Part shown: positions 1-64,000 of the stretch, piece after piece
Layout of the letters: each line of letters begins with the position of its first letter
How positions within the stretch are numbered: position 1 is the first letter of the stretch
IMG/VR virus record: IMGVR_UViG_3300042894_008610
DNA length: 64,000 nucleotides
From: a virus
Lineage: Duplodnaviria; Heunggongvirae; Uroviricota; Caudoviricetes
Direction: 5' to 3' (one strand)
The notes under the pieces: model-generated
What the model was told of the DNA's origin: nothing
Database searches by the model: none
Seen by the model: only the letters and a program-made list of their open reading frames with translations
Made by a program: the position numbers and the translations under genes

Positions 1-953
1 AAATTAGGTGAGATTTTAATTTAAAAATCTCTTTGAAAGTATCATCAAAATGTTTTTCGTATATTATTTTTTCTGAATTATCAATTCTGATGGTTTTTAC
101 CTCATCCATAGGATACAAATTTTCAATATACCAATGGTTAGGTTTTACATTCAAGGTATGCACTTCGGAATTATTTATAATAACAATTACAGTTTCCTCT
201 TCAATTTTTTGTGAATTGTAGAAAAGTTTGATTTTGTTGTCTTTTTTATCATAAAAAAGAGTATAATGTAAATTTCTTTCGTAAAAATGTTCTCCCTTTT
301 TGAAAAAACCATTGAGTTCAGATTCTTTTCTAAACAAAACATTTGTGTGATTTTTGAACTCTGTTTTGGTAATATATTCCAAATTTACATTCTGTCCAAA
401 ATCTCTCATCCTTTTTTCAATCTCATCACGATTATAATCGGTGAACAATCGTGGTAATTTGTCAACCCTTACAGACTTTAAAGACCCAAACATAAACCCA
501 TCACTGTCACCAGTTGTTGTGTAAAGAATTGAGTCATAATTTTCTAATAACTCATTGTGTTGTTTTAAAATTTCTAAATCAAGGACCTCACAATCATACT
601 CAATGTGATGTATATTTTTATATCCAAAATTGATTGCAATTTGTGATGCGATTGAAAACATTCTGTAGATTGCAAACCCATAAAAGTTTTTTATGAAAAA
701 AATGGATTTTATGATTTTGTCACCAAAAGAAAAAAAGAAACCAGGAGGTAATAAATCTACGTCCTCAGAAGTATCATTCAAATAGTCGTAGAAATAAAAA
801 TTACATTTTTTTTGAATATGAAAAGGAATATGAGTGTGAGATAATAAGGCAATGTGATATCCACTTTTTGAAACAGAATCAATACACCTCTCAAGAGCTC
901 TTTCTTGTTCTTCCGATGGACAATGAGCCGTTATAAAAATCAAATCTTTCATT
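1..953 (-). CDS. hypothetical protein, 3'-partial (runs off the window start); N-term MKDLIFITAHCPSEEQERALERC...
   Basis: ATG at 953..951 on minus; stop-free translation by eye through to position 1; missing from the ORF track because it is incomplete. Confidence 0.4.
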
Positions 954-984
954 CAATAAAAAATAACAAAATAACAAATTCTGT

Positions 985-1020
985 AAATAAAAAACCCCCA
1001 CTTTATGTGAGGGTCTATTT
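985..1020 (-). terminator. rho-independent terminator, family hairpin CCCCCAC-TTTAT-GTGAGGG flanked by A-run/T-run
   Basis: stem 994-1000/1006-1012; a T-run follows the stem in minus-strand RNA; lies downstream of minus gene 1020..1394. Confidence 0.5.
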
Positions 1021-1394
1021 TATTGTTTGTTAAACGTGAGTGTTATATCACCACCACTTTCAAATTCATTCCACGCTAAGAGTGTTTCTCCACCGTTTTG
1101 TGTCTGAGTCCACGTCTTACCGTTTGCGTCCGCAATCATCTCAATAGTTTGGTCATTGTCCGCCATCCATCCACGGTCCACATACACTCCCGCCTCAGGA
1201 CCAAATGAAAGGTTACCTTGCATATACCATACATTCTCCTGAACCCAAAATAAAAGACTCTTGGTGTTGTGTACCTCTGTTGATGACCACGACACTTGTG
1301 AATTCGGTCCAATTGTTTGATTGCCAGGTCCAACACCATCAATAGTTAAATTGTATTCAGTGTTGTTGTTAATTGTAATATTTGCTTGCCACAT
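1020..1394 (-). CDS. hypothetical protein
   Basis: 124-aa ORF followed by a family terminator. Confidence 0.5.
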   Translation of the reverse strand: MWQANITINNNTEYNLTIDGVGPGNQTIGPNSQVSWSSTEVHNTKSLLFWVQENVWYMQGNLSFGPEAGVYVDRGWMADNDQTIEMIADANGKTWTQTQNGGETLLAWNEFESGGDITLTFNKQ

Positions 1395-1505
1395 AATAAT
1401 TTTTATTTATAAATAGTTTGGAATATGAAACCTGAGAATGAATGTAGGTGTGGTGTGTGAGGGTTTATCCCGAACCTCACCCATCGAAATGAATGAGTTG
1501 GTTTC

Positions 1506-1529
1506 ATATTTATCACATATTTATCACAT
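1506..1529 (+). repeat. tandem direct repeat (ATATTTATCACAT overlapping x2, 11-nt period) abutting the ATG of gene 1530
   Basis: read directly at 1506-1518 and 1517-1529; candidate operator or promoter element in a divergent intergenic region. Confidence 0.4.
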
Positions 1530-1901
1530 ATGAAGTATATCATCACCGAAAGTAAATTAAACGAATATATCCTTAGTGTCATTGAAGAAATGTTCCCTGT
1601 TGATGATATTAATTATACTGAAGCGTATGACGATGATGGGAATCCTGACGATACTGCCTATGTGTTTTATCTTGGGGATTATGAAAATGATGAAGTTATC
1701 TTCAGATGGTATAGTAAGGATTATTGGGATGGTCCAGACGAAAGTACAGTTGATTATAGGATTAGACAATCCCCACTTTTAGTTTTTGAATCCAATAATA
1801 CCTTTTATGAAATAAATTCTATGTTCCAAAATTTATGGAAACCCGTATTTATTAAATGGTTTTACGAATCATTTTCATTACCAATTAAAACAATACTTTA
1901 A
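1530..1901 (+). CDS. hypothetical protein; N-terminal ITES-L motif family; paralog of 1903..2262
   Basis: MKYIITESKLNEYILSVIEEMFP; the tandem neighbour starts MNYLITESQLESLVEQ...MFP. Confidence 0.55.
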   Translation: MKYIITESKLNEYILSVIEEMFPVDDINYTEAYDDDGNPDDTAYVFYLGDYENDEVIFRWYSKDYWDGPDESTVDYRIRQSPLLVFESNNTFYEINSMFQNLWKPVFIKWFYESFSLPIKTIL

Positions 1902-1902
1902 T

Positions 1903-2262
1903 ATGAATTACCTCATCACCGAATCTCAGCTTGAATCTTTGGTAGAACAAAAATCCCCGAACAAAAACTTTGATAGATACAAAAAGATTATTATGAAAAT
2001 GTTCCCTGAGATTACTATGATGTTCTTAGGTGATAGTGTGGAAGGTTGGAGTTCATCTGATAATAAAGCATATCAAAAACAAATTATTAAAGTTGTATTT
2101 GACCCACGTAAAATCACTCAAGGTGAATACTTTGATGGATATTCTTATGACGCATATGAATCGTGTCGAAAAGTCCGTAAATTTATGATGTATGACCTTA
2201 ATATGGACTTTGGTCGGCAGTGGGATTTAGATTGTTATCAAATCACTCTTAAAAAACTCTAA
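1903..2262 (+). CDS. hypothetical protein; N-terminal ITES-L motif family; paralog of 1530..1901
   Basis: start lies 1 nt after the upstream stop; shared N-terminal motif. Confidence 0.55.
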   Translation: MNYLITESQLESLVEQKSPNKNFDRYKKIIMKMFPEITMMFLGDSVEGWSSSDNKAYQKQIIKVVFDPRKITQGEYFDGYSYDAYESCRKVRKFMMYDLNMDFGRQWDLDCYQITLKKL

Positions 2263-2472
2263 TCTTTCTGATGCCGGGACCGAATCTTCCCCTACCCCTT
2301 CTTTGGTTATAATCCCCACAATATCTGATAACCTTACGTTCATCGTTACCTTATTGTCAGTTAATCCTACATATAATTCAGGGTTGCCAGGAACTACATA
2401 AAAATCCTTTATGGTCCATTCCTTTTCGTTGTAACTAATCTTCTTACTTATGATTGGAAATGCGTCTCTCAT
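2227..2472 (-). CDS. hypothetical protein
   Basis: 81-aa ORF; 36-nt convergent overlap with 1903..2262. Confidence 0.35.
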   Translation of the reverse strand: MRDAFPIISKKISYNEKEWTIKDFYVVPGNPELYVGLTDNKVTMNVRLSDIVGIITKEGVGEDSVPASERLEFFKSDLITI

Positions 2473-2477
2473 AAAGA

Positions 2478-2633
2478 TTAAATATCTTTCTTGAGTCTAA
2501 ATGTACACGCAGGTTTTCCATTAATTAGTGGCATTCCGTGTTCATCGTATGTGATTGACTTAACCACAACCTTTTTGTTCTTAAATCTACCCATAAGAAC
2601 CGTGTCCCCCACTTTGATGTCAATCTTAATCAT
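2478..2633 (-). CDS. small hypothetical protein (51 aa, MIKIDIKVGDTVLMGRFKNKKVVVKSI..., SH3/KOW-like beta pattern)
   Basis: ATG at 2633..2631, TAA at 2480..2478; below the ORF-track length cut-off. Confidence 0.3.
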   Translation of the reverse strand: MIKIDIKVGDTVLMGRFKNKKVVVKSITYDEHGMPLINGKPACTFRLKKDI

Positions 2634-2636
2634 TGA

Positions 2637-3065
2637 TTAAACTGTTGGTCCACATCCAGGATTTTTGTTTGGTGAGGTACATTTAACACCCGTGTAAAAG
2701 TCAAACTTCTGTGGTTGGACTCTTATGTTATCCCACTCACCGAAATACTCTTTAAACTTACCGTTCTTAATCCTCTCCCTTATCTCATCTAATTGTGGTG
2801 TGTATTTGTTTTGTTGTTTGGCACCATACATAACACTCTCTATCTTTGCTTTGAAGAACGCTCCTGTGGGTCCGAGTTCTACAGGTGTTGATTGTGAAGT
2901 ATCTTTGGTATCATAAAACTTACCGTTCTCACCTTTAACATAGTAACCTAAAAGACTATCAATATCTTTTTCTAATCCACTTAAAACAGTTACAGGGTCT
3001 TTACCTTGTTCAGATATTACACCCATAACTTCCTTAATTCTTGATATTTGTTCTTGTAGGTTCAT
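2637..3065 (-). CDS. hypothetical protein, MNLQEQISRIKEVMG N-terminal family; tandem paralog of 3067..3504
   Basis: first 10 aa identical to the neighbour; 29-nt identical 5' coding sequence. Confidence 0.6.
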   Translation of the reverse strand: MNLQEQISRIKEVMGVISEQGKDPVTVLSGLEKDIDSLLGYYVKGENGKFYDTKDTSQSTPVELGPTGAFFKAKIESVMYGAKQQNKYTPQLDEIRERIKNGKFKEYFGEWDNIRVQPQKFDFYTGVKCTSPNKNPGCGPTV

Positions 3066-3066
3066 A

Positions 3067-3504
3067 TTAACAATCTCCTATACCATAAAAAATGCAGTCA
3101 ATAAGTTCTGCATCATTTTTATCCCATATGTAAACCATAGAATCATTATCATTCATTCTATCCCTACATAATCTATGGTGTCCATCTATTACAATTAGTT
3201 TTCCCTTGTGTTTGTATAAATGAATATCTTTTTTATCATATGTTTCATCGGACATATCATTTACGTAGTCCATATTAATATCCTTTTGAACACTATAAAC
3301 TTTCTTTGTTGGTGACAATCTTTGTTTTTTTGGGTTAAGTGTGTGTATTAATTCATCACTATCATTTACCACCATATCAAAAATGTTTGTGGATTCTAAA
3401 TCTTTTTTTAATTCAGGTTCGTACATAATTCCACAGTCTTTATGACTTTCGGTTATCATCCCCATCATTGATTGTATTCTTGATATTTGTTCTTGTAGGT
3501 TCAT
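3067..3504 (-). CDS. hypothetical protein, MNLQEQISRIQSMMGMITES N-terminal family; tandem paralog
   Basis: as above. Confidence 0.6.
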   Translation of the reverse strand: MNLQEQISRIQSMMGMITESHKDCGIMYEPELKKDLESTNIFDMVVNDSDELIHTLNPKKQRLSPTKKVYSVQKDINMDYVNDMSDETYDKKDIHLYKHKGKLIVIDGHHRLCRDRMNDNDSMVYIWDKNDAELIDCIFYGIGDC

Positions 3505-4247
3505 TACTTTTTATTCTTAACACAGTTAGGATATCTTTTACCAAACATCGTCTTCATACCTTTTTGAGTATATCCTTTCCAACATCTTTCAGTAATCTCG
3601 GTCTCACTTAACGAACCTTTTAATTCATCTGCTTGTCGAGCTCGTAATTTCATCAAATACATTCGTTCAATCCACTCATCAGGCTCTTTTTGAAGTTCAT
3701 CCTTCTTAAATAAAGTATTTGGAATAATAAAGTCAATCATTTCGTCTTTGGTAATACCTTCAGGTTTTGTTGGTGGTGGAACACACACACTATTCATTTC
3801 TTGGTCTACAGATATCTCATCAACATCAATATCATCCCTACCAACTATTTTATTTACCTCATCCAATTGTGTATCTTCAAACCACTGAAGCATCAAGTGA
3901 GTCAAATAAGTCCCTCTAAGTGATAGAATATTTAAAGTTTCTTTGAACTTACCTTTTGGTATAAATAACGTTCCTGATATAAATGCTCGTTCCATCATTT
4001 TTCTTGGGTCATCCCACACACTTTCATCGTTGTGGAAAAATAATGCCAATTCCATTATAATTTTCCCGTCCTTACACCATTCCAAATCGTATCTTGTCTC
4101 ATAATGTTTTATAAGATATACATTGGAACCCTCAACATACTTATTCAGAATGTTATAAACCACTTTTTCTATATTAGGCGTAGGCTTAGTATATTTGGAC
4201 CTAATCTGTTCCATCAATATTTCTTTAACACAATTCGTCAAGTTCAT
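3504..4247 (-). CDS. hypothetical protein (Lys-rich C-terminal tail ...KGMKTMFGKRYPNCVKNKK)
   Basis: the track ORF begins at a GTG at 4289; the first ATG (4247) gives N-term MNLTNCVKEILMEQIRSKY, a weak N-terminal family motif. Confidence 0.45.
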   Translation of the reverse strand: MNLTNCVKEILMEQIRSKYTKPTPNIEKVVYNILNKYVEGSNVYLIKHYETRYDLEWCKDGKIIMELALFFHNDESVWDDPRKMMERAFISGTLFIPKGKFKETLNILSLRGTYLTHLMLQWFEDTQLDEVNKIVGRDDIDVDEISVDQEMNSVCVPPPTKPEGITKDEMIDFIIPNTLFKKDELQKEPDEWIERMYLMKLRARQADELKGSLSETEITERCWKGYTQKGMKTMFGKRYPNCVKNKK

Positions 4248-4330
4248 AATAATAAATACTTGGTTAATATTTATATTAACAATAGCCACCCTGTTATCAG
4301 GGCAATTTAGGACCGTTACCGTTTCGGTAA

Positions 4331-4369
4331 CAAAAAAAAGGGGAATTCGCTACTCCCCTTTTTATTTTA
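4331..4369. terminator. hairpin (AGGGGA...TCCCCT) with flanking A-run/T-run; a second small hairpin at 4313-4330
   Basis: read directly; lies between minus genes. Confidence 0.45.
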
Positions 4370-4985
4370 AACTCTCAGGTAAATAAAGTAATGTTGGGTT
4401 TTTCTTTTGAATATCAACATCAGGATATCTTTCCTTGAATTTCATTGTATTGAAGGGTTGTGTGATGATGTGTACCCCACTCCTTGTTTTAATGTATGTC
4501 ATAAATGTATCCCTACCATCTTCCTTATGTAACTCATTAATGAATTCTCTCATAGAAGTGTAATAACTGTTATGTGCAAAGTTATCAAGACTTACATTGT
4601 CAATATCAATAACCCAACGTTTCTCTTGTGTTTTAATTTGACCAACAACAGAATCAAACAGGTGTTGTTGTTTTAGGTTTCCGTCCTGAATTCTTTGAGC
4701 AAGGGCGACCATCATATTCAATGATACATCTTTGTGGTTTTGCTTTTGAACGTGAATATATGCACGAGCTTTGAACATCTCACAGAGTTGTTTAATCTCT
4801 TCATATCGTTTTTCAAGATACTCAATACTACTAACACAATATGTTTTAATAGTCCTAACCGATTGGTGATTATCTCTTTCACCTTCAGGTTGGTCTTTCT
4901 TTCTCTTGAAGACATAGAGCATATAAAAATCACCCTCGTTTTCGAAGTTAAGTAGTTGTTTTATTTGTAGTATATTATCTATCAT
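4362..4985 (-). CDS. hypothetical protein
   Basis: 207-aa ORF. Confidence 0.5.
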   Translation of the reverse strand: MIDNILQIKQLLNFENEGDFYMLYVFKRKKDQPEGERDNHQSVRTIKTYCVSSIEYLEKRYEEIKQLCEMFKARAYIHVQKQNHKDVSLNMMVALAQRIQDGNLKQQHLFDSVVGQIKTQEKRWVIDIDNVSLDNFAHNSYYTSMREFINELHKEDGRDTFMTYIKTRSGVHIITQPFNTMKFKERYPDVDIQKKNPTLLYLPESLK

Positions 4986-4988
4986 AAA

Positions 4989-5231
4989 TTATTTTATAAA
5001 TGTATTATAAATTGCGGAGTTGGCAATAAAAAATGCACACCAACCTAAAATACTCATAACCACCACATATCCAACATAAAGTTCATCTTTATTGTCGAAT
5101 TGAAATTTTAAATATTCTTTGAATGATTTCATATCAACAAGTTTACTGACGGTCCAATGCATCAACAAAACCTCCAATACACCAACTAAAATTAAAATAA
5201 ACAATACCATCATTTCCATATTTTTTTCCAT
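4989..5231 (-). CDS. small membrane protein (2 predicted TM helices)
   Basis: hydrophobic stretches LFILILVGVLEVLL and ILGWCAFFIANSAIY. Confidence 0.45.
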   Translation of the reverse strand: MEKNMEMMVLFILILVGVLEVLLMHWTVSKLVDMKSFKEYLKFQFDNKDELYVGYVVVMSILGWCAFFIANSAIYNTFIK

Positions 5232-5491
5232 CGGTTTTTAATTTCATCACCGTAACAAATAACAACCCCCAGTAAAAATATACCAAGAACCGTTCCTATA
5301 ATTGTGTAAAAGTGTTCAGGTCTCATAATCTATAATTTAAAAAAGTTTATCGTACAACCATCTGAATACATAATCGACTCCTCTAAAGATAACGTAAACA
5401 AGACAATAAAGTAGGAGGAGGTAGATTAAAATCATACCACAAAGATATAATCTTATTTTGATATAACCAACACGACCACTATTTATTTTTA

Positions 5492-5764
5492 ATGGATAAC
5501 GCAATCGTCATAAAAAAACTACTACTAGCCCTTTTGAGGAGACAGTACCCCGAAATTGTTGATGTCGTAGTTAGTGTTAGAAAGGACCCTATGTTAGAAT
5601 ATCGCACAGATTATTTTATCTACATTGGAGTCGCTTATAAGGACTTGTTAAATATCAATGCAAGTAAAATGATGAACGATGCCAGAGAAATTGTTTACGA
5701 TGTTGCAGGAGGAAGAAATAGTTTTAATAGCGTTTCAATTCAAACCTATGACCCGAATAATTAA
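5492..5764 (+). CDS. hypothetical protein
   Basis: 90-aa plus-strand ORF in an otherwise minus-strand region. Confidence 0.4.
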   Translation: MDNAIVIKKLLLALLRRQYPEIVDVVVSVRKDPMLEYRTDYFIYIGVAYKDLLNINASKMMNDAREIVYDVAGGRNSFNSVSIQTYDPNN

Positions 5765-6192
5765 GTTGTTGAATTAATCGACTCAGCAATCATCTTTTTA
5801 AATTTTGTCGTACTCCATCCGTGAGAACGATTTAAATAATGAATGTCAATTGGAAGTTCCTTACCAGTAAAGTCTTTATCTTTGTAATCATCACCCAGGA
5901 ATCTCACACCAGGACTTACTTTCAAAATAAGTTCAACCAATTCTTTTTCTGTTGTGTAGGTTGAGACCTCATTAACGTATTTAAGTGATAACAACATTTT
6001 GACTCTCTCCTCAACACTTAGGATTGGTTTTAACTTCTCAGGTCTTTCGATGGTTGGGTCAGTGTGCAACAACACGTGGACCCAATAACAATGTTCTTTC
6101 ATCTCTTTGAACATCTCGATATATCCAGGATGGATAACATCAAAATTACCAGCAATCACACCAATACTATACTTCTCACTATTTGGTTTCAT
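5761..6192 (-). CDS. cytidylyltransferase-like nucleotidyltransferase (TagD/RfaE-domain-II-like, HxGH motif)
   Basis: GNFDVIHPGYIEMF matches the G-x-FD-x-x-H-x-GH nucleotidyltransferase signature. Confidence 0.6.
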   Translation of the reverse strand: MKPNSEKYSIGVIAGNFDVIHPGYIEMFKEMKEHCYWVHVLLHTDPTIERPEKLKPILSVEERVKMLLSLKYVNEVSTYTTEKELVELILKVSPGVRFLGDDYKDKDFTGKELPIDIHYLNRSHGWSTTKFKKMIAESINSTT

Positions 6193-6201
6193 AAAATAAA
6201 A

Positions 6202-6600
6202 TTAAAAATGGTTCCTATAAAAATAAATTATGTCAGGAAACCTCTCAAATATCTTTGCCGTGACATCACATAACCACAGGTCTAAATTATAATCTATCGA
6301 GTAAATTGATGGTAACACATACCAAGCACCACCAATTTCTTTTTTACCGTCTTTAGTCTTAATCAAAGTGTATGATGCTTTCATTTTCTCATCCGACAAG
6401 GTACACTTGAACTCACTATCACCTTGAGCAATTAATTCACAGAGATAGTCAGCACCTGATATCATCTCGAGTTCGTCAATATCACCTTCCCATTTGGGAA
6501 TGTCCACAAACCATCTGCTTTCAGGGGTTTTATAAAATCTATATGTTACTTCCATATTCTTGAGATTTGTTTTCTCAGAGGGGTTTTTATAATTATACAT
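6202..6600 (-). CDS. hypothetical protein
   Basis: 132-aa ORF. Confidence 0.45.
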   Translation of the reverse strand: MYNYKNPSEKTNLKNMEVTYRFYKTPESRWFVDIPKWEGDIDELEMISGADYLCELIAQGDSEFKCTLSDEKMKASYTLIKTKDGKKEIGGAWYVLPSIYSIDYNLDLWLCDVTAKIFERFPDIIYFYRNHF

Positions 6601-6677
6601 TATTAAAAAAAAAGTTTCAACTTGTTTGGGTAGATTAAACGGTAAAAACTTATATTTGTGGGTATTTATCTTTAACT

Positions 6678-7571
6678 ATGAGTGATTACAGACAATATAT
6701 TACGGAATCCGTAAATTTGCGTGACTATTTAACAGATTCTGATTACGAGATTATATTTTATGATATGTTGAGGGATTTTGCCTTCGAGAGAAATCCAAAG
6801 TTATCTCGTAGAATCAATATGTCATATCTAATGACTAATTTTTTAGATAGTTTTATTAAACACTATAATTTGGATAAGAATAAAACACGTTATAGTCCAA
6901 GAGGTATTCCTGCAATTTATGGTCGTGAACTTTATGACGCAGGTTTATATGAAGTATCAATTTATTCACCTGAGAAAAAATTTACAGACACGTTCAAAAG
7001 ATATTTAAATTGGTCAATATCAAAAATGAATATACCTAAAGAAGTTAATTACACCGTAACTGAAGAAATACCTAATAATGTAGAATTCCGTACATTTATA
7101 AATTATGAAGATATTGTTAAATCAGGCCAAGTAAATCCCGAAATTTTAAAATACACGTCTCGTTCATATTCATCTCCATTTAACAAATTAGTTAGTGACT
7201 TGAAGTCTGAGCTAAACCTAAAGAAGGGTAACCCAACTGAAGGAGGTATACAATTTAACGTATACGAAACAGAATATACTGGCCGTCAGGAGTGGACTCA
7301 AAAATTCCTTAAACAACTTAGAAAATTTGTCAAGTCAAACGAGTTTTTAAAAGACAAGGTTAAAGCAATTAAACTAAAAGAAAACAACTACAGAATGGAC
7401 CTCGACATAATTTTAAATAACCCTGACCAATACACATCTTGGCATAGTCGTAGTGAAAATAGAGAAAAATTACAAAATATTTTCACCGTTATTAAAGATT
7501 ACATTGAAGGTGAAGGATATAGTTTATCAGTATTTGAAATAGATTCACCTACTATGAGAAAACACTTTTAA
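6678..7571 (+). CDS. hypothetical protein; N-term MSDYRQYITESVNLRDYL (motif family)
   Basis: 297-aa ORF followed directly by a bidirectional terminator. Confidence 0.55.
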   Translation: MSDYRQYITESVNLRDYLTDSDYEIIFYDMLRDFAFERNPKLSRRINMSYLMTNFLDSFIKHYNLDKNKTRYSPRGIPAIYGRELYDAGLYEVSIYSPEKKFTDTFKRYLNWSISKMNIPKEVNYTVTEEIPNNVEFRTFINYEDIVKSGQVNPEILKYTSRSYSSPFNKLVSDLKSELNLKKGNPTEGGIQFNVYETEYTGRQEWTQKFLKQLRKFVKSNEFLKDKVKAIKLKENNYRMDLDIILNNPDQYTSWHSRSENREKLQNIFTVIKDYIEGEGYSLSVFEIDSPTMRKHF

Positions 7572-7608
7572 ATAAAAACCCCCACTTTAAGTGAGGGTTT
7601 TTTGTTTT
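7572..7608. terminator. bidirectional rho-independent terminator, family hairpin CCCCCAC-TTTAA-GTGAGGG + T-run
   Basis: stem 7579-7585/7591-7597, T-run 7598-7608; sits between convergent genes. Confidence 0.6.
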
Positions 7609-7828
7609 ACCAAGATTCAACATCAGTTAAATCAATTTCAACCTTAGCCAGGTGACTATAAACCACAAGACCATTTCCAATTCCTGTTGGAGTTATTTTC
7701 CAAGTGAATGTACCATATTCTCCATAAATCGCTTTAATGTGTGATAACCATTCGTCATACATTTCCTGTTGTTTCTCATTAAGTTCCTCGTGAATTACAG
7801 TTTTTCTTATTTTATTCTCTTCCATCAC
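7607..7828 (-). CDS. hypothetical protein
   Basis: 73-aa ORF; 4-nt overlap with the upstream ligase gene. Confidence 0.45.
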   Translation of the reverse strand: MMEENKIRKTVIHEELNEKQQEMYDEWLSHIKAIYGEYGTFTWKITPTGIGNGLVVYSHLAKVEIDLTDVESW

Positions 7829-8838
7829 TTCTCGTTTAATAAGAATTTATTACTGATTGCTTTGAAACTTATTTTGGTATCGTAAGACCTAACCACAACA
7901 CCTTCACGTTCAGTATTCCTGTTTAATACGGAACTACCTTCAGCATATTTTAACATACCTTCAACAGAATTTGGTAACAAGAAGTCCATCTCCAAGAAAG
8001 GAACATAATCAAAACCACAATTCTCCATAAGGTCAACAAACTTTGGCATAGTATATCTAACACCATTATCAATGTCAAAGGCGTTGAAGAACTTTACCAT
8101 CTGACCTTTAATTTTGTATGGGTTACCCTGAATACCTTCACCAATTAATTCACCTTGTAAACAAACGTTTTTGCCCAATGAACTTAACTTTTCTTCTATG
8201 TTCATTTCACGAGCAACTTTCCAAAAAGTATTACCTTCAGTTTCTAAAAGTTCCAAATTACGAGAACAAACACCAAACTCACCTTTTCTAAAGTAGAATG
8301 TTGCAGATGAACCATCCAACTTTTCAGTTACGTAAAATTTGTGTTCACTCCTGTAACACATCGCAGAGTATTCAACAGAGATGTTCTGAACCCTTTCCTC
8401 ATCAGTTTTGTGTAAGAACGATGGGAACGGACCTTTGACTTTACCAGCAAGTTCTGCGGGGATTGGTGGTTCGTATTTAACGATACCCAATCTCTCGGTA
8501 ACATCAAGACCCTCATAAGCTGTCCAACCAAAGTCCCCGAAGACACTCATAGGTAAGATTAAACCTTGTGAAACTTGTCCACGAAGTTTAATGGTTTTTA
8601 AACGGAAACCTTCTTGGTCACCCATTTTTTTGTAAGACGATTTACGCAAGAACTCGAACTCTTCTTTGATTGGTAGGAATGAATCAATCTCACAGTATAC
8701 ACACAAGTCACCAGGTTCGTATTCACCTTTCTTGGTAACAACCTTCCAACCTCCTACAACGGCAACTTCAATCGCATCGGCTCCGACGATTTCTTGGATG
8801 TCAGTAACTTTTCTAATAGACGCTAATTTTCTTTCCAT
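7825..8838 (-). CDS. ATP-dependent RNA ligase (nucleotidyltransferase KxDG motif; PF09414-like N-terminal domain)
   Basis: N-term MERKLASIRKVTDIQEIVGADAIEVAVVGGWKVVTKKGEYEPGDLCVYCEIDSFLP is typical of phage/bacterial Rnl-family ligases; motif I KLDGSS. Confidence 0.7.
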   Translation of the reverse strand: MERKLASIRKVTDIQEIVGADAIEVAVVGGWKVVTKKGEYEPGDLCVYCEIDSFLPIKEEFEFLRKSSYKKMGDQEGFRLKTIKLRGQVSQGLILPMSVFGDFGWTAYEGLDVTERLGIVKYEPPIPAELAGKVKGPFPSFLHKTDEERVQNISVEYSAMCYRSEHKFYVTEKLDGSSATFYFRKGEFGVCSRNLELLETEGNTFWKVAREMNIEEKLSSLGKNVCLQGELIGEGIQGNPYKIKGQMVKFFNAFDIDNGVRYTMPKFVDLMENCGFDYVPFLEMDFLLPNSVEGMLKYAEGSSVLNRNTEREGVVVRSYDTKISFKAISNKFLLNEK

Positions 8839-8864
8839 ATGTTTTTTTTACAAACATACGGATT

Positions 8865-9530
8865 TTATCTGATTTTACCAACACTAAACCCGTCGCTATC
8901 TACAACAATCCCTGTTCTTTTGAAGAAATTTTCATAGAAGTAGTCATTTAATTCATCTTGTATCTCCATACTAACTTCCCATCCAATCTCCTCATCATTA
9001 ACAACATCTTTCAAATTTCTAGGTTCATAGTCACCTGTCATAACTAAACTAACAGTACCATCTACGATTGCCCAAAAATCAATTCGTTTTAAATCTTCAT
9101 TTACGTGGTAGTTTTTTATTTTGAAGTCAAAGTTGTATCCACCACTTTCTACGTGATGTTTTGATAACAAAAAGTCTAAATTATTTTTAATTATATTATC
9201 AAAACCACCCAACACATTTCTAATTAAAATATGACGAGCTTTTTCAAGAGTCATCCCATTTTTACCAATAAAAAACTCTTTGAATGTGTCATCCAATAAA
9301 GGTCGTTTAGTTAAAACTCGTTTAACAGTCTCATCGAATGATGTGTCTTCATTGATTGGATTTGGTTGGTTATCGTGCCAACACTTATGACAAATGTATG
9401 TGTCATCACCACCTTCAGATATCTTCCAAGACCACCCACAATTATCACATATAACCTCACCATTCTCAACTTTTTCGGTAAGTAATGTCATAACTTGTTT
9501 TATACGTGAAATGTCTTCAGATAGTCTCAT
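8865..9530 (-). CDS. hypothetical Zn-ribbon protein (CDNCGW...CHKCWHD); N-term MRLSEDISRIKQVM (motif family)
   Basis: the track ORF starts at a TTG at 9554; the first ATG at 9530 places the family motif at the N-terminus. Confidence 0.5.
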   Translation of the reverse strand: MRLSEDISRIKQVMTLLTEKVENGEVICDNCGWSWKISEGGDDTYICHKCWHDNQPNPINEDTSFDETVKRVLTKRPLLDDTFKEFFIGKNGMTLEKARHILIRNVLGGFDNIIKNNLDFLLSKHHVESGGYNFDFKIKNYHVNEDLKRIDFWAIVDGTVSLVMTGDYEPRNLKDVVNDEEIGWEVSMEIQDELNDYFYENFFKRTGIVVDSDGFSVGKIR

Positions 9531-9547
9531 ATTAATAAATATCCCTA

Positions 9548-10267
9548 TCACCAATAACCAACATCTTTCTTAAAATGCTCAATGTTGTGTCTGTTAAAAT
9601 AGTTGCTTATTACCAATCTAATCATTCCAAAATACCCCATCTTTAGAAATCTACGATTATCTTGCCCAACATAGTGTTTTGATATTTGGAACTTTTTTGG
9701 ACTGTATTGTTTACTGAGATGATAATCTTCTGAGTGTTGGAGCGTTTCATCGAACCCATCTGTACTGAAGAACGCACTACGAGTTGTCATAAAATAAGTC
9801 CCTAACGCAAACGGAACTTTCTTTTTCATAATGTGATTAATCCTGTTGAAAATCTTAAATATCATTTCACATTTAACATCACCATTTATACACCTAACAT
9901 TACAAGTCAACAAATCAAGGTTGTTATCCTCCATTTGTTTTAACGTGTCTTTTATTTGATTTGGGTTTAATAACGTTGAGTCAGCATCAAGGAATAAAAT
10001 ATATGGTGTAGTACTTCTCATCGCACCTTGATTTCTCCCGTAAGCTACAGGACCACCATTAATCAACTCAATTTTGATTGTTGGCTCATAATAAGTTTTT
10101 AAAGACTTAACTAAGTCTCTTGTACCATCGGTGCTCTTAGCGTCTGCGACAATAACTTTAGTTCCCCAAATCCCATTTTGTGAAGCGATACTTGTAATTG
10201 TAGCATCAATATACTTCCATTCATTATAGGATGGTATCACAATTGTTAGTTTATCTTTAATACTCAT
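9548..10267 (-). CDS. family 2 glycosyltransferase (GT-A fold)
   Basis: LTIVIPSYNEWKYIDATITSIASQ and a DxD-like FLDAD. Confidence 0.7.
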   Translation of the reverse strand: MSIKDKLTIVIPSYNEWKYIDATITSIASQNGIWGTKVIVADAKSTDGTRDLVKSLKTYYEPTIKIELINGGPVAYGRNQGAMRSTTPYILFLDADSTLLNPNQIKDTLKQMEDNNLDLLTCNVRCINGDVKCEMIFKIFNRINHIMKKKVPFALGTYFMTTRSAFFSTDGFDETLQHSEDYHLSKQYSPKKFQISKHYVGQDNRRFLKMGYFGMIRLVISNYFNRHNIEHFKKDVGYW

Positions 10268-10946
10268 TCAATTCAAATTTTCCGTTATTATAAATAATGT
10301 AGGATTTGTTTTCAATCCAATCACCACAGTTAAGATAATGAACATCACTCACCATCTTATCAGATGGTTGATGTATGTGTCCACAAATCACTGTATCACA
10401 TCCTCTTTTTTTCGCTTGGTAAGCCAATTGTTTCTCAAAGGATGTCATAAATTGTACCGCCTCTTTAACACTGTCTTTAAGGTATTTAGATAATGAAAAC
10501 TTCATACCCATACCTTTTAGTTTTCTATCGACATAAATTGCTAAGTCATATCCCATTGAACCGATAACACCTAACCATTTCCACTTGACAACACCGTCAT
10601 ATAAATCACCGTGTGTTACAAAAACATTTTCACCAAACTTATATTCGTTGACGATTTTTATGTTACCGAAATCAATATCATCATACGACCTTAAGAAGTC
10701 ATCGTGATTACCTGATACGTAAATAACCTCAGTCCCATTCTTTGAGTAAGATAATATCTTTCTAATCACGTTTGTGTATGATTGTTTCCAATAAAATCTT
10801 TTTTTAAGTAACCATCCATCTATAATGTCCCCCACCAAAAAAAGATATTTTGGTTCATACTTTTTAAGGACTTCAATTAGTTCTTCAGCGTTTACTCCTC
10901 GAGCACCCAAGTGAACATCTGAGATAAACAACGCATCAATTTTCAT
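10257..10946 (-). CDS. calcineurin-like metallophosphoesterase (LpxH/COG2908-like)
   Basis: ISDVHLG...GDIIDGW...GNHD...GHIHQP motifs. Confidence 0.7.
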   Translation of the reverse strand: MKIDALFISDVHLGARGVNAEELIEVLKKYEPKYLFLVGDIIDGWLLKKRFYWKQSYTNVIRKILSYSKNGTEVIYVSGNHDDFLRSYDDIDFGNIKIVNEYKFGENVFVTHGDLYDGVVKWKWLGVIGSMGYDLAIYVDRKLKGMGMKFSLSKYLKDSVKEAVQFMTSFEKQLAYQAKKRGCDTVICGHIHQPSDKMVSDVHYLNCGDWIENKSYIIYNNGKFELNEY

Positions 10947-11163
10947 ATAACATTTTCATATATTTTTGTTTAATACCAATAGCTCTCTTTTTGTCAGAAA
11001 AGCTAACTTGGTTCGTCGATACGATACTTATAAAATCTTCAACATCACTGTCTTCAATATTTTCAAATATGAACGCAAGTTCAGTGTCATTCAGTCCATA
11101 TGACTTTTTTAAATATTCATCAACAAGGTCGAAAAAAAACTGACTATCTTCTTGACTAACCAT
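10936..11163 (-). CDS. hypothetical small acidic protein
   Basis: 75-aa ORF, overlapping gene chain. Confidence 0.4.
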   Translation of the reverse strand: MVSQEDSQFFFDLVDEYLKKSYGLNDTELAFIFENIEDSDVEDFISIVSTNQVSFSDKKRAIGIKQKYMKMLYEN

Positions 11164-11398
11164 TGAGTAATTCTTTTTCTCGTTTATTCATAATCTCCGA
11201 CAATTTGTTTTCATAAACTGTATGAAGTTCAAGGTTACACTGATATTGTAAATCATAATCGACTTTTTTATCTCGACTAAGATTTTTATCGTATAGAGTA
11301 ATCAGTCTGTTTGCAGAATGAAGTTGTTTGAAATTTTCACAAGAGTTGATTACTTTAATAACCCAGTTCTTTAAATCTCCGTAGTGATTGCTAATCAT
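11156..11398 (-). CDS. hypothetical protein
   Basis: 80-aa ORF. Confidence 0.4.
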   Translation of the reverse strand: MISNHYGDLKNWVIKVINSCENFKQLHSANRLITLYDKNLSRDKKVDYDLQYQCNLELHTVYENKLSEIMNKREKELLNG

Positions 11399-11488
11399 AT
11401 TAGTATAAATATTAAAATTGTTAGTGGTTCCAGTAAATTAACGTAAGGGTAATATTGAATCATCTTACCTTCTATATGTCCAATCATA

Positions 11489-11764
11489 TCATAAGTTGTT
11501 TAAAACCGCCTCCAACATTTGGATGGCTTCTTTATCCTTCTTGGTCTTAACTTCTTTACTCTTGAGGTATTCCAAAGACGCAATAACCTCATCCTTCTTA
11601 CTCATATTGGTATTCGCCGGCAGGTTATGAGTGTGTCCCATAACCGAACTGTAGGTGCGTTCAGGTAGGTCACCACCTTCATAAAGAACTTTATAAATTG
11701 TTGCAGTCATCACAGGGTCCTTGATGATTCTGTTAAGGAAATAAAAGGTAAGTAGTTTCTTCAT
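11489..11764 (-). CDS. hypothetical protein
   Basis: 91-aa ORF. Confidence 0.45.
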   Translation of the reverse strand: MKKLLTFYFLNRIIKDPVMTATIYKVLYEGGDLPERTYSSVMGHTHNLPANTNMSKKDEVIASLEYLKSKEVKTKKDKEAIQMLEAVLNNL

Positions 11765-11965
11765 ATTGCTAAGATAGAAAAAATATTTTGATTAACCAAA
11801 ATTATTCTTATTCCCATCTCCAATTATGTTGGTTCTCCACCAATTGTTAAACTTGGATTTTGGGAATACTCGGGCATTTTTTTCTAACACGACACCCAAA
11901 AATGATATCAGAATAACAAACCCATAAAAAAATAAAATATAAACTAACGCGGTATTATTCATTCA

Positions 11966-12367
11966 TTAAAGTTTAATCTCAAATCTATCTCTCATAGATT
12001 GTAATTTATCTTCAGGAACACCGTGAGCGTTTACTCCACCGTGACGATTTTCTACGATGATTGAAAACACCTTGTAATCCCAATCTTTTGCCATATCAAT
12101 GTAACTCTGCATTTCCCACTCCTGTGTAAATGTATTTGATACAACTATCACATTGTTCAACCCTGCGGTGTGATTTAAAATCATTGCAGTATTAACACTG
12201 TGTTGACACCACTCGTGGGCGTCTCTCAATTTAGAACCATCGAACTTATATTCACCATTGACCATAAAGTATTGGTCAGTCTCAAAGTGAGTCCCCCCCA
12301 AGTTTTTTGCCAATGTTGATTTACCTGAACCAGGGACACCTCTAACTAAGTATAAAATCTTTTCCAT
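11966..12367 (-). CDS. P-loop NTPase / putative (poly)nucleotide kinase
   Basis: Walker A GVPGSGKST near the N-terminus; small kinase-like fold typical of PNK kinase domains. Confidence 0.6.
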   Translation of the reverse strand: MEKILYLVRGVPGSGKSTLAKNLGGTHFETDQYFMVNGEYKFDGSKLRDAHEWCQHSVNTAMILNHTAGLNNVIVVSNTFTQEWEMQSYIDMAKDWDYKVFSIIVENRHGGVNAHGVPEDKLQSMRDRFEIKL

Positions 12368-12380
12368 AGAACAAATATAA

Positions 12381-12418
12381 TAAAAAAAACCTGAGAAGTC
12401 TCAGGTTTTTACTTTTTT
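12381..12418. terminator. hairpin CCTGAG-AAGT-CTCAGG flanked by A-run and T-run
   Basis: read directly at 12390-12405. Confidence 0.45.
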
Positions 12419-12525
12419 ACTAATTTCTTAGCCTCTTCTATCATCGCCTCAGTACTGCTGTACTTACACGGACAAGAAGGTCTACCGTTCTCTTTCAAGA
12501 TTTGTTTTGCCTGTTCAAGTGTCAT
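12409..12525 (-). CDS. small protein (38 aa, MTLEQAKQILKENGRPSCPCKY...)
   Basis: ATG at 12525; its start overlaps the stop of the upstream small ORF (TGA at 12517..12515, 11-nt overlap); below the track cut-off. Confidence 0.3.
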   Translation of the reverse strand: MTLEQAKQILKENGRPSCPCKYSSTEAMIEEAKKLVKK

Positions 12526-12658
12526 AACTGTTTCCTTTTAGTTCTTTTATGTATCGATTAATAATATCGTTGTTATTACTAATTCTGTCAAGGGTTTTTT
12601 TAACATTTACCCTGTTTCTTTTTGGTTTCCCCTCTTTTCTTGCCTTTGCCATACTCAT
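12515..12658 (-). CDS. small basic protein (47 aa, MSMAKARKEGKPKRNRVNVKK...)
   Basis: frame checked codon by codon; overlaps the spurious plus-strand ORF 12549..12848. Confidence 0.3.
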   Translation of the reverse strand: MSMAKARKEGKPKRNRVNVKKTLDRISNNNDIINRYIKELKGNSYDT

Positions 12659-12672
12659 AAATATGTTAAAAA

Positions 12673-12700
12673 CAAAAAACCCCACCGTTAAGTGGGGTTC
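12673..12700 (-). terminator. family terminator hairpin CCCCAC-CGTTAA-GTGGGG
   Basis: stem 12680-12685/12692-12697; a T-run follows in minus RNA; downstream of the cyclophilin gene. Confidence 0.55.
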
Positions 12701-12704
12701 AAGA

Positions 12705-13136
12705 TTAAATCAATTCCATAGAATTGATTTGGTCACCTTGTTGGAGTTGGTCAATGATATCAACACCTTCAACAATCTTCCCAAAACAGGTATGATTACC
12801 GTCCAAGTGTTGGGTGTTCTGTCTATTGTGACAGATAAAGAACTGTGAACCTCCTGTGTTACGACCAGCGTGTGCCATTGAAAGAACACCTTTATCGTGG
12901 AATTGTTTTGGCGCTGTTACTTCACATTGGATTGTGTATCCAGGTCCTCCATTTCCAACACCGTTAGGACAACCACCTTGGGCAACAAATCCAGGAATCA
13001 CTCTATGGAAATTAAGTCCGTCATAGAATTTCTTGTTAATCAAACTCTTAAAGTTTTCTACCGTGATTGGAGTTTCGTTGTCATACAACTCCGCAATCAT
13101 ATCACCTTTTGCTGTTGAGATTTTTACTTTACTCAT
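12705..13136 (-). CDS. ppiB: cyclophilin-type peptidyl-prolyl cis-trans isomerase
   Basis: FHRVIPGFVAQGG...GGSQFFI cyclophilin signature; the track ORF starts at a TTG at 13154, first ATG at 13136 (MSKVKISTAKGD...). Confidence 0.85.
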   Translation of the reverse strand: MSKVKISTAKGDMIAELYDNETPITVENFKSLINKKFYDGLNFHRVIPGFVAQGGCPNGVGNGGPGYTIQCEVTAPKQFHDKGVLSMAHAGRNTGGSQFFICHNRQNTQHLDGNHTCFGKIVEGVDIIDQLQQGDQINSMELI

Positions 13137-13170
13137 ATATCTTGTTTTTAACAATGATAACTAAAAAATA

Positions 13171-14013
13171 TTAGTGTATCAAGACCTTCTCGGTTTTACC
13201 ATTATCATAAAGATAAATTATAATTTCTTCTTTACGAACATTATAAACAGGTCGACCCATCATGTCATACATCCCAATTACTTTTGGTTCAGGTTTGGTA
13301 AATGTAATCACACTTGAAAGATTAGAACGCTTACAAACATCTAATTTCCTAAACATGAATGTGTCCTGACTAACACATTTGTTCCACCATTGAGCAACTA
13401 CTAATACACGACCAGTGTCTTTAAATACAAAGTTAAAAAGCCTTGTATCACCATAACCTAAGAAGTCCGCATCTGGAAAATCATATTCCATTCCAATTTG
13501 GTAATCACTAAGTGAGTCCCACTCACTTTGAGTCATTTTAGCCATCCAAGGTCCTGAGTAGAACATTAAGTAGTAGCTCATACAAGTATCTTTTAATGGG
13601 TAACCTTTAATAGTGCTCATTTCAAATTTATACTGCTTACAACTATTTGGATACACATTCGAACTTACAGTAGCGCCTGGAAACTTAATAATTTCTAAAG
13701 GTCGGTAGATGGCCGTATCACATTTTGTACACCTGTTCCAAACCTTCAAATACATTTTATATTTACCTTTAACATTAAATTGAACTTGAATCAACCCCCT
13801 ATTATCTCTAATAGTATCAGTCTTTTTGGTTTGGAAGTCGTAAACCATAAACATATAATCAACACAAGTGTCATCAAGTACTTGACCACTCACATACCAT
13901 TTGTAAAGATTACGTTGATTTGATTGTTGGAGTTTTAGTGTGCTCCAATCACATTTTGCGTTCGCTGTTGCTAAGGAGACCAAAAGCATTAAAAGCGTAA
14001 ATAGTTTTTTCAT
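13171..14013 (-). CDS. secreted protein with signal peptide and an internal two-domain duplication (Cys-containing)
   Basis: N-term MKKLFTLLMLLVSLATANA; repeated C-x-DYMF/SYYL...WN-x-C blocks. Confidence 0.55.
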   Translation of the reverse strand: MKKLFTLLMLLVSLATANAKCDWSTLKLQQSNQRNLYKWYVSGQVLDDTCVDYMFMVYDFQTKKTDTIRDNRGLIQVQFNVKGKYKMYLKVWNRCTKCDTAIYRPLEIIKFPGATVSSNVYPNSCKQYKFEMSTIKGYPLKDTCMSYYLMFYSGPWMAKMTQSEWDSLSDYQIGMEYDFPDADFLGYGDTRLFNFVFKDTGRVLVVAQWWNKCVSQDTFMFRKLDVCKRSNLSSVITFTKPEPKVIGMYDMMGRPVYNVRKEEIIIYLYDNGKTEKVLIH

Positions 14014-14059
14014 AATTTCAAATATAGAACATATATTTCAGAATATTGTCATCATAAAG

Positions 14060-14090
14060 TAAAAACCCCCACCGATTGGTGAGGGTTTCA
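14060..14090 (-). terminator. family terminator hairpin CCCCCACC-GATT-GGTGAGGG
   Basis: 14066-14085; downstream of the SPFH gene. Confidence 0.55.
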
Positions 14091-14093
14091 AAG

Positions 14094-14948
14094 TTACTTA
14101 ATCCCATACATTAGATTGGTTCCATTTCCCAGGACCGTGGACGGTACGTTACCTTTCCACTTCTCAATCCATTGTTGTTGAATCAACATAGGAGTTAGTG
14201 TTTGTTGTCGTAGTCGGTTTGCTTCCGCTTCAGCCTTAGCTCTTGTTAACATCGCCTGAGCGTTACCTTCAGCAGTTGCCACTTTAATCTTAGCCTCAGC
14301 CTCAGCTTGTTTTACTTTGTTCTCAGCCGTTAAAGCCGCTTGGACCGCGTTATTCTTAGCTTCAATTGCTTTCTTGAATGTTTCAGGGTAAACCAAGTTA
14401 GATGTAAACTGACTTAGAATAAACCCTTCAGGTTCAAGTTGTTTTACCAAAACACTTCTAACCTTCAACTCAAACAATTCACGGTTTGAAATCAATTCAT
14501 CCGCAGTGTATGAGTTAGCAACAACTCGGAAAGCATCATACACAGCCGTCTTTAGAAATCCACCTTCAATATCACCCAACTCAACACGATACTTTGAAAA
14601 AATGTAAGGTACTTTTTCACGTTTAACTGAGTAGTTCAACAATGGTGATACGTGAAACTCGGAACCGTCTTTTGAGTTAACAACAAACGACTCATCGATT
14701 TCATTCTCCCTGTCCAACTTATATTCTTTGTGTTGAACGTATGTTGGGAACTCAACAATTTTTGTACTGATTGGGTTATAAAATACCCACCCTGTTACCT
14801 CAGTAACATCATCAACACCTTTACCATCTCCATAGAGATTTACCTTAACACCTACGTGTCCTGCATCAATACGTTCACATCCTGCGAACATAGTGAAAAT
14901 TAATACCAAAGCAATTACGCTTCCCAAAATTTTAGTTAGATTGCTCAT
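14094..14948 (-). CDS. SPFH/band-7 (prohibitin/HflKC-like) membrane protein
   Basis: N-terminal TM; band-7 core; C-terminal Ala/Glu-rich coiled coil AEAKIKVATAEGNAQAMLTRAKAEAEANR. Confidence 0.75.
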   Translation of the reverse strand: MSNLTKILGSVIALVLIFTMFAGCERIDAGHVGVKVNLYGDGKGVDDVTEVTGWVFYNPISTKIVEFPTYVQHKEYKLDRENEIDESFVVNSKDGSEFHVSPLLNYSVKREKVPYIFSKYRVELGDIEGGFLKTAVYDAFRVVANSYTADELISNRELFELKVRSVLVKQLEPEGFILSQFTSNLVYPETFKKAIEAKNNAVQAALTAENKVKQAEAEAKIKVATAEGNAQAMLTRAKAEAEANRLRQQTLTPMLIQQQWIEKWKGNVPSTVLGNGTNLMYGIK

Positions 14949-15177
14949 CTTCTTTTTTGTTTGTTTTAAATAAATTAATTAATGAATCCGCAACATTTTT
15001 AATTACATAAACTCCGCCAATAAAGGTTGCTAATAAAAATGCGAAGCCAATTATTACAAGTGCACTGTCAGGTTTATTCATAAAAATAAATGAATAGTCC
15101 ATAATTTCCCACATCACCAATACAGTGATTACGATTAATGCTAAATGGAATAACGTTTTTATAAGGATATTTTTCAT
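14932..15177 (-). CDS. small 2-TM membrane protein (possible NfeD-like partner of the SPFH protein)
   Basis: 81 aa, two hydrophobic helices; 17-nt overlap with the downstream SPFH gene. Confidence 0.45.
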   Translation of the reverse strand: MKNILIKTLFHLALIVITVLVMWEIMDYSFIFMNKPDSALVIIGFAFLLATFIGGVYVIKNVADSLINLFKTNKKEDEQSN

Positions 15178-15187
15178 ACTCGTTTTT

Positions 15188-15218
15188 TTAAAAAACCCCC
15201 CACCGAAGTGAGGGGTTA
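15188..15218. terminator. family terminator hairpin CCCCCCAC-CGAA-GTGAGGGG with flanking T-run/A-run
   Basis: 15196-15215. Confidence 0.5.
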
Positions 15219-15401
15219 GTGTGTTGGCTAGGTTTTCTTCAATAAAGGTTTTAATGAGTTTTAAGGTTTGACTCTCTCAGTGATTTTTGAACAGGTGAAC
15301 AATCTAATTTTTGAATACTTTAACGTCATCAATTATCTAATGGATAGTAGAGTTTTTATGTAACTAAATCTCCAAAAACACCAACCAAACACAACTTTCT
15401 T

Positions 15402-15836
15402 TTACAACGTTTTTGTCGCGTTGTATGTGTCTAACTCGTCCTGAAGAGCGTCAATCTCGTCTTCATAAGACTTAACCATTTTGTCTCGGGTGCTAGCGCT
15501 GATAACTACATTATAGTTCAACAACATTGATTCACCATAACCTCTACGACTAACGTTACCCTCTTGGGTATCCATTTTCTTCAAGGTCTTAACCAAATTT
15601 TTCAATTCAGACAAACGGAAAATCTTGTCATAAACTTCATTATTCGCCCTGTGGATTGCAGTCTTCAATTCAATCAATTGGTTAGTTTCTTCCAACAAAC
15701 TCTGCAATTCTGTCTGTGGGTCATAACTACGGATGGCTCCTTCGATAACTGAGTTATCTTTTTCAATTCGAACAATTCTCTCATTGATACTTTTCACCAA
15801 TCGAGCTTTTTGTTTTAGTGCTTGTTTAATCGTCAT
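15402..15836 (-). CDS. hypothetical coiled-coil protein
   Basis: 144-aa ORF. Confidence 0.45.
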   Translation of the reverse strand: MTIKQALKQKARLVKSINERIVRIEKDNSVIEGAIRSYDPQTELQSLLEETNQLIELKTAIHRANNEVYDKIFRLSELKNLVKTLKKMDTQEGNVSRRGYGESMLLNYNVVISASTRDKMVKSYEDEIDALQDELDTYNATKTL

Positions 15837-15875
15837 AATCTTCTATTTAAGTTTTACAAATATAAATGTTTTTTA

Positions 15876-16544
15876 TTAACTGTCAACTTCCGTGGGGTCA
15901 ATTCTTTTTTCGTGATGGTCTTTAGGAAGTGTTAACCTTACTTTTGGTCGGTCCTTCAACAAAGAACGAATCTCACTTAAATCATAAGGATATAAGTTGT
16001 TACCGTCAACCCCAACGTCCATTGCTCGTCCATCAGCAATCTTAAGATGTGATGGTAAGTGAACGTGTCCGTGTAAGTGAATTACCCCATCATTCATACC
16101 ATTCCAAGACGCTATTGGATAGTGTAGACATACGATAGAAATCTTATCTACAATCTTTCCGTTGGGAATCCTCAAATCTAAATGTAAGTAATCAAAACAT
16201 CCTTTGAACACCCTTTGGATGTCTTCTTTATCTCTACGAATGTGGTGGTCGTGGTTACCAAAAACTAAGTAAACGTTTTTACATAAGATTCTGTTACGAA
16301 ACTCTTCAATCTTATCGAATCCACCGAAAGACCAGTCACCTAAGTGAATCAATATATCATTCTCACCAATCATCTCATTGATGTTGTTGACCAAGACATC
16401 ATTCATATGGTCAAGGGATTTGAAATCTCGAGTTAGATTTTCAGCGCCAACCCATTTTGTAGTTGCGCTACAAATATTACCGTGACCATAGTGAGTATCA
16501 CTGGTAAAAAATAACCGCTGTCCTTTCTCTAATACAAGTTTCAT
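15876..16544 (-). CDS. calcineurin-like metallophosphoesterase
   Basis: SDTHYGH...GDWSFGG...GNHDHH...GHVHLP. Confidence 0.7.
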   Translation of the reverse strand: MKLVLEKGQRLFFTSDTHYGHGNICSATTKWVGAENLTRDFKSLDHMNDVLVNNINEMIGENDILIHLGDWSFGGFDKIEEFRNRILCKNVYLVFGNHDHHIRRDKEDIQRVFKGCFDYLHLDLRIPNGKIVDKISIVCLHYPIASWNGMNDGVIHLHGHVHLPSHLKIADGRAMDVGVDGNNLYPYDLSEIRSLLKDRPKVRLTLPKDHHEKRIDPTEVDS

Positions 16545-16583
16545 AGGACAAAGGTAAAATAAAATATAGATTAAATCAAAAAA

Positions 16584-17378
16584 TTACGCGATTTTTTCAA
16601 ACTTAGATAAAGTTTCACTTGCTTTAGAACGTGCCATACCTGATGAACCACCAGCATTCAAGTCAGCAAAATAGTTAGACGCGTCTTTTTCATTATCAAA
16701 TTTAGGAAGTGAATTTGGTGATTTACCTTTTAACATAAAGGCAATTGCAACTTTGGCAGCTACTCTTGGGTCATCTAATGAATCAGGATTACCTTCAAGG
16801 TTTTCACCAACAAGACTACCATATTTTTTGTAGTTCGCTCTACCTGTTAGTCCATTGAACCCTCTACCTCTGTATTTGTATCCATCACCAGGTTCAGTGT
16901 TACCCAATCTGATACCTGATTTGTACCCATACATATATTCAAAAAAGTCCTTATTACTTTTTTTAAGTCTCGTTAACTGTCTATCACTTAACCTTTGGGC
17001 TCTTTTACCAAAAATACTTCTGATTCTATCGTTACTTGTATTACCGTAACCAATTTCAGAACCCATCTGAAAACCAGATTCTTTGGCCAAAACACTTAAT
17101 ATACCAATTTGAGTATCAACATCAGTAATACCCATTTTATTCATTTCATCTATCACGATTTCTACGTTTCTGCCGGCTTCACCACTATAACTGTGTTTGA
17201 TTTTACCATTATCGGAAACTTCAAGGTCGTCGGTTTTAACCTCATCACCTTTTGGTTTCTCTTCAGGCGCAAATGCTGAAAGGGTTTTTAAAAAATCGGC
17301 AAGTCTCCCAATAGCTTGCTCATTTAAACCCATAAGTCTAAACTGCTTATTAACTTCTTTCAAAAGTGGTTTTGACAT
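16584..17378 (-). CDS. GH19-like lysozyme/chitinase (COG3179-type phage peptidoglycan hydrolase)
   Basis: SVLAKESGF...YKYRGRGFNGLTGRANY matches the GH19/COG3179 catalytic core. Confidence 0.65.
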   Translation of the reverse strand: MSKPLLKEVNKQFRLMGLNEQAIGRLADFLKTLSAFAPEEKPKGDEVKTDDLEVSDNGKIKHSYSGEAGRNVEIVIDEMNKMGITDVDTQIGILSVLAKESGFQMGSEIGYGNTSNDRIRSIFGKRAQRLSDRQLTRLKKSNKDFFEYMYGYKSGIRLGNTEPGDGYKYRGRGFNGLTGRANYKKYGSLVGENLEGNPDSLDDPRVAAKVAIAFMLKGKSPNSLPKFDNEKDASNYFADLNAGGSSGMARSKASETLSKFEKIA

Positions 17379-17437
17379 AATATTTTTATCTATAAATATA
17401 CAATTACAAAGTATTTATCATATATCTTTGATTCATT

Positions 17438-17725
17438 ATGGCCGACAGGAATTTTTATATGAGAAGAGTATTGACCAAAATTGTAAAAAATATGGTTAGT
17501 AAAAATCCTGCATTCAAAAATATTCGTTCAGTTGAAATACAATTCTTACTTAAATCTCCTGTTAGAAGCGCAATGTGTGATTGGGTTTATGGTCTTACTA
17601 TCAAGACATATAACGATGATGTTAACCAACCTCAAATAATTTCTCAAATAAAAGAAAGAATTGATTCTGTTACATCACAACTAACAAAAGACACTTTCTG
17701 TCTCACCGACTATTACTTCGAGTAG
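17438..17725 (+). CDS. hypothetical protein
   Basis: 95-aa plus-strand ORF; convergent 13-nt overlap with glf. Confidence 0.4.
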   Translation: MADRNFYMRRVLTKIVKNMVSKNPAFKNIRSVEIQFLLKSPVRSAMCDWVYGLTIKTYNDDVNQPQIISQIKERIDSVTSQLTKDTFCLTDYYFE

Positions 17726-18840
17726 TCGTATTTACGAAAAATCCCATCTACCGTATGTAACGCTTGAGCAACCACTTGGTGCATATCATAATAAGCATAG
17801 GTCCCAAGTCTACCCCCAAATATGTATTTAGATTCAGACTCTGTCAATGATTTATATTTTTCATAAATCTCAACATTTTTACCGTCTCTGATTGGGTAAT
17901 ATGGTTCGTTCTCACCAGTATACTCACAAGAGTATTCCTTACTGATATAAGTACCTTTTTGATTCTTAGGGTCAAACCATTTATGTTCTAATATTCGAGT
18001 ATACTTAGTATCAGAATCAGTAAAATTCATTACAGGGTTTCCTTGGAAGTTGTCAACTTCTAATTGGTAATTCTCCCATCTAAGACTACGATATTCCAAT
18101 CGACCAAATTCGTAATCGTAAAACTTATCAATTGGTCCTGTGTAAATTATCTTATCAGATAAAGACTCAAGGATATCTCTATTCTCAAAAAAATCAAATT
18201 CAGTCAGTACTTCAATACCTGATAGTAGTTTTTCAAAAATTTGGGTATAACCTCCGTCAGGAATTCCTTGGTACTTGTCATTGAAATAATTGTTATTCCA
18301 AGTAAATCTAACAGGTAATCTTTTAATAATGGATGGTGGTAGTTCAGAACATTTCTTATCCCATTGTTTCTCAGTATAACCTTTAATCAACTTTTCATAT
18401 ATGTCAGTCCCTACCATTGAAAGAGCTTGTTCTTCCAAATTAGTGATAGGTCCCTTATATTTTTGTTCATCAATCATATACTGTGCCTTTTCAGGTGTGT
18501 TAACACCCCACAGTTGATTGAATGTCCACATATTGAAAGGTAATGAGTAAATCTCACCCTTATAGTTAGCCAAAGGTGAATTAACAAACTGATTAAAAGT
18601 TGCAAATCTGTTTACGTAGTTCCAAACTCTTTCATCATTAGTATGGAATATGTGAGCACCATACTTGTGAACGTGTATACCGTCTATATTTTCAGTATAA
18701 CAGTTTCCACCGATATGATTTCTTTTTTCAACAACTAATACGTTGAATTTCTTACTTAGTTCGTGGGCGCAGATTGCTCCAAAGAGACCTGCCCCCACGA
18801 TTACAAAGTCATAATGTCTATAGGAAGTCAAAAACGACAC
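17713..18840 (-). CDS. glf: UDP-galactopyranose mutase
   Basis: N-terminal FAD Rossmann YDFVIVGAGLFGAICAHEL...VEKRNHIGGNCYTE and overall UGM-like length; apparent GTG/TTG start. Confidence 0.85.
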   Translation of the reverse strand: MSFLTSYRHYDFVIVGAGLFGAICAHELSKKFNVLVVEKRNHIGGNCYTENIDGIHVHKYGAHIFHTNDERVWNYVNRFATFNQFVNSPLANYKGEIYSLPFNMWTFNQLWGVNTPEKAQYMIDEQKYKGPITNLEEQALSMVGTDIYEKLIKGYTEKQWDKKCSELPPSIIKRLPVRFTWNNNYFNDKYQGIPDGGYTQIFEKLLSGIEVLTEFDFFENRDILESLSDKIIYTGPIDKFYDYEFGRLEYRSLRWENYQLEVDNFQGNPVMNFTDSDTKYTRILEHKWFDPKNQKGTYISKEYSCEYTGENEPYYPIRDGKNVEIYEKYKSLTESESKYIFGGRLGTYAYYDMHQVVAQALHTVDGIFRKYDYSK

Positions 18841-19975
18841 TGTCAGGAGATAATACAGGTTTATTAATCTTGTTCTCTAATCTTTCTTTGAACTCATACA
18901 AGAAGTTAGATGAATTAGTATAACATCTATCCTCAATCAAGAAACACAAATTAGGATATGGGTTTTCTCTACCTTCATTAATCATTTGTTCAACAACCTC
19001 AAGAGCTTCTTTGTTCCTTTGTCTTTTCTCATAAAAGAATGCCAAATACATCAAGTGTTCATTTCTTGTTGGAGAGAACGGTCCTGCAGATTTGTAGTGT
19101 TCTTCCGCTTTATCATACTCCCCTCTAAAGTTATATGCTTCACCCAAAAGTATAAATGTTAGATATGACATCTCATCTAATCTTGCAGGTTTACCAGTAT
19201 TAAACCAGTTGTGATTAAGTGCTAAAAACTTATTAAAGTAGAAAATCGCTCTACGAGCATATTCGTCTGAGTGGTCCTTTCCAAATGCAAGTTCATCAGG
19301 ATTTCCATAACAATCAGCATAACTCTTACCAACATACCAAAGATGATACATATCCTCATTGATGGTGTTTCCAACAACTTTGTCAATTTCTAATTCCAAA
19401 GCATCTCTCAAAAACTTTCTTGGTGCAAACCAAGTCTGACCATCATTTGTGATTAAGTGTCTAAATCCAAAAGGTAGAACCATTCTTTGGAAATTTTCAC
19501 CGACTTCAGGTAAGTGAATTGTTTCGTGTCTTTTATCGTGTTGAAAAAACCAAGGTCTTTTTGCATTCCATAACCAAGTTCTGTAATACTTTGTACCCAT
19601 TGCCTGAGCTGTAATGTTGAATGAATCAATTGAAGTGTCTTCCAATACAGTCCAATCAAAGTCCTCATCAACAATTAGTTGTTCATCAGCATCCATTCTC
19701 AGAATCCAATCACATCCGTGGTCAGCCTTCAAACATTCCTGTAAGGTATGGTCTCTATTCCATCCTGGATATTGCCATTCAATCTCATACAGGAATCCAG
19801 GAATCCCTTTTTCTTTGAAGTAGTTTCTTATAATGTCTTGTGTTCCGTCAGTAGACCCATTGTCCTGTATAACCCAATAATCAATATATTGGAAACAGGA
19901 GTCTAACATTCTTGTGATAGTTCTGGCCTCATTAGCCACCATCGCGTTTAAGCAAATTTTGGTTTTTTTATTCAT
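18818..19975 (-). CDS. glycosyltransferase (GT2-like N-terminal domain, TPR-like C-terminus)
   Basis: YWVIQDNGSTDGTQDII; C-terminal TPR-like EAYNFRGEYDKAEEHY. Confidence 0.55.
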   Translation of the reverse strand: MNKKTKICLNAMVANEARTITRMLDSCFQYIDYWVIQDNGSTDGTQDIIRNYFKEKGIPGFLYEIEWQYPGWNRDHTLQECLKADHGCDWILRMDADEQLIVDEDFDWTVLEDTSIDSFNITAQAMGTKYYRTWLWNAKRPWFFQHDKRHETIHLPEVGENFQRMVLPFGFRHLITNDGQTWFAPRKFLRDALELEIDKVVGNTINEDMYHLWYVGKSYADCYGNPDELAFGKDHSDEYARRAIFYFNKFLALNHNWFNTGKPARLDEMSYLTFILLGEAYNFRGEYDKAEEHYKSAGPFSPTRNEHLMYLAFFYEKRQRNKEALEVVEQMINEGRENPYPNLCFLIEDRCYTNSSNFLYEFKERLENKINKPVLSPDSVVFDFL

Positions 19976-21215
19976 AAATGTAATTCATTACTTGTTCTTG
20001 TTTATAGTATTTTTTGATTGGGACACTGTTTTGGAACTTTTGTGAGTGTTGTGTAATCTCATCCCAATTCCAATCAAAATAACCCATTTCTTCAATTCTG
20101 TCGTGTATTCTTTTATCATAGAAGTCCCTGATTAATCTGGCCCTACGATTAATATCTGTTGCATTATTATCAACTGTTGAGTTGTTATTGTTGTATTGTA
20201 GATATAACACCTTCTTTACGTGAATCATCTTGGTTTCTAAAAATGTACGAATAAGAATCTCCAAGTCATCAGCAACAGGTGTTAATTTATTGTGTCCTGA
20301 AATATTATGATAAACACTTCTCTCCCACATTCTAGCGTGGTTTGGCATTGTGATATTGAATCTAATTGTGAGTGGGTTTACATCAGGGTACCAATGAGCA
20401 AGTCTATCAACACCGTCAACATTTACCCAACTGTGTCCAGCATACCCAAAGTCAAAATAGTTATCGTGACGAGCATACCAATTACCAGTCCAATCGTGGT
20501 CATAAAACTTAGGTTCACCGTCCTCGTATATCTCTGAACAATCAGTATAAAGAAATCCCGCGTCAGGGTATTTTAATATTGCATCATTAGCGGTTTCAAG
20601 ACAAGTTGTAACCAAACAATCATCGTGGTCCAATTCAATCAACCAATCACCATCACCTAACATAGCTGCACGATGTTTAGCCAAACCAATATTACCACCC
20701 GATAATGGATAAATCCTGTGAGGTTTTACCCGATAGTCTTTCTCCGCAATTTCAGTTATCATCTCCCAAGTTTCAGGGTCAGGCGAATCATCAACCACAA
20801 CCCATTCCCAATTATCAAAGGTTTGGTTGTTTAAAGACTCATAAGTCCTATAAATCCTTTCTCCTGTTTTGTAGGTTGGTGTGAAAATTGTAAATCTTGG
20901 TCTAAAATATTCACAGTTTCTAAACACAGTCTGACAAACAATTACGTTCGCCAAAATTGCTTCATCAATCGGTTCATCATAGTGAATGTGAAATCTTTTC
21001 AAATGATAGTGTGGGATGTTTACTTCTTCACCAAAACTTATAATTAAGTCAGGTTTATATTTTGTATAATCACCAACGACATCGTTTGTATATGGTAGAT
21101 TATAAACAACAACATCATCAAACAGATGTTCTTCCCAGTATATTTGTGAGATTAAGGTTGTTTCACCTTCCGTACCTAATCCATACACTATTGCTGACGG
21201 TTTTTTTGTCTTCAT
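19968..21215 (-). CDS. family 2 glycosyltransferase
   Basis: FTIFTPTYKTGERIYRTYESLNNQTFDNWEWVVVDDSPD; DxD-like LDHDD. Confidence 0.7.
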   Translation of the reverse strand: MKTKKPSAIVYGLGTEGETTLISQIYWEEHLFDDVVVYNLPYTNDVVGDYTKYKPDLIISFGEEVNIPHYHLKRFHIHYDEPIDEAILANVIVCQTVFRNCEYFRPRFTIFTPTYKTGERIYRTYESLNNQTFDNWEWVVVDDSPDPETWEMITEIAEKDYRVKPHRIYPLSGGNIGLAKHRAAMLGDGDWLIELDHDDCLVTTCLETANDAILKYPDAGFLYTDCSEIYEDGEPKFYDHDWTGNWYARHDNYFDFGYAGHSWVNVDGVDRLAHWYPDVNPLTIRFNITMPNHARMWERSVYHNISGHNKLTPVADDLEILIRTFLETKMIHVKKVLYLQYNNNNSTVDNNATDINRRARLIRDFYDKRIHDRIEEMGYFDWNWDEITQHSQKFQNSVPIKKYYKQEQVMNYIYE

Positions 21216-21302
21216 ACGTTCAAAACATAGTTATTTAAAGTGTTGTTGTAAAGTTCATATAAAAGAAAAGGTCCTCTTTCGAGGACCAATTCACCAACCA
21301 TC

Positions 21303-22043
21303 TTATACCCACTCCATCATAATCTGAGACTTCCCGTTCCATTCTTTGATTTGACGTTTCGGAACCCAAAACTCCATCTCTCCGATTTCCTCAACTCGTT
21401 TGAGGTATGCCTCACGGTAAGCTCCGGCTTCAGAAGAGTTCTTGATGTAAGGGATTCTCATATGCTTTGAACAAATCTTACCCATTCCTGTCAACATTGA
21501 GAACTCATCAGTCAAATCTTTACCACAACACATACAAACCTTCATACGGCTTACGGTCATCTTACCTGAGAACTTAACCGCCTTTGGTGAGATAGCCAAA
21601 ATCTTAGTGATATCCAAGATTGTTGGGTTGAACTCAAGGTTGTAAGTCTCCTTCATTTGTTGACCGATTTTACGTCCAACCTTGATGGTTTCTCCTACGG
21701 TTGGAAGTTTGAAGTTGATAGTCTTAGACTTGTCTTCTTCCTTCTCGATTTGTTTGAGAGCTGCGTTGATTTGTTTGTTGGTCAACGTTCCCCACTTTTG
21801 AAGTTTAAGAGAGATGTCTTTCACGAAGGTGCTCTCACCGTTGTATTCAACGATTTTCTTCAACTCGGGACGTTCCTCAACGTTCAAAGTGGTTACAGGT
21901 GCATTGAGACATTTCTCAGCGGCTTCGACTTGCTTGGGAGTCAAACGACCCCACTGGTTAAGAGATTCTTTCATTTTAAGGATGAAGCTGTTGTTACCTT
22001 GGTAGTTACGAACTTTTTCTTGGGTAGTGATGGTGGTTGTCAT
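21303..22043 (-). CDS. hypothetical protein with an internal W-x-x-LT-x-KQ-x-x-AA repeat and a C-terminal Cys4 ribbon; N-term MTTTITT
   Basis: ATG at 22043 preferred over the track start; TAtcTTTG -7-like element lies upstream. Confidence 0.5.
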   Translation of the reverse strand: MTTTITTQEKVRNYQGNNSFILKMKESLNQWGRLTPKQVEAAEKCLNAPVTTLNVEERPELKKIVEYNGESTFVKDISLKLQKWGTLTNKQINAALKQIEKEEDKSKTINFKLPTVGETIKVGRKIGQQMKETYNLEFNPTILDITKILAISPKAVKFSGKMTVSRMKVCMCCGKDLTDEFSMLTGMGKICSKHMRIPYIKNSSEAGAYREAYLKRVEEIGEMEFWVPKRQIKEWNGKSQIMMEWV

Positions 22044-22066
22044 ATTGGTTGGTTTTAAATTCAATA

Positions 22067-22090
22067 CAAAGATAAGGAAAGTTTTGGTTC
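22067..22090 (-). promoter_or_regulatory. Bacteroidetes-type -7 promoter element (TTATCTTTG in mRNA sense), 27 nt upstream of ATG 22043
   Basis: plus strand CAAAGATA at 22067-22074; the same octamer sits upstream of the paralogous-N-terminus gene 22145..22609. Confidence 0.35.
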
Positions 22091-22103
22091 CCACAACACA
22101 ATT

Positions 22104-22138
22104 CAAAAAAAAATCCCCTCTTTTTTTAGAGGGGATTG
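22104..22138 (-). terminator. rho-independent terminator (ATCCCCTC-T8-GAGGGGAT + T-run in minus RNA)
   Basis: perfect 8-bp stem at 22113-22136. Confidence 0.6.
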
Positions 22139-22144
22139 TCACTC

Positions 22145-22609
22145 TTAGTTTTGAGTGAAGGCTTGGTCTGCCCAAGTCTTAGCTCCGAAGAATTCCCAAA
22201 TCTTCATATCACACATATCGGGGAAAGACTCTCTCATTGTACCTACAGTCAACACGTCCAAGAATCCTTTGTCGATACTGTTCCACTTGTTTCCTTTGGT
22301 GGTCAATACGTTCATCCAGTTACCGTATTCGTCCTTCACTTGAACGTTAACAAGTGTGTTCTTCTTGTATCCACTGATAACTCGCTTGGGAGTTCCTTTG
22401 GTGTCGTGGATACTGATGAACCCTGCTCGACACTTACCAGCGATACGGAACTCATACTCTTTGTTCTCGTCTTTAAGGTGGTTAGAAACCGATACAGTGT
22501 GACGTTTGCTCTTTACAATGGTTTCGAAACTTCCGTAGAATACGTCTCCTGCCATTACGCCTTCAGTAACTTTGATGATAGATTTTGGGGTGGTGGTTGT
22601 GGTTGTCAT
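22145..22609 (-). CDS. hypothetical protein; N-term MTTTTTTPKS
   Basis: 154-aa ORF; promoter-like element upstream, terminator downstream. Confidence 0.5.
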   Translation of the reverse strand: MTTTTTTPKSIIKVTEGVMAGDVFYGSFETIVKSKRHTVSVSNHLKDENKEYEFRIAGKCRAGFISIHDTKGTPKRVISGYKKNTLVNVQVKDEYGNWMNVLTTKGNKWNSIDKGFLDVLTVGTMRESFPDMCDMKIWEFFGAKTWADQAFTQN

Positions 22610-22636
22610 ATGTGTGTGTATTTGTTTTTAACACTA

Positions 22637-22660
22637 CAAAGATAGTGATATTATCCAAAC
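22637..22660 (-). promoter_or_regulatory. Bacteroidetes-type promoter: TTTG(-33-like) N15 TATCTTTG (-7) in mRNA sense, 27 nt upstream of ATG 22609
   Basis: plus strand CAAAGATA at 22637-22644 and CAAA at 22656-22659. Confidence 0.4.
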
Positions 22661-22674
22661 TGCCAAAACTTTTT

Positions 22675-22980
22675 TTAAGAATTTCTACAACTTCCGTCAC
22701 AACCTTGTCCGGCACCTTCGTAGTAGTTGGTCCTGAAGTCAACGTGGGTTCCTGTTGGTACGTTTGTTTTTCTACCACATTGGATACAAACTTCAAACCC
22801 ATCGATACTGTTACCTAAACTTGTAACCATACCGTTCTCGTCTATCTGTAACGTAACGTGTTCATCTCGGTTAGATTTCATTAACTCAATCTCATTCCAA
22901 TATTTTTGACGAACATATTCACCGAGAGAATAATCGTTTGGGTGGGAGAGTATTTCTTTTGATGTGATTTTTATTTCCAT
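22675..22980 (-). CDS. hypothetical Cys-rich (CxxC...CxGxC) protein
   Basis: internal ATG at 22980 preferred (MEIKITSKEIL...); the upstream part of the track ORF overlaps the promoter region. Confidence 0.45.
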   Translation of the reverse strand: MEIKITSKEILSHPNDYSLGEYVRQKYWNEIELMKSNRDEHVTLQIDENGMVTSLGNSIDGFEVCIQCGRKTNVPTGTHVDFRTNYYEGAGQGCDGSCRNS

Positions 22981-23068
22981 AGTTTTTTTTGTAAAAATAG
23001 TTTTAAGTTGTTTGTATGTAAACAAGATACCAGTCTTGTGGTATTTATTAAATATCTTGAGGTAAAAT

Positions 23069-23593
23069 ATGAAATTAGATGACGTTTTAAGAATTTTCAA
23101 ACATTCAGGTGGTTACCCAAACCCAAAAGCAACAGATATTTTGGATTTTATGAATCTGAACAAAATCAAGTTCGCCCAAATGGTTGCAGATAGATTTGGT
23201 GAATCAGGGGCCGATAAGTTCTTCGACACCTCAGTAAAACGTTTATCTCAAAAAGATGGTGTATTTAAAATTTACCCATATGCTCAATGGGGACAGGATA
23301 ACCCAAGTTATCTTGATTTGGATTTTAGTAATTCAAATACGGTTTTAGAAGAAGTTGGTAACCCTTACATTGGTATTTTGATTGAAGATTGGCAATTAAA
23401 AGATTCTTTAGTCGAGTTTATGGATGATGAAGGTAATACTCAAACATATACATTAGACGAACTTTTTGAAGTGATATCTGATGAAGAACCTTACCAACTT
23501 GATGATGCAATAGAAGATTGGATGTCTGTCATACAAAGGTCAATTTCAAATTACTTAGGAGTTCCGGTAGTTTTAGGAAATAGGAAAAAATAA
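23069..23593 (+). CDS. hypothetical protein
   Basis: 174-aa plus-strand ORF followed by a strong terminator. Confidence 0.5.
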   Translation: MKLDDVLRIFKHSGGYPNPKATDILDFMNLNKIKFAQMVADRFGESGADKFFDTSVKRLSQKDGVFKIYPYAQWGQDNPSYLDLDFSNSNTVLEEVGNPYIGILIEDWQLKDSLVEFMDDEGNTQTYTLDELFEVISDEEPYQLDDAIEDWMSVIQRSISNYLGVPVVLGNRKK

Positions 23594-23626
23594 AAAAGGT
23601 CAGATGATATCTGACCTTTTCTTTTG
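23592..23626. terminator. bidirectional terminator (GGTCAGAT-GAT-ATCTGACC + T-run, A-run upstream)
   Basis: perfect 8-bp stem at 23599-23617. Confidence 0.6.
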
Positions 23627-23674
23627 GGACTGACAGGATTTGTCAATCGACTCCACCACCTGGACTACCAGGAT

Positions 23675-23995
23675 TTACTTGGTAACCAAAGCTTCCACTT
23701 TGGATTTCATATGTTCTGACAATGATACCTCACCAACCGTGGGTGTAATCAATGAAGTCAAAACAATTGAATCAACCAAATATTTGTACGGAATGTGAAC
23801 CAAGAAGTCGGTACCATTGAAGAAATCCAAATCTCCTTTGAGTTCCAAACAACCGTGAACCATTTTCAAAAACAACTTAAACTGAATACCGTCAACAAAG
23901 GTTTCATTCAAGAGGGTCCCGAACTTCTCGTTCTCAATCCTAATATTGTATGTAAAATTGATTTTCATACCACAAATATAGAAATAACTTTTCAT
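23675..23995 (-). CDS. hypothetical protein
   Basis: the track ORF extends through terminator 24002-24034; the internal ATG at 23995 (or 23968) is more plausible. Confidence 0.4.
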   Translation of the reverse strand: MKSYFYICGMKINFTYNIRIENEKFGTLLNETFVDGIQFKLFLKMVHGCLELKGDLDFFNGTDFLVHIPYKYLVDSIVLTSLITPTVGEVSLSEHMKSKVEALVTK

Positions 23996-24001
23996 ATAAA
24001 C

Positions 24002-24034
24002 AAAAAAACCCGAAGATTTTTTTCTTCGGGTTCT
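24002..24034 (-). terminator. rho-independent terminator (ACCCGAAG-loop-CTTCGGGT followed by T8 in minus RNA)
   Basis: stem 24008-24015/24024-24031; closes the ORF-free GC-elevated segment and tRNA unit. Confidence 0.6.
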
Positions 24035-24039
24035 GGCAC

Positions 24040-24960
24040 TTAGGTTGAGAATACACCTTCGATTAAGAATCTTTAGGGACATTATTGTTTCTTCCCGTTT
24101 CCACTACCTTTTGAGTAGTAATTCTTAGTGACGGTTCCTTAGGGGTACCATTCCTTGAGTCGTGCGGTTACTCTCTTTGTACTTGTTACTCTCCGAGGTT
24201 GCCACCCCAGTGAATCCTTGCGGGATTAGAGAACTTTCTCAAGAATCATTTGGGTCTTGGGAACCCATAATGGCAATGAACATCTCATTACTATGTAGTC
24301 ACCTTTCGCCTACGACTGACAGACACTTTTCCTTCGTCTTTTAGTATTTGCATACTTCAAAATGCAAAGTTGTTGGTCTGTGGATGGTGAAAGTAGCGGT
24401 CTGCCAACCAGACAAGCCATCTTTTGAACGACTCGATACTGAACTACTCTCTGAGATATCCCTACCTCGATACTTCAAGAAATCTTCATAATTAAAATCT
24501 TGGTAGATTCTAACTAAGGTTACCAACAGCACCACCTGTACGATAACATGACTTTCGTCTTTAAGACACCTCTGATATTGAATCCCGTGATTGTAAAGTT
24601 GGATGACTTTACTTCTCACAACAATTCTACGAGTTATTCTTATTGTTCTTCCGAACTCAACTCAACGACCCACATCGCTGAGTCATCATTCCATTTTGTC
24701 TACAGTGTCACCCTCGACTACTCAGGAACAATGATATCCCGCTTGCCTACTCGAGCTCTAAGAACCGAAGTTCAAAGAACCGCAGTCTCCGTTAACCTTC
24801 GGAGACCACTTTATCCCACTTTCGTGGTTTATTTATTGACCATAGGCGGCCAATTATCTTATTTACTAACCTGTTGGTTAGAAGGATAATCAAATATGTA
24901 AAAGAACGTGTTTCGTTAATTGTTTCACAAAGTTAAGAAGATTATTTTAATCTGTCAAGC
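24040..24960 (-). ncRNA. candidate large structured non-coding RNA (ORF-free, GC-elevated ~0.9 kb, co-oriented with tRNA-Met, ends at a terminator); class unknown
   Basis: only short ORFs in shifting frames; GC visibly higher than flanks; local hairpins such as GTCTCCG-TTAACCTT-CGGAGAC at 24785-24806; no tmRNA or RNase P signatures recognised by eye. Confidence 0.3.
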
Positions 24961-24981
24961 ACTTTGTAAAAGTTTTTTTTG

Positions 24982-25055
24982 TTGCGGGAGTCGGACTCGA
25001 ACCGACGGCCTCAAGGTTATGAGCCTTGCGAGCTACCAACTGCTACCACCCCGCG
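24982..25055 (-). tRNA. trnM: tRNA-Met (anticodon CAU)
   Basis: minus-strand read CGCGGGGTGGTAGCAGTTGGTAGCTCGCAAGGCTCATAACCTTGAGGCCGTCGGTTCGAGTCCGACTCCCGCAAC: T-arm GTCGG/TTCGAGT/CCGAC, anticodon loop CTCATAA, acceptor CGCGGGG/TCCCGCA with a C1:A72 mismatch, no encoded CCA. Confidence 0.8.
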
Positions 25056-25285
25056 ATATATTTTAAAGAACGTGATTCGAAAAAAAATCCCAAAACTTAT
25101 ATCCTCTCGAACACTCATTTTGGGATTTGGGGTTTGAGGATTCTACTCCTCTTCTTCCGAGTGTCTCACAAACTTACGAACAAATTTTGGACTTGTCAAA
25201 TTGTTTATGAAACTTTTTTTGGGGGTATTATCTACCTTTCGGTAGAGTTTTATAAATATATGCTAAAATTGGAAAAAACCAAGTC

Positions 25286-25705
25286 TTACAGTATATTCAT
25301 TAACAATTTATTTAATTTTTCTCCTGTTTCAAGGTTTTTTACTTGTTTTTTGGTAAAATAACCACATTCGGTGTGTTCCTCACCGTCTTTGGCACTCTCC
25401 AAATCAGGTATAAGTTCCGTATCGCTATTGTATTCATATAGATACATTAGTCCCTTGAAGTGTTTACCATCACGCGTAAATCTTGGTAACATACCAGTGA
25501 ACTTTAAGTTATCAGGATTCAAATCTAAATCAGTTTCTTCTTTAAATTCTCTAACAGCTGCCACCCTTGTCTCTTCCCCCTCTTCAATTTTTCCCGCAGG
25601 AACAGACCACATACCAGGGAAACTACCCTTCTTATTTCTCTTACATAGTAAGCATTTGTCACCAACTTTGACTAGTACACCGACGTATCTTTTGTAATCA
25701 TTCAT
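25286..25705 (-). CDS. NUDIX hydrolase
   Basis: Nudix box GKIEEGEETRVAAVREFKEETDL. Confidence 0.8.
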   Translation of the reverse strand: MNDYKRYVGVLVKVGDKCLLCKRNKKGSFPGMWSVPAGKIEEGEETRVAAVREFKEETDLDLNPDNLKFTGMLPRFTRDGKHFKGLMYLYEYNSDTELIPDLESAKDGEEHTECGYFTKKQVKNLETGEKLNKLLMNIL

Positions 25706-25719
25706 ATTTATAGATATCT

Positions 25720-26070
25720 ATGAGAGTAAAAATAGGTGAAAATATATTCAATGTGAAGATTAGACACGACAATAAAGGTCGTGCTATGGGTATGATGGGT
25801 CGTAAATTTACTGACGAGTATAACGGTATGTTATTCTTTATGGATGAAGACTCAAGTTGTTTTTGGATGAAGAACTGCGTCATTCCTCTTGATATCATAT
25901 TCATTGATAATAGAGTAATAACTAAGATACACCACGACTGTCCTCCTTGTAAAGAAGATGACTGTCCAAGTTATTGTGGAAAGGGTGGAATGATTTTAGA
26001 AATTATGGGTGGTTCTGCAAAAGAACTCGATATCAAAAAAGGTGATGAGATTAAGATTCTTGTTGACTAG
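25720..26070 (+). CDS. DUF192 (COG1430) family protein
   Basis: ...MGMMGRKF...GMLFF...WMKNCVIPLDIIFID pattern typical of DUF192. Confidence 0.55.
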   Translation: MRVKIGENIFNVKIRHDNKGRAMGMMGRKFTDEYNGMLFFMDEDSSCFWMKNCVIPLDIIFIDNRVITKIHHDCPPCKEDDCPSYCGKGGMILEIMGGSAKELDIKKGDEIKILVD

Positions 26071-27463
26071 CATCAATCTTCTCTTGTAACTTTCTCAAAA
26101 ATTCCTCACCAATCATTTTAACAAACTTAATGTAAGGAGCGTCCTCTCTTTCAGGGTCGTATCTGTATGAACCTCTTGGTGGTCTTGTACTTCTTCCAAG
26201 ATAGTTAAGTCCTGATATGTTGGTAATACATTTGTGTCCACCTGAGTTAGCTTGAATCAAGTCCCAAGCGTTGATACCAATCTTATCTAACATTTGCATT
26301 TCTTCTTCAGATAGTTGGTCGTATGGTTTTTCCATCATATCCTTAATTTTATCAAGGATTTTTTCACCACCATCCATCATCATCAACTTACCACCATAAA
26401 TTGCATCGAAGTCTTTGAATGTAAATCCTACTGATTCAGGTCCAACTGATGATTCACTCACATACTTTATCGTTGATAATGGGATTGTTCTATCTTTAAG
26501 TTGTCCCTCCCATTTGGCCAGAACCTCTTGTGCAATCTCACCGAGATTAACACCTTTGAGTTCTCTATCTTTTTTGAATGGATTACAAGATGCCTGTACT
26601 AACCCTAACGGCCACATAATAATTAAGAAGTCAGCTTCAGGATTGTTTCTAAAAGGAGTGTATCGGTCATATGACCCAGTACCTTTTAAACTACCCATAC
26701 CATACTGAACGATGATATTACCAATCTTCCTAACATTTGGATGACCTTTCATTGAGTCCATATAGGTCTCAGCGTTTCTTTGAAGGTCCTCAGGTTTTTC
26801 TCTTGTATTGGAACCCATCCAAGATTTGATGTTGTTTAATATTGAAAGTAAGGATGGTTCCGAATCATTAACCAAGTATTCAAGGAACCCTTTCTTGTTT
26901 TTGAACGCCAACAATAGTTTGTTTGTAACAAATCCTAACAACATTTTGTTACTAGCCAAATCTTTTTCTTTGTTAAGTCTAAACAAATAATTGATTACAT
27001 CCTTGGTTGTTAAACCATATTTGGCAAAGTCTGCTGAGTCGACAGTTGATATTAATCTAATGTCATCAGCAGGAAATAATTCTTTTGGTGAGATAATTTG
27101 TGAAATGGTTTCAACGTTTGACCTTGCCTGTCTAAAAGACTTTGAAGCGTCTTTCTCAGCACCGACTTGTTTGTCGTGGTGGTCAGTGTGAATAACAAAC
27201 ATTGGTTTACCGTGAGCAAAATCAACTAAGACTGGCATTACATCACCAGATGCATCAGGTTTTTTAACTGAGAATTCTTTATCTCCATACTGTATAACCT
27301 CACTATCAACAACTTTAATACCATTATCTTCAAGGTATTTTTTCATTGCAATTGCAGTTGTTACACCATCCAAATCTTGGTGGAAATATATTTTAGCCTT
27401 TGGGTATCTTTGTGCCAAAGCCTTAATGTCTCTTAAACCTGATTCCTTAATTATTTTTTTCAT
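26051..27463 (-). CDS. DHH-DHHA1 family phosphoesterase (NrnA/RecJ-core-like)
   Basis: motif I HQDLDGVTTAIAM, motif III VIHTDHHD, DHHA1 GGH (ANSGGHK); the track start is a GTG, ATG at 27463. Confidence 0.7.
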   Translation of the reverse strand: MKKIIKESGLRDIKALAQRYPKAKIYFHQDLDGVTTAIAMKKYLEDNGIKVVDSEVIQYGDKEFSVKKPDASGDVMPVLVDFAHGKPMFVIHTDHHDKQVGAEKDASKSFRQARSNVETISQIISPKELFPADDIRLISTVDSADFAKYGLTTKDVINYLFRLNKEKDLASNKMLLGFVTNKLLLAFKNKKGFLEYLVNDSEPSLLSILNNIKSWMGSNTREKPEDLQRNAETYMDSMKGHPNVRKIGNIIVQYGMGSLKGTGSYDRYTPFRNNPEADFLIIMWPLGLVQASCNPFKKDRELKGVNLGEIAQEVLAKWEGQLKDRTIPLSTIKYVSESSVGPESVGFTFKDFDAIYGGKLMMMDGGEKILDKIKDMMEKPYDQLSEEEMQMLDKIGINAWDLIQANSGGHKCITNISGLNYLGRSTRPPRGSYRYDPEREDAPYIKFVKMIGEEFLRKLQEKIDASQQES

Positions 27464-27472
27464 ACACACTAA

Positions 27473-27844
27473 TTACATTGATGGTAACATACTCATAAGA
27501 ACCACATCGTTAGCTCTTAACCCATTTTTAGCCTTTAAATTACACAAATGATTGAATTTATACATATGGTTCGCTTGCATCGTCATATCTTCTAATTTAC
27601 TCAAACTATCACCAGGTTTGATTTTATACAACATTATGTTTTGCACACCTTCGTTTTTAATATCTTTAACTAAATCTTCTTTAGTGAAACAATATTTTGC
27701 ACCGGCTTCAGTTGGTTTAGGACCTTTTTTAAGAATCTCTTCCGCTTTTTTAACGTAAAAAGATTCAGGTTGTGTCTGTTCACTAACAACCTTACGAATT
27801 AAGTTAGTTAATTCTGACTCTGTTAATCTAATAACTTTTTTCAT
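27473..27844 (-). CDS. hypothetical protein; N-term MKKVIRLTESELTNLIRKVV (motif family)
   Basis: 123-aa ORF. Confidence 0.5.
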   Translation of the reverse strand: MKKVIRLTESELTNLIRKVVSEQTQPESFYVKKAEEILKKGPKPTEAGAKYCFTKEDLVKDIKNEGVQNIMLYKIKPGDSLSKLEDMTMQANHMYKFNHLCNLKAKNGLRANDVVLMSMLPSM

Positions 27845-28215
27845 TAGTATTTAAGTGTTAATAGGTATTTTAATTTGTTTATTAATAGTAACATCTCATC
27901 TCTCAAGTTGAGTAAGTCGCTATCAACTTTAGGGTCTAATCTGTCAGTAAGTGAAATTAAAAATTCACACGTACCATCAATAAAGCTTTGTAATGACATT
28001 GATTCTAAGTCTTGAAACATAATTGAGAATGATTCTGTAAATTCAGGTCTACCATATTTACCCATCATACCTTCAACAAAGTCATCAATGAATCCCCCCA
28101 TTTTATCGTATACTTTACCGTATGCTCTGTGTTTTGCGTCATACATAGTTTGCCAATGTATAAATCTAAATTGGTTTTGTATTTGTACTAATTTTAATAT
28201 TACTTCTTCTTTCAT
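27844..28215 (-). CDS. hypothetical protein
   Basis: 123-aa ORF; 1-nt overlap with the downstream gene. Confidence 0.5.
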   Translation of the reverse strand: MKEEVILKLVQIQNQFRFIHWQTMYDAKHRAYGKVYDKMGGFIDDFVEGMMGKYGRPEFTESFSIMFQDLESMSLQSFIDGTCEFLISLTDRLDPKVDSDLLNLRDEMLLLINKLKYLLTLKY

Positions 28216-28216
28216 T

Positions 28217-29248
28217 TTAAGCCGTCATTGGTCCTTTTATTAATGTATTCATAAACATACCCATTATATCCATTTTTTGTGAACCTAAAGACATTTCGTT
28301 ACCACCATCTTTAACTTCATCTGATACTTTTGGGAAATCCTCTTGTAAATATGTTTGTGCTTCAGGAGTTTTTTCATACTTCTCCATCTTGGCTAATAAT
28401 TCGTCTTCCCCTCCAACTATTTTTTCAAGTTCATCTGGTCCAACAAAATTTGCAACACCTAAATAATCTAAGAATCCTAAATAGAATTTGGTTTTACCCA
28501 TCAAAACTCTAATCTTCATATTACCTTTTCTCCATAGGTCCGAAACTCTTCCAGCACCTAATCCACCACCATAAAAAAATCTTTGTAAAAAATTTGGTTT
28601 GTTTAAAATTGTGGGGTCCAAGAATTTTTCTCTCTTAACTAACGACTCAAGTCCTTGAATTAGTTCTTGTTGTTGTTTAGCAGATTTAGTAGGTAATCTT
28701 TTCGCTAAAGAAGCCGCCTCAGTTCCAACACCTCTAAAAAGTCTTACCCATTCTTTGATGGTGTTTTTAAATCCTCTTGTGATGGCTCCACCAGGTATAC
28801 GGTCAATGAATTCATCAACTTTTGGTGCCCATTCTCTACCTTTTCTTGCGAAAGTACCAAGAGCACCTTCACTTTTAGCAATTTGATTTAGATATTTTTG
28901 CGCTTTAACAGTATCACCAGCATCAACTGCTTTAGATACCGCTCTCATTAATTGAGGTGTTTTACCCCCAACTTTCATCGCTCCCATAACAGATTTACCT
29001 AAAGCATCACCAATGTAAGGGACAACAGAAATTAACGATAAAAAGGCATAAAGGTTATCGCCTTGTCTGTAATAAGATATTGCGTTTATTAAATCAGCAA
29101 TTCCTGTTGGGTCTACAATCCCAACCAAACTTAACACATCATTTTTCCAATTGTCCTCGTTAAGAGTTTTAGTATCAGAAGTTTTTTCCAATACCATAAC
29201 ACTCTTAATGATTTCAAGTTGGGATTCCGTTAATATTACTTGAGGCAT
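28217..29248 (-). CDS. hypothetical protein; N-term MPQVILTESQLEIIKSVM (motif family)
   Basis: the track ORF starts at a TTG at 29272; first ATG at 29248. Confidence 0.5.
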   Translation of the reverse strand: MPQVILTESQLEIIKSVMVLEKTSDTKTLNEDNWKNDVLSLVGIVDPTGIADLINAISYYRQGDNLYAFLSLISVVPYIGDALGKSVMGAMKVGGKTPQLMRAVSKAVDAGDTVKAQKYLNQIAKSEGALGTFARKGREWAPKVDEFIDRIPGGAITRGFKNTIKEWVRLFRGVGTEAASLAKRLPTKSAKQQQELIQGLESLVKREKFLDPTILNKPNFLQRFFYGGGLGAGRVSDLWRKGNMKIRVLMGKTKFYLGFLDYLGVANFVGPDELEKIVGGEDELLAKMEKYEKTPEAQTYLQEDFPKVSDEVKDGGNEMSLGSQKMDIMGMFMNTLIKGPMTA

Positions 29249-29282
29249 AAATTCTTTTACAATAAATACCAAGAAGTTAAAA

Positions 29283-29312
29283 AGAAAACCCCCACTTTTT
29301 TAGTGAGGGTTC
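29283..29312 (-). terminator. family terminator hairpin CCCCCAC-TTTTTTA-GTGAGGG overlapping the last codons of the MTase gene
   Basis: 29289-29309. Confidence 0.55.
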
Positions 29313-30169
29313 TGATTGTTGAAATCGATGACTTGTTGTCTTCGTTGTTCTACGAATAACCCGACTCTGTCTCGAGCCACTTTAGAATAGTTTGGACTCA
29401 GTTCAATACCAATCCATCTTCTGTCAAGTGTCTCAGCGGCGACCAAACTTGTACCTGAACCTGCGAATGGGTCAAGAACAATGTCATTCTTATACGTAAG
29501 AATTTTGATTGCCTTGGTTGGAATATCCATTGAGAACGTGGCTTTAGTTAGACTTCGTGTGTCAGCAAAGTATTTCCACTGTCCGAAAACCAAATCGATG
29601 AACTCACGTTTTTGTTGTTCCGTATACATCATCTTTGGTCTCATATTACCATCCTTACCTTCTACTTCTCCCATTTCGCCAGTCCATTCAGGTTGACCTT
29701 TTACTTTCTTAATGTGTTTGTTTTTGTATGCCAAAATAACACATTCTTTTGGGTTATAGATGTAAGGGGCTGAAGGGCTCATCCAAGACCCCCAAGCCGT
29801 GGTACGACTTCTATGTGGTGATTCTTCTTCAAGGTCAACAACTCCGAAGAATTTGTAACCAATCTGTTTCATAATCTGCCACACTTCACTGACCATAAAG
29901 ATTCTACCTCCTTTATCCTGACGGTTGATTTCGTATGGGATGTTAAGAGCAATCCTACCATCATCTTTCAATACACGGTATGCTTGTTCCATCCACGAAT
30001 ATGTAAATTTTACATATTCCTCCCAAACCATATCATCTTCGTGAACATCATAATCGATACCAACACCATAAGGTGGTGATGTAACAATCAGGTCCACTGA
30101 ACCTTCAGGCATCGAAGCCATCACTTCAATACAATCTCCATTAATTACTCTTCCAATTAAATCTTCCAT
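29300..30169 (-). CDS. DNA methyltransferase, beta-class amino-MTase (SPPY motif IV before FxGxG motif I; N4-C or N6-A)
   Basis: DLIVTSPPYGVGIDYD and DPFAGSGTS. Confidence 0.8.
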   Translation of the reverse strand: MEDLIGRVINGDCIEVMASMPEGSVDLIVTSPPYGVGIDYDVHEDDMVWEEYVKFTYSWMEQAYRVLKDDGRIALNIPYEINRQDKGGRIFMVSEVWQIMKQIGYKFFGVVDLEEESPHRSRTTAWGSWMSPSAPYIYNPKECVILAYKNKHIKKVKGQPEWTGEMGEVEGKDGNMRPKMMYTEQQKREFIDLVFGQWKYFADTRSLTKATFSMDIPTKAIKILTYKNDIVLDPFAGSGTSLVAAETLDRRWIGIELSPNYSKVARDRVGLFVEQRRQQVIDFNNQNPH

Positions 30170-30170
30170 A

Positions 30171-31340
30171 TTATAATCCTAAAATTTCAAGGGTTTTATT
30201 CACTCTACTTTGTGGTGACAAGTTTCTTTCATAATACTCCCTTGCGTTTTTAGAAATATAACTTAAAAATTCGTGGTCATCAACAACCTCTTTGAATCTT
30301 TCCTCAATCATTTTTACGTGGTGAGGTCCTGATAGTCGGTCACTGGCAACTCCATTGTGTCTTGGCATATCATCAGGATATGGAACAGAAATGTAATGTA
30401 CGTTTGGAATTAACTTTTCGTGCATTTCAACTTGGAACTCAAATCTAATCAATGGCATTCCAATCGCCATACATTCAATGTCTCTATAACAAAGTTCTCC
30501 CACTCCTGCCATAGACAACGACACTTGGTAATCTATCATATCATTGAAGTATGCTTCAGGGGTTGTTGGTGTTTCGGGACAATACAACAACTCATCCGAG
30601 AAATGTTTTAAAGCGGGTCTTTGTGAAACATTACCTCTGAAATACATTAAAGGTACTTTGTTTTGAACGTGTTTTCTTTTGTGATAAAACTGTTCCAAGT
30701 CAATCAAACCAGATGGGAAATAAATCCAAGGTGAGTATTTGTCATAGTTATTATCAACGTGGTGTTTAATCTTGTAATCAATGAACTGTGAAATCAAAAC
30801 CTTCTTACATAAAGGATTGTGTTTCTCATTCATAGTTGCGTAACCCAAGTCATCAGAGACACTCATAATCCAAAACTCACCAGAGTCAGCATCTTCAATA
30901 ACATATTCACACTCCAACAATAAGAATTCTTTGGCAAGACCTTTTTTTAATTTAATTTCTTGTCTGTCAAAGTGAGCATTCTCAAAATGCCTGTTCTCAA
31001 TAACCTCATATCGTTCTGATAGTTCTTGGGTTAACTCATCCCAAAATAAATTGTAATTACGATAGTATCGAGTTTTGTCATTTGTTGGGTTATGGATTAT
31101 CAGTCTACGATGAGGTTTATCACCATTTCCACTTTTATTCTGAACCTCACGGTTGAGATACCATAGAGCTTTATTCAAATCTTGAAGTTCCTTGTCAGTC
31201 CCCTTTTTACCTGCCCTTGAAATATATTTTACAGTATTCCCAAGATTAAATCCTAAGTCCCAAGCTTCAATAACTTTTATTGCTTCATATGGATTATTCT
31301 TTCCCCCATAATGTTGAGGGTGATTTACTTGTTCACTCAT
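30171..31340 (-). CDS. DUF3310-domain protein fused to a GT-B-like (glycosyltransferase-like) C-terminal domain
   Basis: N-term HPQHYGG...YEAIKVIEAW (DUF3310 signature); C-terminal GELCYRDIECMAIGMPLI resembles the GT-B E-x7-E / EAMA-G-PVI motif. Confidence 0.5.
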   Translation of the reverse strand: MSEQVNHPQHYGGKNNPYEAIKVIEAWDLGFNLGNTVKYISRAGKKGTDKELQDLNKALWYLNREVQNKSGNGDKPHRRLIIHNPTNDKTRYYRNYNLFWDELTQELSERYEVIENRHFENAHFDRQEIKLKKGLAKEFLLLECEYVIEDADSGEFWIMSVSDDLGYATMNEKHNPLCKKVLISQFIDYKIKHHVDNNYDKYSPWIYFPSGLIDLEQFYHKRKHVQNKVPLMYFRGNVSQRPALKHFSDELLYCPETPTTPEAYFNDMIDYQVSLSMAGVGELCYRDIECMAIGMPLIRFEFQVEMHEKLIPNVHYISVPYPDDMPRHNGVASDRLSGPHHVKMIEERFKEVVDDHEFLSYISKNAREYYERNLSPQSRVNKTLEILGL

Positions 31341-31343
31341 ATA

Positions 31344-32507
31344 TTAATCGTTATAAATTGAACCACTTTTATTTTCAGACTCTTCGAATTGATGTTGTTC
31401 CATAATATCTTTAAGTGGTGATTTTTGAGTATCAACTTTAGTATTCATATTATGAATAATCTTATCAAGAGTTAATGCAAAGTCCAGAGTTTCGGATATG
31501 ATACCAACAATTTTATATGGGTCACCATTTGATGCCGGTCTACGGTCTTCAACATAACCCTTCCATTCTTTTGATGTAGACAATGGAACTCTGATTGATG
31601 CACCTCGGTCAGCAACCCCCCAACTAAACTTGTCAATAGATTGGGTTTCGTGTTTACCAGTCAAACGAAGATTGTTATCAGAACCGTAATTGTTAATGTG
31701 TAACTGATGACGTGAATCAAAGGCGTTAAAGATGTTTTTGAAGTATTCATCACCACCTTCATTTCTCATCTTGTCATTTGAGAAGTTACAGTGTAATCCT
31801 GAACCATTCCAATCACCCATCACAGGTTTAGGGTGGAATTCAATCTTAAAACCATAGTCCTCAGACATTTGTTGTAAAATGTATCTCGACATCCACAAAT
31901 CATCACCGGCCTTTAATTTACCTTTGGAGAATACCTGGTACTCCCACTGACCCAATAAGACCTCGGCGTTTGTACCTGTAATTTCAATACCTGCCAAGAT
32001 ACAATTTTCCATATGAGTATCCACAAATTTTCTACCGTTAACTTGTCCGTTACCTACACCACAATAGTATTTTCCTTGTGGTTCAGGATATCCATTCTCA
32101 GGGAAACCCAAAGGTCTACCATCTTTCATAATGGTATACTCTTGTTCAAAACCAAACCAAAGGTCCTCTTCTTCTTCCCCAACAAGACTTCTTGTATTTG
32201 ATACGTGTGGAGTCCCATCGGGATTCATAACCTCACACAACACCAAGAAAGACCATAGACCACCTTCGTTAAGTGAGTTGTGATAAACTCTAACAGGTTT
32301 CAAAATACAATCAGAAAAATGTCCGTCAGCTTGTTGTGTTGATGAACCATCAAAACTCCACTCAGGGCAATCCTTCAGTGTTATAATATCCCCATATGGA
32401 ATATTCTGAAGACCAGTCTCTTCTTTTTCAATCACCTTAACCTTACTTCTAAGATTAGGTTCTGGCTGATACCCATCCAACCACACATATTCTAATTTAA
32501 CTTTCAT
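31344..32507 (-). CDS. glnA: glutamine synthetase, type II
   Basis: KVKLEYVWLDG beta-grasp start; PEWSFDGSSTQQA; FGFEQEYT; GTNAEVLLGQWEYQ; NWNGSGLHCNFS; SIRVP — collinear with eukaryote/bacterial GSII. Confidence 0.9.
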   Translation of the reverse strand: MKVKLEYVWLDGYQPEPNLRSKVKVIEKEETGLQNIPYGDIITLKDCPEWSFDGSSTQQADGHFSDCILKPVRVYHNSLNEGGLWSFLVLCEVMNPDGTPHVSNTRSLVGEEEEDLWFGFEQEYTIMKDGRPLGFPENGYPEPQGKYYCGVGNGQVNGRKFVDTHMENCILAGIEITGTNAEVLLGQWEYQVFSKGKLKAGDDLWMSRYILQQMSEDYGFKIEFHPKPVMGDWNGSGLHCNFSNDKMRNEGGDEYFKNIFNAFDSRHQLHINNYGSDNNLRLTGKHETQSIDKFSWGVADRGASIRVPLSTSKEWKGYVEDRRPASNGDPYKIVGIISETLDFALTLDKIIHNMNTKVDTQKSPLKDIMEQHQFEESENKSGSIYND

Positions 32508-32512
32508 ATTAT

Positions 32513-32704
32513 TTAATTTTCTTTTTTTACAACGTAGTAACCTTTGGAATAACTAGACTCCTCAATCAATCCTTCATCCATTAGTTTATTTAATTTAACT
32601 TCAGTTTCATTTTCAGTCTCTTTCAAAATGTATTTTGAAATGTAACTGATGTGAATTGGTTGTCTCAACTTAGAAAGTAGTGTCTTGAGCGTCTTGTCTT
32701 CCAT
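32513..32704 (-). CDS. small hypothetical protein (possible wHTH)
   Basis: 63-aa ORF. Confidence 0.35.
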   Translation of the reverse strand: MEDKTLKTLLSKLRQPIHISYISKYILKETENETEVKLNKLMDEGLIEESSYSKGYYVVKKEN

Positions 32705-32706
32705 AA

Positions 32707-32934
32707 TTAATAATCTAAAAATTTATCATTGTCTTCCAAAAATTCTAAAAATGGGTGGTCATAATCCATATCAACCCATTTTCCTTTATTTCCATCCCAT
32801 ATCAAATATTCATCTGAGATATTTGTTCGGGTATATTTAAGTTCAAAAGTTTTACCCTTATCATCCTTGACCTTATATTGAGTTGTATAAGAGAATGATA
32901 GTTCTTCTGGTGGACCTACAATTGAGTATTTCAT
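32707..32934 (-). CDS. hypothetical protein
   Basis: 75-aa ORF. Confidence 0.4.
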   Translation of the reverse strand: MKYSIVGPPEELSFSYTTQYKVKDDKGKTFELKYTRTNISDEYLIWDGNKGKWVDMDYDHPFLEFLEDNDKFLDY

Positions 32935-33155
32935 TTCTTTTTCTTTTTGTACTTTTTCTCAACACCCTCCGTTTTTTCTTTTTTCTTAACTTCGGTAATG
33001 ATTGGAGCAACTCGTCCATCTTCTTTCCATTCGTTCTTTGGAATGAACTTCCAATAACCCGTTGAAACTCGTTGGTCCGCAACCTTGTCTTCAACGCGCA
33101 TAATTCGTCCCACCTCGTACTGAGATGTTTCTTTGATAGCTTTAATGCATTTCAT
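32931..33155 (-). CDS. hypothetical protein with Lys-rich C-terminus
   Basis: 74 aa; preferred over the overlapping ORF 32873..33094. Confidence 0.4.
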   Translation of the reverse strand: MKCIKAIKETSQYEVGRIMRVEDKVADQRVSTGYWKFIPKNEWKEDGRVAPIITEVKKKEKTEGVEKKYKKKKK

Positions 33156-33357
33156 TTTTAGTAGTATTAGATTTTAAGTTAAATGTAGTAATGATTTCTT
33201 GTTCTGACAAATTCTTCTCATAAAGTTTATAAACTTTGCTTGAAAACTCATCCATAAAGATGATTGCGTCAGCCTTACCATAGAGACCGTCCAAATTGTA
33301 TTTGTATAAGTAATGTAAGGTTGTTTGTTCTGAAATGTATCGTCTGTGAAAACCCAT
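33142..33357 (-). CDS. hypothetical protein
   Basis: 71-aa ORF. Confidence 0.4.
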   Translation of the reverse strand: MGFHRRYISEQTTLHYLYKYNLDGLYGKADAIIFMDEFSSKVYKLYEKNLSEQEIITTFNLKSNTTKNEMH

Positions 33358-33366
33358 ATCACAAAA

Positions 33367-34152
33367 TTACGAAACAATTTTTAAATTATCAAAATTTTCT
33401 AACTTTTCTTTTGGGACACTTTGAAGAATATATGAAAGAAGTTTTCTTTTCGCCATTGGGATAAGCGTCTCTTCAAAAGGGAAATGTTGTCTTGATTGAA
33501 ACTCAAACACAGGTAATTTACTTTGGTACACGTCTTGTTTCCAATTTGTAGATTCATTAATTATTTGATTAACTGTTCTACCATCAGTAACTCCTGAAAA
33601 AATAGACTCAAGATGTAATTTAGAGTCTTTTGACTTTTTTATCTTTCTTATTGAGTACTCCCAAATGTATAACTCTTTTTCAGGTTTACGAGTATAAACT
33701 AAGTACCCATAACCTTTGTGTAAGTAGTTCTTATTTTTTTTATGTTGTATATCTGTAGATTCGTAAACAATAGACCATATGGATTTACCAATACTGAAAA
33801 CATCCATAAGTTTTGAGTTTGAGTAATATAAAGTTTTCTTTAATTCTAAACTTTGGTCTTCATTTAGATTAGGTAATTTTTTTGGGTATAATTCTTTCAA
33901 TAGAATTTCATCATCACAAGTTTCGAATTTTTTATTCGTAAGTAATAATGTATTTTCTCGATTAATTGATTGGACATTAGCTAAATGAAGTGAAATCTCG
34001 ACAAAATCAGGGTATATCTTATAATCGTCAAAACTACTCTCACATTTTTGTATGTAATCTAATAGCGTATATTTGTTATACTCAAAATCTATTGGTTCCT
34101 GAAACATCCATTCAGGACTCAACTTAAATTGTGTTTTTCTCTTTCTTCCCAT
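33367..34152 (-). CDS. hypothetical protein
   Basis: 261-aa ORF. Confidence 0.5.
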   Translation of the reverse strand: MGRKRKTQFKLSPEWMFQEPIDFEYNKYTLLDYIQKCESSFDDYKIYPDFVEISLHLANVQSINRENTLLLTNKKFETCDDEILLKELYPKKLPNLNEDQSLELKKTLYYSNSKLMDVFSIGKSIWSIVYESTDIQHKKNKNYLHKGYGYLVYTRKPEKELYIWEYSIRKIKKSKDSKLHLESIFSGVTDGRTVNQIINESTNWKQDVYQSKLPVFEFQSRQHFPFEETLIPMAKRKLLSYILQSVPKEKLENFDNLKIVS

Positions 34153-34182
34153 TTACTAAATGATAATTAAAAAGAAAATTTA

Positions 34183-35934
34183 TTAAAGTTTTATAATGTA
34201 ATAAGTCTCTCCTTGGACGGTCTCTTCGTGAACCGCCCCATCATTGTGTGACATCATATCATAACTCTCATTATCGATAACAGTATCTATAAATTTTTCC
34301 TTATCAATAAAATCATCTAATTCTAATCCGTAATCCTCCGCGTATCCAGTTGGGTTGTATCTAACTTCATCCAACTTACTTTCAATCATATTTTCAATAT
34401 CATCGTCTGAAAAATCACCTTCAGGATTTTCTTCTATTTCTTCTTTTTGTTCTTCTAATTCAGTAATATAGTCTTCCAATTGACTAATTCTATCGTCAAT
34501 TTTATCAACCTTATCTTCATCATCAATCCCATATTTAATTTTTTCAAGTCTTTCTATCTCCCTTTGTGTTTGTAAAACTCTAGCGTCAATAATTTTAATA
34601 GTTTCAACTTGTTTTGAATCTAATTGTCTTTGGGAATCGTCTAAATAAGCATCAGGCTCTTGGTAAACGTCCTGATTGAAATAATCATCAAACCAATTAA
34701 GTATTTCATCCTCATTAACCGCATTATCCTTAACCCAACTAGCAAACCCATCATACCCTTCAGTATCAACCATATCCTCAACATACTCTCTCAACGCATC
34801 ATCCATCTCCGTCTCGGTACCCACAGTATATTCATCACCATATAGTTCAGTTGCAAATTTTTGCATTCCATAGTGTTGGGATTCCAAAGGTATTAAATCG
34901 TAAACGTCTTTATATTCTTTAAACTCATCTAACTCTTCTTCTAATTGTTCAATCTGAGATAATAAATCATACCTTACAGTATCAGAATTTTCATATTCTT
35001 CTTGAAGTTCACTTATTCTTTCTAAAATATCCGTTCTTCTTTCTTCATCATCTTCACTCATAGATTCGATTTCTCCCTCTGAAACCAAATAATCAAAAAG
35101 TGCGTGTGCCATCAATCCTATAGTTGGGCAATCAGGACCTAACTCCCACTCTTTATCAATTCTTCGTTCATTTGCTTCTTCCATAGACAATCTTTTTTCT
35201 TGAGCAATCCTTTTTTCTTGTTCTTTTTTATCAATATCAGTCTTTGTTATGTAGTAATCTAAATTACTCATTTTGTCTTCATATTTTCTCTCAAGAAAAC
35301 TAATAATAAACGAATACACAACATTAAAGTTTGGTATAGAATTTAAAACATCCTCCATACCAACTCTCACATTTTTAACATAAAAATAAGGTTTGGAGTT
35401 TCTAACAAAAACAATTGTTATTTTTTCCTCAGGATTATTTTTATTAATTAAATAGACAATTTTTTTGTCCCCATATTCCCCATATGTTATGTTAAACGAG
35501 TTTTCACTACTAACGTCGACACATCCTACAGAATCTTTACCATAATAACAAGCGCCTGATTGGGTAGATGGTGAAACAATCAATAATTTATCATCTTCAA
35601 ATATTATGGACTTGTTATTGGTAGTGGTCATATTGTTTAGATATTGACCGGTAAAACTATCTATTTGGTTTTTTAAATCTTCATATGAACCAAACTTATT
35701 AATGTCAGTTGTTTGTAAAACACCTTTAAGTCTTTCAAATTTCTGTGTCAAATCAATAATATTAATTAAGTTAATATTATCCCCTTCTTCAGGGAATTTG
35801 TTTGCAACCCAATCCCAATACTCAGGTTGGATGTATTTTACTATTGACGATAAGAGTGGTAAACTCAGTTTGTCCTTATATTTTGTTGTAAAATCAGACT
35901 TACTTTGTTCTTTTAATAACTTACGGATTGACAT
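34183..35934 (-). CDS. large hypothetical protein with a highly acidic C-terminal half
   Basis: 583 aa; D/E-rich repeats. Confidence 0.55.
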   Translation of the reverse strand: MSIRKLLKEQSKSDFTTKYKDKLSLPLLSSIVKYIQPEYWDWVANKFPEEGDNINLINIIDLTQKFERLKGVLQTTDINKFGSYEDLKNQIDSFTGQYLNNMTTTNNKSIIFEDDKLLIVSPSTQSGACYYGKDSVGCVDVSSENSFNITYGEYGDKKIVYLINKNNPEEKITIVFVRNSKPYFYVKNVRVGMEDVLNSIPNFNVVYSFIISFLERKYEDKMSNLDYYITKTDIDKKEQEKRIAQEKRLSMEEANERRIDKEWELGPDCPTIGLMAHALFDYLVSEGEIESMSEDDEERRTDILERISELQEEYENSDTVRYDLLSQIEQLEEELDEFKEYKDVYDLIPLESQHYGMQKFATELYGDEYTVGTETEMDDALREYVEDMVDTEGYDGFASWVKDNAVNEDEILNWFDDYFNQDVYQEPDAYLDDSQRQLDSKQVETIKIIDARVLQTQREIERLEKIKYGIDDEDKVDKIDDRISQLEDYITELEEQKEEIEENPEGDFSDDDIENMIESKLDEVRYNPTGYAEDYGLELDDFIDKEKFIDTVIDNESYDMMSHNDGAVHEETVQGETYYIIKL

Positions 35935-36023
35935 TATTTTTTATTTGATAAATACTTTGATTGATTTATATTTCTACAAGTTTACTATTTATATGTAATA
36001 AAACTCCAATACTACAAAATTAT

Positions 36024-36176
36024 GGGATGTGGTTGTAAAAACAAAGCAAACAACAGTACTAACACTCAATCAAGTCAACAACAGACTCAAGCAACCGCTC
36101 AAAGAGCTCAGTATGTTCAAGAGACTGTTAAAGATGCCATTAAGAAAACAGTTGAGAAATATTACAAACGTTAAGT
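36024..36176 (+). CDS. small protein (50 aa, MGCGCKNKANNST..., Gln-rich)
   Basis: plus-strand ORF followed by a strong terminator; below the track cut-off. Confidence 0.4.
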
Positions 36177-36194
36177 TGTAATATGTTAGTAAAA

Positions 36195-36226
36195 TTAAAA
36201 GGGTGAAGAAATTCACCCTTTTTTTA
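36195..36226 (+). terminator. rho-independent terminator GGGTGAA-GAAA-TTCACCC + T7
   Basis: 36201-36225. Confidence 0.6.
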
Positions 36227-36235
36227 TATTTATAA

Positions 36236-37258
36236 GTGATGACAGGGAAATTACAAAGATTAATCGACGATGTTAATAATGGTAAATTTGATATTATCAA
36301 AGATTTTTTTGGTGATATGGAAACTTTTTTGGACTATCTTGGTAAAAAAGGTTTGATACACGAATTAGACCTTATTAACAACGAAGAAGAATTCGAATAT
36401 GAAGTTAACAAAATAGCCCTCGCAATTAAAGAACATAATCCCGAAAAATTTAGAGAATATGTTTTATCTTCATTAAGTGATGTTACTTATGAAAATGGTG
36501 AATACTATGTGACTTTGAATGATAAAAGTAGACTCGCGTATCTTTTTTGTGATGATAGAAGAAATGGTATGTCTCAATCAACAATATCAGAGATACTAGA
36601 TGGTGAATGGGATTTTGATTTTTGGGATACTACCGATAATGTTTATAGGGATGTTATTCAAGAACTAAATAAGGATAATCTTACTTATTTATCAAAAAAA
36701 ATAAGTAACGAATTATCTGACGTTAAGGTAGAACCTGAAACAGAATTGTTAGAAGAAATTGCCGAGGAACAAGGTCATCCTGAATATGTAACCTTAACCC
36801 CCGAGTTGATTCACGACAGAATATTCAATGATGAGGATTCAACAGAAAGTATTTTGAATGAAACCGAAAACATTAAATCAGATTTACACTCATTACATAA
36901 CAGAGCATATGCAAATGCTTATGAAGATGAGGTGTATAGTGGTATAATGGATGAACTTGAAACATTTTTTGATATGCGCCATTCTGATTGGATAACAGTT
37001 CCAAGTAGTGTAAACCCAAACAAATCTTATACCTATTTCAAAGTTAAAATAAATAATTTTGATTCAGAGATTTCCGATTACCTTAATAACGCGAAGAATC
37101 ATAATGAACCATTAAGTAATTATGGTGACTATCTTAGTATTTTGAGTGAAAATATTAGTTATGGTAGTGCCAATTGTTTGGTATATTACACGCCTGATTA
37201 TGCGGATTGGCCAAAAACAAAAGAAAATATTAACGAACTTTTTGGTGACTATTTTTAA
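36236..37258 (+). CDS. hypothetical acidic protein
   Basis: 340 aa; converges on tail-fibre gene 1. Confidence 0.55.
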
Positions 37259-40200
37259 ATAATCCCCTTTAGTTTAGCTTTATCCAAAACTTTTTTAGCT
37301 CTCTCTTCAAGAGATGTTATTCTAACCTCTTGTTCTTTTAACGCTTCAATGTTAACGGCAATCATTTCTTTATAATTCATTGTTAACACTTTACCTTCAG
37401 TATAAATAACTTCAGGAACATAAGGCAAAACTTCTTGAGCAATAAATCCAATAGCTTTTTTGTCATTAGAACTATATTCTTTACCTCTCCATTTAAATGT
37501 GACACCTCTAATACTTAATATCTTATTTAGAGCATCACCGATAGGTTTAACATCTTTTTTCAGTCTTTCATCTGAAGGACCTGTTGGTCCTTGTGGACCT
37601 TGAGCTCCTTGTGCTCCGAATGTTGAACTAGCACCTCCTTGAGCCCCTGGTGCTCCTTGTGCCCCTGTTGGACCTGGTGTTGCAGAACCTTGAGCACCTG
37701 TTGGTCCTTTAAGACCTGTAGGTCCTTGTGCACCGACGGCTCCCTCAAAACCTTGTGAACCTTGAGCTCCTTGAGCCCCTGTTGCACCTTGTGCACCTTG
37801 TGGTCCATTAGGAGACGTTGGCCCTTGAGCCCCTTGAGCTCCTTGAGCTCCAATAGCACCTGAATTTCCTTGAGCGCCTTGAGCACCTTGAGCGCCGGCT
37901 GTACCTGAACCTTGAGCACCTTGAGGTCCTGTTGGTCCTGTTGCACCTTGAGGTCCTGTTGGTCCTGTTGCACCTTGAGCACCTTGAAATCCTTGACCCC
38001 CTGTAGGTCCTACGGCTCCTTGTGAACCTTGAGCCCCTTGAGGTCCTGTTGGTCCTGTTGCACCTTGAGCTCCTTGAGCTCCAACAGGTCCTTGAGCACC
38101 TGTGGCTCCTTGGAATCCCTGCTGACCATTAGGTCCTATTCCACCTACGTCCCCTTGAGCACCTTGCGCTCCTTGGAATCCTTGTCCTCCTGTTGCTCCT
38201 TGAGACCCTTGAGCACCTGTTCCTCCTTGAGCTCCCTGAAAACCTTGTCCTCCTTGCGCCCCTTGTGGACCTTGAGCTCCTGTGGCACCTTGAGCACCTT
38301 GAGCTCCCTGCCCACCTTGCGCTCCTTGTGGACCTATTGCTCCTTGGAAACCTTGTGCTCCTTGAAAACCTTGTCCTCCTTGAGCCCCTTGAGTTCCTGT
38401 TGCTCCTTGAGCACCTTGAGCCCCTTGTGCTCCCTGTCCTCCTGTTGCGCCTTGAGCTCCTTGTGCTCCTTGTCCTCCTGTTGCTCCTTGGACTCCTTGT
38501 CCACCTGTTGCTCCTTGCGCACCTTGGTTACCAACAGCACCTTGAGCTCCTTGGAAACCTTGAGCCCCCTGACCTCCTTGTGCACCTTGTACTCCAACAG
38601 CACCTTGAGCCCCTTGTGCTCCTTGGAAACCTTGTCCTCCTTGAGCACCTTGAGTACCTGATATACCTACAGAACCTTGAGAACCTTGAGCCCCTTGTCC
38701 TCCTTGAGCACCTTGAGTTCCTGATACACCTTGAGCTCCTTGAGCCCCTTGGAAACCTTGACCTCCTTGAGCACCTTGAGTTCCTGTTGTACCTTGAGCC
38801 CCTTGAGCTCCTTGAAAACCTTGTCCTCCTTGAGCTCCTTGGGTTCCTGTTGCTCCTTGAGCTCCTTGAGCTCCTTGAGCTCCTTGGAAACCTTGAGCAC
38901 CTTGGGTTCCTGTTGCACCTTGAGCCCCTTGAGCTCCTTGGAAACCTTGACCTCCTTGAGCCCCTTGGGTTCCTGTCGCTCCTTGTGCACCTTGAGCTCC
39001 TTGTGCTCCCTGTCCACCCTGAGCACCCTGAGTTGCTGTCGCTCCTTGCGCTCCTTGAGCTCCTTGAGCTCCTTGACCACCTTGAGCACCTTGGTTACCA
39101 ACTGCCCCTTGTGAACCTTGAGCCCCTTGTGCTCCTTGTCCACCTTGGGCTCCCTGATTACCTTTAGCCCCTTGAGCTCCTTGCGCCCCTTGGGCTCCTT
39201 GACCACCTTGAGCACCTTGGTTACCAACTGCCCCTTGTGAACCTTGAGCCCCTTGCGCTCCTTGTCCACCTTGCGCTCCTTGTCCACCTTGAGCACCTTG
39301 AGCCCCTTGTGCTCCTTGAGCACCTTGTCCTCCTTGAGCACCTTGTGTTCCCGTTGCACCTTGAGCACCTTGAGCTCCTTGGAAACCTTGTCCACCTTGA
39401 GCACCCTGTGTTCCTGTTGCTCCTTGAGCCCCTTGTGCTCCTTGGGCTCCTTGTCCACCTTGAGCACCCTGTGTTCCTGTTGCACCTTGAGCACCTTGTG
39501 CTCCTTGGGCTCCTTGTCCACCTTGGGCACCTTGGTTACCCTTTCCACCTTGAGCACCTTGTGCTCCTTGGGCTCCTTGTCCACCTTGAGCACCCTGTGT
39601 TCCTGTTGCACCTTGAGCACCTTGTGCTCCTTGGGCTCCTTGTCCACCTTGGGCACCTTGGTTACCCTTTCCACCTTGAGCACCTTGTGCTCCTTGGGCC
39701 CCTTGTCCACCTTGAGCACCCTGATTACCTGTCGCACCCTGAGCCCCTTGAGCTCCTTGAGCTCCCTGTCCACCTTGTGCACCTTGGTTACCAACCGCTC
39801 CTTGTGAACCTTGAGCTCCTTGAGCTCCTTGTCCTCCTTGGGCGCCTTGGTTACCAACCGCTCCTTGTGAACCTTGAGCTCCTTGAGCACCTTGTCCACC
39901 TTGAGCACCTTGATTACCTTTTCCACCTTGAGCGCCTTGAGCTCCTTGAGCTCCTTGTCCTCCTTGGGCACCTTGGTTACCAACCGCTCCTTGTGAACCT
40001 TGAGCTCCTTGAGCTCCTTGTCCACCTTGAGCGCCTTGATTACCTTTTCCACCTTGGGCGCCTTGAGCACCTTGAGCACCTTGTCCTCCTTGAGCCCCTT
40101 GGTTACCTGTTGCCCCTTGAGCTCCTTGTGCGCCTTGTGAACCTTGCCCTCCTGTTGCTCCTTGGGAACCTTGAGCTCCTTGGGCTCCTTGACTACCAAC

Positions 40201-40539
40201 CGCTCCTTGAGCACCTTGGTTACCAGTATTACCCTGAGCACCTTGTCCTCCTTGGGCACCTTGATTACCTTGAGCGCCTTGTGGTCCAGCATTTACATTA
40301 CCTTTCCATCCGGTAGAGTCTATTATTAATCCGTAATTGTTTGTAACTGTATTAGCACTTAAATTTGTATTTTGTACTTGGAATATAGGTGCTGTCTTGG
40401 CAATTTTTAGATATGTTGTTGTTTGATTTACAACATAATTCAATGTAGAACTAGAATATACCAAATCACTTCGAGTATTCCCCGAATCATAAAATTGTAT
40501 TGTTATACTTGCAGGTACTATTATTATATTCTCAGCCAC
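37255..40539 (-). CDS. collagen-like (Gly-X-Y) tail fibre protein with C-terminal S74 intramolecular chaperone (auto-processing) domain
   Basis: ~290 GXY triplets ([11 protein letters not shown]...); C-terminus SDERLKKDV...FKW...IGFIAQEV matches the endosialidase-chaperone/S74 motif; GTG start (MAENIII). Confidence 0.85.
37620..40290 (-). repeat. collagen triplet-coding repeat array (9-18 nt period, many near-perfect copies)
   Basis: read directly; generates spurious Leu-rich and Lys-rich ORFs in other frames. Confidence 0.8.
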
Positions 40540-43500
40540 GTAATTTTTCTTCTAATTCAGTTAATGATGTTTTAAGGACATCCATTCTTTTTTGATTTTC
40601 TTTTACAAAAGATACTCCAAGAGTAACAAGTAGTTCATACTGTAAAGATTTATAACCAAACTTATCTTCCCAAACAATTTCAGGAAAATATTTTTCAACT
40701 TGTTGGGCGATAAAACCTATACTTCGTTTTTTAAGTAAATACTTTTCATTGTCTTTATACAATGAAAGTTGTGGTATATTTTCAACCCAATCAAAAGATA
40801 CACCATTCATATTAACAACATCAATAGCTCTATCAAATTTCTTGATGTTTTCTTTCAATCTTCTATCTGAAGGTGGCCCTTGAGGTCCTTGAGCACCTTG
40901 TGCTCCTTGTGGTCCCGTTTTACCAGCATTACCTTGAGCACCTTGAGCACCTTGTGGTCCTGTAACACTAGCACCTTGAGCTCCTTGAGAACCAGTACCT
41001 CCTGCAGGTCCTGTTGCACCTTGAGCTCCTTGGACTCCTTGTGGACCTGTCCCACCTGTAACAGCTCCTTGAGCGCCTTGTGCTCCTTGTGCCCCTGCAG
41101 CTCCTTTTCCTCCTTGAGCACCTTGTGCTCCTGTGGAACCCTGAGTTCCGGCCTTTCCTGTTGCACCTGTAGCACCTTTTGGTCCCGATGGTCCTTGAGC
41201 TCCTGTTGGTCCTTGAGGTCCTCTTGACCCTTGTACACCTTGTCCTCCTGTCTGACCTGCAGCACCTTGAGCCCCCTGTGTCGCACCCGCAGGTCCTTTT
41301 GTTCCTCCCGCACCTTGAGCACCTGTAGGACCTGGACCTCCTGTAGGACCTGTCGCTCCTTGAGACCCTTGAGAACCTTGAGCTCCAGCGGGTCCTTGAG
41401 CACCTTGTGTAACACTCGGATTCCCTTGTGGTCCTTGTGAACCTGTTGCTCCTGTGGCACCCTGAGCTCCTTGGGTACCTCCTTGAGCACCTGTGGCTCC
41501 TTGTGGGCCTTGAGGTCCTTTTGCTCCTTGAGCTCCTTGAGGACCTCCTTGAGCCCCTATCGGACCTTGGGCTCCTTGAGCTCCTGTAGCACCTGTTGCA
41601 CCTTGAGTACCTCCTGTAGCACCTTGGAATCCCTGAGGTCCTGTAGCACCTGTAGCACCCTGAGCCCCTTGAGGTCCTCCTTGTGCACCAACAGGTCCTT
41701 GAGCACCTGTAGCACCTGTAGCACCTGGAGCCCCTTGCGGAGTACCTTGTGGTCCTTGAGCACCTTGAGCTCCTGTTGGTCCTGTAGAGCCTGTTGCTCC
41801 TTGGACCGCTCCTTGAGCACCTTGATTACCAACAGCACCTGTTTGTCCAGTCGCACCTTGTGCCCCTTGAGCACCTTGAGGTCCTCCTGGATTTCCCTGA
41901 GCACCTTGGGCTCCTTGTCCACCTTGAGCACCCTGTGCACCTGTTGGTCCTCCCTGTGCACCTGTTGGTCCTTGAGCACCTTGGGCTCCTTGAGCACCTT
42001 GTCCTCCTTGTACACCTCCTTGAGAACCTGTTGGTCCTTGAGCTCCTGTCGCACCTGTGGCACCTGTCGCTCCTTGCGTTCCTCCTTGAGCACCTGTTGG
42101 TCCTTGAGCCCCTGTTGCACCTGTGGCTCCTGTAGCCCCTTGAGGTCCTCCTTGTGCACCAACAGGTCCTTGAGCTCCTGTAGCTCCTGTGGCTCCCGTC
42201 GCACCCTGAACTCCACCTTGAGCACCTGTTGGTCCTTGAGCTCCTGTAGCTCCTGTGGCCCCTGTTGCACCCTGAACTCCACCTTGAGCACCTGTAGGTC
42301 CTTGTGCACCTGTTGTTCCATTAGCACCCGTTGCCCCCTGAACTCCACCTTGAGCACCTGTTGGCCCTTGTGCACCTGTTGTTCCATTAGCACCTTGAGC
42401 CCCTTGAGGTCCTCCTTGTGCACCTGTTGGTCCTTGGGCACCTGTTGTACCTTGAGCACCTTGAGCTCCTTGAGAAGCTCCTTGTGCTCCTTGTGAACCA
42501 ACGGCTCCTTGAGCACCTTGTGCTCCCTGATTTCCCTGAACTCCACCTTGTGCTCCTGTAGGTCCTTGGGCACCTGTTGTACCTTGAGCACCTTGAGCCC
42601 CTTGAGAAGCCCCTTGAGCTCCTTGTGAACCAACGGCTCCTTGTGCACCCTGTGCTCCCTGATTTCCCTGAACTCCACCTTGTGCTCCTGTAGGTCCTTG
42701 TGCACCTGTTGTACCAGCGGCACCTGTTGCCCCCTGAACTCCACCTTGAGCACCTGTAGGTCCTTGTGCTCCTGTGGCACCTGTCGCACCTGTTGCCCCT
42801 TGGACACCTCCTTGAGCTCCCGTACTACCTTGAGCTCCTTGAGCACCTGTCGTACCCTGAGCACCCTGAGAAGCACCTTGTGCACCTTGTGAACCAACGG
42901 CTCCTTGAGCACCTTGTGCTCCCTGATTTCCTTGGACACCACCTTGAGCTCCCGTAGGTCCTTGGGCACCTGTCGTACCTTGAGCACCTTGAGCACCTTG
43001 TGATGCACCTTGAGCTCCTTGTGAACCAACGGCTCCTTGAGCACCTTGTGCTCCCTGATTTCCTTGGACACCACCTTGAGCACCTGTTGTCCCTTGAGCA
43101 CCTTGAGCTCCTGTCGCCCCTGTCGCTCCTTGCGTTCCTCCTTGAGCGCCCGTACTACCTTGGGCACCTTGGGCACCTGTGGCTCCTGTCGCTCCTTGTG
43201 TTCCTCCTTGAGCACCTGTACTACCTTGAGCACCTTGTGCCCCTGTCGTACCTTGAGCACCTTGTGAACCTCCTTGAGCACCTTGTGAACCAACGGCTCC
43301 CTGAGCACCTTGGGCTCCTTGTCCTCCTTGTGTCCCACCTTGAGCACCTGTACTACCTTGAGCACCTTGAGCACCTGTCGTACCTTGAGCACCTTGTGAA
43401 CCTCCTTGAGCTCCTTGTGAACCAACGGCTCCTTGAGCACCTTGTGCTCCCTGATTTCCTTGGACACCACCTTGAGCACCTGCAATACCTTGAGCACCTT

Positions 43501-43954
43501 GTGCCCCTGTTGTTCCTTGCGCCCCTTGAGACGCTCCTTGAGCACCTTGTGCTCCTACTGCTCCTTGAGCACCAGTACTACCTTGTGCTCCTTGAGCTCC
43601 TGTACTACCACCCCCACCTTGAGCTCCCGTTGTTCCTTGTGCCCCAACATTTCCTTGAGCTCCTTGAGCACCTTTAATAGTTGTTTGTGGTCCAATCCAT
43701 ACACCGGCATTATTAATCATATTTTGACCACCAACCCATAAACCTGATGGTGAACTTGATATTGTAACACCTGTAGTTGTTATGTCATTATTACTGAAAA
43801 CTACTAATGATGGACTTGTTGTTGCAGAAAATTTGACATCACCCGGTGCAACCATATTAATTTGGATACTATCCGCAGCAGACGCCCCCTCGTATACTAT
43901 ATGAGGCGATGAGTTTCCTGTAGTTCCACTTGGATATATTATTACGTCTGCCAT
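40532..43954 (-). CDS. collagen-like tail fibre protein with C-terminal S74 intramolecular chaperone domain (paralog 2)
   Basis: GXY array; C-terminus [11 protein letters not shown]...FDW...[16 protein letters not shown]. Confidence 0.85.
40850..43650 (-). repeat. collagen triplet-coding repeat array
   Basis: read directly. Confidence 0.8.
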
Positions 43955-43957
43955 ATA

Positions 43958-46900
43958 TTAATTTCTTTCAACCTTTTCTTCTAAATTTGTTAATAGAGAA
44001 TCCAAGTCATCAATAAATACTTGTTGCTCTTTTATGGCTTCTACTAAATAAGCGTTAAGTGAGGTATAGTTTAAACTATAATAACCGCCACCCCTTAATT
44101 CAATTATATCTGGTATTACACTTCTAACTTCTTGTGCAATAAAACCAAACGAGTGTAGTTTACCATCTCGTTTCATTGCCTCATAGTTGGGGTCTAATTC
44201 GTTCCAATCAAATTCAACAGGATTTAATTGTAAAACACTTTCTAACGAGTTTTCAATAGTAGTAATTTCTTGTTTTAAACTAATATCTGAAGGACAAGTA
44301 TTAGGAACACCAATAATTAAACAACCTCCTGTGTCTAGGTCGTAATAAAGTGATGATAAGTCATACCATACGGGAGCAGGTAAAGGAGTTACACAACTAA
44401 GATTTGCACAGTCAGTCGCATTTTCAAACACAGATGTGTTGTTAGTCCAAGTAGTAATATCGTCTGGCGAGTATATGTCCCCATAAAATCCGCGGTTTAA
44501 TGAACAAGCACTACCCGGGTCACCCGCATAATAACCTGAATATTGAAAACAAGATGCTGATGGTGGTCCTGCCGGTCCTGGCGCTCCAGGAGCACCCTGA
44601 GCACCTTGTGGTCCCGTATCACCTTGAGCTCCCGTAGCACCTGTTAGTCCGTCGGCACCTGCAGGTCCTGGTGCTCCTTGAGCACCTTGTGTTAACCCTT
44701 GTGCACCTTGTGGTCCTTGAGCGCCTTGTGCACCTTGTGGTCCTTTTGCACCTGTAGGTCCTGGTGCTCCTTGTGCACCTAATGGACCGGCACCTCTAAG
44801 TTCCCCTATTCCCCCTTGAGCCCCCTGAGCACCTGATGGTACAATTGGTGTAGGTCCTTGAGCACCTTGTGCACCTTGTCCTCCACCTGCTCCTTGAGCT
44901 CCTTGGAATCCAAGAGGTCCTTGAGCACCTTGAGTAGCACCTGTTGGTCCTTGAGCCCCTGTAGCACCTTGTGGTCCAGGAAGTCCAGCAATTCCTTGTG
45001 TTCCAACATTTCCTTGAGCACCTGTAGGTCCGGGAGAACCTTGAGCACCTGTTGCACCGATATTTCCAATAGGACCAGGACCTGTTCCTTGAGCTCCTTG
45101 TGGTCCTTGAACACCAGGAAATCCTGTGTTTCCTTGTGCACCTGTGGCACCTGTTGCACCTGTTGGTCCAACATCTCCTTGTGAACCTTGAAATCCAAAA
45201 GTACCGGTACCACCACCAGCACCTGTATTTCCAACATCACCTTGTGCACCTGAAAAACCTGTGGCACCTTGAGCTCCTTGAGAACCTGTAGGCCCAACCG
45301 GACCTGTTGCTCCACCCGCTCCTTGAGAACCTTGAGCTCCTGTAGCACCAGTATTTCCAACATTACCTTGTGAACCTTGAGCTCCTTGAGCCCCTTGTGG
45401 TCCTCCTCCTCCCACAGGACCCGCAAAACCTGGAAATCCTGTAGAACCTTGAGAACCTTGAGCTCCTTGAGCCCCTTGTGGTCCAACGGCCCCTTGAGAA
45501 CCCTGAGCTCCTTGAGCTCCTTGAGCACCTATTGTACCTGAATTACCTGTTGGCCCAAAGACTCCTACCGTTCCTTGAGCTCCTTGTGCTCCTTGTGGTC
45601 CTCCTGAACCTTGTGGACCTCGAGCCCCTTGTGAACCCTGAGCACCTTGTGCTCCTTGTGCACCCACATTACCTGTAGGTCCAACGGCTCCTTGTGAACC
45701 CTGAGCACCTTGTGCTCCTTGTGCACCTTGGTTACCTGTAGGTCCAACGGCTCCTTGTGAACCCTGAGCTCCTTGGGCTCCTTGCGCACCTTGGTTACCT
45801 GTAGGTCCAACGGCTCCTTGTGAACCTTGAGCTCCTTGTGCTCCTTGTGGTCCTCCTGAACCTTGCGGTCCAACGGCTCCTTGTGAACCTTGTGCTCCTT
45901 GTGCTCCTTGTGGTCCTCCTGAACCTTGCGGTCCAACGGCTCCTTGTGAACCCTGAGCACCTTGTGCTCCTTGTGCACCCACATTACCTGTAGGTCCAAC
46001 GGCTCCTTGTGAACCCTGAGCACCTTGTGCTCCTTGTGCACCTTGGTTACCTGTAGGTCCAACGGCTCCTTGTGAACCTGTATTACCTTGAGCTCCTTGG
46101 TTACCGGTATTTCCTTGGGCTCCTGTATGTCCTGTTGAACCTTGTGCTCCTTGAGCTCCTGTTGCACCTCCATTACCTGTTGGTCCAACCGCTCCTTGGA
46201 AACCTGTGTTACCTTGTGCTCCTTGATTACCTGTGTTTCCTTGTGCACCTGTATGTCCTGTTGAGCCCTGAGCACCTTGTGCACCTGTTGCCCCACCATT
46301 ACCTGTAGGCCCTACATTACCTTGTGAACCTTGAGCCCCTTGTGCCCCTTGAGCCCCTTGAGCCCCTTGTGGTCCTACATTACCTTGTGAACCTTGTGCT
46401 CCTTGTGCTCCTTGTGGTCCTGTTGAACCTGTTGGTCCGACATTACCCTGAGCTCCCTGATTACCTTGAGCACCTGTTGGCCCCACGTTTCCTTGTGCAC
46501 CTGTGTGTCCTGTTGAACCCTGAGCACCTTGTGCTCCTGTAGCTCCCGCATTACCTGTTGGTCCTACGTTACCCTGAGAACCTTGATTTCCTTGTGCACC
46601 TGTATTACCAGTATTACCTTGAGCACCTGTATGTCCTGTTGAACCCTGAGCGCCTTGTGCTCCTGTCGCACCTCCGTTACCTGTTGGTCCGACATTACCC
46701 TGAGCGCCCTGATTACCTTGTGAACCTTGTGACCCTGTTGCACCTGTTGGTCCGACATTACCTTGTGCTCCCTGATTACCTTGTGAACCTTGTGACCCTG
46801 TCGCTCCTGTTGGTCCGACATTACCCTGAGCACCTTGATTACCTTGAGAACCTTGAGCTCCCACATTACCTTGTGCACCAGGATGTCCTGTTGAACCCTG

Positions 46901-47536
46901 AGCTCCTTGAGCACCTGTCGCACCTCCGTTACCTGTTGGTCCGACATTACCCTGAGCACCTTGATTACCTTGAGAACCTTGAGCTCCCACATTACCTTGT
47001 GCGCCAGGATGTCCTGTTGAACCCTGAGCTCCTTGTGCACCTGTCGCTCCTCCGTTACCTGTTGGTCCGACATTACCCTGAGCGCCCTGATTACCCTGAG
47101 CACCTGTTGGTCCCACGTTTCCTTGTGCACCAGGATGTCCTTGAGAACCTTGAGCATTTGCTGAACCTTGAGCTCCTTGATTACCCTTTCCACCTTGTGA
47201 ACCTTGTGAACCCTGAGCACCCGTATTTCCAATGGCTCCTTGAGCTCCTTGATTACCTTGGAATCCTGTTATATTTGTTCCAGGTCCTAACCAAGCACCT
47301 GTACCATTTAATACTTGAATTCCTCCAATAGTTAGATTATTAATGATATTAATATCATCATACGCTTGGATACCACCCGATGACATTAATAATGTAGAAC
47401 CCCACTTTATAGAAGTACCAGCACCATAAGGTCTGACCTCTAACCTCAAAGTTCCCGTATTTTCAAAATCAATATAGGGAATCCTTCCGGGATTCGGGAC
47501 TAAATTACCAGGTACAATTGTTATATTTTTTGCCAT
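43958..47536 (-). CDS. collagen-like tail fibre protein with C-terminal S74 intramolecular chaperone domain (paralog 3)
   Basis: GXY array; C-terminal Cys-rich knob then SDISLKQEI...FDW...FGFIAQEV. Confidence 0.85.
44580..47265 (-). repeat. collagen triplet-coding repeat array
   Basis: read directly. Confidence 0.8.
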
Positions 47537-47597
47537 CAGGGATTTTTCTACTCTCTATAAATACAATTCTTATGCTTTTTAGATAAACAAAAAACAA

Positions 47598-47879
47598 TTA
47601 AATAATATGTTTTTTGATTATATCAACAGCTTCAGTTAATTCATTATAGTCCCTATCAGGAGTATACATATGAGGAATGGTTTTTTCTTTAGTTTCTTCA
47701 ATAATGAGTAATGCTGGTACAAAATCATTTTCTGTTAATTGTGAAAAGATATCATACTCTTCTTCATACTCATCAATGTCTCTATCAACGAAGTCAATGT
47801 TCTCTTTGACTAACATCTCTTTGAAGTCAGTACAATGAGGACAGCCTTTCATTGTATAAACAATAATTGTTTTACTCAT
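47598..47879 (-). CDS. glutaredoxin-like (NrdH/Grx) protein
   Basis: CPHC active site near the N-terminus (YTMKGCPHCTDFK). Confidence 0.7.
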   Translation of the reverse strand: MSKTIIVYTMKGCPHCTDFKEMLVKENIDFVDRDIDEYEEEYDIFSQLTENDFVPALLIIEETKEKTIPHMYTPDRDYNELTEAVDIIKKHII

Positions 47880-48187
47880 TAGTTCATTAGTATTTCAGTT
47901 AATTCAGGTGTCGGCACAACTCCTGTTCTTGTCATATCAACTACACCATTTTTGAAGAGTTTTAAAGTCGGTACCGCTCTGATTCCCATCTCTGTTCTTA
48001 CGAAGTCGTGGTCTGTGTCAATATCGTATTTGTATACAGGTATTTTTGTTTCATTCTCAGATGTGATTTTCTCAAGTGATGATAACAATACTTTACAAGG
48101 CCCACACCAAGTTGCGTATAAATCTAAGAGGAAACTTTCCTTGTTATTTATTTTTTCTTTCAATTGTTCTGTCGTTAACTGTTCCAT
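47879..48187 (-). CDS. trx: thioredoxin
   Basis: WCGPCK active site. Confidence 0.85.
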   Translation of the reverse strand: MEQLTTEQLKEKINNKESFLLDLYATWCGPCKVLLSSLEKITSENETKIPVYKYDIDTDHDFVRTEMGIRAVPTLKLFKNGVVDMTRTGVVPTPELTEILMN

Positions 48188-48196
48188 ATTCTATAA

Positions 48197-48505
48197 TTAG
48201 TTTTTTTTATTTAAAAGTGACCTTAAATATATTTCCACAACGTTCATTTTTTCAGGTAAGAAATAACACACAATACTAAATCGTGTATTACTATCCCATT
48301 CCTGTACGTGTAGATATATTTGTTCTTTTTTATTCGCCGAGTAAATCATCTCTCTAAGATTATTTGTAGGGTAACTATCCTTTACGTATACCAATTCAAG
48401 CTTGTTGAATTTTTTACCGTCAATATCAACGTTCCCTAAATTAAACTCTGAAAATATAACCCCCTCTTTTTGTTCAATACTTTCAATATACCTCGGTCTT
48501 TCCAT
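48197..48505 (-). CDS. hypothetical protein
   Basis: 102-aa ORF. Confidence 0.45.
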   Translation of the reverse strand: MERPRYIESIEQKEGVIFSEFNLGNVDIDGKKFNKLELVYVKDSYPTNNLREMIYSANKKEQIYLHVQEWDSNTRFSIVCYFLPEKMNVVEIYLRSLLNKKN

Positions 48506-48557
48506 AATATTATTTTACTACAAAATATATGAAAATAAAAAAGGGAGTAAACCTCCC

Positions 48558-48845
48558 TTAATTTAAAAATATCTTACCGAAAGCATTTTCAATAAATTGT
48601 ATTTGTTCTCTGTGTTTTTCTTTGTTCTTCTTAGGTCCACCATTCAACTTCAAACATATATCAATATATTGTGATTGTGTTAAAGTTATTTCTTCACCAC
48701 TATCAAAGTTTTGTTGTGCAACCTTTTCGATTTCTTTGTAAAACTCTTCTTTCTTTTCTAAGGGAACAAGACTTTTTAAATCATCTTCATTAGAATTGAA
48801 AAACTTCTTAACTCCTGCAATGTAAATTTTTACATCAACACTCAT
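48558..48845 (-). CDS. hypothetical protein
   Basis: 95-aa ORF. Confidence 0.45.
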   Translation of the reverse strand: MSVDVKIYIAGVKKFFNSNEDDLKSLVPLEKKEEFYKEIEKVAQQNFDSGEEITLTQSQYIDICLKLNGGPKKNKEKHREQIQFIENAFGKIFLN

Positions 48846-48863
48846 AACAATAAAATTTAATAA

Positions 48864-50198
48864 TTATCTTCTTCCTTCTAACTCTGTGAAGTCATATAGA
48901 CCTGGACCAACCTCGAATGCCACATCAGTGATTTCCTTAGGTAATACTATATTATTTGAACCCATAATATTCATAATCATAATCTCAGGTAAAGTGGCAA
49001 CACACGCAGGTATTGACTTAACCTCAGGACAATTTAGAACTGCAAAATATGCTAATTTTTTAAGTTCACATATCGCATCAGGAACACTAGTTATACACCC
49101 ATCAAATGTAAGCCTATCTAAGTTTGTGAATCTTGAAATTGTATCAGGAATTCTAAATGTAATTGGTGTTCTAGTGTTTCTAGTTGAGATATTAATTTTG
49201 TGTATGTCGTCAGGTAATGAATCAAATAACTCATCCAAACCATACAACCCAATAAACTTACCTACAGAACCAGACTCAAAGTTATCAATAACCAATTCTT
49301 TACCTTGGTGTGTTAAACCTTTAGCAAATTCAGGTTTGAAGTAATCTTTAAGTTCTGCCATAGGACCGTTCAAATACTCAATTAAATTAACACTACGGTC
49401 ATCCTTATCCATAAACTGATTTGATTGGAAATGGAATTGGTATCTTTCTTTTGGTAATCCTGTTGTTGGAGATACATTAGTATCATTTGGATTATAGATA
49501 ACATACAAAGGTCCGTCTTTAATGTATCTATCGAAGTAACTTAAACCAGGTGCTGAAGTACACCAACGAGTCTCTTGTTGATTACCACCGTAAAAACAAG
49601 CGGCTTCTTTACCTCTTTCTCCTTTATCAGATATCTTAATAACTCTCCAATTTTTACCCTCAAATCCAGATTCAGCACCAGGGTGTACTGGCGCAGCCTT
49701 TCTTTCGGCTTTAGTTGTTGTCGCCATAGTTAAGTCAAAGTCCTTAACAGCATCGTATAAAGCTTCAGGTGTTAGTTTATTGATATCCCTCATTTCAAGA
49801 GGTAACTTACCTTTAAACCTTTTAAACTTGGTCAAATCCTCAGTCACTTTGTAAAGGTCTTCCATAAACCTTTCTCTCATAACTTTAACTTCTCTCTCGT
49901 GACCTTGTTCACCTCTTGGGATTTCAGTCTTAACGTTCATATAACTCTTAATTAACCAAGGAGTGTATTCACCAACTTTAACTCGAGATAATTCCTCTTT
50001 TGATGCTCTTTCCAAATCAACATCATTTAAACGAGATGTTGGGTCGGCTTGGATTAATTCGAAGAACTCTTGTTTGCTCAATGGAGCCTTTAAAGGTTTA
50101 CCTTCTTTATCTTTTTTAGGTAATACAAACTTATCCATCAAAACTTCAAGTCTTGATTGTTCCAATATGATTTTCTTAAGTACGTTTGCGAACTTCAT
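48864..50198 (-). CDS. hypothetical protein with C-terminal leucine-rich repeats; N-term MKFANVLKKIILEQSRLEVLM (motif family)
   Basis: LRR-like LxxLxLxxCxxLxxIP repeats in the last ~120 aa. Confidence 0.5.
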   Translation of the reverse strand: MKFANVLKKIILEQSRLEVLMDKFVLPKKDKEGKPLKAPLSKQEFFELIQADPTSRLNDVDLERASKEELSRVKVGEYTPWLIKSYMNVKTEIPRGEQGHEREVKVMRERFMEDLYKVTEDLTKFKRFKGKLPLEMRDINKLTPEALYDAVKDFDLTMATTTKAERKAAPVHPGAESGFEGKNWRVIKISDKGERGKEAACFYGGNQQETRWCTSAPGLSYFDRYIKDGPLYVIYNPNDTNVSPTTGLPKERYQFHFQSNQFMDKDDRSVNLIEYLNGPMAELKDYFKPEFAKGLTHQGKELVIDNFESGSVGKFIGLYGLDELFDSLPDDIHKINISTRNTRTPITFRIPDTISRFTNLDRLTFDGCITSVPDAICELKKLAYFAVLNCPEVKSIPACVATLPEIMIMNIMGSNNIVLPKEITDVAFEVGPGLYDFTELEGRR

Positions 50199-50244
50199 TA
50201 TCTTACAAATTTAATAATAAATATACAATTAACCACAAATTATT

Positions 50245-51084
50245 CTAATAATTCATTATAAGAATCTCTTCCCCCATATTTTGAGTTTTACCTTTGGTTG
50301 CCGCAGCTGCCTTGGCAAAAAGTTTTTTCTCCCATCGATACTTGTCTTCAGGGAACCAAGTATGTAGTAATTCAAAATCATAATAGGATAAACTGAATTT
50401 ACCCTTAACCTCATCTAATACATTTGCCAACCTTTCGTGGTCGTCTCTATCAAAATCGTGATTTGAGTAGTAGTTCTCAGTTTTCCAATATGGTGGGTCC
50501 AAATAAATGTATGTAGTTGGTGAATCATACTTAGCAATTACTTCAGCAAAATCCATATTTTCGACCACACTAATTTTCAAGAAATGTTCCACCCACTCAG
50601 GCTTAGATAACTTATCCCTAAATGTTAGATACTTTGACTTGTATTTACCTTTCAAATCAATGAACGAACTTGTTTCTGGTCTACTCCCACTAAACACTTG
50701 TGTTAGAACATATGCATATTTTGCCGCAATATTATAATCAGGATTATTAATCTCTAACCCGTCCGAAAATAATTCTCTCTGGAACTCCACAAATTGTTCT
50801 TTATAGATTGTAGGAGTTGTCTCCTCTCCAAGTTGTTGACAAGGAATTGAATTAACAGCCTTGAGTAGTTCTTTTGGATTCTTAAGACAAGAAAATAAAT
50901 TGTGATTCAATGGATTAAAGTCGTTGTAAACAACAGTTTTTAAATTAGGGAATTTTTTTAAATCCATATTATAAAAACACCAAAACATTCCTCCGAATGT
51001 TTCAACATACGTTTCCATATCTGTTGGATAGAAATCAACTATCCATTTACCAATCTTACTTTTACCTCCAATATAACTGAGCAT
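50245..51084 (-). CDS. dam: Dam-like DNA N6-adenine methyltransferase (D12 class)
   Basis: N-terminal Y-x-GGK motif (MLSYIGGKSKIGKW), FGGMFW, DPPY (IYLDPPYW); ATG at 51084 preferred over the TTG at 51129. Confidence 0.85.
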   Translation of the reverse strand: MLSYIGGKSKIGKWIVDFYPTDMETYVETFGGMFWCFYNMDLKKFPNLKTVVYNDFNPLNHNLFSCLKNPKELLKAVNSIPCQQLGEETTPTIYKEQFVEFQRELFSDGLEINNPDYNIAAKYAYVLTQVFSGSRPETSSFIDLKGKYKSKYLTFRDKLSKPEWVEHFLKISVVENMDFAEVIAKYDSPTTYIYLDPPYWKTENYYSNHDFDRDDHERLANVLDEVKGKFSLSYYDFELLHTWFPEDKYRWEKKLFAKAAAATKGKTQNMGEEILIMNY

Positions 51085-51236
51085 AGAATTCTTTTTTACA
51101 AAGATAAGAATTAGATTCTTAAAAAGCAACCCCCAATGTTAAGTTTTTTCAAGATATTGATATATGTTAACACAACCTTATACTTATGTTAAGAGAGTGT
51201 TAACACTTTTCATAAACCAAAATAAATTAAAATAAA

Positions 51237-51479
51237 ATGAAAAAGTTTTTATTGGTTTTAATGATGGGTTTATTATTCACACCATCATTCGCTCAAGGCG
51301 GAAAAGGAAAGAAGAAACACAAGACACAACAAAATACAGAAGTTGTGTCAGAAGTGCGACCAATTCATAGACAACGTTGGGTTGAAAGGGATGGTGAGTA
51401 TTATGTCATCGTTTCAAGAACCACAATAAGTAAAGAAGATTATCTAAGACTTAGAGAGCTTCAGAGAAACAATCACTGA
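51237..51479 (+). CDS. small secreted protein (signal peptide MKKFLLVLMMGLLFTPSFAQ)
   Basis: 80-aa plus-strand ORF. Confidence 0.5.
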   Translation: MKKFLLVLMMGLLFTPSFAQGGKGKKKHKTQQNTEVVSEVRPIHRQRWVERDGEYYVIVSRTTISKEDYLRLRELQRNNH

Positions 51480-51774
51480 TAACAGTTTTTGTATGGGCGA
51501 CAAGACGCTTTTTGAGAAAACCCCATCTTGCTACACGGGGTTTTTTTACAATATGATTGACTCCACTTACGAGGTTTTTTGAAATTAGATTTACTTGCCT
51601 CGTTTGTTTGAATATATTCTTTAATAATTGATTTAATTAAATCTCTCATAATAATAAATACTATGGCTTGTCAAGATTGTAAAAAAGGTTCACCAATAAG
51701 ATTAACTAAAAATCAGTGGTTGTCATTGATTGCCGGAGCATATATGGTTAGTGCTACGATATACACCACTTATG

Positions 51775-52710
51775 TTATTTTTCGTTGGCTTCTAAAGTAG
51801 CCTTATCGAACTTAACACTTAATTTAACATACATATACGCCCCGTTGAATCCTTTACCTTTTAATCTCAACGGTACGTTACTATCAAACACTTTAGGTGC
51901 GGCAACTTTCAATTCACCATCGGGATGTGGGATAGTATAATAATCCTCAGTTAAATCTTTATAATCCAATACGAGATTATAAATCAAATCATCCCCCATT
52001 TTTTGAAATCCTTCTGATTCAACAATTTCTATTTTTAAGATTAAATCTCCATACATACCTTGTTGGAAGTCACCCTTTTGGTCCATCTTGAAGAACTGAC
52101 CTTCATCAACCCCTTTAGGTAAGTTTACACTTATACTTTCAAATTTCTTTGTTGTACCAACACCAGAACAATTACTACAGAATCTGGCTAAATTATACCC
52201 TTTACCCTGACATTGTGGACAAGCACTTCTAACTTGTTGTTGGAAGAATCCTGAACCAAGGATTTGAGTGATAGCACCTGTGCCACCACATCCATTACAA
52301 CCAACTCTATCACCACCAGAACCTGAACAACTATTACAAGCAACATCTCTTTGGTAACTTAAGTTTTTAGTAACCCCCTTATAAGATTCTAAAACACTGA
52401 CATCAACCTTTAAAACTTTATCAGGAACTTTTCTATGTCTTGGATTACCTCTCCCCCCATTTTGAAACATCTCTCTAAAAAAGTCCTCAAATTGAGAACC
52501 TGCAAAGGGATTGTTTTGTGAGTTAAGATATGATTCTTTTTTAGACGGATTTGATAATATATCATACGCCTCGGCGATTTCTTTAAACTTTTCAGCACCT
52601 TCAGGGTTTACATCTGGGTGATATTGTTTACTTAATTTCCTATACGCTTTTTTGATTTCATCGTCAGACGCGTTTTCAGAAACACCTAAAATTTCGAAAT
52701 AATTTTTCAT
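51775..52710 (-). CDS. dnaJ: DnaJ (Hsp40) co-chaperone with J domain and CxxCxGxG zinc finger
   Basis: YFEILGVSENASDDEIKKAYRKLSKQYHPD (HPD motif); CNSCSGSG...CNGCGGTG...CPQCQGKG...CSNCSGVG. Confidence 0.85.
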   Translation of the reverse strand: MKNYFEILGVSENASDDEIKKAYRKLSKQYHPDVNPEGAEKFKEIAEAYDILSNPSKKESYLNSQNNPFAGSQFEDFFREMFQNGGRGNPRHRKVPDKVLKVDVSVLESYKGVTKNLSYQRDVACNSCSGSGGDRVGCNGCGGTGAITQILGSGFFQQQVRSACPQCQGKGYNLARFCSNCSGVGTTKKFESISVNLPKGVDEGQFFKMDQKGDFQQGMYGDLILKIEIVESEGFQKMGDDLIYNLVLDYKDLTEDYYTIPHPDGELKVAAPKVFDSNVPLRLKGKGFNGAYMYVKLSVKFDKATLEANEK

Positions 52711-52721
52711 TCAGCTATTAT

Positions 52722-53363
52722 ATGAACTTCTATATTGTATTGTTTAAGGATAAGACTAAGAAAAAGATAATAAAGAAATTTTCTAATTCAAAAAAAGCCG
52801 AGGATTTTTATAACGAAATGTTAAAAGAAAATAAAAGTGTTATTTTTGAAAAGTTATTTGATAACGGGAAACCCTCAAAATACGACATTGGTTTATTGTC
52901 AGATAAAAAACCAAAATCAAATCAAATCTATATTCAAGATGAGATTGGTAGAAATATTAAAGTAACATTTGAGGATGATTCTTTTACCGCAATAAAAATA
53001 TCACCATACAAAGTTGAAGAAACTATATTCGATATTTCCAATAATAAAAAAATATCAATAACCGATTTTGTTTCCTTATTAAAAAAGGACGATAGTTTAA
53101 AAGTTATCTATCCTCTTAACAACAAAATTATATTGCAAAATGATGATAACTTAAAACTATTCTCATTAAAAAGTGAGAGTGAATGTATGAGGTTCATTGA
53201 GTGTTTATCTGAACATATCTACACTCAAAAAAGAAAAGATTGTATGTTTGTGAATGATACTTCCAAACCTCAAAAGAAATATCTAATTAAATTACTTTCA
53301 GAATATGGGTTTGATAAAAAAATGTTATACCGTAAACACACTACTTATCCTCGGTCAACATAA
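52722..53363 (+). CDS. hypothetical protein
   Basis: 213-aa plus-strand ORF. Confidence 0.5.
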   Translation: MNFYIVLFKDKTKKKIIKKFSNSKKAEDFYNEMLKENKSVIFEKLFDNGKPSKYDIGLLSDKKPKSNQIYIQDEIGRNIKVTFEDDSFTAIKISPYKVEETIFDISNNKKISITDFVSLLKKDDSLKVIYPLNNKIILQNDDNLKLFSLKSESECMRFIECLSEHIYTQKRKDCMFVNDTSKPQKKYLIKLLSEYGFDKKMLYRKHTTYPRST

Positions 53364-53571
53364 AATGAAAATCAACCCCTGATATTTCAACAGTAAACTG
53401 GTTGTGATGTCTGTCAATTTCCCTGAATTTTCCAATCATTTTACTATAGTCTTCTTTATTTAATTCAAAAACAACTATTGTGTCACCTTCAGGAAAAAGG
53501 TCAACCAAATAATCAGACAGTAATGCCATCTTTCCTAATTCGTCCAGAGAATTCTCTTTATCTTGCTCCAT
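53341..53571 (-). CDS. hypothetical protein
   Basis: 76-aa ORF. Confidence 0.4.
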   Translation of the reverse strand: MEQDKENSLDELGKMALLSDYLVDLFPEGDTIVVFELNKEDYSKMIGKFREIDRHHNQFTVEISGVDFHFMLTEDK

Positions 53572-53717
53572 AATGTTTCTTTTGGTTTGACGAATAATTC
53601 ATCTTTTTTTAGTTTTTTAAGTTCTTCAGCGAACTTAGTCTTTTCGTTGTTTAACTCGGCTTGGTCTTTATCAATTTCCTTCTTCAGCCAGTTCAACATT
53701 TTCTCCTCGTGGCTCAT
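53535..53717 (-). CDS. hypothetical coiled-coil protein
   Basis: 60-aa ORF. Confidence 0.35.
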   Translation of the reverse strand: MSHEEKMLNWLKKEIDKDQAELNNEKTKFAEELKKLKKDELFVKPKETLWSKIKRILWTN

Positions 53718-54108
53718 CTATAATATCAAGTAATTGTGGTTTATCTCCAAACTCAAATTGTAAGGTCTTTAAAGTGTCTAAATCTCTCTTAGCAAAAGTT
53801 TCTTTAAGTTGTTGTACCGCAAGATTGAATAATTCATCTTTCATTTCACGTTCCTTATTCAATCTAATAACTTTATTGATACCTGTAATTGTTTTCTCAA
53901 AAGATATTTCACTCATTTCACAGACAAAACTAATTCCTTTCATATTTTCCACGCCAGAATCAAATGGAACAATACTACAAATCTCTTGAATTGATTTTGG
54001 TAATCCCCAATTTGAGGGGAAGGCTAAGTCTATAGACATATAAGTCTCAAGTTTTCTCATTGAGACAAAGTAACTCCCGAAGGATTCTATGTGTTGGTAT
54101 AAGTTCAT
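53671..54108 (-). CDS. hypothetical protein
   Basis: 145-aa ORF. Confidence 0.45.
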   Translation of the reverse strand: MNLYQHIESFGSYFVSMRKLETYMSIDLAFPSNWGLPKSIQEICSIVPFDSGVENMKGISFVCEMSEISFEKTITGINKVIRLNKEREMKDELFNLAVQQLKETFAKRDLDTLKTLQFEFGDKPQLLDIIDEPRGENVELAEEGN

Positions 54109-54149
54109 ACTTGTAAAATATAGGTTAAAATATAACTAATAGAAAGCCC

Positions 54150-54200
54150 AAAAAACAATAAGTCCCTGTTAGATAACTTAAGTTCGTTTCCTAACAGGGC
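54150..54200 (-). promoter_or_regulatory. 9-bp inverted repeat CCCTGTTAG-N18-CTAACAGGG followed by a T-rich tract in minus RNA (terminator or operator candidate)
   Basis: read directly at 54164-54172/54191-54199. Confidence 0.35.
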
Positions 54201-54287
54201 CCCTATTAATCTTACGAGGTTCCTTAAACTAACCAATATTGAAAATATAAACACAAATAAAAAAATAGTGTTAATATTCAACATAAC

Positions 54288-54461
54288 TTAGTCTTTTTTA
54301 CTCTCATCCAAAATCTCTACGCGAAGTTGTTGTAACAAAGCTTTCAATTCTTGACAAGTCTTTCTAGCTCTTGTACCGGCACTTTTATTACCTTTGTAGA
54401 ACTTCTCCGTGTCAAACGATAGAGTTTCGGTTAAATCTTTAATTTGCTTCAAAGTTTCCAT
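54288..54461 (-). CDS. small protein (57 aa, METLKQIKDLTETLSFDTEKFYKGNKSAGTRARKTCQELKALLQQLR...; possible DNA-binding)
   Basis: ATG at 54461, TAA at 54290..54288; below the track cut-off. Confidence 0.35.
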   Translation of the reverse strand: METLKQIKDLTETLSFDTEKFYKGNKSAGTRARKTCQELKALLQQLRVEILDESKKD

Positions 54462-54532
54462 TTTCAATTAAAAATAAAATCTGTTTATTTGTTGGTTTAA
54501 TTATAATATAGATTAAACCATAATCAACCCAA

Positions 54533-54997
54533 TTATAAATGAATTACAGAACGATTAAATAGTTTATAAACCTCTGTTAATATATCCAGGTCAGATTTAA
54601 CAAAAGTTTTGTCTAAGTCAAATAAGTCTTTTACAAATAAGTTGATTGATTTTCTGATGTTCTCATCTTTTTGATTATAAAAGCTGTCGTTCATAAACAC
54701 CTTCATATAATCTTTATGTTCACCATCAGAATCTATGAGAATATTTTCCTTTTGGAAGTTTTCTAATATTTTGTTCCAACACCAATTAAAGTGATTTGTT
54801 ATATCTTCTTCAGAAAATTTAATTTTAGTTTCTAATGTGTCGTCACCAAGATATGTTGTTACCACTAATGTGGTTAAAGATTCAACAATATCATTAAATA
54901 ACTCAACCCTTTCAGGTATCATATTATGGATATTAAACCATATCTCAACGTCTTCCTTTGGCACAGGTTGGGTTATCCAATTATAAAAATTCTCCAT
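54533..54997 (-). CDS. hypothetical protein
   Basis: 154-aa ORF. Confidence 0.5.
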   Translation of the reverse strand: MENFYNWITQPVPKEDVEIWFNIHNMIPERVELFNDIVESLTTLVVTTYLGDDTLETKIKFSEEDITNHFNWCWNKILENFQKENILIDSDGEHKDYMKVFMNDSFYNQKDENIRKSINLFVKDLFDLDKTFVKSDLDILTEVYKLFNRSVIHL

Positions 54998-55043
54998 AGT
55001 TTCCTATGGAGAATCATAAAATCAAATTATATTAATTGTAGTG

Positions 55044-56783
55044 TTATTGAGTTTTTTTGTTATAATCAACAAGACTTTTCATTTTTTGAATCTCTTCAGA
55101 AATTAATTTCTCTTGTTTATTTTCTTTACTCTCACCTAATTTTTTGAAGATGTCTTGTGATTTTTTAGCACCTTTCTTAAGTTTCAAATCACCTTGTTCT
55201 GTTGACTCACCAGCTTGGTCCACAGGTTGTGGATATCTCTTATAAGACGCGTTCATTTGTTCTGCACCATAAACATTATCCTCAAAGTTTTTATACATCT
55301 TTTCACCAAGTTCTGATGGAACAACATTACCTAAAGCATTCCCATCTTTGTCAACTTGAGCATTACCCGTTTTAGATGAACCTTTTAAGTTAGCCTCAAT
55401 CCACTCATCATTTGGTTTAATCTCGTCATAAACCAAATTAGTCATACCAGGATATGCAAAATCGTCAATGTATTCCTCAACAGCATCTGAAGCTTTATAA
55501 GCTTTCTTAGGTGTTTCTTTCATTTCACCGTTACCCCTTGGGAATTTCTTAGGTTCCATATCATATTCACCTTCAGAAGCATCTTTTAAATACTCTTTCA
55601 TCTTCTTAACAGTGTCTTTGATGTGTTTGTCATTAACCTCTTTGTTTTTCTTTTCAACCTTATTGAAATCGGGTTCAACTGAAGAACTTTTTTTACTAAT
55701 ATTTGATTGTTCCATTACAATTCTTTCAATTAAATCAATTATTTCATTTTCAGTCAATTTAACACTTTCATTAACTTTAGCTTTACCTTTACCAGGCCAA
55801 TCTTTTTTAGCTCTTTTTGCAAAGTATAATTGACTCATTTTTGTCTTATCAGTATGTGGTACTTTCTTACCATCATCTTTTAATTTCTGAGTCTTGTCTT
55901 TCAATTTTTTGATTGCCTTATCTAAATCATCAATTGTCATATCAGAATATTGACCAGTTTGTTTAACATCAACATTTCCTTTCCACTTTTCAGTAACTTC
56001 ATATTTTTTACCGTCAACAGTAAAACTATCTTTACCTTCTTTCTTAGCCTTTGCTAAAGCCCCTGAGAATGCATTACCTTCTTCAGTCTCTCCTTGTTCA
56101 CCCATTCTTTGTTTTTTTATATCCGAGTAAACACCAATAACTTTAGATGGTCTACCATCAAACTCATCTCTATCTTCTTCACCAATATCCATTCTTTTTT
56201 TACGTAATTTCAATGGTCCCCATTTGTCACGATATGTGTTAAATATTCTTCTACCACTATCACTTTGGTCTCCACTTTGAAACCACCTTTGATTGCCAGC
56301 CTTTTCAGTAAATGAATCATAATCATCAAACTCTTCCTCGTCATAATCAAAATCAAAACCACCAGTGTACTCTCTATCCCTTTCATCAGTCCAATACTCT
56401 TTATCACCTCTGTTTTGACCTAAAAATTTACTTTCATTGAATTCTTTAGCAACTTTCTTTTCGTAATTGTATCCTACATTTTTAACCTTGCCTACTTTTT
56501 TAGGACTATCAGTTTCAAAATCACCGTAAGGTTTAACCCCTTCAATGTCATCATCACCCATAGTGTATTCTTTCATAGGTTTTTTCTTACGTAGAAGTTT
56601 GAAGTCCCCAGCATCTATTTTATTATTCTTGTTCTTGTCTAACTCACTTTGTCTACCGTGTAGTTTTTCAGTGGTTTCAACTTTTTTGGCAATTTCAGAA
56701 ACAATTTGGTCAGCCTTAGCCTCCAAAGCTTCATTTAATGCTTTTTCAACGATGTTGTCAATATATTTTGAAAAATTGTCCAT
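55044..56783 (-). CDS. large Lys/Glu-rich hypothetical protein (possible virion internal protein)
   Basis: 579 aa, low complexity, charged. Confidence 0.5.
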   Translation of the reverse strand: MDNFSKYIDNIVEKALNEALEAKADQIVSEIAKKVETTEKLHGRQSELDKNKNNKIDAGDFKLLRKKKPMKEYTMGDDDIEGVKPYGDFETDSPKKVGKVKNVGYNYEKKVAKEFNESKFLGQNRGDKEYWTDERDREYTGGFDFDYDEEEFDDYDSFTEKAGNQRWFQSGDQSDSGRRIFNTYRDKWGPLKLRKKRMDIGEEDRDEFDGRPSKVIGVYSDIKKQRMGEQGETEEGNAFSGALAKAKKEGKDSFTVDGKKYEVTEKWKGNVDVKQTGQYSDMTIDDLDKAIKKLKDKTQKLKDDGKKVPHTDKTKMSQLYFAKRAKKDWPGKGKAKVNESVKLTENEIIDLIERIVMEQSNISKKSSSVEPDFNKVEKKNKEVNDKHIKDTVKKMKEYLKDASEGEYDMEPKKFPRGNGEMKETPKKAYKASDAVEEYIDDFAYPGMTNLVYDEIKPNDEWIEANLKGSSKTGNAQVDKDGNALGNVVPSELGEKMYKNFEDNVYGAEQMNASYKRYPQPVDQAGESTEQGDLKLKKGAKKSQDIFKKLGESKENKQEKLISEEIQKMKSLVDYNKKTQ

Positions 56784-56823
56784 ACGATTTTTAATTATAA
56801 ATATCCACGATTATGTAATCGTT

Positions 56824-57795
56824 TTATTTTTTGTTTTTAGTTTTTAGATTGTAATAAAGTATCTTTTTGATTATTTGTTCATCAACACCCAATTTTTGAC
56901 TAGCCGAATTAATTGCTTCTTTAACTGAACCATTTTCAAAAATTTTAACTGCACCTGCCCCTTGATTACAATAGGGAAAGGTCAAACATTTCTTTTTGAC
57001 CTTAACAAACTTTCCTCCTTTATAAATTGGTTTCTTACCCCCTCTCCAGTTTTTCTTATTTTTAGCAATAAATGCCGGTGTTGAGTAAGCTCCTACTGAG
57101 GCTGACGTAGTTGCTTCTGTTGCTTCAACCTTTTCTATATCACCTTCTTTACTCTCAATCTTAGATAATTTTGTATAGTAATGTGGGTCTTCATATAAAT
57201 GGTCTTTTGCAATCTCCATTGCAATTTTAATACTATCGGTATGTTCTAATTCAGTTTTAACACCCTTAACAAGTTCTTTCTTTAAGGTTTTAAACACATC
57301 TTCAATTTCACCCTTCATTTTACCTTTAGAGTGCATTTTAGCAATATCCTTAAGTGTTTTACCTTTGGCTAAACCACCAGGTATCTTTTCAGTTTCATTT
57401 GTTTCCTCTTTAGTAAATAATGGTGCTGAAAATGGACCTGCAGATGATGCACCTGTTGCCTCATCAGCCTCTATTTTATTAACCCTACCATATTTTTTCT
57501 TTTTTACAAATGGGTCATTAGACGCCGCATTTGGAACACCGTAACTGTATTGGTCACCAGTGTCTTTATCGTGTTTTCTAGATTTTTTCTTAAACTCAAC
57601 AAAATCAGAATCTAATTTCAAATCTTCTTTGAATTTATTTTTAGCATCTTCGTATTCAGATTCTTTTGTCTCACCCTCCATATTCATAGAATATTTCAAA
57701 GCATCCCCAATAGTGTCAGAATTTAATTTGACATTCGGCTGTGATGTATAAGCCGCCATAATACCTTTTTTAAATAAATCTGAACTACTTCTCAT
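56824..57795 (-). CDS. Lys-rich hypothetical protein
   Basis: 323-aa ORF. Confidence 0.5.
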   Translation of the reverse strand: MRSSSDLFKKGIMAAYTSQPNVKLNSDTIGDALKYSMNMEGETKESEYEDAKNKFKEDLKLDSDFVEFKKKSRKHDKDTGDQYSYGVPNAASNDPFVKKKKYGRVNKIEADEATGASSAGPFSAPLFTKEETNETEKIPGGLAKGKTLKDIAKMHSKGKMKGEIEDVFKTLKKELVKGVKTELEHTDSIKIAMEIAKDHLYEDPHYYTKLSKIESKEGDIEKVEATEATTSASVGAYSTPAFIAKNKKNWRGGKKPIYKGGKFVKVKKKCLTFPYCNQGAGAVKIFENGSVKEAINSASQKLGVDEQIIKKILYYNLKTKNKK

Positions 57796-57796
57796 C

Positions 57797-58042
57797 TTAT
57801 GCGTTTCTTAATCTTGGTTCCCAATATGAACGGTTCATCCACATAAATTGGTAGAACTCTCTAAACATTCTTAAAGTAATATCTTTAATGTCTCCTTGAA
57901 GTTTACCTCTTTTTATTTCTTTGGCAATCGTGTCCATCATTTTGTCTTCGAATTGCTTAATAGTATTAGTATTCATAAAGCTCTTTATTTCTTTACGAAT
58001 TAATACCTCTATTTCTTTTACGTCTGAACTTGTTAGTGCCAT
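57797..58042 (-). CDS. hypothetical protein
   Basis: 81-aa ORF. Confidence 0.45.
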   Translation of the reverse strand: MALTSSDVKEIEVLIRKEIKSFMNTNTIKQFEDKMMDTIAKEIKRGKLQGDIKDITLRMFREFYQFMWMNRSYWEPRLRNA

Positions 58043-58470
58043 TACTTTGTTATGTATAAATAACTCAAAGTCAGAATTATTGCTCCTGAAATTATCTGAG
58101 AAAAAGTTTTTTTTGTTTTAACTTTTCTTAATTCTTTTTGAGTGGTTTTTATCTCATCGTTTAAGATTTCATTTTTTCTTTTTTCACTTTCAACTAAGGT
58201 AATGTAATTATCCTCTTTTGACTTTAGTTTTTGTATTACTGAATCTTGATAAGTAACTTTTAATTCTAATTGTGTGATTTGAATATTAGCCAAAGATAAT
58301 TGAGCAATCGCCGAATCACCCCTCATCAAATCTTTAACAACCTCTCTAGCAACTTTAACAGGTAAAACTACTACCTGGCTATCTTTACTTTGAGTAACGG
58401 TCTGTGAAAAACTTGGTAAGCTCAGTGTCAGTAAAATTACTAACAGAATTAATCTTTTTACCATATTCAT
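58042..58470 (-). CDS. membrane/secreted coiled-coil protein (N-terminal signal or TM + C-terminal TM)
   Basis: MNMVKRLILLVILLTLSLPSFSQ; C-terminal IISGAIILTLSYLYI. Confidence 0.5.
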   Translation of the reverse strand: MNMVKRLILLVILLTLSLPSFSQTVTQSKDSQVVVLPVKVAREVVKDLMRGDSAIAQLSLANIQITQLELKVTYQDSVIQKLKSKEDNYITLVESEKRKNEILNDEIKTTQKELRKVKTKKTFSQIISGAIILTLSYLYITK

Positions 58471-58753
58471 TCCCTACTTTAATTCTAATCTCTTTTATTT
58501 GTTGTATACTGTTGTTTGTCTCTTCAATTTTAACTTCATACTTTTCAATCTCAGTTTGTAGTTTCTCTTGTTTTTTTTCGATATTTTCAATCTTATTATT
58601 TAACTCTCTAATTTCAAAACGAGCTTCTTCACTCATCTTACTTAAAGGTGTTAAAACAAAAATCATCCAATACAATATAAAAAGACACACAACAAATATT
58701 AATATAGATTTGTAGTTGTTCTTAATATATGATATGATTAGATTACTCTTCAT
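58385..58753 (-). CDS. type-II membrane coiled-coil protein (i-spanin-like architecture)
   Basis: N-terminal TM ILIFVVCLFILYWMIFVLTPL then coiled coil; 86-nt out-of-frame overlap with 58042..58470. Confidence 0.45.
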   Translation of the reverse strand: MKSNLIISYIKNNYKSILIFVVCLFILYWMIFVLTPLSKMSEEARFEIRELNNKIENIEKKQEKLQTEIEKYEVKIEETNNSIQQIKEIRIKVGNEYGKKINSVSNFTDTELTKFFTDRYSK

Positions 58754-59318
58754 CTTGTGTTGTTTGTTTTCTTGAAGCTAAAACCCTCGACCACTTAACT
58801 TTAAATTTATCGTAAAAACTTTTTAACTTATTAATTGTTTCTAAAGTCTCATCATCAACTTTCAACATATTCCCGTTGATGTAAGTACCACTACTTTCAC
58901 CAATAGTATAAATAAAATCAATATCTTTATCGATAATTTTACCTGACCATTCAACAGTAGTTGGGTATAGGTTTAATTGATTAAAATCTGAAAGGTCTGA
59001 AACCTCTTCAGAGAAGTCATCCATAGTCTCTTGGAAAGCAACTTTATCGTCAGTTGTAATGTCTGTATCAGATTTTTCTTTTCCGTGAATGGCTAGTATC
59101 CCACCTGATATTCTATATTTTTGGACATACTCATCGTCAGCCTCTTTTTCTTTACCATTCTCAGCAGTATCGTATTCATCCTGTTCGATTTCATCTTCGA
59201 TACTCTTACCAATATTCATTGGTCCAAGTTTTTCGGCGTTTAATTGTTCCATCACCAATCTTGATGTCTTTAACAAGTCTTTAATTTCGTCGTACCTATT
59301 GTTCGCTAAGTTGTTCAT
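58743..59318 (-). CDS. hypothetical acidic protein
   Basis: 191-aa ORF. Confidence 0.5.
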   Translation of the reverse strand: MNNLANNRYDEIKDLLKTSRLVMEQLNAEKLGPMNIGKSIEDEIEQDEYDTAENGKEKEADDEYVQKYRISGGILAIHGKEKSDTDITTDDKVAFQETMDDFSEEVSDLSDFNQLNLYPTTVEWSGKIIDKDIDFIYTIGESSGTYINGNMLKVDDETLETINKLKSFYDKFKVKWSRVLASRKQTTQDEE

Positions 59319-59907
59319 CTTCTATTTGTTTTTTGAATGATGTGAAAGGAAATGCAGGACTTAAATCTGTAAATCTTTGGTCATAATTACTTCTTGAAAC
59401 TATTCCCTTGAAGTTTTCGATGCCATCGAATTTTGTATTATGCCCTACGAATTTATTTGGTATTGAAAATTTCTCACACAACATTTTACAAAGTTCAACA
59501 GATTTCTCGATTTGAACATCCGTGTATGGTTGCCAAAAGAAATAGTCTCTCCACTTCTTTTCATATACATTATCTTTATAAATATTACCAATCCAATTCA
59601 AGTAGTGTTCAGAAAGAGGTTTTTTATTTAACCATCCATAGTTTTCAAAACAAACAATTATATGATTTTTTTTAATCCTATCATTAATTAAAAAATCACT
59701 AGTGTAATTCGGTGATAATATCTCTAATACTCTACCTTCTCGAGTTATTAGATAGTGAGGTAACTTAGTATAGTTACCCCCCATTCTAAACTTAAGGGAG
59801 GTCAAGTATTCACTTGCCTCCCTTGATGTATGACAGAGCACAATCTGTCTTTTTTCTTTAAGTTTTTTTTGTGTCTTAAATTTACCGTAAACGATTACTT
59901 CATCCAT
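59296..59907 (-). CDS. N-acetylmuramoyl-L-alanine amidase-like (amidase_2/PGRP, T7-lysozyme-like) protein
   Basis: IVLCHTS...PHYLITREGRV...KNHIIVCFENYG...VGHN is collinear with the T7 lysozyme motifs (HCSAT...GYHFIIKRDGTV...NHNSIGVCLVG...AHHEV). Confidence 0.5.
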   Translation of the reverse strand: MDEVIVYGKFKTQKKLKEKRQIVLCHTSREASEYLTSLKFRMGGNYTKLPHYLITREGRVLEILSPNYTSDFLINDRIKKNHIIVCFENYGWLNKKPLSEHYLNWIGNIYKDNVYEKKWRDYFFWQPYTDVQIEKSVELCKMLCEKFSIPNKFVGHNTKFDGIENFKGIVSRSNYDQRFTDLSPAFPFTSFKKQIEDEQLSEQ

Positions 59908-60580
59908 TTCGTCCTGTATAGGATAGTCGGTTTATATTGTTTTGTTCTTCGGATAAATTTTCAAACTTTTTCCTGTTCATTTCATCAAGAAGTTTTTGTA
60001 GTCTTTCAATCTCTTCTTGTGACGCTTTTAACCTTTCATTCTCATCTCTTTCGAATTCTTTCTTAGCAACTTCTTTCGATATTTCGTCAATGTCAACGTC
60101 AGGTGGTAAAGTTTTCTTATCCTGTTCCTCAAATTTAACTAACATATGTAAAAACGAAAGAGAAATTAGTGGTAACATACCACCAGCAAAGAACGCTAAG
60201 AATCTTTTATGTGACACAAGGTTACCAGATTCAACTCCAATATATGAAACGAGAGGGTCTGTCATTTCAACCCAACTCTTGAACATATCTCCATTCATAT
60301 CAATATACTGATAAGCAAAAAATATGTTACCAATAAATTGTATTAATGTTACAATACCAAATGGTAAATAAACTTTTCTACCCATTTGTGCTGATATTGC
60401 AGCAAGTGCTGACAACGCAGCAATTTCAATACCTACTGATAGATAGATTGCCCAAGTAACAGGATTACTTATTCCATACCAAGTAGTAACGTGAGATATT
60501 GAAACAAATGCAACTGTTAGAATTGGAATCAAAAATGCAAAGTAGATGATTTTTTTAAAATTCCTTTGTATCCAATTCAT
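59900..60580 (-). CDS. multi-TM membrane protein with C-terminal coiled coil (holin-like candidate)
   Basis: 4-5 hydrophobic helices; overlaps the start of the amidase-like gene. Confidence 0.45.
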   Translation of the reverse strand: MNWIQRNFKKIIYFAFLIPILTVAFVSISHVTTWYGISNPVTWAIYLSVGIEIAALSALAAISAQMGRKVYLPFGIVTLIQFIGNIFFAYQYIDMNGDMFKSWVEMTDPLVSYIGVESGNLVSHKRFLAFFAGGMLPLISLSFLHMLVKFEEQDKKTLPPDVDIDEISKEVAKKEFERDENERLKASQEEIERLQKLLDEMNRKKFENLSEEQNNINRLSYTGRNG

Positions 60581-60582
60581 AG

Positions 60583-60870
60583 TTATTTCATTTTAGCTTC
60601 TAATGACGAAATTTCATTGTCAATTTGAGTTTGTCTATTAACATCTAAAATTTTTCTATCAGTTGATTGAATCATTCTTTTTTCGGATTTCAACCCTTCA
60701 ATCTGAAGTCTTAAATTCAATTCTTCTTTAGTGTATGTGGAGTCTTTGATTACACCAATCTCTTTTCTAATTTTTGACAACTCACGAGTGTCTCCACAAC
60801 TTTTGAAGAAACTCAACACCGCAATTACCAAAACAATCACAGTGAAATTCTTTTTAATAAATTCTTTCAT
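60583..60870 (-). CDS. small membrane-anchored coiled-coil protein
   Basis: N-terminal TM VIVLVIAVLSFF. Confidence 0.45.
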   Translation of the reverse strand: MKEFIKKNFTVIVLVIAVLSFFKSCGDTRELSKIRKEIGVIKDSTYTKEELNLRLQIEGLKSEKRMIQSTDRKILDVNRQTQIDNEISSLEAKMK

Positions 60871-60902
60871 AGTTTTTTTTTATAAATAAATATCCAAAAA
60901 TC

Positions 60903-61703
60903 TTATAGATAATCAAAAAGTTCACTAGACTCATTACGCAACTTACGTAAAGCCTTCTCTTTAATTTGTCTAACACGTTCCTTAGTTAATTGGAAGTCAT
61001 TACCAATATCTTCAAGTGTACGGGTATTTCCTGACAATCCGTAGTAATCTTCAATGATAATTTTTTCACGGTCATCTAAAACTTCTAAGATACCTTTCAA
61101 CTTGTCTTTAAGGATGTCTTTTGTATGAAATCCGGAGTCAGGTGCCAAAGCATCAGGATTACTCAAAACATCCAACAAAGTATCACCATCTTCATTGAGG
61201 GGATTATCATAATTAACCGTATAAGGAAGGGTTACAAACTTTTCGGGTAACTCAACCCCACTCTTCTCAAGTTCTTTTTTAGCCTTTTGAAGTTCTTGAA
61301 CAACATTCACAGGAAGACGAATAGTTCTCGCATTCTCGTTAAGTGATTGTAGGATTGATTGTCTTACCCACCAAACCGCATATGAAATAAACCTTAGCTG
61401 TTTGGACCAATCGAAATTTTCAACAGCTTTAAGTAATCCAAGATTACCTTCAGCAATTAGGTCACAAAGTTCTAATCCTTGATTTTGGTATTGTTTGGCA
61501 ACAGTAATTACAAATCGGAGATTACCTGTTAACAATTCTTGTTCAATTTGACGTTTCTCTGTTAACGTCAAATCATCCGATAACATTCTCTGAGCGAGTT
61601 GTTTTTCTCTATCAGGTGTCATAACTTTTATCTTACGAATATCTTTAAGATAAGTTGCAATCTCTTCTTGATTAATAGGGATACTTAAATTTTTGTCTTT
61701 CAT
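60903..61703 (-). CDS. RNA polymerase sigma-70 family sigma factor
   Basis: region 2 LRFVITVAKQYQNQGLELCDLIAEGNLGLLKAVENFD...RFISYAVWWVRQSI; region 4 TLEDIGNDFQLTKERVRQIKEKALRKLR; the track start is a GTG at 61712, ATG at 61703. Confidence 0.85.
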   Translation of the reverse strand: MKDKNLSIPINQEEIATYLKDIRKIKVMTPDREKQLAQRMLSDDLTLTEKRQIEQELLTGNLRFVITVAKQYQNQGLELCDLIAEGNLGLLKAVENFDWSKQLRFISYAVWWVRQSILQSLNENARTIRLPVNVVQELQKAKKELEKSGVELPEKFVTLPYTVNYDNPLNEDGDTLLDVLSNPDALAPDSGFHTKDILKDKLKGILEVLDDREKIIIEDYYGLSGNTRTLEDIGNDFQLTKERVRQIKEKALRKLRNESSELFDYL

Positions 61704-61708
61704 ATGTC

Positions 61709-62251
61709 TCACTTAATGTAGGTTTTTAAAATTTGTTGTTCTTCTTCTGTTAGTGTTTCAAGTCCTTGGTCGTATATTTTTTCTAAAAGGTCGTCTAATG
61801 TAGGTATCTTGATTTTGTTTTTTGAGCGACGAATGATATCAATAATGTCGTCTTCATCATCATCGTCATCTTCATTTTCAAGAAATTCTAATATTGAAAA
61901 CCCTTCCGTTCCATTCTTAACATTCGTCATATTAACAGATGACAAATTTAGTTCCGAATTTGGATTATCGATGTTAAAAAACCACTTTTCGTCATCATCA
62001 GGTAAAAAGACTGACATATTGTCAGTTTCACTGACAAAAATTCCATATATGTTACCGTAAAAAGCATCGTGAACATATGATTTAATCTCATCTTTAGTCA
62101 TTTCACTCTTGAAATGAAAAAAAAACAAACCTGAATTGTAAAGATAAGAAAAATTTTCAGACCCAACGACTGGTGATACCACCATAATAATATCGTTTTT
62201 GTGTTTGTCGTTAAAGTCCTTAAAAGAGATAATTAAGTTGTACTTTGTCAT
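61709..62251 (-). CDS. hypothetical acidic protein (poly-Asp/Glu tract)
   Basis: 180 aa; ENEDDDDDEDD. Confidence 0.5.
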   Translation of the reverse strand: MTKYNLIISFKDFNDKHKNDIIMVVSPVVGSENFSYLYNSGLFFFHFKSEMTKDEIKSYVHDAFYGNIYGIFVSETDNMSVFLPDDDEKWFFNIDNPNSELNLSSVNMTNVKNGTEGFSILEFLENEDDDDDEDDIIDIIRRSKNKIKIPTLDDLLEKIYDQGLETLTEEEQQILKTYIK

Positions 62252-62300
62252 AGATTAAAATTATAATGCTAAGATACAACTTAATTTCTAAATAACCAAC

Positions 62301-64000
62301 CTATTGTATAACATTTGATACGTTATCATCCTTTTTAATCTTAACGATATTGTCAGCCCAGTTGGACACTAAAGGATTGTGTGTGATAACAAATATCTTT
62401 TCAAAGTAATCTTTAATCTTAGAAAAGAACTCACCAACTAATTCCAGATTCTCATTGGAGATTTTACCGAATACCTCATCCCAAACAATAACATTTGGTT
62501 TTGGTAGTGAACATATCTTACTTAAGACTGAACGAAGTGCCATACTTGCAATTGTTCTCTCATACCCTGAACCAGAAGCCATAAGTTTTTCAACTCCAGT
62601 AGAATTATCAATCATAATGAACTCAACCTCATTCTTATCATTAATTCTAATTTCAAGGTTGAAATAACAAGAGTCTTGTAAAAGTCTTTGTAATTCTTGG
62701 TTGATGACAGGCATCATAGTCTTCATAATAATTTTAGAAATACCATTCTTACCATACAACTCCAAATACAATTTATAGACCTTTTCACGTTCAAACTCTT
62801 GTCCAATTTTAGTAATCAAATCTGTATTCTTACTAATTTTATCTTCAAAGTTTTGAATTTGATTCGCGTTTTGTACTTGTTGTCTCTCAAATCCTCTTTT
62901 TTGATTTATAAGTTCATCAATACGAAGTTGTGCCTTTAAAATCTGAGCTTCAAGTTCCTGGTTCTTTTTAATTTTTTCTTGAGACTCCTCATATCTTCTT
63001 AGTTTGTCCTTAACTCTTTCAAGTTTCAACTTTGTTGCCTCGAGAGAAACCTCATACTTTTCACGAATAAGTTTATTCTTCTCATATTCGTCAAACTCTT
63101 TTTTAAGTTGTGTGAATCCTTGTTCTTTGACGGTTAAATCCTGCATTAACTTCAATTTCTCGTCTTTTTGCACGATAAATCCGTCAAGCTCGGCGATTTT
63201 TGCCTGTGTAATTGCAGCGTTCATTAATTCAATCCCACAGTGCTCACACTTTATGCCACCTGAAACCTCAGACTTTAATTTCTCCAACCCTTCAATTTGA
63301 ATCTCAATCTGAGCAATTTGAATATTAACGTCACTAATCTCACGTCTAACCACATCGTGTTTATCCTCGTGATAATATTGAGTCGGTTCTTTAACAACAA
63401 CTGACTTTATTTGTTGTTCTATTTTTTCACATTCACCCTCAACATTTGATATCTCACTTTTAAGTGATAGTGGGTTTAATGATAACAATTCTTGGTCAAT
63501 GTCACTAAATTTGGCATTTAATAAACCATCTTTATATTCTTGACCTCTTGATAAACGGTCACTAACATCTTTTAACTCTTTCTCAAGATTTTCATCACTT
63601 TGTTTAACAGTTATAATTTGTTCCTGTGATGTGGTAATCTCTTGCTTTAAAGTCTCTGAATTGTAAACGTTAGACAACATACCTTTTGAAAATTCACTGT
63701 AAATCTCCTTGGCAGCTTCTTCTTTTCTTTTTAGAAACTCAAGTCCCATAAATCTTGATAACACTTGTCCACGAGCAGTTGGTTTGGAATCAATAAGTTC
63801 TTCAAGATTACTAGAGGTTGTTAAAATTGTCATCAAGAAATCATCCATTTCACCAATAGAATTTTTGATAAACTTTTCAGTCTCTCTACGTTGTTCACCA
63901 GTAAAATTTTGATAACTACCATCAGGTAATTTTTTCAAGAAGTCCAATTCTGTTTTAACATTCCAATCACCAGACTTTGCTTTTTTTCTTTCAATGTTAC
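62301..64000 (-). CDS. SbcC/Rad50-like ABC ATPase (recombination/repair nuclease subunit), 5'-partial: the N-terminus lies beyond the window end
   Basis: long coiled coil then ABC signature-like SGSGYERT, Walker B IVWDEVF, H-loop ITHN; the frame stays open to position 64000 (the track 'M' at 63947 is an internal TTG). Confidence 0.7.
   Translation of the reverse strand, partial: NIERKKAKSGDWNVKTELDFLKKLPDGSYQNFTGEQRRETEKFIKNSIGEMDDFLMTILTTSSNLEELIDSKPTARGQVLSRFMGLEFLKRKEEAAKEIYSEFSKGMLSNVYNSETLKQEITTSQEQIITVKQSDENLEKELKDVSDRLSRGQEYKDGLLNAKFSDIDQELLSLNPLSLKSEISNVEGECEKIEQQIKSVVVKEPTQYYHEDKHDVVRREISDVNIQIAQIEIQIEGLEKLKSEVSGGIKCEHCGIELMNAAITQAKIAELDGFIVQKDEKLKLMQDLTVKEQGFTQLKKEFDEYEKNKLIREKYEVSLEATKLKLERVKDKLRRYEESQEKIKKNQELEAQILKAQLRIDELINQKRGFERQQVQNANQIQNFEDKISKNTDLITKIGQEFEREKVYKLYLELYGKNGISKIIMKTMMPVINQELQRLLQDSCYFNLEIRINDKNEVEFIMIDNSTGVEKLMASGSGYERTIASMALRSVLSKICSLPKPNVIVWDEVFGKISNENLELVGEFFSKIKDYFEKIFVITHNPLVSNWADNIVKIKKDDNVSNVIQ

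Follow-up and report, generated by a model that had tools for sequence, protein, structure and literature searches.

The window, a 64,000-nucleotide stretch of DNA from a lake phage (Caudoviricetes), encodes nine proteins for which an earlier note had proposed one shared amphipathic motif at the N-terminus. All nine N-termini quoted there are present in the sequence exactly as given, and BLASTP confirms that the protein bodies behind them are unrelated. The idea of a single motif is wrong: the literal pattern matches one of the nine N-termini, and the set splits into three classes. The nine N-termini thus comprise at least three conserved N-terminal peptide classes (hereafter tags), namely A (MKKVIRLTESDLxRIVKRVIxEQ; gene 27473), A-short (MKyIITESQL; genes 1530, 1903 and 28217) and B (MxNLnEeISRIKxMMGxxxE; genes 2637, 3067 and 8865), and two weak cases. 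They are given below together with an internal copy.

1530..1583, + strand: class A-short tag of gene 1530-1901, MKYIITESKLNEYILSVI
1903..1956, + strand: class A-short tag of gene 1903-2262, MNYLITESQLESLVEQKS
3006..3065, - strand: class B tag of gene 2637-3065, MNLQEQISRIKEVMGVISEQ
3445..3504, - strand: class B tag of gene 3067-3504, MNLQEQISRIQSMMGMITES
6678..6737, + strand: degenerate A-like N-terminus (weak) of gene 6678-7571, MSDYRQYITESVNLRDYLTD
9474..9530, - strand: diverged class B tag of gene 8865-9530, true start ATG 9530, MRLSEDISRIKQVMTLLTE
27776..27844, - strand: canonical class A tag, codons 1-23 of gene 27473-27844, MKKVIRLTESELTNLIRKVVSEQ
29195..29248, - strand: class A-short tag of gene 28217-29248, true start ATG 29248, MPQVILTESQLEIIKSVM
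50136..50198, - strand: weak N-terminus of gene 48864-50198, MKFANVLKKIILEQSRLEVLM
55707..55775, - strand: internal A-type copy, residues 337-359 of 55044-56783, VNESVKLTENEIIDLIERIVMEQ

Three peptide classes in the window

The two start codons that had been corrected earlier are right (ATG 29248 rather than TTG 29272, and ATG 9530 rather than TTG 9554), because in both 28217 and 8865 a TATTTAT promoter motif separates the ATG from the TTG upstream of it, and because 28217 orthologues begin at the same Met as ATG 29248. The N-terminal enrichment of the core motif is also real: [ILVM]TE[SQ] occurs six times in the first 25 residues of the 91 called genes versus once in the other 16.8k residues, and 500 residue shuffles average 0.30 occurrences and never exceed 3. 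Class HMMs trained on sequences from other contigs only, and then scored on the nine proteins, recovered seven of them at their N-termini, but neither 6678 nor 48864 was recovered by any class HMM. Relative to shuffle maxima of 9-12 bits, the tags score 22.8 bits for 27473 (class A HMM), 21.5 and 29.2 bits for 1530 and 1903 (A-short HMM), and 34.2 and 28.3 bits for 2637 and 3067 (B HMM); 8865 reaches 11.9 bits with the B HMM vs a shuffle maximum of 9.1, and 28217 is borderline at 9.3 bits with the A-short HMM. Fourteen 28217 orthologues (34-42% identity) all begin M-x-x-I-[IL]-I-[TS]-[EQ]-x-Q-[LM] with TATTTAT ahead, and those at 35-42% identity retain IITExQL. Across all loci, 29 occurrences of the A-short peptide are at most 8 residues from a Met and 4 are farther away, the background being 15.5%.

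For the two weak cases, orthologues of 6678 at 25% identity start MKKIIKITEKELKNLI, and the N-terminus of 48864 resembles class A only over the latter half of the tag. The 48864 body has homologues in 34183-35934 and in a 381-residue relative with a canonical class A tag. Among relatives in this body family, N-termini range from the canonical tag to a degenerate one. The internal copy, absent from the earlier note, lies in a 579-residue charged protein, where a 27473-family HMM detects it at 15.4 bits (E 0.0011). Further, weaker candidates that had been missed are 3504-4247, 16584-17378, 34183-35934 and 51473-51649; the second of these is a GH19-like lysin whose N-terminus looks B-like by eye but scores 3.6 bits with the B HMM.

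A portable, virus-restricted peptide on unrelated bodies

Class A matches 8,961 protein clusters at 50% identity in public metagenomes (E <= 0.001) and at least 120 stretches in IMG/VR, as compared with one match in 596 Gb of cellular genomes (185,579 genomes); in essence, the tags are confined to viral sequence. Placement within the protein is tight: of 127 canonical instances, 119 have the Thr of LTES as the eighth or ninth codon counted from the ATG. For class B, 50 of 50 IMG/VR instances are N-terminal, and the HMM matches comprise 78 N-terminal and 1 internal. Complete class A carriers have a median length of 125 residues, and 121 carrier bodies from viral contigs fall into 73 clusters without BLASTP relation to each other; the class A tag therefore heads at least 73 unrelated protein bodies and is portable. 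Almost none of 112 carriers was recognised in a Pfam search. Proteins with a tag-body-tag-body layout exist, and many database proteins hold a second, internal copy, representing unit-unit fusions.

Pairwise identity of class A tags is 83% over positions 2-22. L7, E9 and E22 are invariant and create L-x-E and I-x-E sites, with L7 and E22, which the search pattern left unconstrained, each present in 86 of 86 sequences. Orthologues of 27473 retain the tag down to 45% identity, and the AlphaFold2 model of this protein has a helix at residues 9-23 (pLDDT 70-78) followed by a confidently predicted LysM-like body.

Late-type promoters and the T4-type heads of carrier phages

The late-type promoter motif TATTTAT recurs through the window, including ahead of several of the tagged genes:

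1507-1513 and 1518-1524, + strand: TATTTAT
4252-4258, - strand: TATTTAT
6663-6669, + strand: TATTTAT
9535-9541, - strand: TATTTAT upstream of gene 8865-9530
17392-17398, - strand: TATTTAT
29262..29268, - strand: TATTTAT ahead of the 28217-27844-27473 gene group
47557-47563, - strand: TATTTAT ahead of fibre genes
50217-50223, - strand: TATTTAT
56797-56803, - strand: TATTTAT

Of the 91 window genes, 23 have the motif 10-30 nt upstream. Elsewhere it precedes 66 of 85 class A carriers vs 35% of background ORFs, and in related contigs also the tail sheath, portal and large terminase (TerL) genes; TATTTAT stands ahead of 43% of the ORFs at loci with the capsid gene and of 15% of those at replication loci. 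Tag density is 2.87 per 100 kb around the capsid gene vs 0.07 around replication genes (~40-fold), a genome has many different carriers, and one 10-kb array can hold several. Carriers thus use a late-type promoter and cluster near head genes.

The phages carrying the tags have a T4-type head module, with matches to Peptidase_S77 (gp21; E 7e-24), the Gp23 capsid protein (E 4e-74) and Portal_T4 (gp20; E 3e-77). The S77 protease matches gp21 in 2,525 T4-like phage records, and the capsid protein of the clade is 74-88% identical across the best 80 loci. A single 296,042-bp contig holds the head module together with an array of A, A-short and B carriers, module and tags also occur together in two IMG/VR jumbo contigs, and in one locus (L121) the genes for protease and scaffold flank a carrier. 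No portal, capsid or protease gene of the window's own genome was found in the ~90 kb formed by the window and ~26 kb of flanks, and the link of this genome to the T4 head type rests on related contigs, synteny with a 280-kb contig and resemblance to the 'moraphages' described in 2025 (PMC12619734), which the carrier phages in general resemble. Proteases of the S77/gp21 family all cleave after Glu (PMC5694885). [quoted passage not shown]

A candidate capsid-targeting tag and its alternatives

We consider it about an even bet (roughly 50%) that the tags are capsid-targeting, protease-removable peptides analogous to the T4 CTS, with packaging and cleavage as presumed steps. Such a role was among those raised in the earlier note, alongside ejection-protein signals and protease-processed propeptides and with the I/L-x-E core likened to a T4 prohead protease site, and is favoured by the T4-type head module, the late promoter, the clustering with capsid genes and the invariant L-x-E and I-x-E, even though the single motif on which it had been based does not stand. 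The alternative of a secretion tag, also raised there, is unsupported for Sec, Tat and lipoprotein signals, as the class A tag lacks a hydrophobic core and has 9 charged residues out of 23. On the favoured reading the N-termini are portable address tags of 18-23 residues, in which a short basic strand (MKKVIR) is followed by one amphipathic helix (SDLxRIVKRVIxE) and which contain hydrophobic-x-Glu sites, fused to hundreds or thousands of unrelated, mostly small proteins in a large clade of uncultivated AT-rich phages of freshwater Bacteroidota with T4-type heads. Carrier genes would be transcribed late alongside head and tail genes, and the tag helix would dock the cargo within the prohead during its assembly, on the inner surface or on the scaffolding core. 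A gp21-family (S77) prohead protease might then cut after Glu, at L-T-E(9) and/or I-x-E(22), removing the tag, and the freed cargo would remain in the head beside the DNA and be delivered to the next host cell. Within this series, we infer that the tag has a partner to dock on and is cleaved off, and that cargo resides in virions and is ejected. The labels appear to be undescribed and mark about 9,000 protein clusters.

Several observations count against a removable capsid-targeting tag. In helical, Glu-rich sequence a hydrophobic-x-Glu pattern carries little information, and the internal copies show that a free N-terminus is not required. The tag also exceeds the T4 CTS in length and, by far, in conservation. 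The LysM-like body and the GH19-like lysin (16584-17378) could be cargo that works outside the capsid, and strong conservation could have another source in a very conserved host partner. A rather unlikely alternative is that the tag serves for docking on a conserved hub, either cellular or phage-encoded, such as DnaK/DnaJ or a Clp protease, acting as a folding or delivery handle or as a timed degron. The tag does outlast the bodies, staying nearly unchanged in family members down to 45% overall identity, DnaJ is encoded in the window (51775-52710) and Hsp70 and ClpP in a relative, and the hydrophobic core with basic flanks (RIVKRVI) resembles known DnaK-binding motifs. However, the carriers have late-type promoters, sit close to head genes and are very scarce in replication regions, and the highly conserved capsid protein offers a phage partner as well.

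The late-type promoter and the head-gene clustering would fit equally well with an external virion anchor that is never removed, by which diverse adhesin-like or enzyme domains are held on a common capsid, neck or fibre socket. Some bodies resemble binding modules (the LysM-like fold; a weak LRR match in 48864-50198), and the phage is heavily invested in collagen-like fibres. We nevertheless judge such an anchor unlikely, given the many different carriers per genome, with several in one array, bodies that are mostly small, acidic and unrecognisable, and the presence of the tag on no known structural protein; the invariant Glu in x-E sites and the S77 protease fit removal better. A membrane-targeting helix or non-classical export signal that brings late proteins to the envelope, for instance for lysis, is quite improbable. 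The class A helix is strongly amphipathic (hydrophobic moment 0.69) with a basic polar face, and a LysM-like carrier body and the B-like look of the lysin N-terminus would suit this role, but invariant acidic residues (E9, D11, E22) are unusual for membrane-binding helices, the mean hydrophobicity is -0.29 with no core for Sec or Tat, the moment of class B is only 0.35, and the lysin N-terminus scores poorly.

Conservation could in principle be a matter of the nucleic acid (DNA or mRNA), with the peptide a by-product of a leader for translation initiation or of a recombination site that shuffles gene cassettes; carriers do share a conserved promoter, a short A-rich leader and an AUG AAA AAA start, and in T4-type phages conserved regulatory cassettes can mediate modular shuffling. 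Codon analysis largely refutes this very improbable reading. L7 is encoded by five different codons, Leu and Arg change codon family (TTA/CTA/CTT; AGA/CGT/CGA) while the residue stays invariant, and two sequences use the same codon for the same residue at a frequency of 0.61 vs 0.53 expected from body codon usage. Codon choice at synonymous sites is thus nearly as free in the tags as in the bodies, which places selection on the peptide rather than on the DNA, and internal copies retain the peptide as well. Finally, chance resemblance in an AT-rich genome, to which the poor fit of the originally proposed pattern and two individually non-significant N-termini might point, has a negligible probability and is already refuted for seven of the nine by shuffle and other-frame controls, by HMMs built independently from other contigs and by thousands of external instances at N-termini.

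Comparison with known systems

A constant N-terminal address on variable cargo is also seen in cellular signal peptides and in the N-terminal trafficking domains of polymorphic toxins; unlike cellular signals, the tags are virus-restricted and have no hydrophobic core, twin-arginine motif or lipobox, and the T9SS signals of Bacteroidota are C-terminal. The coat-binding helix of P22 gp8-type scaffolds is likewise short, amphipathic and basic and docks a protein inside the procapsid, but it is C-terminal and confined to a single protein. The putative scaffold of the tag-carrying phages ends ENPQFLRMKDLMGKLK, which appears class B-like by eye and scores <8 bits with the B HMM. Among jumbo phages, phiKZ, 201phi2-1 and SPN3US encode a gp21-like protease whose sites are three-residue motifs cut after Glu, the long N-terminal propeptides of their head and ejection proteins are believed to direct these into the prohead, and paralogues share conserved N-termini (PMC5694885). 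Those propeptides are mostly >100 residues long and specific to each protein family, with an A/S/G-x-E motif, whereas the tag described here is portable and common to unrelated proteins.

The T4 CTS has 10 residues, compared to 18-23 residues in at least three classes here, and the tags are much more strongly conserved, head thousands of cargo families and also occur internally and in duplicate; the hosts here are Bacteroidota, and packaging and cleavage are presumed. The T4 peptide reads MKTYQEFIAE, and to our knowledge the two sequences are not similar. What the tags have in common with the CTS of IPI, IPII, IPIII and Alt, which gp21 removes, is a short N-terminal peptide on unrelated, fast-evolving small proteins (PMC3012670, PMC9026906), in phages whose head genes are of the gp23, gp20 and gp21 types, with hydrophobic-x-Glu and with a constant tag on variable cargo.

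An N-terminal peptide shared by unrelated proteins

In orthologues of gene 27473, even at 45% identity, the first 23 residues are nearly unchanged, and a profile of its first residues retrieves hundreds of proteins that have only that stretch in common. A word-indexed protein search with a 42-residue profile gave a best 120 that were all at most 74 residues long and is little informative on cargo size; we used an exhaustive profile search and DNA pattern scans in its place. Of 1.84 billion cluster representatives, 8,961 matched in the exhaustive search at E <= 0.001, 880 of them at E <= 1e-10, and in nearly all of the best 150 the match lies at residues 1-27. A degenerate DNA pattern for TESDLxRIVKRVI matched IMG/VR contigs of 4-321 kb in more than 120 stretches (a lower bound) and, among 185,579 bacterial and archaeal species (one genome each), one 3.3-kb contig only. 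Together with two further classes of N-terminal peptide, this one is referred to below as a tag, and the tagged proteins as carriers; carriers of different classes stand side by side within single loci.

Tag classes, their consensus and the window genes (named by coordinate) that carry them
Class A: MKKVIRLTESDLxRIVKRVIxEQ; gene 27473
Class A-short: MK[YI][IL]ITES[QK][LYF]; genes 1530, 1903 and 28217
Class B: MxNL[NQ]E[EQ]ISRIKxMMG[LVI]xxE; genes 2637, 3067 and 8865

The earlier note had aligned the N-termini of these seven genes and of genes 6678 and 48864 to a single pattern. All nine N-termini are present in the sequence, both start codons that it had corrected are right, and BLASTP finds no significant mutual similarity between the bodies, in line with its claim that these are unrelated. 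The pattern itself fits literally in just one of the nine, and the set is heterogeneous. The core [ILVM]TE[SQ] is nevertheless enriched at N-termini, with six occurrences in the first 25 residues of the 91 called genes against a single one in the 16.8k residues beyond, as compared to a mean of 0.30 and a maximum of 3 in 500 residue shuffles. When the regular expression was replaced by class-specific HMMs built from other contigs only, seven of the nine window genes were recovered at their N-termini (9.3-34.2 bits vs. shuffle maxima of 9-12 bits). Gene 28217 is borderline in this search but can be retained because its orthologues, at 35-42% identity, all keep IITExQL. The two genes that fall outside are 6678, which the class HMMs do not recover and whose distant orthologues begin MKKIIKITEKELKNLI, and 48864, for which the assignment of a tag is weak: one member of its body family has a canonical class A tag, and the others have degenerate N-termini. 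Together, the shuffle controls and the recovery by external HMMs largely exclude chance as the origin of the tags.

All three classes lie predominantly at N-termini. The Thr of class A is codon 8 or 9 from the ATG in 119 of 127 instances; the class B pattern scan gave 50 instances on 48 stretches, every one of them N-terminal, and the class B HMM gave 78 N-terminal matches and one internal; class A-short lies within 8 residues of a Met 29 times and elsewhere four times, with a background of 15.5%. The cargo varies. Complete class A carriers range in length from 29 to 470 aa, with 125 aa as the median, 121 carrier bodies form 73 clusters without BLASTP similarity between clusters, and Pfam recognises almost none of 112 carriers. 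A single paralogous family with whole-protein homology can therefore be rejected, given the unrelated bodies and the range from canonical to degenerate N-termini within one body family. Cargo that is mainly peptidoglycan-binding can be rejected as well: no such Pfam domain occurs in the 112 carriers, and the LysM-like fold predicted for the C-terminal half of the 27473 body is a weak resemblance with weak E-values.

A conserved DNA-level element is likewise largely excluded. In class A, L7, T8 and E9 are invariant, as are I20 and E22; L7 and E22, which lie outside the constraint of the search pattern, are each found in 86 of 86 instances, L7 with five different codons, and Ser and Arg show switches of codon family. 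Pairs with the same residue share the codon 0.61 of the time vs. 0.53 expected from the codon usage of the bodies. Invariant residues with varied codons mean that selection acts on the peptide.

Many database proteins contain two copies of the tag, in the order tag-body-tag-body. The internal copy keeps the KKVIR part and has lost the Met, which suggests that such proteins arose as fusions of neighbouring carrier genes. Two further window genes have related features:
55044-56783, minus strand: 579-aa, highly charged, mosaic-like protein with a degenerate N-terminal tag; residues 337-359 are an internal class A copy, and the C-terminus is B-like; its segment FDFDYDEEEFDDYDSF... also forms the body of tagged proteins encoded separately (e.g. 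P0195 and L027)
3504-4247, minus strand: protein with the C-terminal motif CWxGYTQKGMKTMFGKRYPNC, which recurs at other loci on proteins with differing N-terminal tag classes

In an AlphaFold2 model, residues 9-23 of 27473 are predicted to form a helix (pLDDT 70-78, vs. >90 for the body). Taken as a helix, class A shows strong amphipathicity, a polar face that is basic and a mean hydrophobicity of -0.29. None of the searches made linked the tags to a Pfam or PHROG family, a PDB chain, a cultured phage record or a paper: Pfam and PHROGs have no match over the tag in the nine proteins, a PDB profile search gave a chance-level match only (the C-terminal helix of ribosomal protein eL34, E 0.03), BLAST found neither the tag nor gene 27473 among 50,697 cultured phage records, and a full-text literature search with the peptide strings returned no relevant paper.

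The phage of the window

The window derives from freshwater metagenomes, and Lake Mendota samples are among those that contain this genome. It has ~32% GC and is densely packed with genes that lie mostly on the minus strand and lack Shine-Dalgarno sequences. Besides a sigma factor (60903-61703), SbcC, an RNA ligase and two DNA methylases, it encodes:
31344-32507, minus strand: glutamine synthetase
51775-52710, minus strand: full-length DnaJ
54288-54461, minus strand: Hc1-like histone
16584-17378, minus strand: GH19-like lysin, behind a TATTTAT motif
59296-59907, minus strand: Amidase_2 lysin
37255-47536, minus strand: three consecutive fibre genes with collagen triple-helix repeats (~1,100-1,200 aa each) and a C-terminal Peptidase_S74 chaperone domain
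24042-24451, minus strand: full-length GOLLD RNA (Rfam RF02032, 307.5 bits, E 4e-87)
24981-25055, minus strand: tRNA-Met, adjoining the GOLLD RNA

The GH19-like lysin may be virion-associated; with the class B HMM, though, its N-terminus reaches only 3.6 bits. The fibre genes have a GC content of 46-51%, vs. 32% elsewhere in the window. The stretch at 23.6-25.3 kb is poor in ORFs because the GOLLD RNA and the tRNA sit there; it is kept in 10-11 related loci, where tblastn scored 'protein' matches to ORFs 23675-24082 and 24548-24889.

The gene set matches that of the moraphages, lake jumbo phages of 200-307 kb with predicted Bacteroidota hosts that have T4-like tail, portal and capsid proteins and a 'prohead core protein protease' in common, and whose auxiliary genes include glutamine synthetase and DnaJ; they also encode a protein that, in the authors' suggestion, may compact the genome (PMC12619734). 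N-termini are nowhere mentioned in that paper. A 280-kb contig is syntenic with part of the window at 42-68% amino-acid identity. Among the 50,697 cultured phage records, none matches the first 25 kb at the DNA level by BLAST, and the sigma factor has distant matches only (<40% identity). A Bacteroidota host is supported by Bacteroidota-specific domains, namely Por_Secre_tail (the T9SS C-terminal sorting domain) with Ig_7, and the SprB repeat, in phage proteins of two related loci:
L179 16056-17756, plus strand
L182 6059-7765, plus strand

The head genes of the window's own genome were not found in ~90 kb (the window with flanks of 8 kb on the left and ~18 kb on the right), and walks outward from both ends met only replication genes and genes of unknown function. 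Several related contigs of 90-99 kb with different ends had pointed to a complete circular 93-kb genome without capsid genes, but this can be rejected: one contig stops within a collagen-repeat gene, and the contigs together span at least 150 kb. The ends are therefore assembly breaks, which occur at the collagen repeats, and the genome is larger.

Promoters, head genes and tag density

Two types of upstream motif are seen in the window. TATTTAT lies 10-30 nt before the ATG of 23 of the 91 genes, including the fibre genes, and a Bacteroidota-type TAnnTTTG box precedes others such as the Dam methylase; examples set against the TATTTAT genes are 50245-51084, 21303-22043, 22145-22609 and 61709-62251. 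Of 85 class A carriers, 66 have TATTTAT upstream, vs. 35% of other ORFs in the same loci, and the motif often directly follows a terminator hairpin. In related contigs it also precedes the genes for tail sheath, portal and large terminase, and it is found before 43% of ORFs around capsid genes vs. 15% around replication genes. We read TATTTAT as a late promoter, which the window's own sigma factor (60903-61703) may recognise.

Related contigs, through their own genes, show an S77 protease and a T4-type head together with tags. In loci fetched solely for holding a tag, the neighbours are a T4-type head module in its customary order, Portal_T4, Peptidase_S77 (Pfam E-value 7e-24), acidic scaffold-like protein and Gp23 (4e-74), and the protease matches gp21 of 2,525 T4-like phage records. 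In locus L121 a class A carrier gene lies between those for protease and scaffold. An internal class A copy is present in the protein encoded directly after the capsid gene. In the contig Ga0645785_00125 (296,042 bp), the head module occupies 26-48 kb, and carriers of classes A, A-short and B form an array at 111-131 kb; head module and tags also occur together in two IMG/VR jumbo contigs. Tag density is 2.87 per 100 kb around the capsid gene (27 of 80 loci), vs. 0.07 per 100 kb around a replication-region gene of the window's relatives (1 of 80 loci); the window has 6 tags in 64 kb.

The acidic protein in scaffold position between the S77 protease and gp23 (loci L119, L121, L147 and L068) is 460-540 aa long and has an invariant C-terminus, ...ENPQFLRMKDLMGKLK, that looks class B-like by eye. 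Mimicry of the scaffold by class B was rejected, as this C-terminal helix scores <8 bits with the B HMM. Two other features of the head modules are:
L147 12215-13924, minus strand: intein (PF14890) inside the T4-type portal gene
L342 6606-6794, minus strand: ribosomal protein S21 gene (PF01165) in the head module of the 296-kb contig

Readings of the tag and known systems

A tag for prohead loading is favoured by the common position, by the variability of the cargo, by the head and protease type of related contigs, and by the presence of L-x-E and I-x-E sites. Cargo made late would carry the tag as a docking helix that loads it into the prohead; the S77 protease would then remove the tag, and the freed cargo would be ejected at the next infection. 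From docking onward these steps are our inference, and the hydrophobic-x-Glu of the tags is a match to a protease site at the level of sequence, as distinct from evidence of cleavage. Three rivals remain. The tag might dock carriers to a chaperone or protease, and these phages do encode DnaJ, Hsp70 and ClpP; it might anchor proteins to the outside of the virion; or it might be a membrane-targeting helix. A Sec, Tat or lipoprotein signal peptide can be dismissed, since 9 of the 23 residues of the consensus MKKVIRLTESDLTRIVKRVINEQ are charged and it contains no hydrophobic run (the window does have true signal peptides, e.g. 13171-14013), and a ribbon-helix-helix DNA-binding fold of strand and helix was dropped because the residues following the tag vary.

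If the tags do direct packaging, the proteins injected into Bacteroidota by a large and abundant group of uncultivated lake phages could be listed from sequence alone; the list would comprise thousands of families of unknown function, likely including anti-defence and host-takeover effectors. Foreign proteins could then be loaded into phage heads with tags that are ready-made, and the T4 capsid-targeting principle would extend from a few proteins of a single model phage to a system that is general and strongly conserved. A bolder proposal, which we consider rather unlikely, is that classes A, A-short and B, together with a weaker 'second-half' class, form an unrecognised protein-sorting code of this jumbo phage clade, in which different tags send a large, fast-turnover effector repertoire to different destinations in the virion or infected cell, much as signal peptides do in cells. 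Were it true, the ejected-effector arsenal of uncultivated phages would be readable directly from sequence. Whatever the mechanism, a 23-residue peptide that is near-invariant across ~9,000 protein clusters and for which no database entry was found needs explaining, and is directly testable.

The internal proteins of T4 are highly diverse and conserve only the capsid-targeting sequence (CTS), which encapsidates them into the scaffolding core (PMC3012670). For IPIII, targeting needs no more than the first 10 residues; processing by gp21 depends on residues 8 and 10, and in T4 an Asp at the cleavage position stops processing while leaving targeting intact (PMC9026906). The gp21-family proteases from T4, phiKZ, 201phi2-1 and SPN3US all cut after Glu within a three-residue motif (PMC5694885). 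The T4 CTS is the closest known system: the tags are likewise N-terminal, on variable cargo and, in related contigs, accompanied by a T4-type head and protease, and they likewise contain sites of the protease type (hydrophobic-x-Glu), with L-x-E and I-x-E invariant in class A and a phi-x-E at the end of class B. The IPIII CTS is presumably unlike the tags in sequence, and T4-like phages themselves differ in their CTS. Unlike the T4 CTS, the tags are slightly longer (18-23 residues), extremely conserved, divided into several classes, present in internal and duplicate copies, and attached to thousands of cargo families.

Follow-up and report, generated by a model that had tools for sequence, protein, structure and literature searches.

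The GOLLD family of large RNAs was described in 2009, and a cryo-EM structure followed in 2025. GOLLD RNAs are encoded by phages, lie near tRNAs, exceed 800 nt, and are composed of a conserved 3′ region and a variable, less conserved 5′ region (PMC12286853). Among the closest known systems to the locus analyzed here is GOLLD env-38 (JCVI_SCAF_1096627009515/1239-410; PDB 9MEE), an 833-nt RNA (5′ region, 1-420; 3′ region, 421-833) that was found downstream of a Met-tRNA and that, as resolved by cryo-EM, forms in vitro a closed homo-14-mer of D7 symmetry, in which the 5′ domains make up the caps, the 3′ domains make up the rings, and ten inter-chain bridges (B1 to B10) connect the molecules (PMC12286853). 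Encapsulation of tRNAs, ribosomes, or other cargo has been proposed as the role of such cages (PMC12286853), and the expression of a GOLLD copy in a Lactobacillus prophage rises during phage lysis, according to work as cited in the same paper. ROOL, a large phage noncoding RNA found near tRNA islands, is likewise an RNA-only cage, an 8-mer nanocage (PMC12286853).

Here we analyzed a 64,000-nucleotide stretch of tailed-phage DNA (IMG/VR record IMGVR_UViG_3300042894_008610; Caudoviricetes), referred to as the window. A first-pass annotation of this DNA had proposed that a large structured noncoding RNA of about 920 bp, unknown and possibly novel in class, is co-transcribed with a phage tRNA-Met gene. 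The best explanation of the data, to which we assign a probability of about 0.97, is a canonical full-length GOLLD RNA of an uncultured, probably freshwater tailed phage, for which we infer a promoter of its own, a terminator, and assembly into a cage.

Identity and boundaries of the RNA

The whole window was scanned against Rfam at the gathering thresholds, as the first-pass annotation had suggested for the segment, and two matches were obtained, one to tRNA and the other to GOLLD (RF02032). The GOLLD match (24451..24042, minus strand) scored 307.5 bits with an E value of 4.3e-87, about twice the gathering score of 150, and cmscan placed it, untruncated, on model positions 1-416 of 416. ROOL, tmRNA, RNase P, group I/II introns, and HEARO gave no match at the gathering score in the window, and no Rfam family beyond GOLLD and tRNA appeared at an E value of ≤1 in 23900..25300; ARAGORN did not find a tmRNA in the window either. 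With ROOL the element has in common the large size, the phage context near tRNAs, and the proposed cage; sequence and fold are unrelated, and ROOL matched neither the window at the gathering score nor the locus at an E value of ≤1.

The Rfam model represents the 3′ half only. To the sequence of env-38, which was taken from Supplementary Table 4 of PMC12286853 and comprises 816 nt rather than 833 nt in the PDF text, the segment 24852..24042 aligned over nucleotides 4..816 with 72% identity in 779 ungapped columns. Because env-38 aligns end to end, the element is an 811-nt full-length GOLLD RNA, and its 5′ 400 nt or so are the GOLLD 5′ domain. The features of the locus are as follows.

24005..24034, minus strand: intrinsic terminator, a 12-pair hairpin and then a T-run, 7 nt past the last GOLLD model position
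24042..24852, minus strand: full-length GOLLD RNA core, 811 nt, from the end-to-end alignment with env-38
24042..24451, minus strand: GOLLD 3′ domain ("ring"), the Rfam RF02032 match
24452..24852, minus strand: GOLLD 5′ domain (putative "cap" of the cage), outside the Rfam model, from homology and covariation
24853..24927, minus strand: leader from the promoter-like box to the GOLLD core, read directly from the sequence
24881..24866, minus strand: leader hairpin CUAACC-AACA-GGUUAG, variable among relatives
24909..24895, minus strand: leader box ACGTTCTTTTACATA, conserved among relatives
24928..24958, minus strand: promoter-like box TTGACA-N17-TAACTTTG-TGAAACA between tRNA and GOLLD, of putative function
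24981..25055, minus strand: tRNA-Met (CAT), initiator-like, with a C1·A72 mismatch and A73 (ARAGORN; Rfam tRNA, 37 bits)
25169..25199, minus strand: promoter-like box TTGACA-N17-TAAGTTTG-TGAGACA upstream of the tRNA

The element belongs to the GOLLD family, has the two-domain architecture of that family, sits next to a tRNA gene, and lies in a phage genome. It shares with env-38 the length class (811 versus 833 nt), the cap and ring domains, and the position downstream of a Met-tRNA. It differs from env-38 in a shorter helix-15 insert, where env-38 has an extra GGGGAAACCCC hairpin, and in its origin from a freshwater-type phage rather than a marine scaffold. Compared with RF02032, with which it shares the full-model match, the phage context, and the tRNA neighborhood, nothing of substance differs, the 5′ half being recognized via env-type homology.

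Several details of the first-pass annotation could be adjusted on this basis. The tRNA-Met, which is the sole tRNA in the window, was placed on the correct strand and starts one base earlier than had been given (24981, not 24982); the minus-strand terminator put at 24002..24034 is present and measures 24034..24005; and the extent of about 920 bp gives way to the 811 nt of 24852..24042, separated from the tRNA by 128 nt that hold the promoter-like box and the leader. The core is indeed richer in GC than its immediate flanks (42.3% over 24042..24852 versus 34.5 to 34.8%, with 36.4% for the whole window), a value that is unexceptional, as 13.6% of all 811-nt segments in the 64 kb are equally or more GC-rich.

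A listed 135-amino-acid (aa) ORF (23675..24082, minus strand), called in this long form in public annotations as well, would take in the terminator and the final 41 nt of GOLLD. Translation more probably begins at the ATG at 23998, past the terminator, which gives a 107-aa product without a PHROG match.

Distribution among phage genomes

When the locus was used as a blastn query against 50,697 phage records, the only matches besides the tRNA were to the 5′ domain, in LR745206 and LR756502, and no annotated GOLLD was among them. Both of these uncultured, unannotated genomes of about 640 kb carry an Rfam GOLLD 3′ domain directly downstream of the 5′ domain, so that both domains are present in full length and in the same order as in the window, and in LR745206 a tRNA-Met likewise lies directly upstream. 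Unlike the window RNA, these two RNAs are situated inside a tRNA array without a promoter box or terminator of their own, and their helix-18 region has an insertion of about 40 nt. In the loci extracted from them (L001 from LR745206, 1901..3624; L002 from LR756502, 2921..3410), tRNAs abut both ends of GOLLD with no dedicated terminator, and the flanking tRNAs include genes that ARAGORN reports as "tRNA-???" with two-base "anticodons."

Further relatives were collected from IMG/VR. A scan with a 15-mer was unspecific (111 fetched loci were devoid of the element), while a loop-tolerant 22-column pattern worked: at least 120 loci matched it, and nearly every one has the element. Among the matches listed, 98 loci carry both domains in full length, measuring 788 to 846 nt (median, 805), and in these the 5′- and 3′-domain matches are a median of 1 nt apart. 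The tRNA and GOLLD locus itself (1,061 nt) recurs with 100% identity in contigs of JGI 3300001282, which comes from a lake, NCBI GCA_043536905.1, and ENA ERZ27271754, in which gene callers have left the locus, about 1.2 kb, blank.

These relatives bear on the suggestion that the RNA represents a novel large structured class unrelated to known families. Since the 5′ 400 nt lie outside every Rfam model, a scan of that part alone would yield nothing and could give such an impression; the 3′ half, however, is a full-model GOLLD match, and the 5′ half is homologous to the env-38 5′ domain and invariably occurs with the GOLLD 3′ domain in relatives. We therefore consider a new class to have next to no probability. 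The locus is a canonical member of the known GOLLD family.

Covariation of the 5′ domain and coding potential

The 5′ domain was evaluated in an alignment of 44 sequences with <90% pairwise identity, among them the window and env-38, with the homologs drawn from the matches listed. RNAalifold predicted 19 helices with 102 pairs in all, of which 81 showed compensatory double changes. Standard pairs occupied 96.4% of the cells, compared with 37 to 41% when the 3′ partners were slid by 1 to 3 columns; the slid controls also had fewer pairs changed on both sides (26 to 43 versus 81) and a much lower covariation score (0.08 to 0.12 versus 0.626), and none of 500 column shuffles reached the observed values. 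The window sequence itself forms 100 of the 102 pairs, the other two being mismatched. Covariation in homologs, which the first-pass annotation had put forward as a check, is thus strong in this domain. Both hairpins it had cited are real, and each is a conserved, covarying helix of the RNA: CCAC-GAAA-GUGG constitutes helix 2 (24827..24816), and GUCUCC/GGAGAC, from GTCTCCG...CGGAGAC, is part of helix 3 (24809..24801 with 24790..24782). Together with the GOLLD match and the tRNA-Met 128 nt upstream, the covariation bears out the original proposal of a large structured noncoding RNA beside a phage tRNA gene.

The same data address the possibility that only the GOLLD 3′ domain (about 410 nt) is present and that the upstream 400 nt or so serve as an unrelated spacer or form a long trailer of the tRNA. 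Although Rfam models only 24042..24451, and the 5′ region is described as the less conserved one (PMC12286853), the 5′ part is conserved and covarying across the 44 nonredundant sequences, it is contiguous with the 3′ domain (the median gap of 1 nt given above), and its match to the env-38 cap domain extends to the bridge motifs. We judge a lone 3′ domain to be very improbable, and the full-length RNA is retained.

Could the segment encode protein instead? The first-pass annotation had reported no ORF above about 110 codons; the longest measure 113 aa (24548..24889, plus strand) and 92 aa (24341..24619, minus strand), and its description of short ORFs switching frame and strand holds, as the ORFs between the tRNA and the terminator are scattered over frames and strands. 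If the locus were the remnant of a protein-coding gene or coded for a small protein, these 92- and 113-codon ORFs would be meaningful. In 85 distinct full-length homologs among the matches listed, however, the sense 92-aa ORF is intact in one and the antisense 113-aa ORF is stop-free in five. Variability is equal at the three codon phases (0.230, 0.227, and 0.228), the longest stop-free stretches are essentially no longer than in shuffled sequences (median, 88 versus 79 aa), and the substitutions compensate base pairing instead. A conserved coding frame in homologs, which the first-pass annotation had named as evidence that would speak against an RNA, was looked for across the 85 homologs, and neither such a frame nor a 3-nt periodicity was found. 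A coding origin can hardly be entertained. Both halves of the GOLLD RNA fold with covariation support, and the element has no coding potential.

Conservation of motifs for the env-38 nanocage contacts

To compare the RNA with the env-38 cage, the bridges given in Supplementary Table 2 of PMC12286853 were mapped by motif context, as the env-38 sequence taken from the PDF text is short of about 17 letters and some re-anchored offsets are ambiguous. The window carries the motifs of bridges B1 to B8 and B10, each where the family conserves it, as listed below.

B1: 24822..24819, minus strand, GAAA tetraloop of helix 2 (the B1 donor in env-38), invariant in the 44 sequences; its receptor helix is also present in the window
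B2: GGGUGAC loop, present in the window
B3: 24652..24649, minus strand, GGAA tetraloop
B4: AUCC with GGGAU, present in the window
B5: 24535..24530 and 24505..24500, minus strand, loops GUGGUG and UACCAA of a kissing-loop bridge, nearly invariant family-wide
B6 and B10: two CAAAAG loops, present in the window
B7: J13/15 strand AAGGAAAAG (within 24337..24322) and loop L20 UCCCAAG (within 24265..24253), minus strand
B8: CGCAA loop, present in the window

The facing columns of B7 covary, with G-C in 38 sequences, C-G in 34, A-U in 11, and 2 exceptions, and the adjacent pair is G-C in 79 and U-A in 6; at these two pairs env-38 reads A-U and G-C, and the window reads G-C at both. The window also loses one B4 kissing pair, as G410-C257 of env-38 would be G·A. 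For B9, the comparison covered the L21b loop, which in the window reads UGGGGUGG-CAACC and is common to six other homologs.

Because the bridge motifs are conserved and the 72%-identical env-38 forms a 14-mer, we infer that the window RNA also forms a cage. The 5′ part of the RNA would form the cap domain and the 3′ part the ring domain, with 14 copies assembling into a closed D7 nanocage via tetraloop/A-minor and kissing-loop contacts.

Candidate promoters and transcription of the locus

Two copies of a promoter-like box are found on the minus strand, one upstream of the tRNA (25199..25169) and the other between the tRNA and GOLLD (24958..24928). The upstream box is kept as TTTG-N19-TAnnTTTG in close and distant relatives while its flanks diverge, and the second copy is conserved in relatives of the window's clade (L125, L137, and L225) and absent in the huge-phage clade (L001, L182, and L206), where GOLLD follows the tRNA directly without an intervening promoter box. 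In Bacteroides, TAnnTTTG is the consensus of the −7 promoter element (PMC4747536). In the window, the extended box occurred 22 times, versus 13.6 ± 3.4 expected, and none of 100 shuffles gave as high a count, while the bare TAnnTTTG was weakly enriched (103 versus 84 ± 11). TAnnTTTG was located ≤70 nt upstream of 10 of the 69 ORFs, whereas two controls gave 3 and 5. The presence and conservation of the extended box, along with this modest motif enrichment, point to a probable host among the Bacteroidota.

Since a conserved promoter-like box separates the tRNA from the RNA, GOLLD probably has its own promoter in the window's clade. Transcription would then start at the Bacteroidota-type box (24958..24928) and end at the terminator (24034..24005). 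No terminator was found between the tRNA and GOLLD, so that read-through from the putative tRNA promoter at 25199..25169 may also occur, and co-transcription of GOLLD with the tRNA is possible, albeit not required. A stricter version of the co-transcription that the first-pass annotation had proposed would make GOLLD the 3′ part of one tRNA-GOLLD primary transcript without a promoter of its own. The shared strand, the 128-nt spacing, and the uninterrupted interval between the two genes fit such a single transcript, as does the huge-phage clade, in which no box separates them; in the window's clade, however, the second box copy lies between the genes and has stayed conserved amid diverging sequence. 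A single obligatory transcript is accordingly the less favored alternative, albeit one with a real chance of being correct, and a dedicated promoter is preferred.

Two further elements were observed around the tRNA. Both genes share a box, ACGTTCTTTnAnATA, which occurs on the minus strand directly before the tRNA 5′ end (25059..25073) and again some 45 nt ahead of the GOLLD core (24895..24909). Close as well as distant relatives keep the box, which was seen in the leaders of L001, L125, L182, and L206; it is a candidate signal for the processing of both the tRNA and the GOLLD precursor RNAs. In addition, a structured element of about 85 nt (25080..25165, minus strand) lies between the upstream promoter-like box and the tRNA. 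It consists of a hairpin, GAGGA-GUAGAA-UCCUC, and then a long terminator-like hairpin, AAAUCCCAAAA…UUUUGGGAUUU plus U8, and folds at −32.8 kcal/mol (z = −4.9). L125, L137, and L225 retain this element with compensatory changes; it has no Rfam match, and the huge phages carry an odd 88-nt tRNA-like gene in its place. A small RNA, an attenuator, and a tRNA relic are all conceivable identities for the element.

Linkage to initiator-like tRNA-Met

Among the matches listed, 44 of the 98 full-length relatives have a tRNA within 1.5 kb. A same-strand tRNA lies ≤300 nt upstream in 18 of 89 (11 of them Met) and ≤300 nt downstream in 16 of 89 (8 of them Met), again among the matches listed, and the upstream spacing ranges from 77 to 212 nt in the relatives listed, with the 128 nt of the window falling inside this range. 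The density of tRNAs was 108 per 250 kb beside GOLLD versus 1 per 984 kb in GOLLD-free viral loci, a rough excess of about 400-fold, since some loci are redundant. The C1·A72 mismatch and the A73 discriminator seen in the window's tRNA are hallmarks of bacterial initiator tRNA. A 1-72 mismatch was found in 27 of the 37 CAT tRNAs within 1.5 kb of GOLLD among the matches listed; for comparison, the GOLLD-free background contained a single tRNA.

Given this tRNA linkage, our best guess is that the cage would have a translation- or tRNA-related role during infection. A more specific reading is that GOLLD and the phage initiator tRNA make up one functional module, co-regulated and co-processed, with the cage storing, protecting, or delivering initiator tRNA or acting on initiating ribosomes. 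It is prompted by the mostly initiator-like character of the neighboring Met-tRNAs and by the promoter-like box and the leader box ACGTTCTTTnAnATA that the two genes share in the window's clade, and we hold it to be a long shot. If it were true, the action of the cage would fall during the takeover of host translation.

Phage context and implications

A NUDIX hydrolase gene, which together with the tail-fibre genes described next supplies the phage context, is located just upstream of the tRNA-Met, and DUF3310 is also encoded in the window. Three tandem collagen-like tail-fibre genes (37255..47536, minus strand), encoding proteins of about 1,100 to 1,190 aa, gave very strong matches to PHROG tail fibres. 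These genes are GC-rich and contain many spurious overlapping ORFs on both strands. Most of the neighboring ORFs had no match in PHROGs and Pfam, and a 583-aa ORF (34183..35934) had no tblastn match in the 50,697 phage records.

On the minus strand, 17713..21215 and 31344..32507 encode a UDP-galactopyranose mutase (Pfam GLF, 1.9e-75), two family-2 glycosyltransferases, and a glutamine-synthetase-like protein. This cargo suggests that the phage modifies cell-surface glycans.

For annotation, these results mean that the segment should be labeled as a GOLLD RNA and not flagged as a new class. The wide occurrence of the env-38-type 5′ domain in viral contigs and its strong covariation are confirmatory. 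What the locus adds are mildly new leads only, namely, the dedicated Bacteroidota-type promoter that GOLLD probably has here, the shared leader box as a candidate processing signal, and the predominance of initiator-like Met-tRNAs beside this GOLLD subfamily. For the family, a further small, confirmatory point is that the motifs of the cage bridges are kept in this freshwater-type phage with its probable Bacteroidota host.

Follow-up and report, generated by a model that had tools for sequence, protein, structure and literature searches.

Organization of the glutamine synthetase locus

The stretch of DNA analysed here, called the window throughout, is 64 kb long; its GC content is about 33% and nearly all of its genes lie on the minus strand. 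It contains a gene for a type II glutamine synthetase (GS, the type II class being abbreviated GSII), which belongs to a co-directional block of genes running from 35934 to 29300 and flanked by terminator-like hairpins. The features of this region are collected in Table 1.

Table 1. Features of the GS gene and of the surrounding gene block (positions in the window)
Feature	Position	Strand	Basis
Type II glutamine synthetase gene	31344..32507	-	ORF, 387 aa + stop codon, ATG-to-stop
N-terminal beta-grasp domain of GS, aa 5-96	32220..32495	-	Pfam PF03951, loop alignment, residue mapping
Catalytic domain of GS, aa ~115-344	31476..32165	-	Pfam PF00120; PDB alignments to 3fky and 4bax reach aa 344
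C-terminal extension of the virus clade, aa 345-387	31347..31475	-	Tail lengths, AF2 model
DUF3310 N-terminal domain + unannotated ~300-aa C-terminal part, downstream neighbour	30171..31340	-	Pfam DUF3310
N6/N4 DNA methyltransferase, last gene of the block	29300..30169	-	phrog_67, 3.6e-45; PF01555 (JGI, identical contigs)
Terminator-like hairpin, 12-bp stem then T run, at the end of the methyltransferase gene	29285..29313	-	Consensus match only
Four small ORFs (63, 75, 74, 71 aa) directly upstream of GS	32513..33357	-	ORF list
Two conserved upstream genes, 261 aa + 583 aa	33367..35934	-	Without Pfam or PHROG match
Bacteroidota-type promoter-like site TTTG-N19-TAATTTTG	36015..36045	-	~80 nt ahead of the block's first gene
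Bidirectional terminator-like hairpin parting the block from the upstream genes	36197..36222	.	Consensus scan

The genes of the block are tightly packed. The nearest of the small ORFs stops 5 nt ahead of the GS start codon, and the gene of the DUF3310 protein, a domain associated in PHROG with the term 'nucleotide kinase', begins 3 nt past the GS stop codon. The four small ORFs were also called as genes on identical contigs at JGI. This head-to-tail arrangement on a single strand indicates that GS is probably co-transcribed with its neighbours during infection, and the hairpin located at the end of the methyltransferase gene is a putative 3' end of the transcription unit.

The signals of transcription were searched by consensus scans. 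With a motif that we take to be the consensus of Bacteroidota promoters, nine sites were found in the window for 3.8 expected, a modest enrichment; one of 100 shuffles reached nine sites. Most of the sites in the window precede genes and lie on the coding strand. A scan for sigma-70 promoters produced no enrichment (38 sites found for 39 expected) and no promoter was called from it. The number of terminator-like hairpins in the region was likewise not above chance.

Assignment to type II

The initial annotation had described the gene as a full-length type II GS, and this description was borne out by three kinds of comparison. Both GS domains were detected above the Pfam gathering cutoffs (Gln-synt_N, 39.3 bits for a cutoff of 33.4; Gln-synt_C, 58.2 bits for a cutoff of 24). 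Among the NCBIfam models, GlnII was ranked first with 388.7 bits, ahead of type I (50.9 bits) and type III (28.6 bits). Sixteen solved GSII structures match residues 2-344 of the protein with E values from 3.9e-101 to 2.5e-84; they are headed by yeast Gln1 (3fky, 3.9e-101) and the GSII of S. coelicolor (4bax, 4e-96) and also include plant and human enzymes, whereas the chains of type I enzymes give E values of 2.7e-11 or weaker. Enzymes of type II have a core of about 330-380 aa and lack the adenylylation loop of GSI and the longer chain of GSI or GSIII, and the protein conforms to this description. On these sequence comparisons the assignment to type II is secure, far beyond chance. The match to PHROGs was weak and uninformative (unnamed family phrog_21628, 8.5e-16).

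The GlnII score is nevertheless below the equivalog cutoff of the NCBIfam model NF041605 (388.7 for 500 bits). Functional divergence was considered as an explanation of this shortfall and rejected, as chromosomal GSII of Bacteroidota miss the cutoff too (365-430 bits). The GSII encoded by the complete chromosome of Flavobacterium faecale scored 367.6 bits, that of a gammaproteobacterial MAG (L097) 364.6 bits, that of a Flavobacteriales MAG (L093) 414.9 bits and that of a Bacteroidota MAG (L083) 430.1 bits. The shortfall therefore reflects the narrow seed of the model and is no sign of a different function.

Active site and selective pressure

The protein of the window was aligned with 62 other distinct viral homologues, 80 cellular homologues and the human, yeast and S. 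coelicolor GSII, and was scored at 17 positions providing the ligands of the two metals, ATP, glutamate and ammonium. Numbered as in the human enzyme, they are D63, S66, E134, E136, Y162, E196, E203, N248, G249, H253, S257, R299, E305, R319, R324, E338 and R340; the numbering follows what we take to be the human GLUL sequence, in which each residue was found in its expected local motif. All 17 residues are present in the GS of the window. The metal ligands are E121, E123, E182, E189, H239 and E320 (human E134, E136, E196, E203, H253 and E338), the ammonium site is represented by D53 and S56 within the beta-grasp domain, and the substrate residues are Y148, N234, G235, S243, R281, E287 (the flap), R301, R306 and R322. 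The same 17 positions are invariant in the 63 distinct viral sequences and in the 80 cellular ones.

The earlier claim that every catalytic residue is intact is thus confirmed by residue mapping, and the loss of a metal-binding glutamate, which would have pointed to a pseudo-enzyme, did not occur. The motifs quoted in support of that claim were mostly accurate: KVKLEYVWLDG (aa 2-12), FGFEQEY (118-124), GTNAEVLLGQWE (178-189) and SIRVP (304-308) are all as written, but the first residue of the motif given as NWNGSG.H.NFS had been misread, the actual sequence being DWNGSGLHCNFS.

Pairwise dN/dS ratios inside the viral clade are mostly between 0.03 and 0.2, and the GS of the window is under purifying selection. 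The retention of all the ligands and these low ratios leave the pseudo-enzyme scenario unsupported. The protein is apparently a catalytically competent glutamate-ammonia ligase (EC 6.3.1.2), an activity predicted from its residues. It would assemble as a decamer of two pentameric rings with active sites at the subunit interfaces; the interface residue D53 is conserved.

A C-terminal extension in the viral enzymes

The GS of the window has the same two domains and the same catalytic residues as bacterial GlnII, represented by 4bax and by the chromosomal enzymes of Flavobacteriia, Saprospiraceae, Planctomycetota and Verrucomicrobiota, with which it shares 51-60% core identity. The bacterial proteins, however, are about 330-340 aa long and end about 29 aa past the EDRRP motif, whereas the GS of the window continues for a further ~43 aa. 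This difference is found across the viral set, the median tail after EDRRP being 63 aa in viral and 29 aa in cellular sequences. In the extension the last helix is prolonged through a semi-conserved HNM(Y/F) motif and gives way to a variable, acidic tail that frequently bears an EELLxEY motif. The extension is a viral hallmark, usual in viral members and without counterpart in cellular GSII, although some members of the clade (L038, L045 and L053) are devoid of it. A second difference concerns the variable loop of the beta-grasp domain (aa 27-46), which in some viral members, including that of the window, is up to about 9 aa longer than in cellular GSII.

An AF2 monomer model of the protein was obtained with a pLDDT of 74.8 and a pTM of 0.78, a moderate quality explained by the shallow alignment, and was used for the C-terminal helix only. 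It shows a helix at residues 330-355 and is of low confidence past about residue 360.

Conservation of the gene block among viruses

The neighbourhood of GS was compared in 80 viral and 80 cellular loci, which are the best 80 of at least 596 IMG/VR contigs and the best 80 of at least 600 GTDB matches, respectively. On the downstream side, a homologue of the DUF3310 gene adjoins GS in 60 of the 80 viral loci, the match being restricted in most cases to the DUF3310 part, and the N6/N4 methyltransferase is also present in 60. On the upstream side, homologues of the 261-aa and 583-aa genes are found in 50 and 39 of the viral loci, respectively, while the cellular loci have neither. The small ORFs of 63, 75, 74 and 71 aa have homologues in 37, 1, 15 and 26 viral loci, respectively. 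Other genes of the window that recur in the viral loci encode a 472-aa protein, a second methyltransferase and DnaJ. None of the genes flanking GS was shared with the 80 cellular loci.

Phage context of the window and probable host

The remainder of the window has the content expected of a tailed phage. Three tandem collagen-repeat proteins of 1094-1192 aa, which end in Peptidase_S74 chaperone domains, are typical tail fibres, and their genes account for an island of GC content of about 0.5 at 38-48 kb. Lysis genes are represented by an Amidase_2 lysin and an endolysin-like protein. The nucleic-acid genes comprise DUF3310, two DNA methyltransferases, a T4-type RNA ligase, an SbcC-like protein and phosphoesterases; a sigma-70 factor, a full-length DnaJ, a UDP-galactopyranose mutase, several family-2 glycosyltransferases, a cyclophilin and a cytidylyltransferase are encoded as well. 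The scanned ORFs of the 64 kb include no ribosomal, core-metabolic or other cellular housekeeping gene, and the window contains no structural or packaging marker of the major capsid protein, terminase or T4-like tail and baseplate kinds. Apart from GS, the most striking thing in the window is a full-length GOLLD RNA located beside a tRNA-Met gene.

Phage genes thus lie on both sides of GS across 64 kb, and the encoded protein, which is homologous to a metabolic enzyme of hosts, retains its catalytic residues, as in an auxiliary metabolic gene. The statement that the gene is phage-encoded holds: it is flanked by phage genes, it belongs to a clade composed only of viruses, and its synteny is viral. 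Its GC3 of 0.307 is also that of the window, for which the median is 0.301.

A megablast search with positions 24000-37000 against 50,697 phage records gave no match, so the phage is without a close deposited relative. At the protein level, the matches of the other products of the window were confined to two metagenomic huge phages, LR745206 and LR756502, and to a structural protein of jumbo phage PA5oct. A GS protein of identical sequence, surrounded by the same genes, occurs on at least 17 contigs, which originate from at least five metagenome samples (JGI, ENA); the longest, of ~93-99 kb, come from JGI samples 3300002835 and 3300042482. The moraphages described in 2025 (PMC12619734) have DnaJ, a sigma factor, glycosyltransferases and an exonuclease subunit in common with the window, a comparison made on described traits only. 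A Shine-Dalgarno-like motif precedes only 3-5 of 64 genes. This scarcity, the enrichment of TTTG/TAnnTTTG promoter-like sites and the host predictions made for the moraphages together make a Bacteroidota host likely.

Distribution and phylogeny

Relatives of the GS of the window were found in at least 596 confirmed viral contigs of IMG/VR and as at least 600 matches in GTDB, where each species is represented by one genome. GSII has a wide distribution among the Bacteroidota, Planctomycetota and Verrucomicrobiota of the GTDB matches listed; the best 80 loci include the complete chromosome of Flavobacterium faecale, Tenacibaculum, Aquimarina, Leeuwenhoekiella, Saprospiraceae and Cytophagales. 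The initial annotation had called GSII uncommon in Bacteroidetes, which the many Bacteroidota among the best 80 of these at least 600 loci contradict. It had also called GSII very unusual in phages. This is true only of the deposited phage genomes, in which GSII was detected in 4 of 50,697 records, all of them metagenomic huge phages; it is not true of IMG/VR, and published reports exist as well.

Viral type II GS was in fact named in the 2007 GOS paper (PMC1821046), in whose tree one group of viral GSII sequences lies close to the eukaryotic GS and to mimivirus. Viral GS was placed among the marine nitrogen auxiliary genes by a 2022 review (PMC9083009). Two reports followed in 2025: 9 of 25 moraphages, whose predicted hosts are Bacteroidota, were found to carry GS (PMC12619734), and 248 GS genes were counted in 247 huge phages, for the most part from freshwater and the sea (bioRxiv 10.1101/2025.02.27.640493). 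Like that of the window, the GS genes of the moraphages, of the Huge Phage Genome Collection, of GOS and of the marine viromes are carried by large aquatic phage genomes or viral scaffolds. A role in glutamine supply has been speculated for the moraphages and for the huge phages in these two 2025 reports. In their accessible text, PMC12619734, bioRxiv 10.1101/2025.02.27.640493 and PMC9083009 do not state the type of GS, and none of these four GS reports, PMC1821046 included, describes a virus-only clade, a conserved synteny, a C-terminal extension or a biochemical test of a phage GS. Phage GS as an auxiliary gene is already in the literature; the gene of the window is real and its kind is not new. 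The additions made here are modest and consist of the virus-only clade, the conserved gene block, the C-terminal extension and the evidence that phages acquired GSII repeatedly.

A neighbour-joining tree was computed from 331 core columns with the 80 closest sequences of each collection and two eukaryotic outgroup sequences only. In this tree the 63 distinct viral GS constitute one clade without any cellular member, recovered in 100 of 100 bootstrap replicates. The best 80 of the at least 596 IMG/VR relatives have identities of 57-100% to the GS of the window and come from contigs as long as 304 kb, and dozens of IMG/VR contigs reach 70-100%. The best identity to a GTDB genome is about 60% among the matches listed (one genome per species). 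In 70% of the replicates the sister of the viral clade is the gammaproteobacterial MAG sequence L097. The possibility that L097 lies on a mis-binned phage contig was examined and rejected: its neighbours are SecB, GpsA, PyrD, OmpW and a SpoU methylase, which makes it truly cellular. It is also the one closest cellular locus with annotated neighbours, and its context is cellular, unlike that of the window.

The core identity of the GS of the window is 61.7% to L097 and 58-59% to Bacteroidota, compared with 45-50% to the human and yeast enzymes. Eukaryotic GSII (3fky, human GLUL and maize GS1a, 2d3a) provide the best-scoring structures and have identical metal and substrate ligands, but their core identity to the viral protein is below that of bacterial GSII. 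Since the branch of the viral clade emerges from among bacterial sequences, the term 'eukaryote-like' used for this class is a historical label and not a statement of origin. On these core identities, the donor of the GS of the viral clade was bacterial and not eukaryotic. The phylogeny had been proposed as a means to find the donor lineage; it answered as to the bacterial source, but the nearest cellular sequence is gammaproteobacterial while Bacteroidota are nearly as close, and no single donor lineage is singled out.

The huge phages with deposited genomes, LR756501/LR756503 (735 kb), LR756502 (642 kb) and LR745206 (635 kb), encode a full-length GSII as the window does, but all of these genes are outside its viral clade. 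The GS of LR756501 falls among the cellular GSII of Bacteroidota, with 69% identity to the sequence L085, and, unlike that of the window, has no tail. LR745206 and LR756502 constitute a pair of their own, apart from the clade of the window. The placement of LR756501 among cellular Bacteroidota sequences and of the other two as a separate pair implies that phages acquired GSII independently on at least three occasions.

Proposed explanation

The explanation retained here is that of an active, phage-borne GSII, which we consider very probable on the strength of the residues, the selection and the context described above, its activity being a prediction. An ancestor of the clade would have taken GSII from a bacterium long ago, and related phages would since have retained it in one conserved gene block. 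The carrier is a large tailed phage from aquatic metagenomes, probably infecting Bacteroidota. In the infected cell, glutamine would be made from glutamate, NH4+ and ATP by an enzyme under phage control. Glutamine is the amide-nitrogen donor for the synthesis of nucleotides, amino sugars and NAD; the phage enzyme may sustain this donor for purine, pyrimidine, amino-sugar and NAD synthesis, a need that would arise once host expression and nitrogen regulation stop serving the phage. The initial annotation had suggested a manipulation of the nitrogen and glutamine supply of the host for nucleotide synthesis. Such a supply is plausible, at a lower strength than the reading of an active GSII: a glutamine-consuming amidotransferase was sought among the scanned ORFs of the window and none was found, so the link between GS and nucleotide synthesis is indirect.

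Alternative interpretations

A bolder interpretation, which we hold to be unlikely, is that the GSII of this clade is a long-retained, near-core gene of large aquatic phages on which the C-terminal extension confers a distinct property. If this were true, the extension might allow the enzyme to evade feedback or inactivating factors of the host, or might dock it onto a phage or host partner, and the phage would rewire the flow of nitrogen in a manner impossible for the host GSII.

GS is known to moonlight as a regulator in some bacteria, as does that of B. subtilis with TnrA and GlnR. The protein of the window might similarly be a pseudo-enzyme that has kept the GS fold while acting mainly as a regulator or a binding partner, for instance by its acidic tail, with no supply of glutamine. 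The presence of the extension in most viral members, with recurring HNMY and EELLxEY motifs, and its absence in cellular GSII would be consistent with such a role. A pure binding role, however, predicts neither the 17 invariant ligand residues nor the strong purifying selection, and the tail is missing in several members of the clade; we judge this role improbable.

GS-like enzymes act in some phage pathways of DNA hypermodification or polyamine metabolism, which raises the question of an amidoligase with a changed acceptor, able to gamma-glutamylate a polyamine, a nucleotide or a modified DNA base. The vicinity of DUF3310 and of the N6/N4 DNA methyltransferase in 60 of the 80 viral loci could be cited in its favor, but this is weak evidence because both are common phage genes. 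GS-like amidoligases of modification systems have been described by Iyer et al. 2009, as cited in PMC7824862. The GS of the window nonetheless conserves D53, S56, Y148 and the E287 flap and is 55-60% identical to housekeeping bacterial GlnII. To our knowledge, the GS-like enzymes with alternative substrates are type I-like and have lost the residues of the ammonium site. A changed acceptor is accordingly regarded as very improbable.

It could also be argued that the gene is an ordinary bacterial glnII, located on a bacterial contig or on a host fragment recently acquired by a prophage, and that it says nothing of phage biology. GSII is indeed widespread in the three bacterial phyla named above, among the GTDB matches listed, and some misclassified cellular DNA sits in catalogues of viral contigs. 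The recent host fragment had been put forward at the outset as an outcome that would overturn the phage assignment, and the evidence went the other way. The scanned ORFs have phage-typical domains, belong to a few chaperone and sugar-metabolism enzymes or are matchless, with no housekeeping gene among them; the identity to the GTDB matches listed does not exceed ~60% while many IMG/VR contigs are at 70-100%; the viral clade is found in all 100 bootstraps, its neighbours are viral only and its GC3 is phage-like. This explanation is largely refuted and hardly credible.

Collagen repeats do occur in giant viruses. GSII and collagen-like fibres are both encoded by some Nucleocytoviricota, and the contig could be envisaged as that of such a giant virus of eukaryotes instead of a phage. 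In spite of the GOS tree, which puts its viral GSII group in the vicinity of eukaryotic GS and mimivirus (PMC1821046), this idea deserves almost no credence in view of the bacterial sigma-70, peptidoglycan amidase, endolysin, Peptidase_S74 and DUF3310 of the window, of matches in deposited genomes only to huge phages and jumbo Pseudomonas phages, and of a GS nested among bacterial sequences (61.7% identity to L097, 45-50% to human and yeast).

Significance for phage biology

With an active, phage-borne GSII as the preferred explanation, the gene would matter at the level of the infected cell. A phage with its own unregulated GS can maintain the supply of glutamine in nitrogen-poor lakes and oceans, with effects on phage yield and on the assimilation of ammonium by the infected cells. 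The abundance of the gene, found on at least 596 viral contigs and as an identical protein on at least 17, makes it ecologically relevant.

Gene neighborhood of the phage glutamine synthetase

The DUF3310 gene of the window is a fusion, in which this domain is joined to a C-terminal part of about 300 aa having no match in Pfam or PHROG. Among the best 80 of at least 596 viral loci carrying a relative of the glutamine synthetase (GS), the full-length fusion is confined to the nearest relatives (L001, L006, L010 and L027), other viral loci having the DUF3310 part alone in common with it. Homologs of three of the four small tandem ORFs, the first of which has a weak thioredoxin-domain match, are present in 22-35 of the same 80 loci.

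The GOLLD RNA scores 307.5 bits, where the gathering threshold is 150, and lies about 530 nt from the tRNA-Met gene, on its downstream side. Two ORFs overlap this RNA, 24341-24619 (-) and the end of 23675-24082 (-), and may be spurious.

Features of the window and of the contig with two GS genes
Feature	Position	Strand	Remarks
Sugar-modification set	17713-21215, 9548-10267, 5761-6192	-	
Cyclophilin-type prolyl isomerase	12705-13154	-	
GOLLD RNA	24042-24451	-	full-length; Rfam RF02032, model positions 1-416
tRNA-Met	24981-25055	-	
Bacteroidota-type promoter-like site	25200-25169	-	
DUF3310 fusion gene	30171-31340	-	DUF3310, aa 5-63
Three tandem collagen-repeat genes	37255-47536	-	1094, 1140 and 1192 aa
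Four tandem ORFs	47598-48845	-	93-102 aa each
DnaJ	51775-52710	-	full three-domain
Sigma-70 family factor	60903-61712	-	
Two different GS genes, IMGVR_UViG_3300031857_000005	L064 650-1696; L068 10001-11047		

Possible surface functions and host signals

The proteins of the three collagen-repeat genes consist of collagen triple-helix repeats and end in Peptidase_S74 chaperone domains, and the genes account for an island of about 0.5 GC with strong skew in this 33% GC genome. The gene calls of one otherwise identical contig, L162, break the fibre region into many short genes, so these fibres may vary from strain to strain or be difficult to assemble. The sugar-modification set comprises a UDP-galactopyranose mutase (GLF match, 1.9e-75), a cytidylyltransferase-like protein and three or more family-2 glycosyltransferases, one of which carries TPR repeats. 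This combination is suggestive of glycans that contain galactofuranose, located on the virion, on the DNA or at the surface of the host.

Translation initiation poor in Shine-Dalgarno motifs is typical of Bacteroidota. Shine-Dalgarno-like motifs precede only 3-5 of 64 window ORFs and the upstream regions are A/T-rich, features which fit initiation of this type. The phage also encodes DnaJ, a cyclophilin-type prolyl isomerase and a sigma-70 family factor; DnaJ and a sigma factor have also been reported from moraphages, some of which carry GS (PMC12619734).

Glutamine synthetase genes in other phages

Two different GS genes, whose products share 61.9% and 64.4% identity with the window protein and differ in their C-terminal tails, are located near the two ends of a single 304-kb viral contig, IMGVR_UViG_3300031857_000005. 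This pair reflects either true paralogy or two related phages assembled end-to-end. The type II enzymes (GSII) of the deposited huge phages of 635-735 kb fall outside the virus-only clade of the window protein: that of L166 (LR756501) clusters with cellular Bacteroidota GSII, and those of L167 (LR745206) and L168 (LR756502) form a separate pair. Such a distribution implies that phages captured GSII independently at least three times.

Follow-up and report, generated by a model that had tools for sequence, protein, structure and literature searches.

Our computational analysis of a 64,000-nucleotide stretch of phage DNA (hereafter the window) revealed three adjacent genes whose products, chains A, B and C, may well form a single collagen fibre of ABC heterotrimeric type, ~257 nm in length, which would be nucleated by a self-cleaving chaperone, itself a heterotrimer, and would serve a jumbo phage as a virion adhesin, a reading of the sequence to which we give slightly better than even credence. 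The co-variation in length of the three collagen arrays, together with the charge complementarity of the S74 coiled coils, favours a single heterotrimeric fibre over three separate ones.

The trio lies on the minus strand and consists, in this order, of the genes for chain C (43958..47536, 1192 aa), chain B (40532..43954, 1140 aa) and chain A (37255..40539, 1094 aa), so that the open reading frames bear out the three consecutive minus-strand genes described in the first-pass annotation. The chain B gene begins 3 nt past the chain C stop, and chain A starts from a GTG codon in an 8-nt overlap with the end of the chain B gene, a start that is kept in relatives as V-A/S-E-N-I-I-I; this adjacency and overlap make co-translation likely. 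A scan for promoters and terminators between 36 and 49 kb gave nothing interpretable. The products had been read as giant fibre proteins with a collagen-like shaft and an S74 intramolecular-chaperone domain as C-terminal cap, and this is supported by matches of all three proteins to Pfam Collagen (E 1e-72 to 1e-112) and to Peptidase_S74 (PF13884, E 1e-11 to 1e-15, 45-58 bits against a curated cut-off of 22) as well as by the presence of the claimed motifs S-D-x-R/S-L-K, F-x-W and GFIAQ. Collapse of a single repeat-rich locus is excluded as the origin of the three genes, since their N- and C-terminal domains are mutually only 23-33% identical and dozens of independent contigs carry the three orthologous genes in unchanged order, with chain C orthologs at the same position.

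The collagen arrays occupy 44561..47266 in chain C (aa 91-992), 40871..43672 in chain B (aa 95-1028) and 37576..40287 in chain A (aa 85-988), all on the minus strand, and hold 296, 298 and 297 triplets, respectively, counted as triplets in runs of at least 3. Each array measures ~2.7 kb and not the ~0.8 kb first reported. From the Gly-X-Y repeats the A, B and C chains are predicted to form a collagen triple helix, and its predicted length of ~257 nm (0.286 nm per residue) agrees with the earlier estimate of fibres >250 nm. The arrays are composed of Gly (35-38%), Gln (17-26%), Ala (15-20%) and Thr (5-11%), with only 2.5-7% Pro and very few charged residues. Their description as uninterrupted holds roughly for chain A (runs of 139 and 125 triplets) and chain C (longest run 230) but fails for chain B, in which 7 triplets plus 1 extra residue, mostly Q, form a 22-aa (66-nt) period that is repeated ~33 times and has no counterpart in A or C. 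This 22-aa period is kept by B-type chains throughout the 14 non-redundant genomes that were examined. At the DNA level the chain C array shows periods of 63/126/252/378 nt and the chain A array periods of 126 and 189 nt, which are two and three times 63. The near-identity of the repeats within and between genes had been overstated: intragenic higher-order repeats match at 60-84% (TRF), and exact DNA repeats reach 79-143 nt inside single genes, whereas those shared by two genes reach no more than 27-34 nt. Such identity between genes is too low for the ready modular exchange via the arrays that had been suggested.

The source is a very large uncultured aquatic phage, and related phage contigs, the largest of 326 kb, carry the trio at the corresponding place. 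Searches of 50,697 phage records by megablast with the flanks and by tblastn with the B-type N-terminal domain of a related locus (L002) returned no match and no cultured relative, and a scan of genome contigs gave no prophage or host clue. Across 24 non-redundant trios from the related contigs, arrays vary in length between genomes, from 98 to 362 triplets, and within a genome the three arrays are closely matched (median SD 2 triplets; pairwise r 0.985-0.988; permutation p < 1e-5, with genomes that are not phylogenetically independent). Examples of matched trios are 299/299/300 triplet-equivalents in the window, 98/98/98, 195/195/194 and 362/361/359. The matching applies to triplet-equivalents rather than to residues and is undisturbed by domains of 70-330 aa inserted into one chain; in one ortholog a PA14 carbohydrate-binding domain is inserted mid-shaft. 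Five of the 24 trios are unequal by >10% (131/160/145, 134/133/98 and others); four of these five are short metagenome contigs, which may be collapsed. Gene conversion as the cause of equal lengths was rejected because exact intergenic matches do not exceed 34 nt and the periods differ.

All complete loci contain exactly three genes, one per N type and one per C type, with a distal knob on one chain only. This composition is retained in locus L078, where the connectivity of N- and C-terminal modules is permuted, one of each module is preserved and the arrays count 222/221/219. The earlier suggestion of recombinogenic arrays stands to the extent that in one lineage (L078, and L170 by gene order) the arrays served as recombination joints at which N- and C-terminal modules were re-paired. 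Interruptions near the C-terminus co-localise more within than between genomes (29 observed vs 21.3 +/- 3.9), a marginal effect (P 0.04), and in L072 all 4 interruptions of chain C coincide with interruptions of chain B. In L066 and L078, -1 interruptions of chain A are present besides the +1 interruptions of chain B; their interpretation as stagger swaps was dropped, as the mod-3 register bookkeeping fails to close over successive periods.

Each chain ends in an S74 domain, located on the minus strand at 43961..44290 in chain C (aa 1083-1192; PF13884 E 8e-13), 40535..40870 in chain B (aa 1029-1140) and 37258..37575 in chain A (aa 989-1094). The domains in the window start with the motifs S-D-E-R-L-K, S-D-R-R-L-K and S-D-I-S-L-K, and their profile matches the PDB entries 6f45, 8jov and 7dc3. 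The S-x4-K signature, with catalytic Ser and Lys five residues apart, was found in 45 of 45 chains from 15 genomes. The Ser-Lys dyad is intact in all three chains, and self-cleavage at the Ser is predicted. In chain B this Ser directly follows the last Gly-Pro-Pro, and in chain A it is the Y residue of the last triplet (Ser989). Hence, the distinct distal region that had been assigned to each gene exists in the 1192-aa chain C only, and the picture of three paralogous fibres, each with a receptor-binding tip, is not supported, as two of the three mature chains would end as bare collagen. The distal module of chain C (44291..44560, minus strand, aa 993-1082) comprises 90 aa with 6 Cys, is rich in aromatic residues and has no match in Pfam; orthologous modules span 80-106 aa with 6, 8 or 10 Cys. 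Being the sole non-collagen part at the far end of the mature fibre, it is a candidate binding knob.

In T5 pb1 and MyRF, trimerisation is driven by the terminal helix of the S74 domain, which forms a parallel trimeric coiled coil (PMC4690869, PMC8326128). The positions of this helix were mapped in the trio by gap-free alignment to the MyRF alpha4 helix, with residues counted out of 15 per type. The a positions are hydrophobic in A-, B- and C-types; d10 and d17 are hydrophobic in B and C (d10 being I/L/M/V), d10 is polar in 13 of 15 A-type domains, and d3 is Gln/Asn (Asn in MyRF). As judged from these residues, the self-complementary network from g-position Arg to e/b-position acids seen in T5 pb1 and MyRF would be provided by the A-type only, a canonical donor and acceptor type with Arg/Lys at the g position (15/15) and acidic partners E11 (11/15) and E18 (13/15). 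The 'donor-only' B-type carries Arg13 (13/15) and is devoid of acidic acceptors (Y11 9/15, N15 12/15, K18 13/15), and the 'acceptor-only' C-type is devoid of Arg and has E/Q13 (13/15) together with D/E11 (13/15) and E18 (14/15). This donor/acceptor pattern was upheld in 133 unique classified domains. A simple charge count on two heptads yielded scores of +90 for A3, -27 for B3, -60 for C3, +86 for the ring order A>C>B>A and +3 for the opposite order. By this count B3 and C3 homotrimers are repulsive, and one ABC ring order is on a par with the canonical homotrimer.

The N-terminal domains span 84-94 aa across the three chains (minus strand; chain C, 47267..47536, aa 1-90; chain B, 43673..43954, aa 1-94; chain A, 40288..40539, aa 1-84) and share the conserved chain start MA-x-N-I-I-I-x-P. 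That of chain C, which begins with MAKNITIVP and is presumed to be a virion-anchor module, belongs to a rare family with 7 database matches, all of them metagenome fragments; its AF2 model, derived from an alignment of 7 rows, was too poor to use (pLDDT 42.6).

Taken together, these features suggest how an ABC fibre might be assembled. The terminal helices of the three S74 domains would come together as a parallel coiled coil with one helix from each of A, B and C, and its charge network, which would work in no ring order but A>C>B>A, would select composition and handedness. The same coiled coil would set the chains in register and nucleate the triple helix from its C-terminal end towards the N-terminus, after which each chain would cut itself at the conserved Ser and the chaperone would depart. 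The mature fibre would carry three different small N-terminal domains on the virion side and the single disulfide-rich knob of chain C at the far end, and the chain B residue looped out every 7 triplets (~6 nm) may provide a hinge or a point of modification. Attached to tail or head, such a fibre could function as a long flexible adhesion line widening the capture radius for host cells, its length changing in quanta of 7 triplets while selection holds the three arrays equal. In its fullest form, the proposal is that of an obligate ABC collagen, whose composition, ring order and register are set by a self-removing heterotrimeric S74 chaperone, whose arrays co-evolve in 7-triplet quanta over a 4-fold range (84-311 nm) and whose Thr/Gln/Ser-rich chain B loop, recurring at 6-nm intervals, may provide a hinge or be O-glycosylated by the products of galactofuranose/glycosyltransferase genes of the phage; we hold this full version to be evenly poised between right and wrong. 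We know of no precedent for a heterotrimeric S74 domain or a viral heterotrimeric collagen, and our literature search for heterotrimeric phage collagen or for this trio family found no report.

A possible, though rather doubtful, arrangement is that of three separate homotrimeric fibres A3, B3 and C3 of equal reach, each with its own S74 chaperone and only C3 with a (trimeric) tip. All S74 proteins characterised so far are homotrimers (PMC4690869, PMC8326128). The periodic insertion of chain B also suits a homotrimer, since a one-residue insertion fits more naturally if common to all three chains of a helix; in an ABC helix each of the ~33 extra residues, absent from A and C, must bulge out. 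Likewise, the A-type coiled coil is self-complementary and A3 is possible, and some trios are unequal in array length. However, independent flexible threads need no match to within 1 triplet in 100-360, and A3 and B3 would be left without any distal domain after cleavage. The coiled coils of B3 and C3 would moreover bear like charges at the canonical S74 salt-bridge sites, and the permutation in L078 would shift the sole tip to another anchor yet keep one of each module. A nine-chain rope, in which homotrimers lie alongside one another in register and are pinned at both ends, would likewise require arrays of equal length, and both the length matching and the co-localised interruptions require in-register association only, not a shared triple helix. 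Such a rope is nevertheless improbable, because the charge pattern disfavours B3 and C3 trimers, because nothing is present for pinning at the distal end of A and B after cleavage, and because the arrays offer very few charged residues for lateral packing.

The adhesin character of the trio is suggested by the relatives of its S74 domain, which matches only the C-terminal ends of tail fibre, tail spike and baseplate PHROGs (besides a few families without assigned function), tail-fibre chains in the PDB and MyRF of eukaryotes, and by the PA14 insert in one ortholog. Attachment to a tail, as implied by the first-pass annotation, is unsupported: the N-terminal domains match no family in Pfam or PHROG, hence no known baseplate or tail-attachment domain, and no tail, baseplate or capsid gene is recognisable within the 64 kb. 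The neighbours of the trio are redoxins, methyltransferases and unknowns, and the phage carries its own galactofuranose and glycosyltransferase genes. Both the lack of an adjoining recognisable virion gene and the N-terminal domains without known relatives would suit products that are not virion fibres at all, i.e., secreted or host-surface collagen-like proteins or an intracellular infection scaffold. This is very unlikely in view of the matches of the S74 domain, of the conserved N-terminal start with no evident signal peptide, and of the upstream 444-aa protein that distantly resembles (27-30% identity) a PA5oct protein annotated as 'structural protein'. An assembly artefact, by which repeat collapse or expansion would equalise the arrays or create paralogs, is scarcely credible: short-read contigs do often break within arrays and the count differs among some metagenome variants of one lineage, but the N and C domains are distinct, the orthologs are syntenic, the repeat units are imperfect with different periods per gene, collapse would not yield one-triplet equality in three unlike arrays, and equal lengths imposed by the assembler were rejected on the recurrence of identical counts in up to 8 independent assemblies (e.g., 195/195/193 in 8 contigs).

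The trio resembles S74 phage fibres and tailspikes, such as the K1F endosialidase, the T5 pb1 L-shaped fibre and the GA-1 neck appendage, in its C-terminal PF13884 domain, Ser-Lys dyad and terminal coiled-coil helix, and presumably in the order of events, namely trimerisation, folding of the upstream shaft and self-cleavage. Those proteins are homotrimers with a triple beta-helix as shaft, whereas the trio has a collagen shaft, three chains that differ from one another and bear complementary charges in their coiled coils, and, in two chains, nothing but collagen before the cleavage site. The ICA domain of MyRF is homologous to the S74 domain of the trio and its coiled-coil helix aligns gap-free, whereas MyRF itself is a eukaryotic membrane transcription factor and a homotrimer with a beta-helical stalk. 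Collagen repeats combined with a C-terminal Peptidase_S74 domain have been reported in fibre proteins of polinton-like viruses, virophages and some phages (PMC12220804), which share the two-domain architecture of the trio chains. Those proteins were described as single modular genes and assumed to be homotrimers, and neither a length-matched three-gene module nor a chain-specific periodic interruption is reported there.

Like the heterotrimeric collagens C1q and collagen IX, the trio has three distinct co-encoded chains with equal collagen lengths. Complement C1q is built of A, B and C chains encoded by three clustered genes, and at its kink an interruption in a single chain is tolerated. In collagen IX, the alpha-helical coiled coil of NC2 selects chain composition and register (PMC10404678). 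By analogy with these collagens, and with no homology claimed, the C-terminal interfaces of the trio would favour a mixed trimer according to the charge count on two heptads. In contrast to them, the trimerisation domain of the trio is unrelated and predicted to remove itself by autoproteolysis, hydroxyproline is absent and Pro accounts for only 2.5-7% of array residues, the helix exceeds theirs in length 3-10 times, and the system is viral and prokaryotic. Streptococcus Scl1/Scl2 and Bacillus BclA have hydroxyproline-free Gly-X-Y arrays that abound in Gln, Thr and Ala and are polymorphic in length, and a flanking globular domain acts in their trimerisation. The trio shares this composition, the variable length and the flanking trimerisation domain, whereas Scl1/Scl2 and BclA are homotrimers, are much shorter and retain their trimerisation domain.

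If the ABC reading is true, the trio would represent the first collagen of three different chains known in a virus; to our knowledge, the viral and bacterial collagen-like proteins described so far have all been treated as homotrimers. The heterotrimer would then be a new assembly principle for phage fibres and a second, independent solution of collagen chain selection and register, beside C1q and the NC2 of collagen IX. The S74 trio would also constitute a natural, cleavable register-control module. Collagen engineers now borrow foldon or NC2, which stay attached; they lack a small domain able to choose three chains, start the helix and afterwards remove itself by self-cleavage. If instead the three chains form separate homotrimers, the trio would be an ordinary, though very long, set of S74-capped fibres. 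The trio family offers a natural length-control experiment, in which three arrays are kept equal from 98 to 362 triplets, and makes the determinant of fibre length and the benefit of length in dilute water directly testable.

The three minus-strand open reading frames of the trio are arranged head to tail in the window and, named C, B and A in order from the 3' end, encode chain C (43958-47536, 1192 aa), chain B (40532-43954, 1140 aa) and chain A (37255-40539, 1094 aa, GTG start). The chain B gene starts 3 nt past the chain C stop, and the GTG start of chain A overlaps the end of the chain B gene by 8 nt. All three chains match the Pfam Collagen model (E 1e-72 to 1e-112), and the C-terminal S74 domains proposed by the first-pass annotation were confirmed, Peptidase_S74 being matched in all three above the curated cut-off (E 1e-11 to 1e-15). 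A profile built from the three C-termini matched 6f45 (phage long tail fibre distal subunit), 8jov (tail fibre) and 7dc3 (MyRF ICA domain), with the S-D-x-R-x-K dyad motif aligned in each match. GC content rises from ~32% to 45-56% within the trio genes because of their Gly, Ala, Gln and Pro codons. Mutual identity is 23-33% among the N-terminal domains and ~32% among the S74 domains, which marks the tandem genes as old paralogs and not as the collapse of a single locus. No Pfam or PHROG family was matched by the N-terminal domains, and a collection of 5.8 billion proteins held only seven relatives of them, all fragments on short contigs, one of which, from an estuary metagenome, is identical to chain A.

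The observation made in the first-pass annotation proved largely real, several of its descriptors being wrong. Triplets in runs number 297, 298 and 296 in chains A, B and C, over arrays spanning 905, 934 and 902 residues, so that each gene carries ~2.7 kb of array in place of the ~0.8 kb claimed. The triplets, described as uninterrupted, are near-continuous in A and C (runs of 139+125 and of 230) and broken throughout in B, where each unit has seven triplets and then a single added residue, in most cases Gln, giving a 22-aa (66-nt) period in ~33 copies. This extra residue per seven triplets is kept in all of the 14 non-redundant genomes examined, at times as six triplets plus S-S-V-Q, which still makes 22 residues, and nothing in A or C corresponds to it. 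Higher-order periods detected by TRF are 126/189 nt in A, 66/132/198/396 nt in B and 63/126/252/378 nt in C, and the DNA repeats are imperfect (60-84% matches). The longest exact repeats reach 79-143 nt within a gene and only 27-34 nt between genes, contrary to the near-identity between genes that had been asserted.

A distinct distal region, annotated for every gene, was found in chain C only. The catalytic Ser directly follows the last Gly-X-Y in A (G-P-S-D-E-R-L-K) and B (G-P-P-S-D-R-R-L-K), and the mature A and B chains would thus end as bare collagen after self-cleavage; the predicted cuts lie before Ser989 in A, Ser1029 in B and Ser1083 in C. The chain C module, a Tyr- and Trp-rich knob of 90 aa with six Cys, had no Pfam match; in every genome a knob of 80-106 aa is present on exactly one chain, always with an even Cys count (6, 8 or 10). 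Directly upstream of chain C lie glutaredoxin (PF00462, E 4.5e-9; 47598-47876) and thioredoxin (PF00085, E 5e-20; 47879-48187) genes, the latter syntenic in 13 of 14 relatives; the chain tip encoded near them holds 6-10 cysteines, and the two redoxins may simply serve nucleotide reduction.

With the upstream 444-aa protein as anchor, 62 IMG/VR loci (L numbers below) were recovered on contigs as long as 326 kb, sharing the order methyltransferase, 444-aa protein, thioredoxin, trio, convergent 340-aa gene, 583-aa protein and 261-aa protein; among 50,697 deposited phages no close relative of the window was found. Every complete related locus carries the same three genes, with N-terminal and S74 types orthologous to C, B and A in order. 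Array lengths were expressed as triplet-equivalents, runs of at least 3 triplets being counted directly, short gaps as length/3 rounded down, and inserted domains of at least 15 aa being left out. In 15 non-redundant IMG/VR genomes, window included, the C/B/A counts were 98/98/98 (L073), 118/118/117 (L021), 142/140/137 (L071), 142/141/134 (L067), 144/143/141 (L068), 153/154/152 (L002), 153/154/151 (L074), 157/170/161 (L066), 173/159/171 (L069), 131/160/145 (L072), 177/174/177 (L075), 195/195/194 (L092), 222/221/219 (L078), 299/299/300 (window) and 304/300/301 (L080). Further trios came from a subsequent scan, independent of the first and made on metagenome contigs, among them 158/157/155, 157/154/152, 156/155/150, 141/140/137 and the longest, 362/361/359 (~311 nm; L170, contig Ga0209033_1000604), as well as unequal ones on short contigs (134/133/98, 143/149/121, 142/141/121 and 100/141/119). 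Over 24 trios, pairwise r was 0.985-0.988, the median within-genome SD was 2.1 triplets, and matching as close as that observed did not arise in any of 100,000 column permutations; the three arrays agreed within 2% in 11 trios and within 5% in 16, and differed by more than 10% in five.

The matched quantity is triplets and not residues, chain B being always 10-40 residues longer, and globular domains inserted in one chain (180 aa in L069, 329 aa in L071, 232 aa in L078) leave the matching intact. The L069 insert (IMGVR_UViG_3300023184_000136, 4942-7927) is a PA14 carbohydrate-binding domain (E 2.6e-11) placed mid-array, between 91 and 82 triplets; other inserted domains in L071 and L078 (92-236 aa) had no Pfam match. 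In the near-identical phages L084/L086/L088 and L085/L087, chain B measures 1160 versus 1138 aa, exactly one 22-aa unit, with A and C unchanged and each form found on independent contigs (the variant on two), which has the look of an indel caught before compensation. Gene conversion was rejected as the source of equal lengths, since the arrays share almost no DNA and differ in period. Equality to one triplet in 100-360 is physically meaningless for three independent flexible threads and is what would be expected of three chains pinned together at both ends.

In T5 pb1 and MyRF the last S74 helix forms a central parallel three-helix coiled coil that drives trimerisation, in which a g-position Arg salt-bridges to acids of the adjacent helix (MyRF R695 to E693/D697/E700; pb1 R1386 to E1384/E1391) (PMC8326128, PMC4690869). 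The terminal helices of 45/45 chains aligned to MyRF gap-free, and residues were counted at the mapped positions in 15 genomes. The A type keeps the full network, with the donor R/K at position 13 in 15/15 and acceptors E11 in 11/15 and E18 in 13/15; the B type keeps the donor only (R13 in 13/15; Y11 9/15, N15 12/15, K18 13/15), and the C type the acceptors only (E/Q at 13 in 13/15; D/E11 13/15, E18 14/15). One heptad earlier the window trio follows the same logic (R6 and E11 in A, R6 and K11 in B, F6 and D11 in C), and under a rougher classification the pattern also holds for the set of 133 unique S74 domains classified among all the loci fetched. Polar or charged residues occupy core position d10 in 13/15 A-type helices; the B and C helices have Ile, Leu, Met or Val there. 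A charge score, a simple count over two heptads summed across the 15 genomes, gave +90, -27 and -60 for the homotrimers A3, B3 and C3, and for the mixed trimer +86 in the ring order A>C>B>A and +3 in the opposite order. Judged from these residues, the loss of the donor in one paralog and of the acceptors in another would be the expected signature of an obligate mixed trimer.

We therefore lean, by a modest preference, towards a single heterotrimeric ABC fibre of collagen, folded by a self-cleaving S74 chaperone that is itself heterotrimeric. In the window's phage this fibre would be one thread, ~257 nm in length and 1.5 nm in width, bearing a single knob. Against it stand the ~33 extra chain B residues, each of which must bulge out of a shared helix, the fact that A3 is permitted by charge, and the five unequal trios; we also know of no heterotrimeric S74 domain. 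The chain B insertions are not fatal to the heterotrimer, because single-chain insertions occur in proven heterotrimers, as in the C1q kink and type IV collagen. Three separate homotrimers are a possible but rather doubtful alternative, the strongest point for which is that in B3 all chains would shift together, the ordinary accommodation of such interruptions.

Modules were found re-paired in the L078 lineage, where one chain joins a C-type N-domain to a 22-aa-periodic array and a B-type S74 domain, another an A-type N-domain to an uninterrupted 221-triplet array, knob and C-type S74, and the third a B-type N-domain to an array with A-type S74. All six modules are kept as single copies, with arrays of 222/221/219, and the permutation amounts to two neighbouring blocks having changed places, with the breaks falling within arrays; L170 shows the same permuted order under a rougher N-terminal classification. 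For the heterotrimer the permutation is neutral, since the same three N-domains and three C-domains still meet; under three homotrimers the sole tip would shift to another anchor. The proposal of recombinogenic repeats thus stands insofar as arrays can act as recombination joints, although the exact repeats between genes are too short (27-34 nt) to be called near-identical, and the picture of three independent tail fibres that exchange their tips has only partial support, a distal module being present on C alone.

Irregular interruptions in the 70 triplets nearest S74 co-localise more in same-genome than in cross-genome chain pairs (29 versus 21.3 +/- 3.9, P 0.04), which lends weak support to the heterotrimer. 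In L072 all four chain C interruptions coincide with chain B ones, and in L066 and L080 some positions show an interruption in each of the three chains. In one shaft stretch of L066 (IMGVR_UViG_3300042471_001276), chain B repeats 14 triplets plus one residue (43 aa, ~7 periods), chain A 13 triplets plus two residues (41 aa, 6 periods), and chain C runs on without a break; in each period a residue is lost from one chain and gained in another, as also over 3 periods in L078.

A bundle of homotrimers held in register, in place of independent threads, appears improbable. That the trio products are not a virion fibre is very unlikely: the layout, with a small domain at the N-terminus, a trimeric shaft of great length and an S74 cap that cleaves itself, is that of the virion fibres of phages, polinton-like viruses and virophages, although the label "tail fibre" comes only from the usual company of S74 and, as a weak hint, from the likeness of the 444-aa neighbour to a PA5oct protein. 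An assembly artefact is hardly credible; counts of 195/195/193 recur in eight contigs from different samples, and a 303/284/299 type on seven, of which three hold the complete trio.

The 444-aa protein (48864-50198), upstream of the trio, shares 27-30% identity over about half its length with a "structural protein" of the Pseudomonas jumbo phage PA5oct and weakly resembles (E 0.016) the acidic 583-aa protein (34183-35934) downstream, so that the trio may sit between two related virion genes. The convergent 340-aa gene overlaps the chain A stop by 4 nt, and just upstream of it lies an 11-bp hairpin without mismatches, flanked by T-runs on either side (36197-36222) and resembling a bidirectional terminator. 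The window is phage DNA, with DUF3310/nucleotide-kinase, SbcC-like, RNA ligase, two DNA methyltransferase, sigma-70 factor and amidase genes and one tRNA, a tRNA-Met (CAT) on the minus strand (24981-25055); the sigma-70 family factor, a glutamine-synthetase-like protein and an SPFH/Band 7 protein lie at 60903-61712, 31344-32507 and 14094-14948. A glycan-synthesis cluster (17713-21215 and 9548-10267) comprises UDP-galactopyranose mutase (phrog_9677, E 7e-140; 58% identity to glf of Streptococcus suis phage records), a pair of neighbouring glycosyltransferases and one more GT2. Its products might alter the surface of the host or, as with Bacillus BclA, add sugars to the collagen fibre, which is rich in Thr and Ser.

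The domain architecture is already known; in the searched literature no description was found of the length-matched three-gene module or of the complementary chaperone. Glycan binding is suggested both by the PA14 domain inserted in one ortholog and by the knob, which is aromatic and disulfide-rich, and the fibre would function as a long, flexible line for adhesion, measuring 84 to 311 nm according to the phage.
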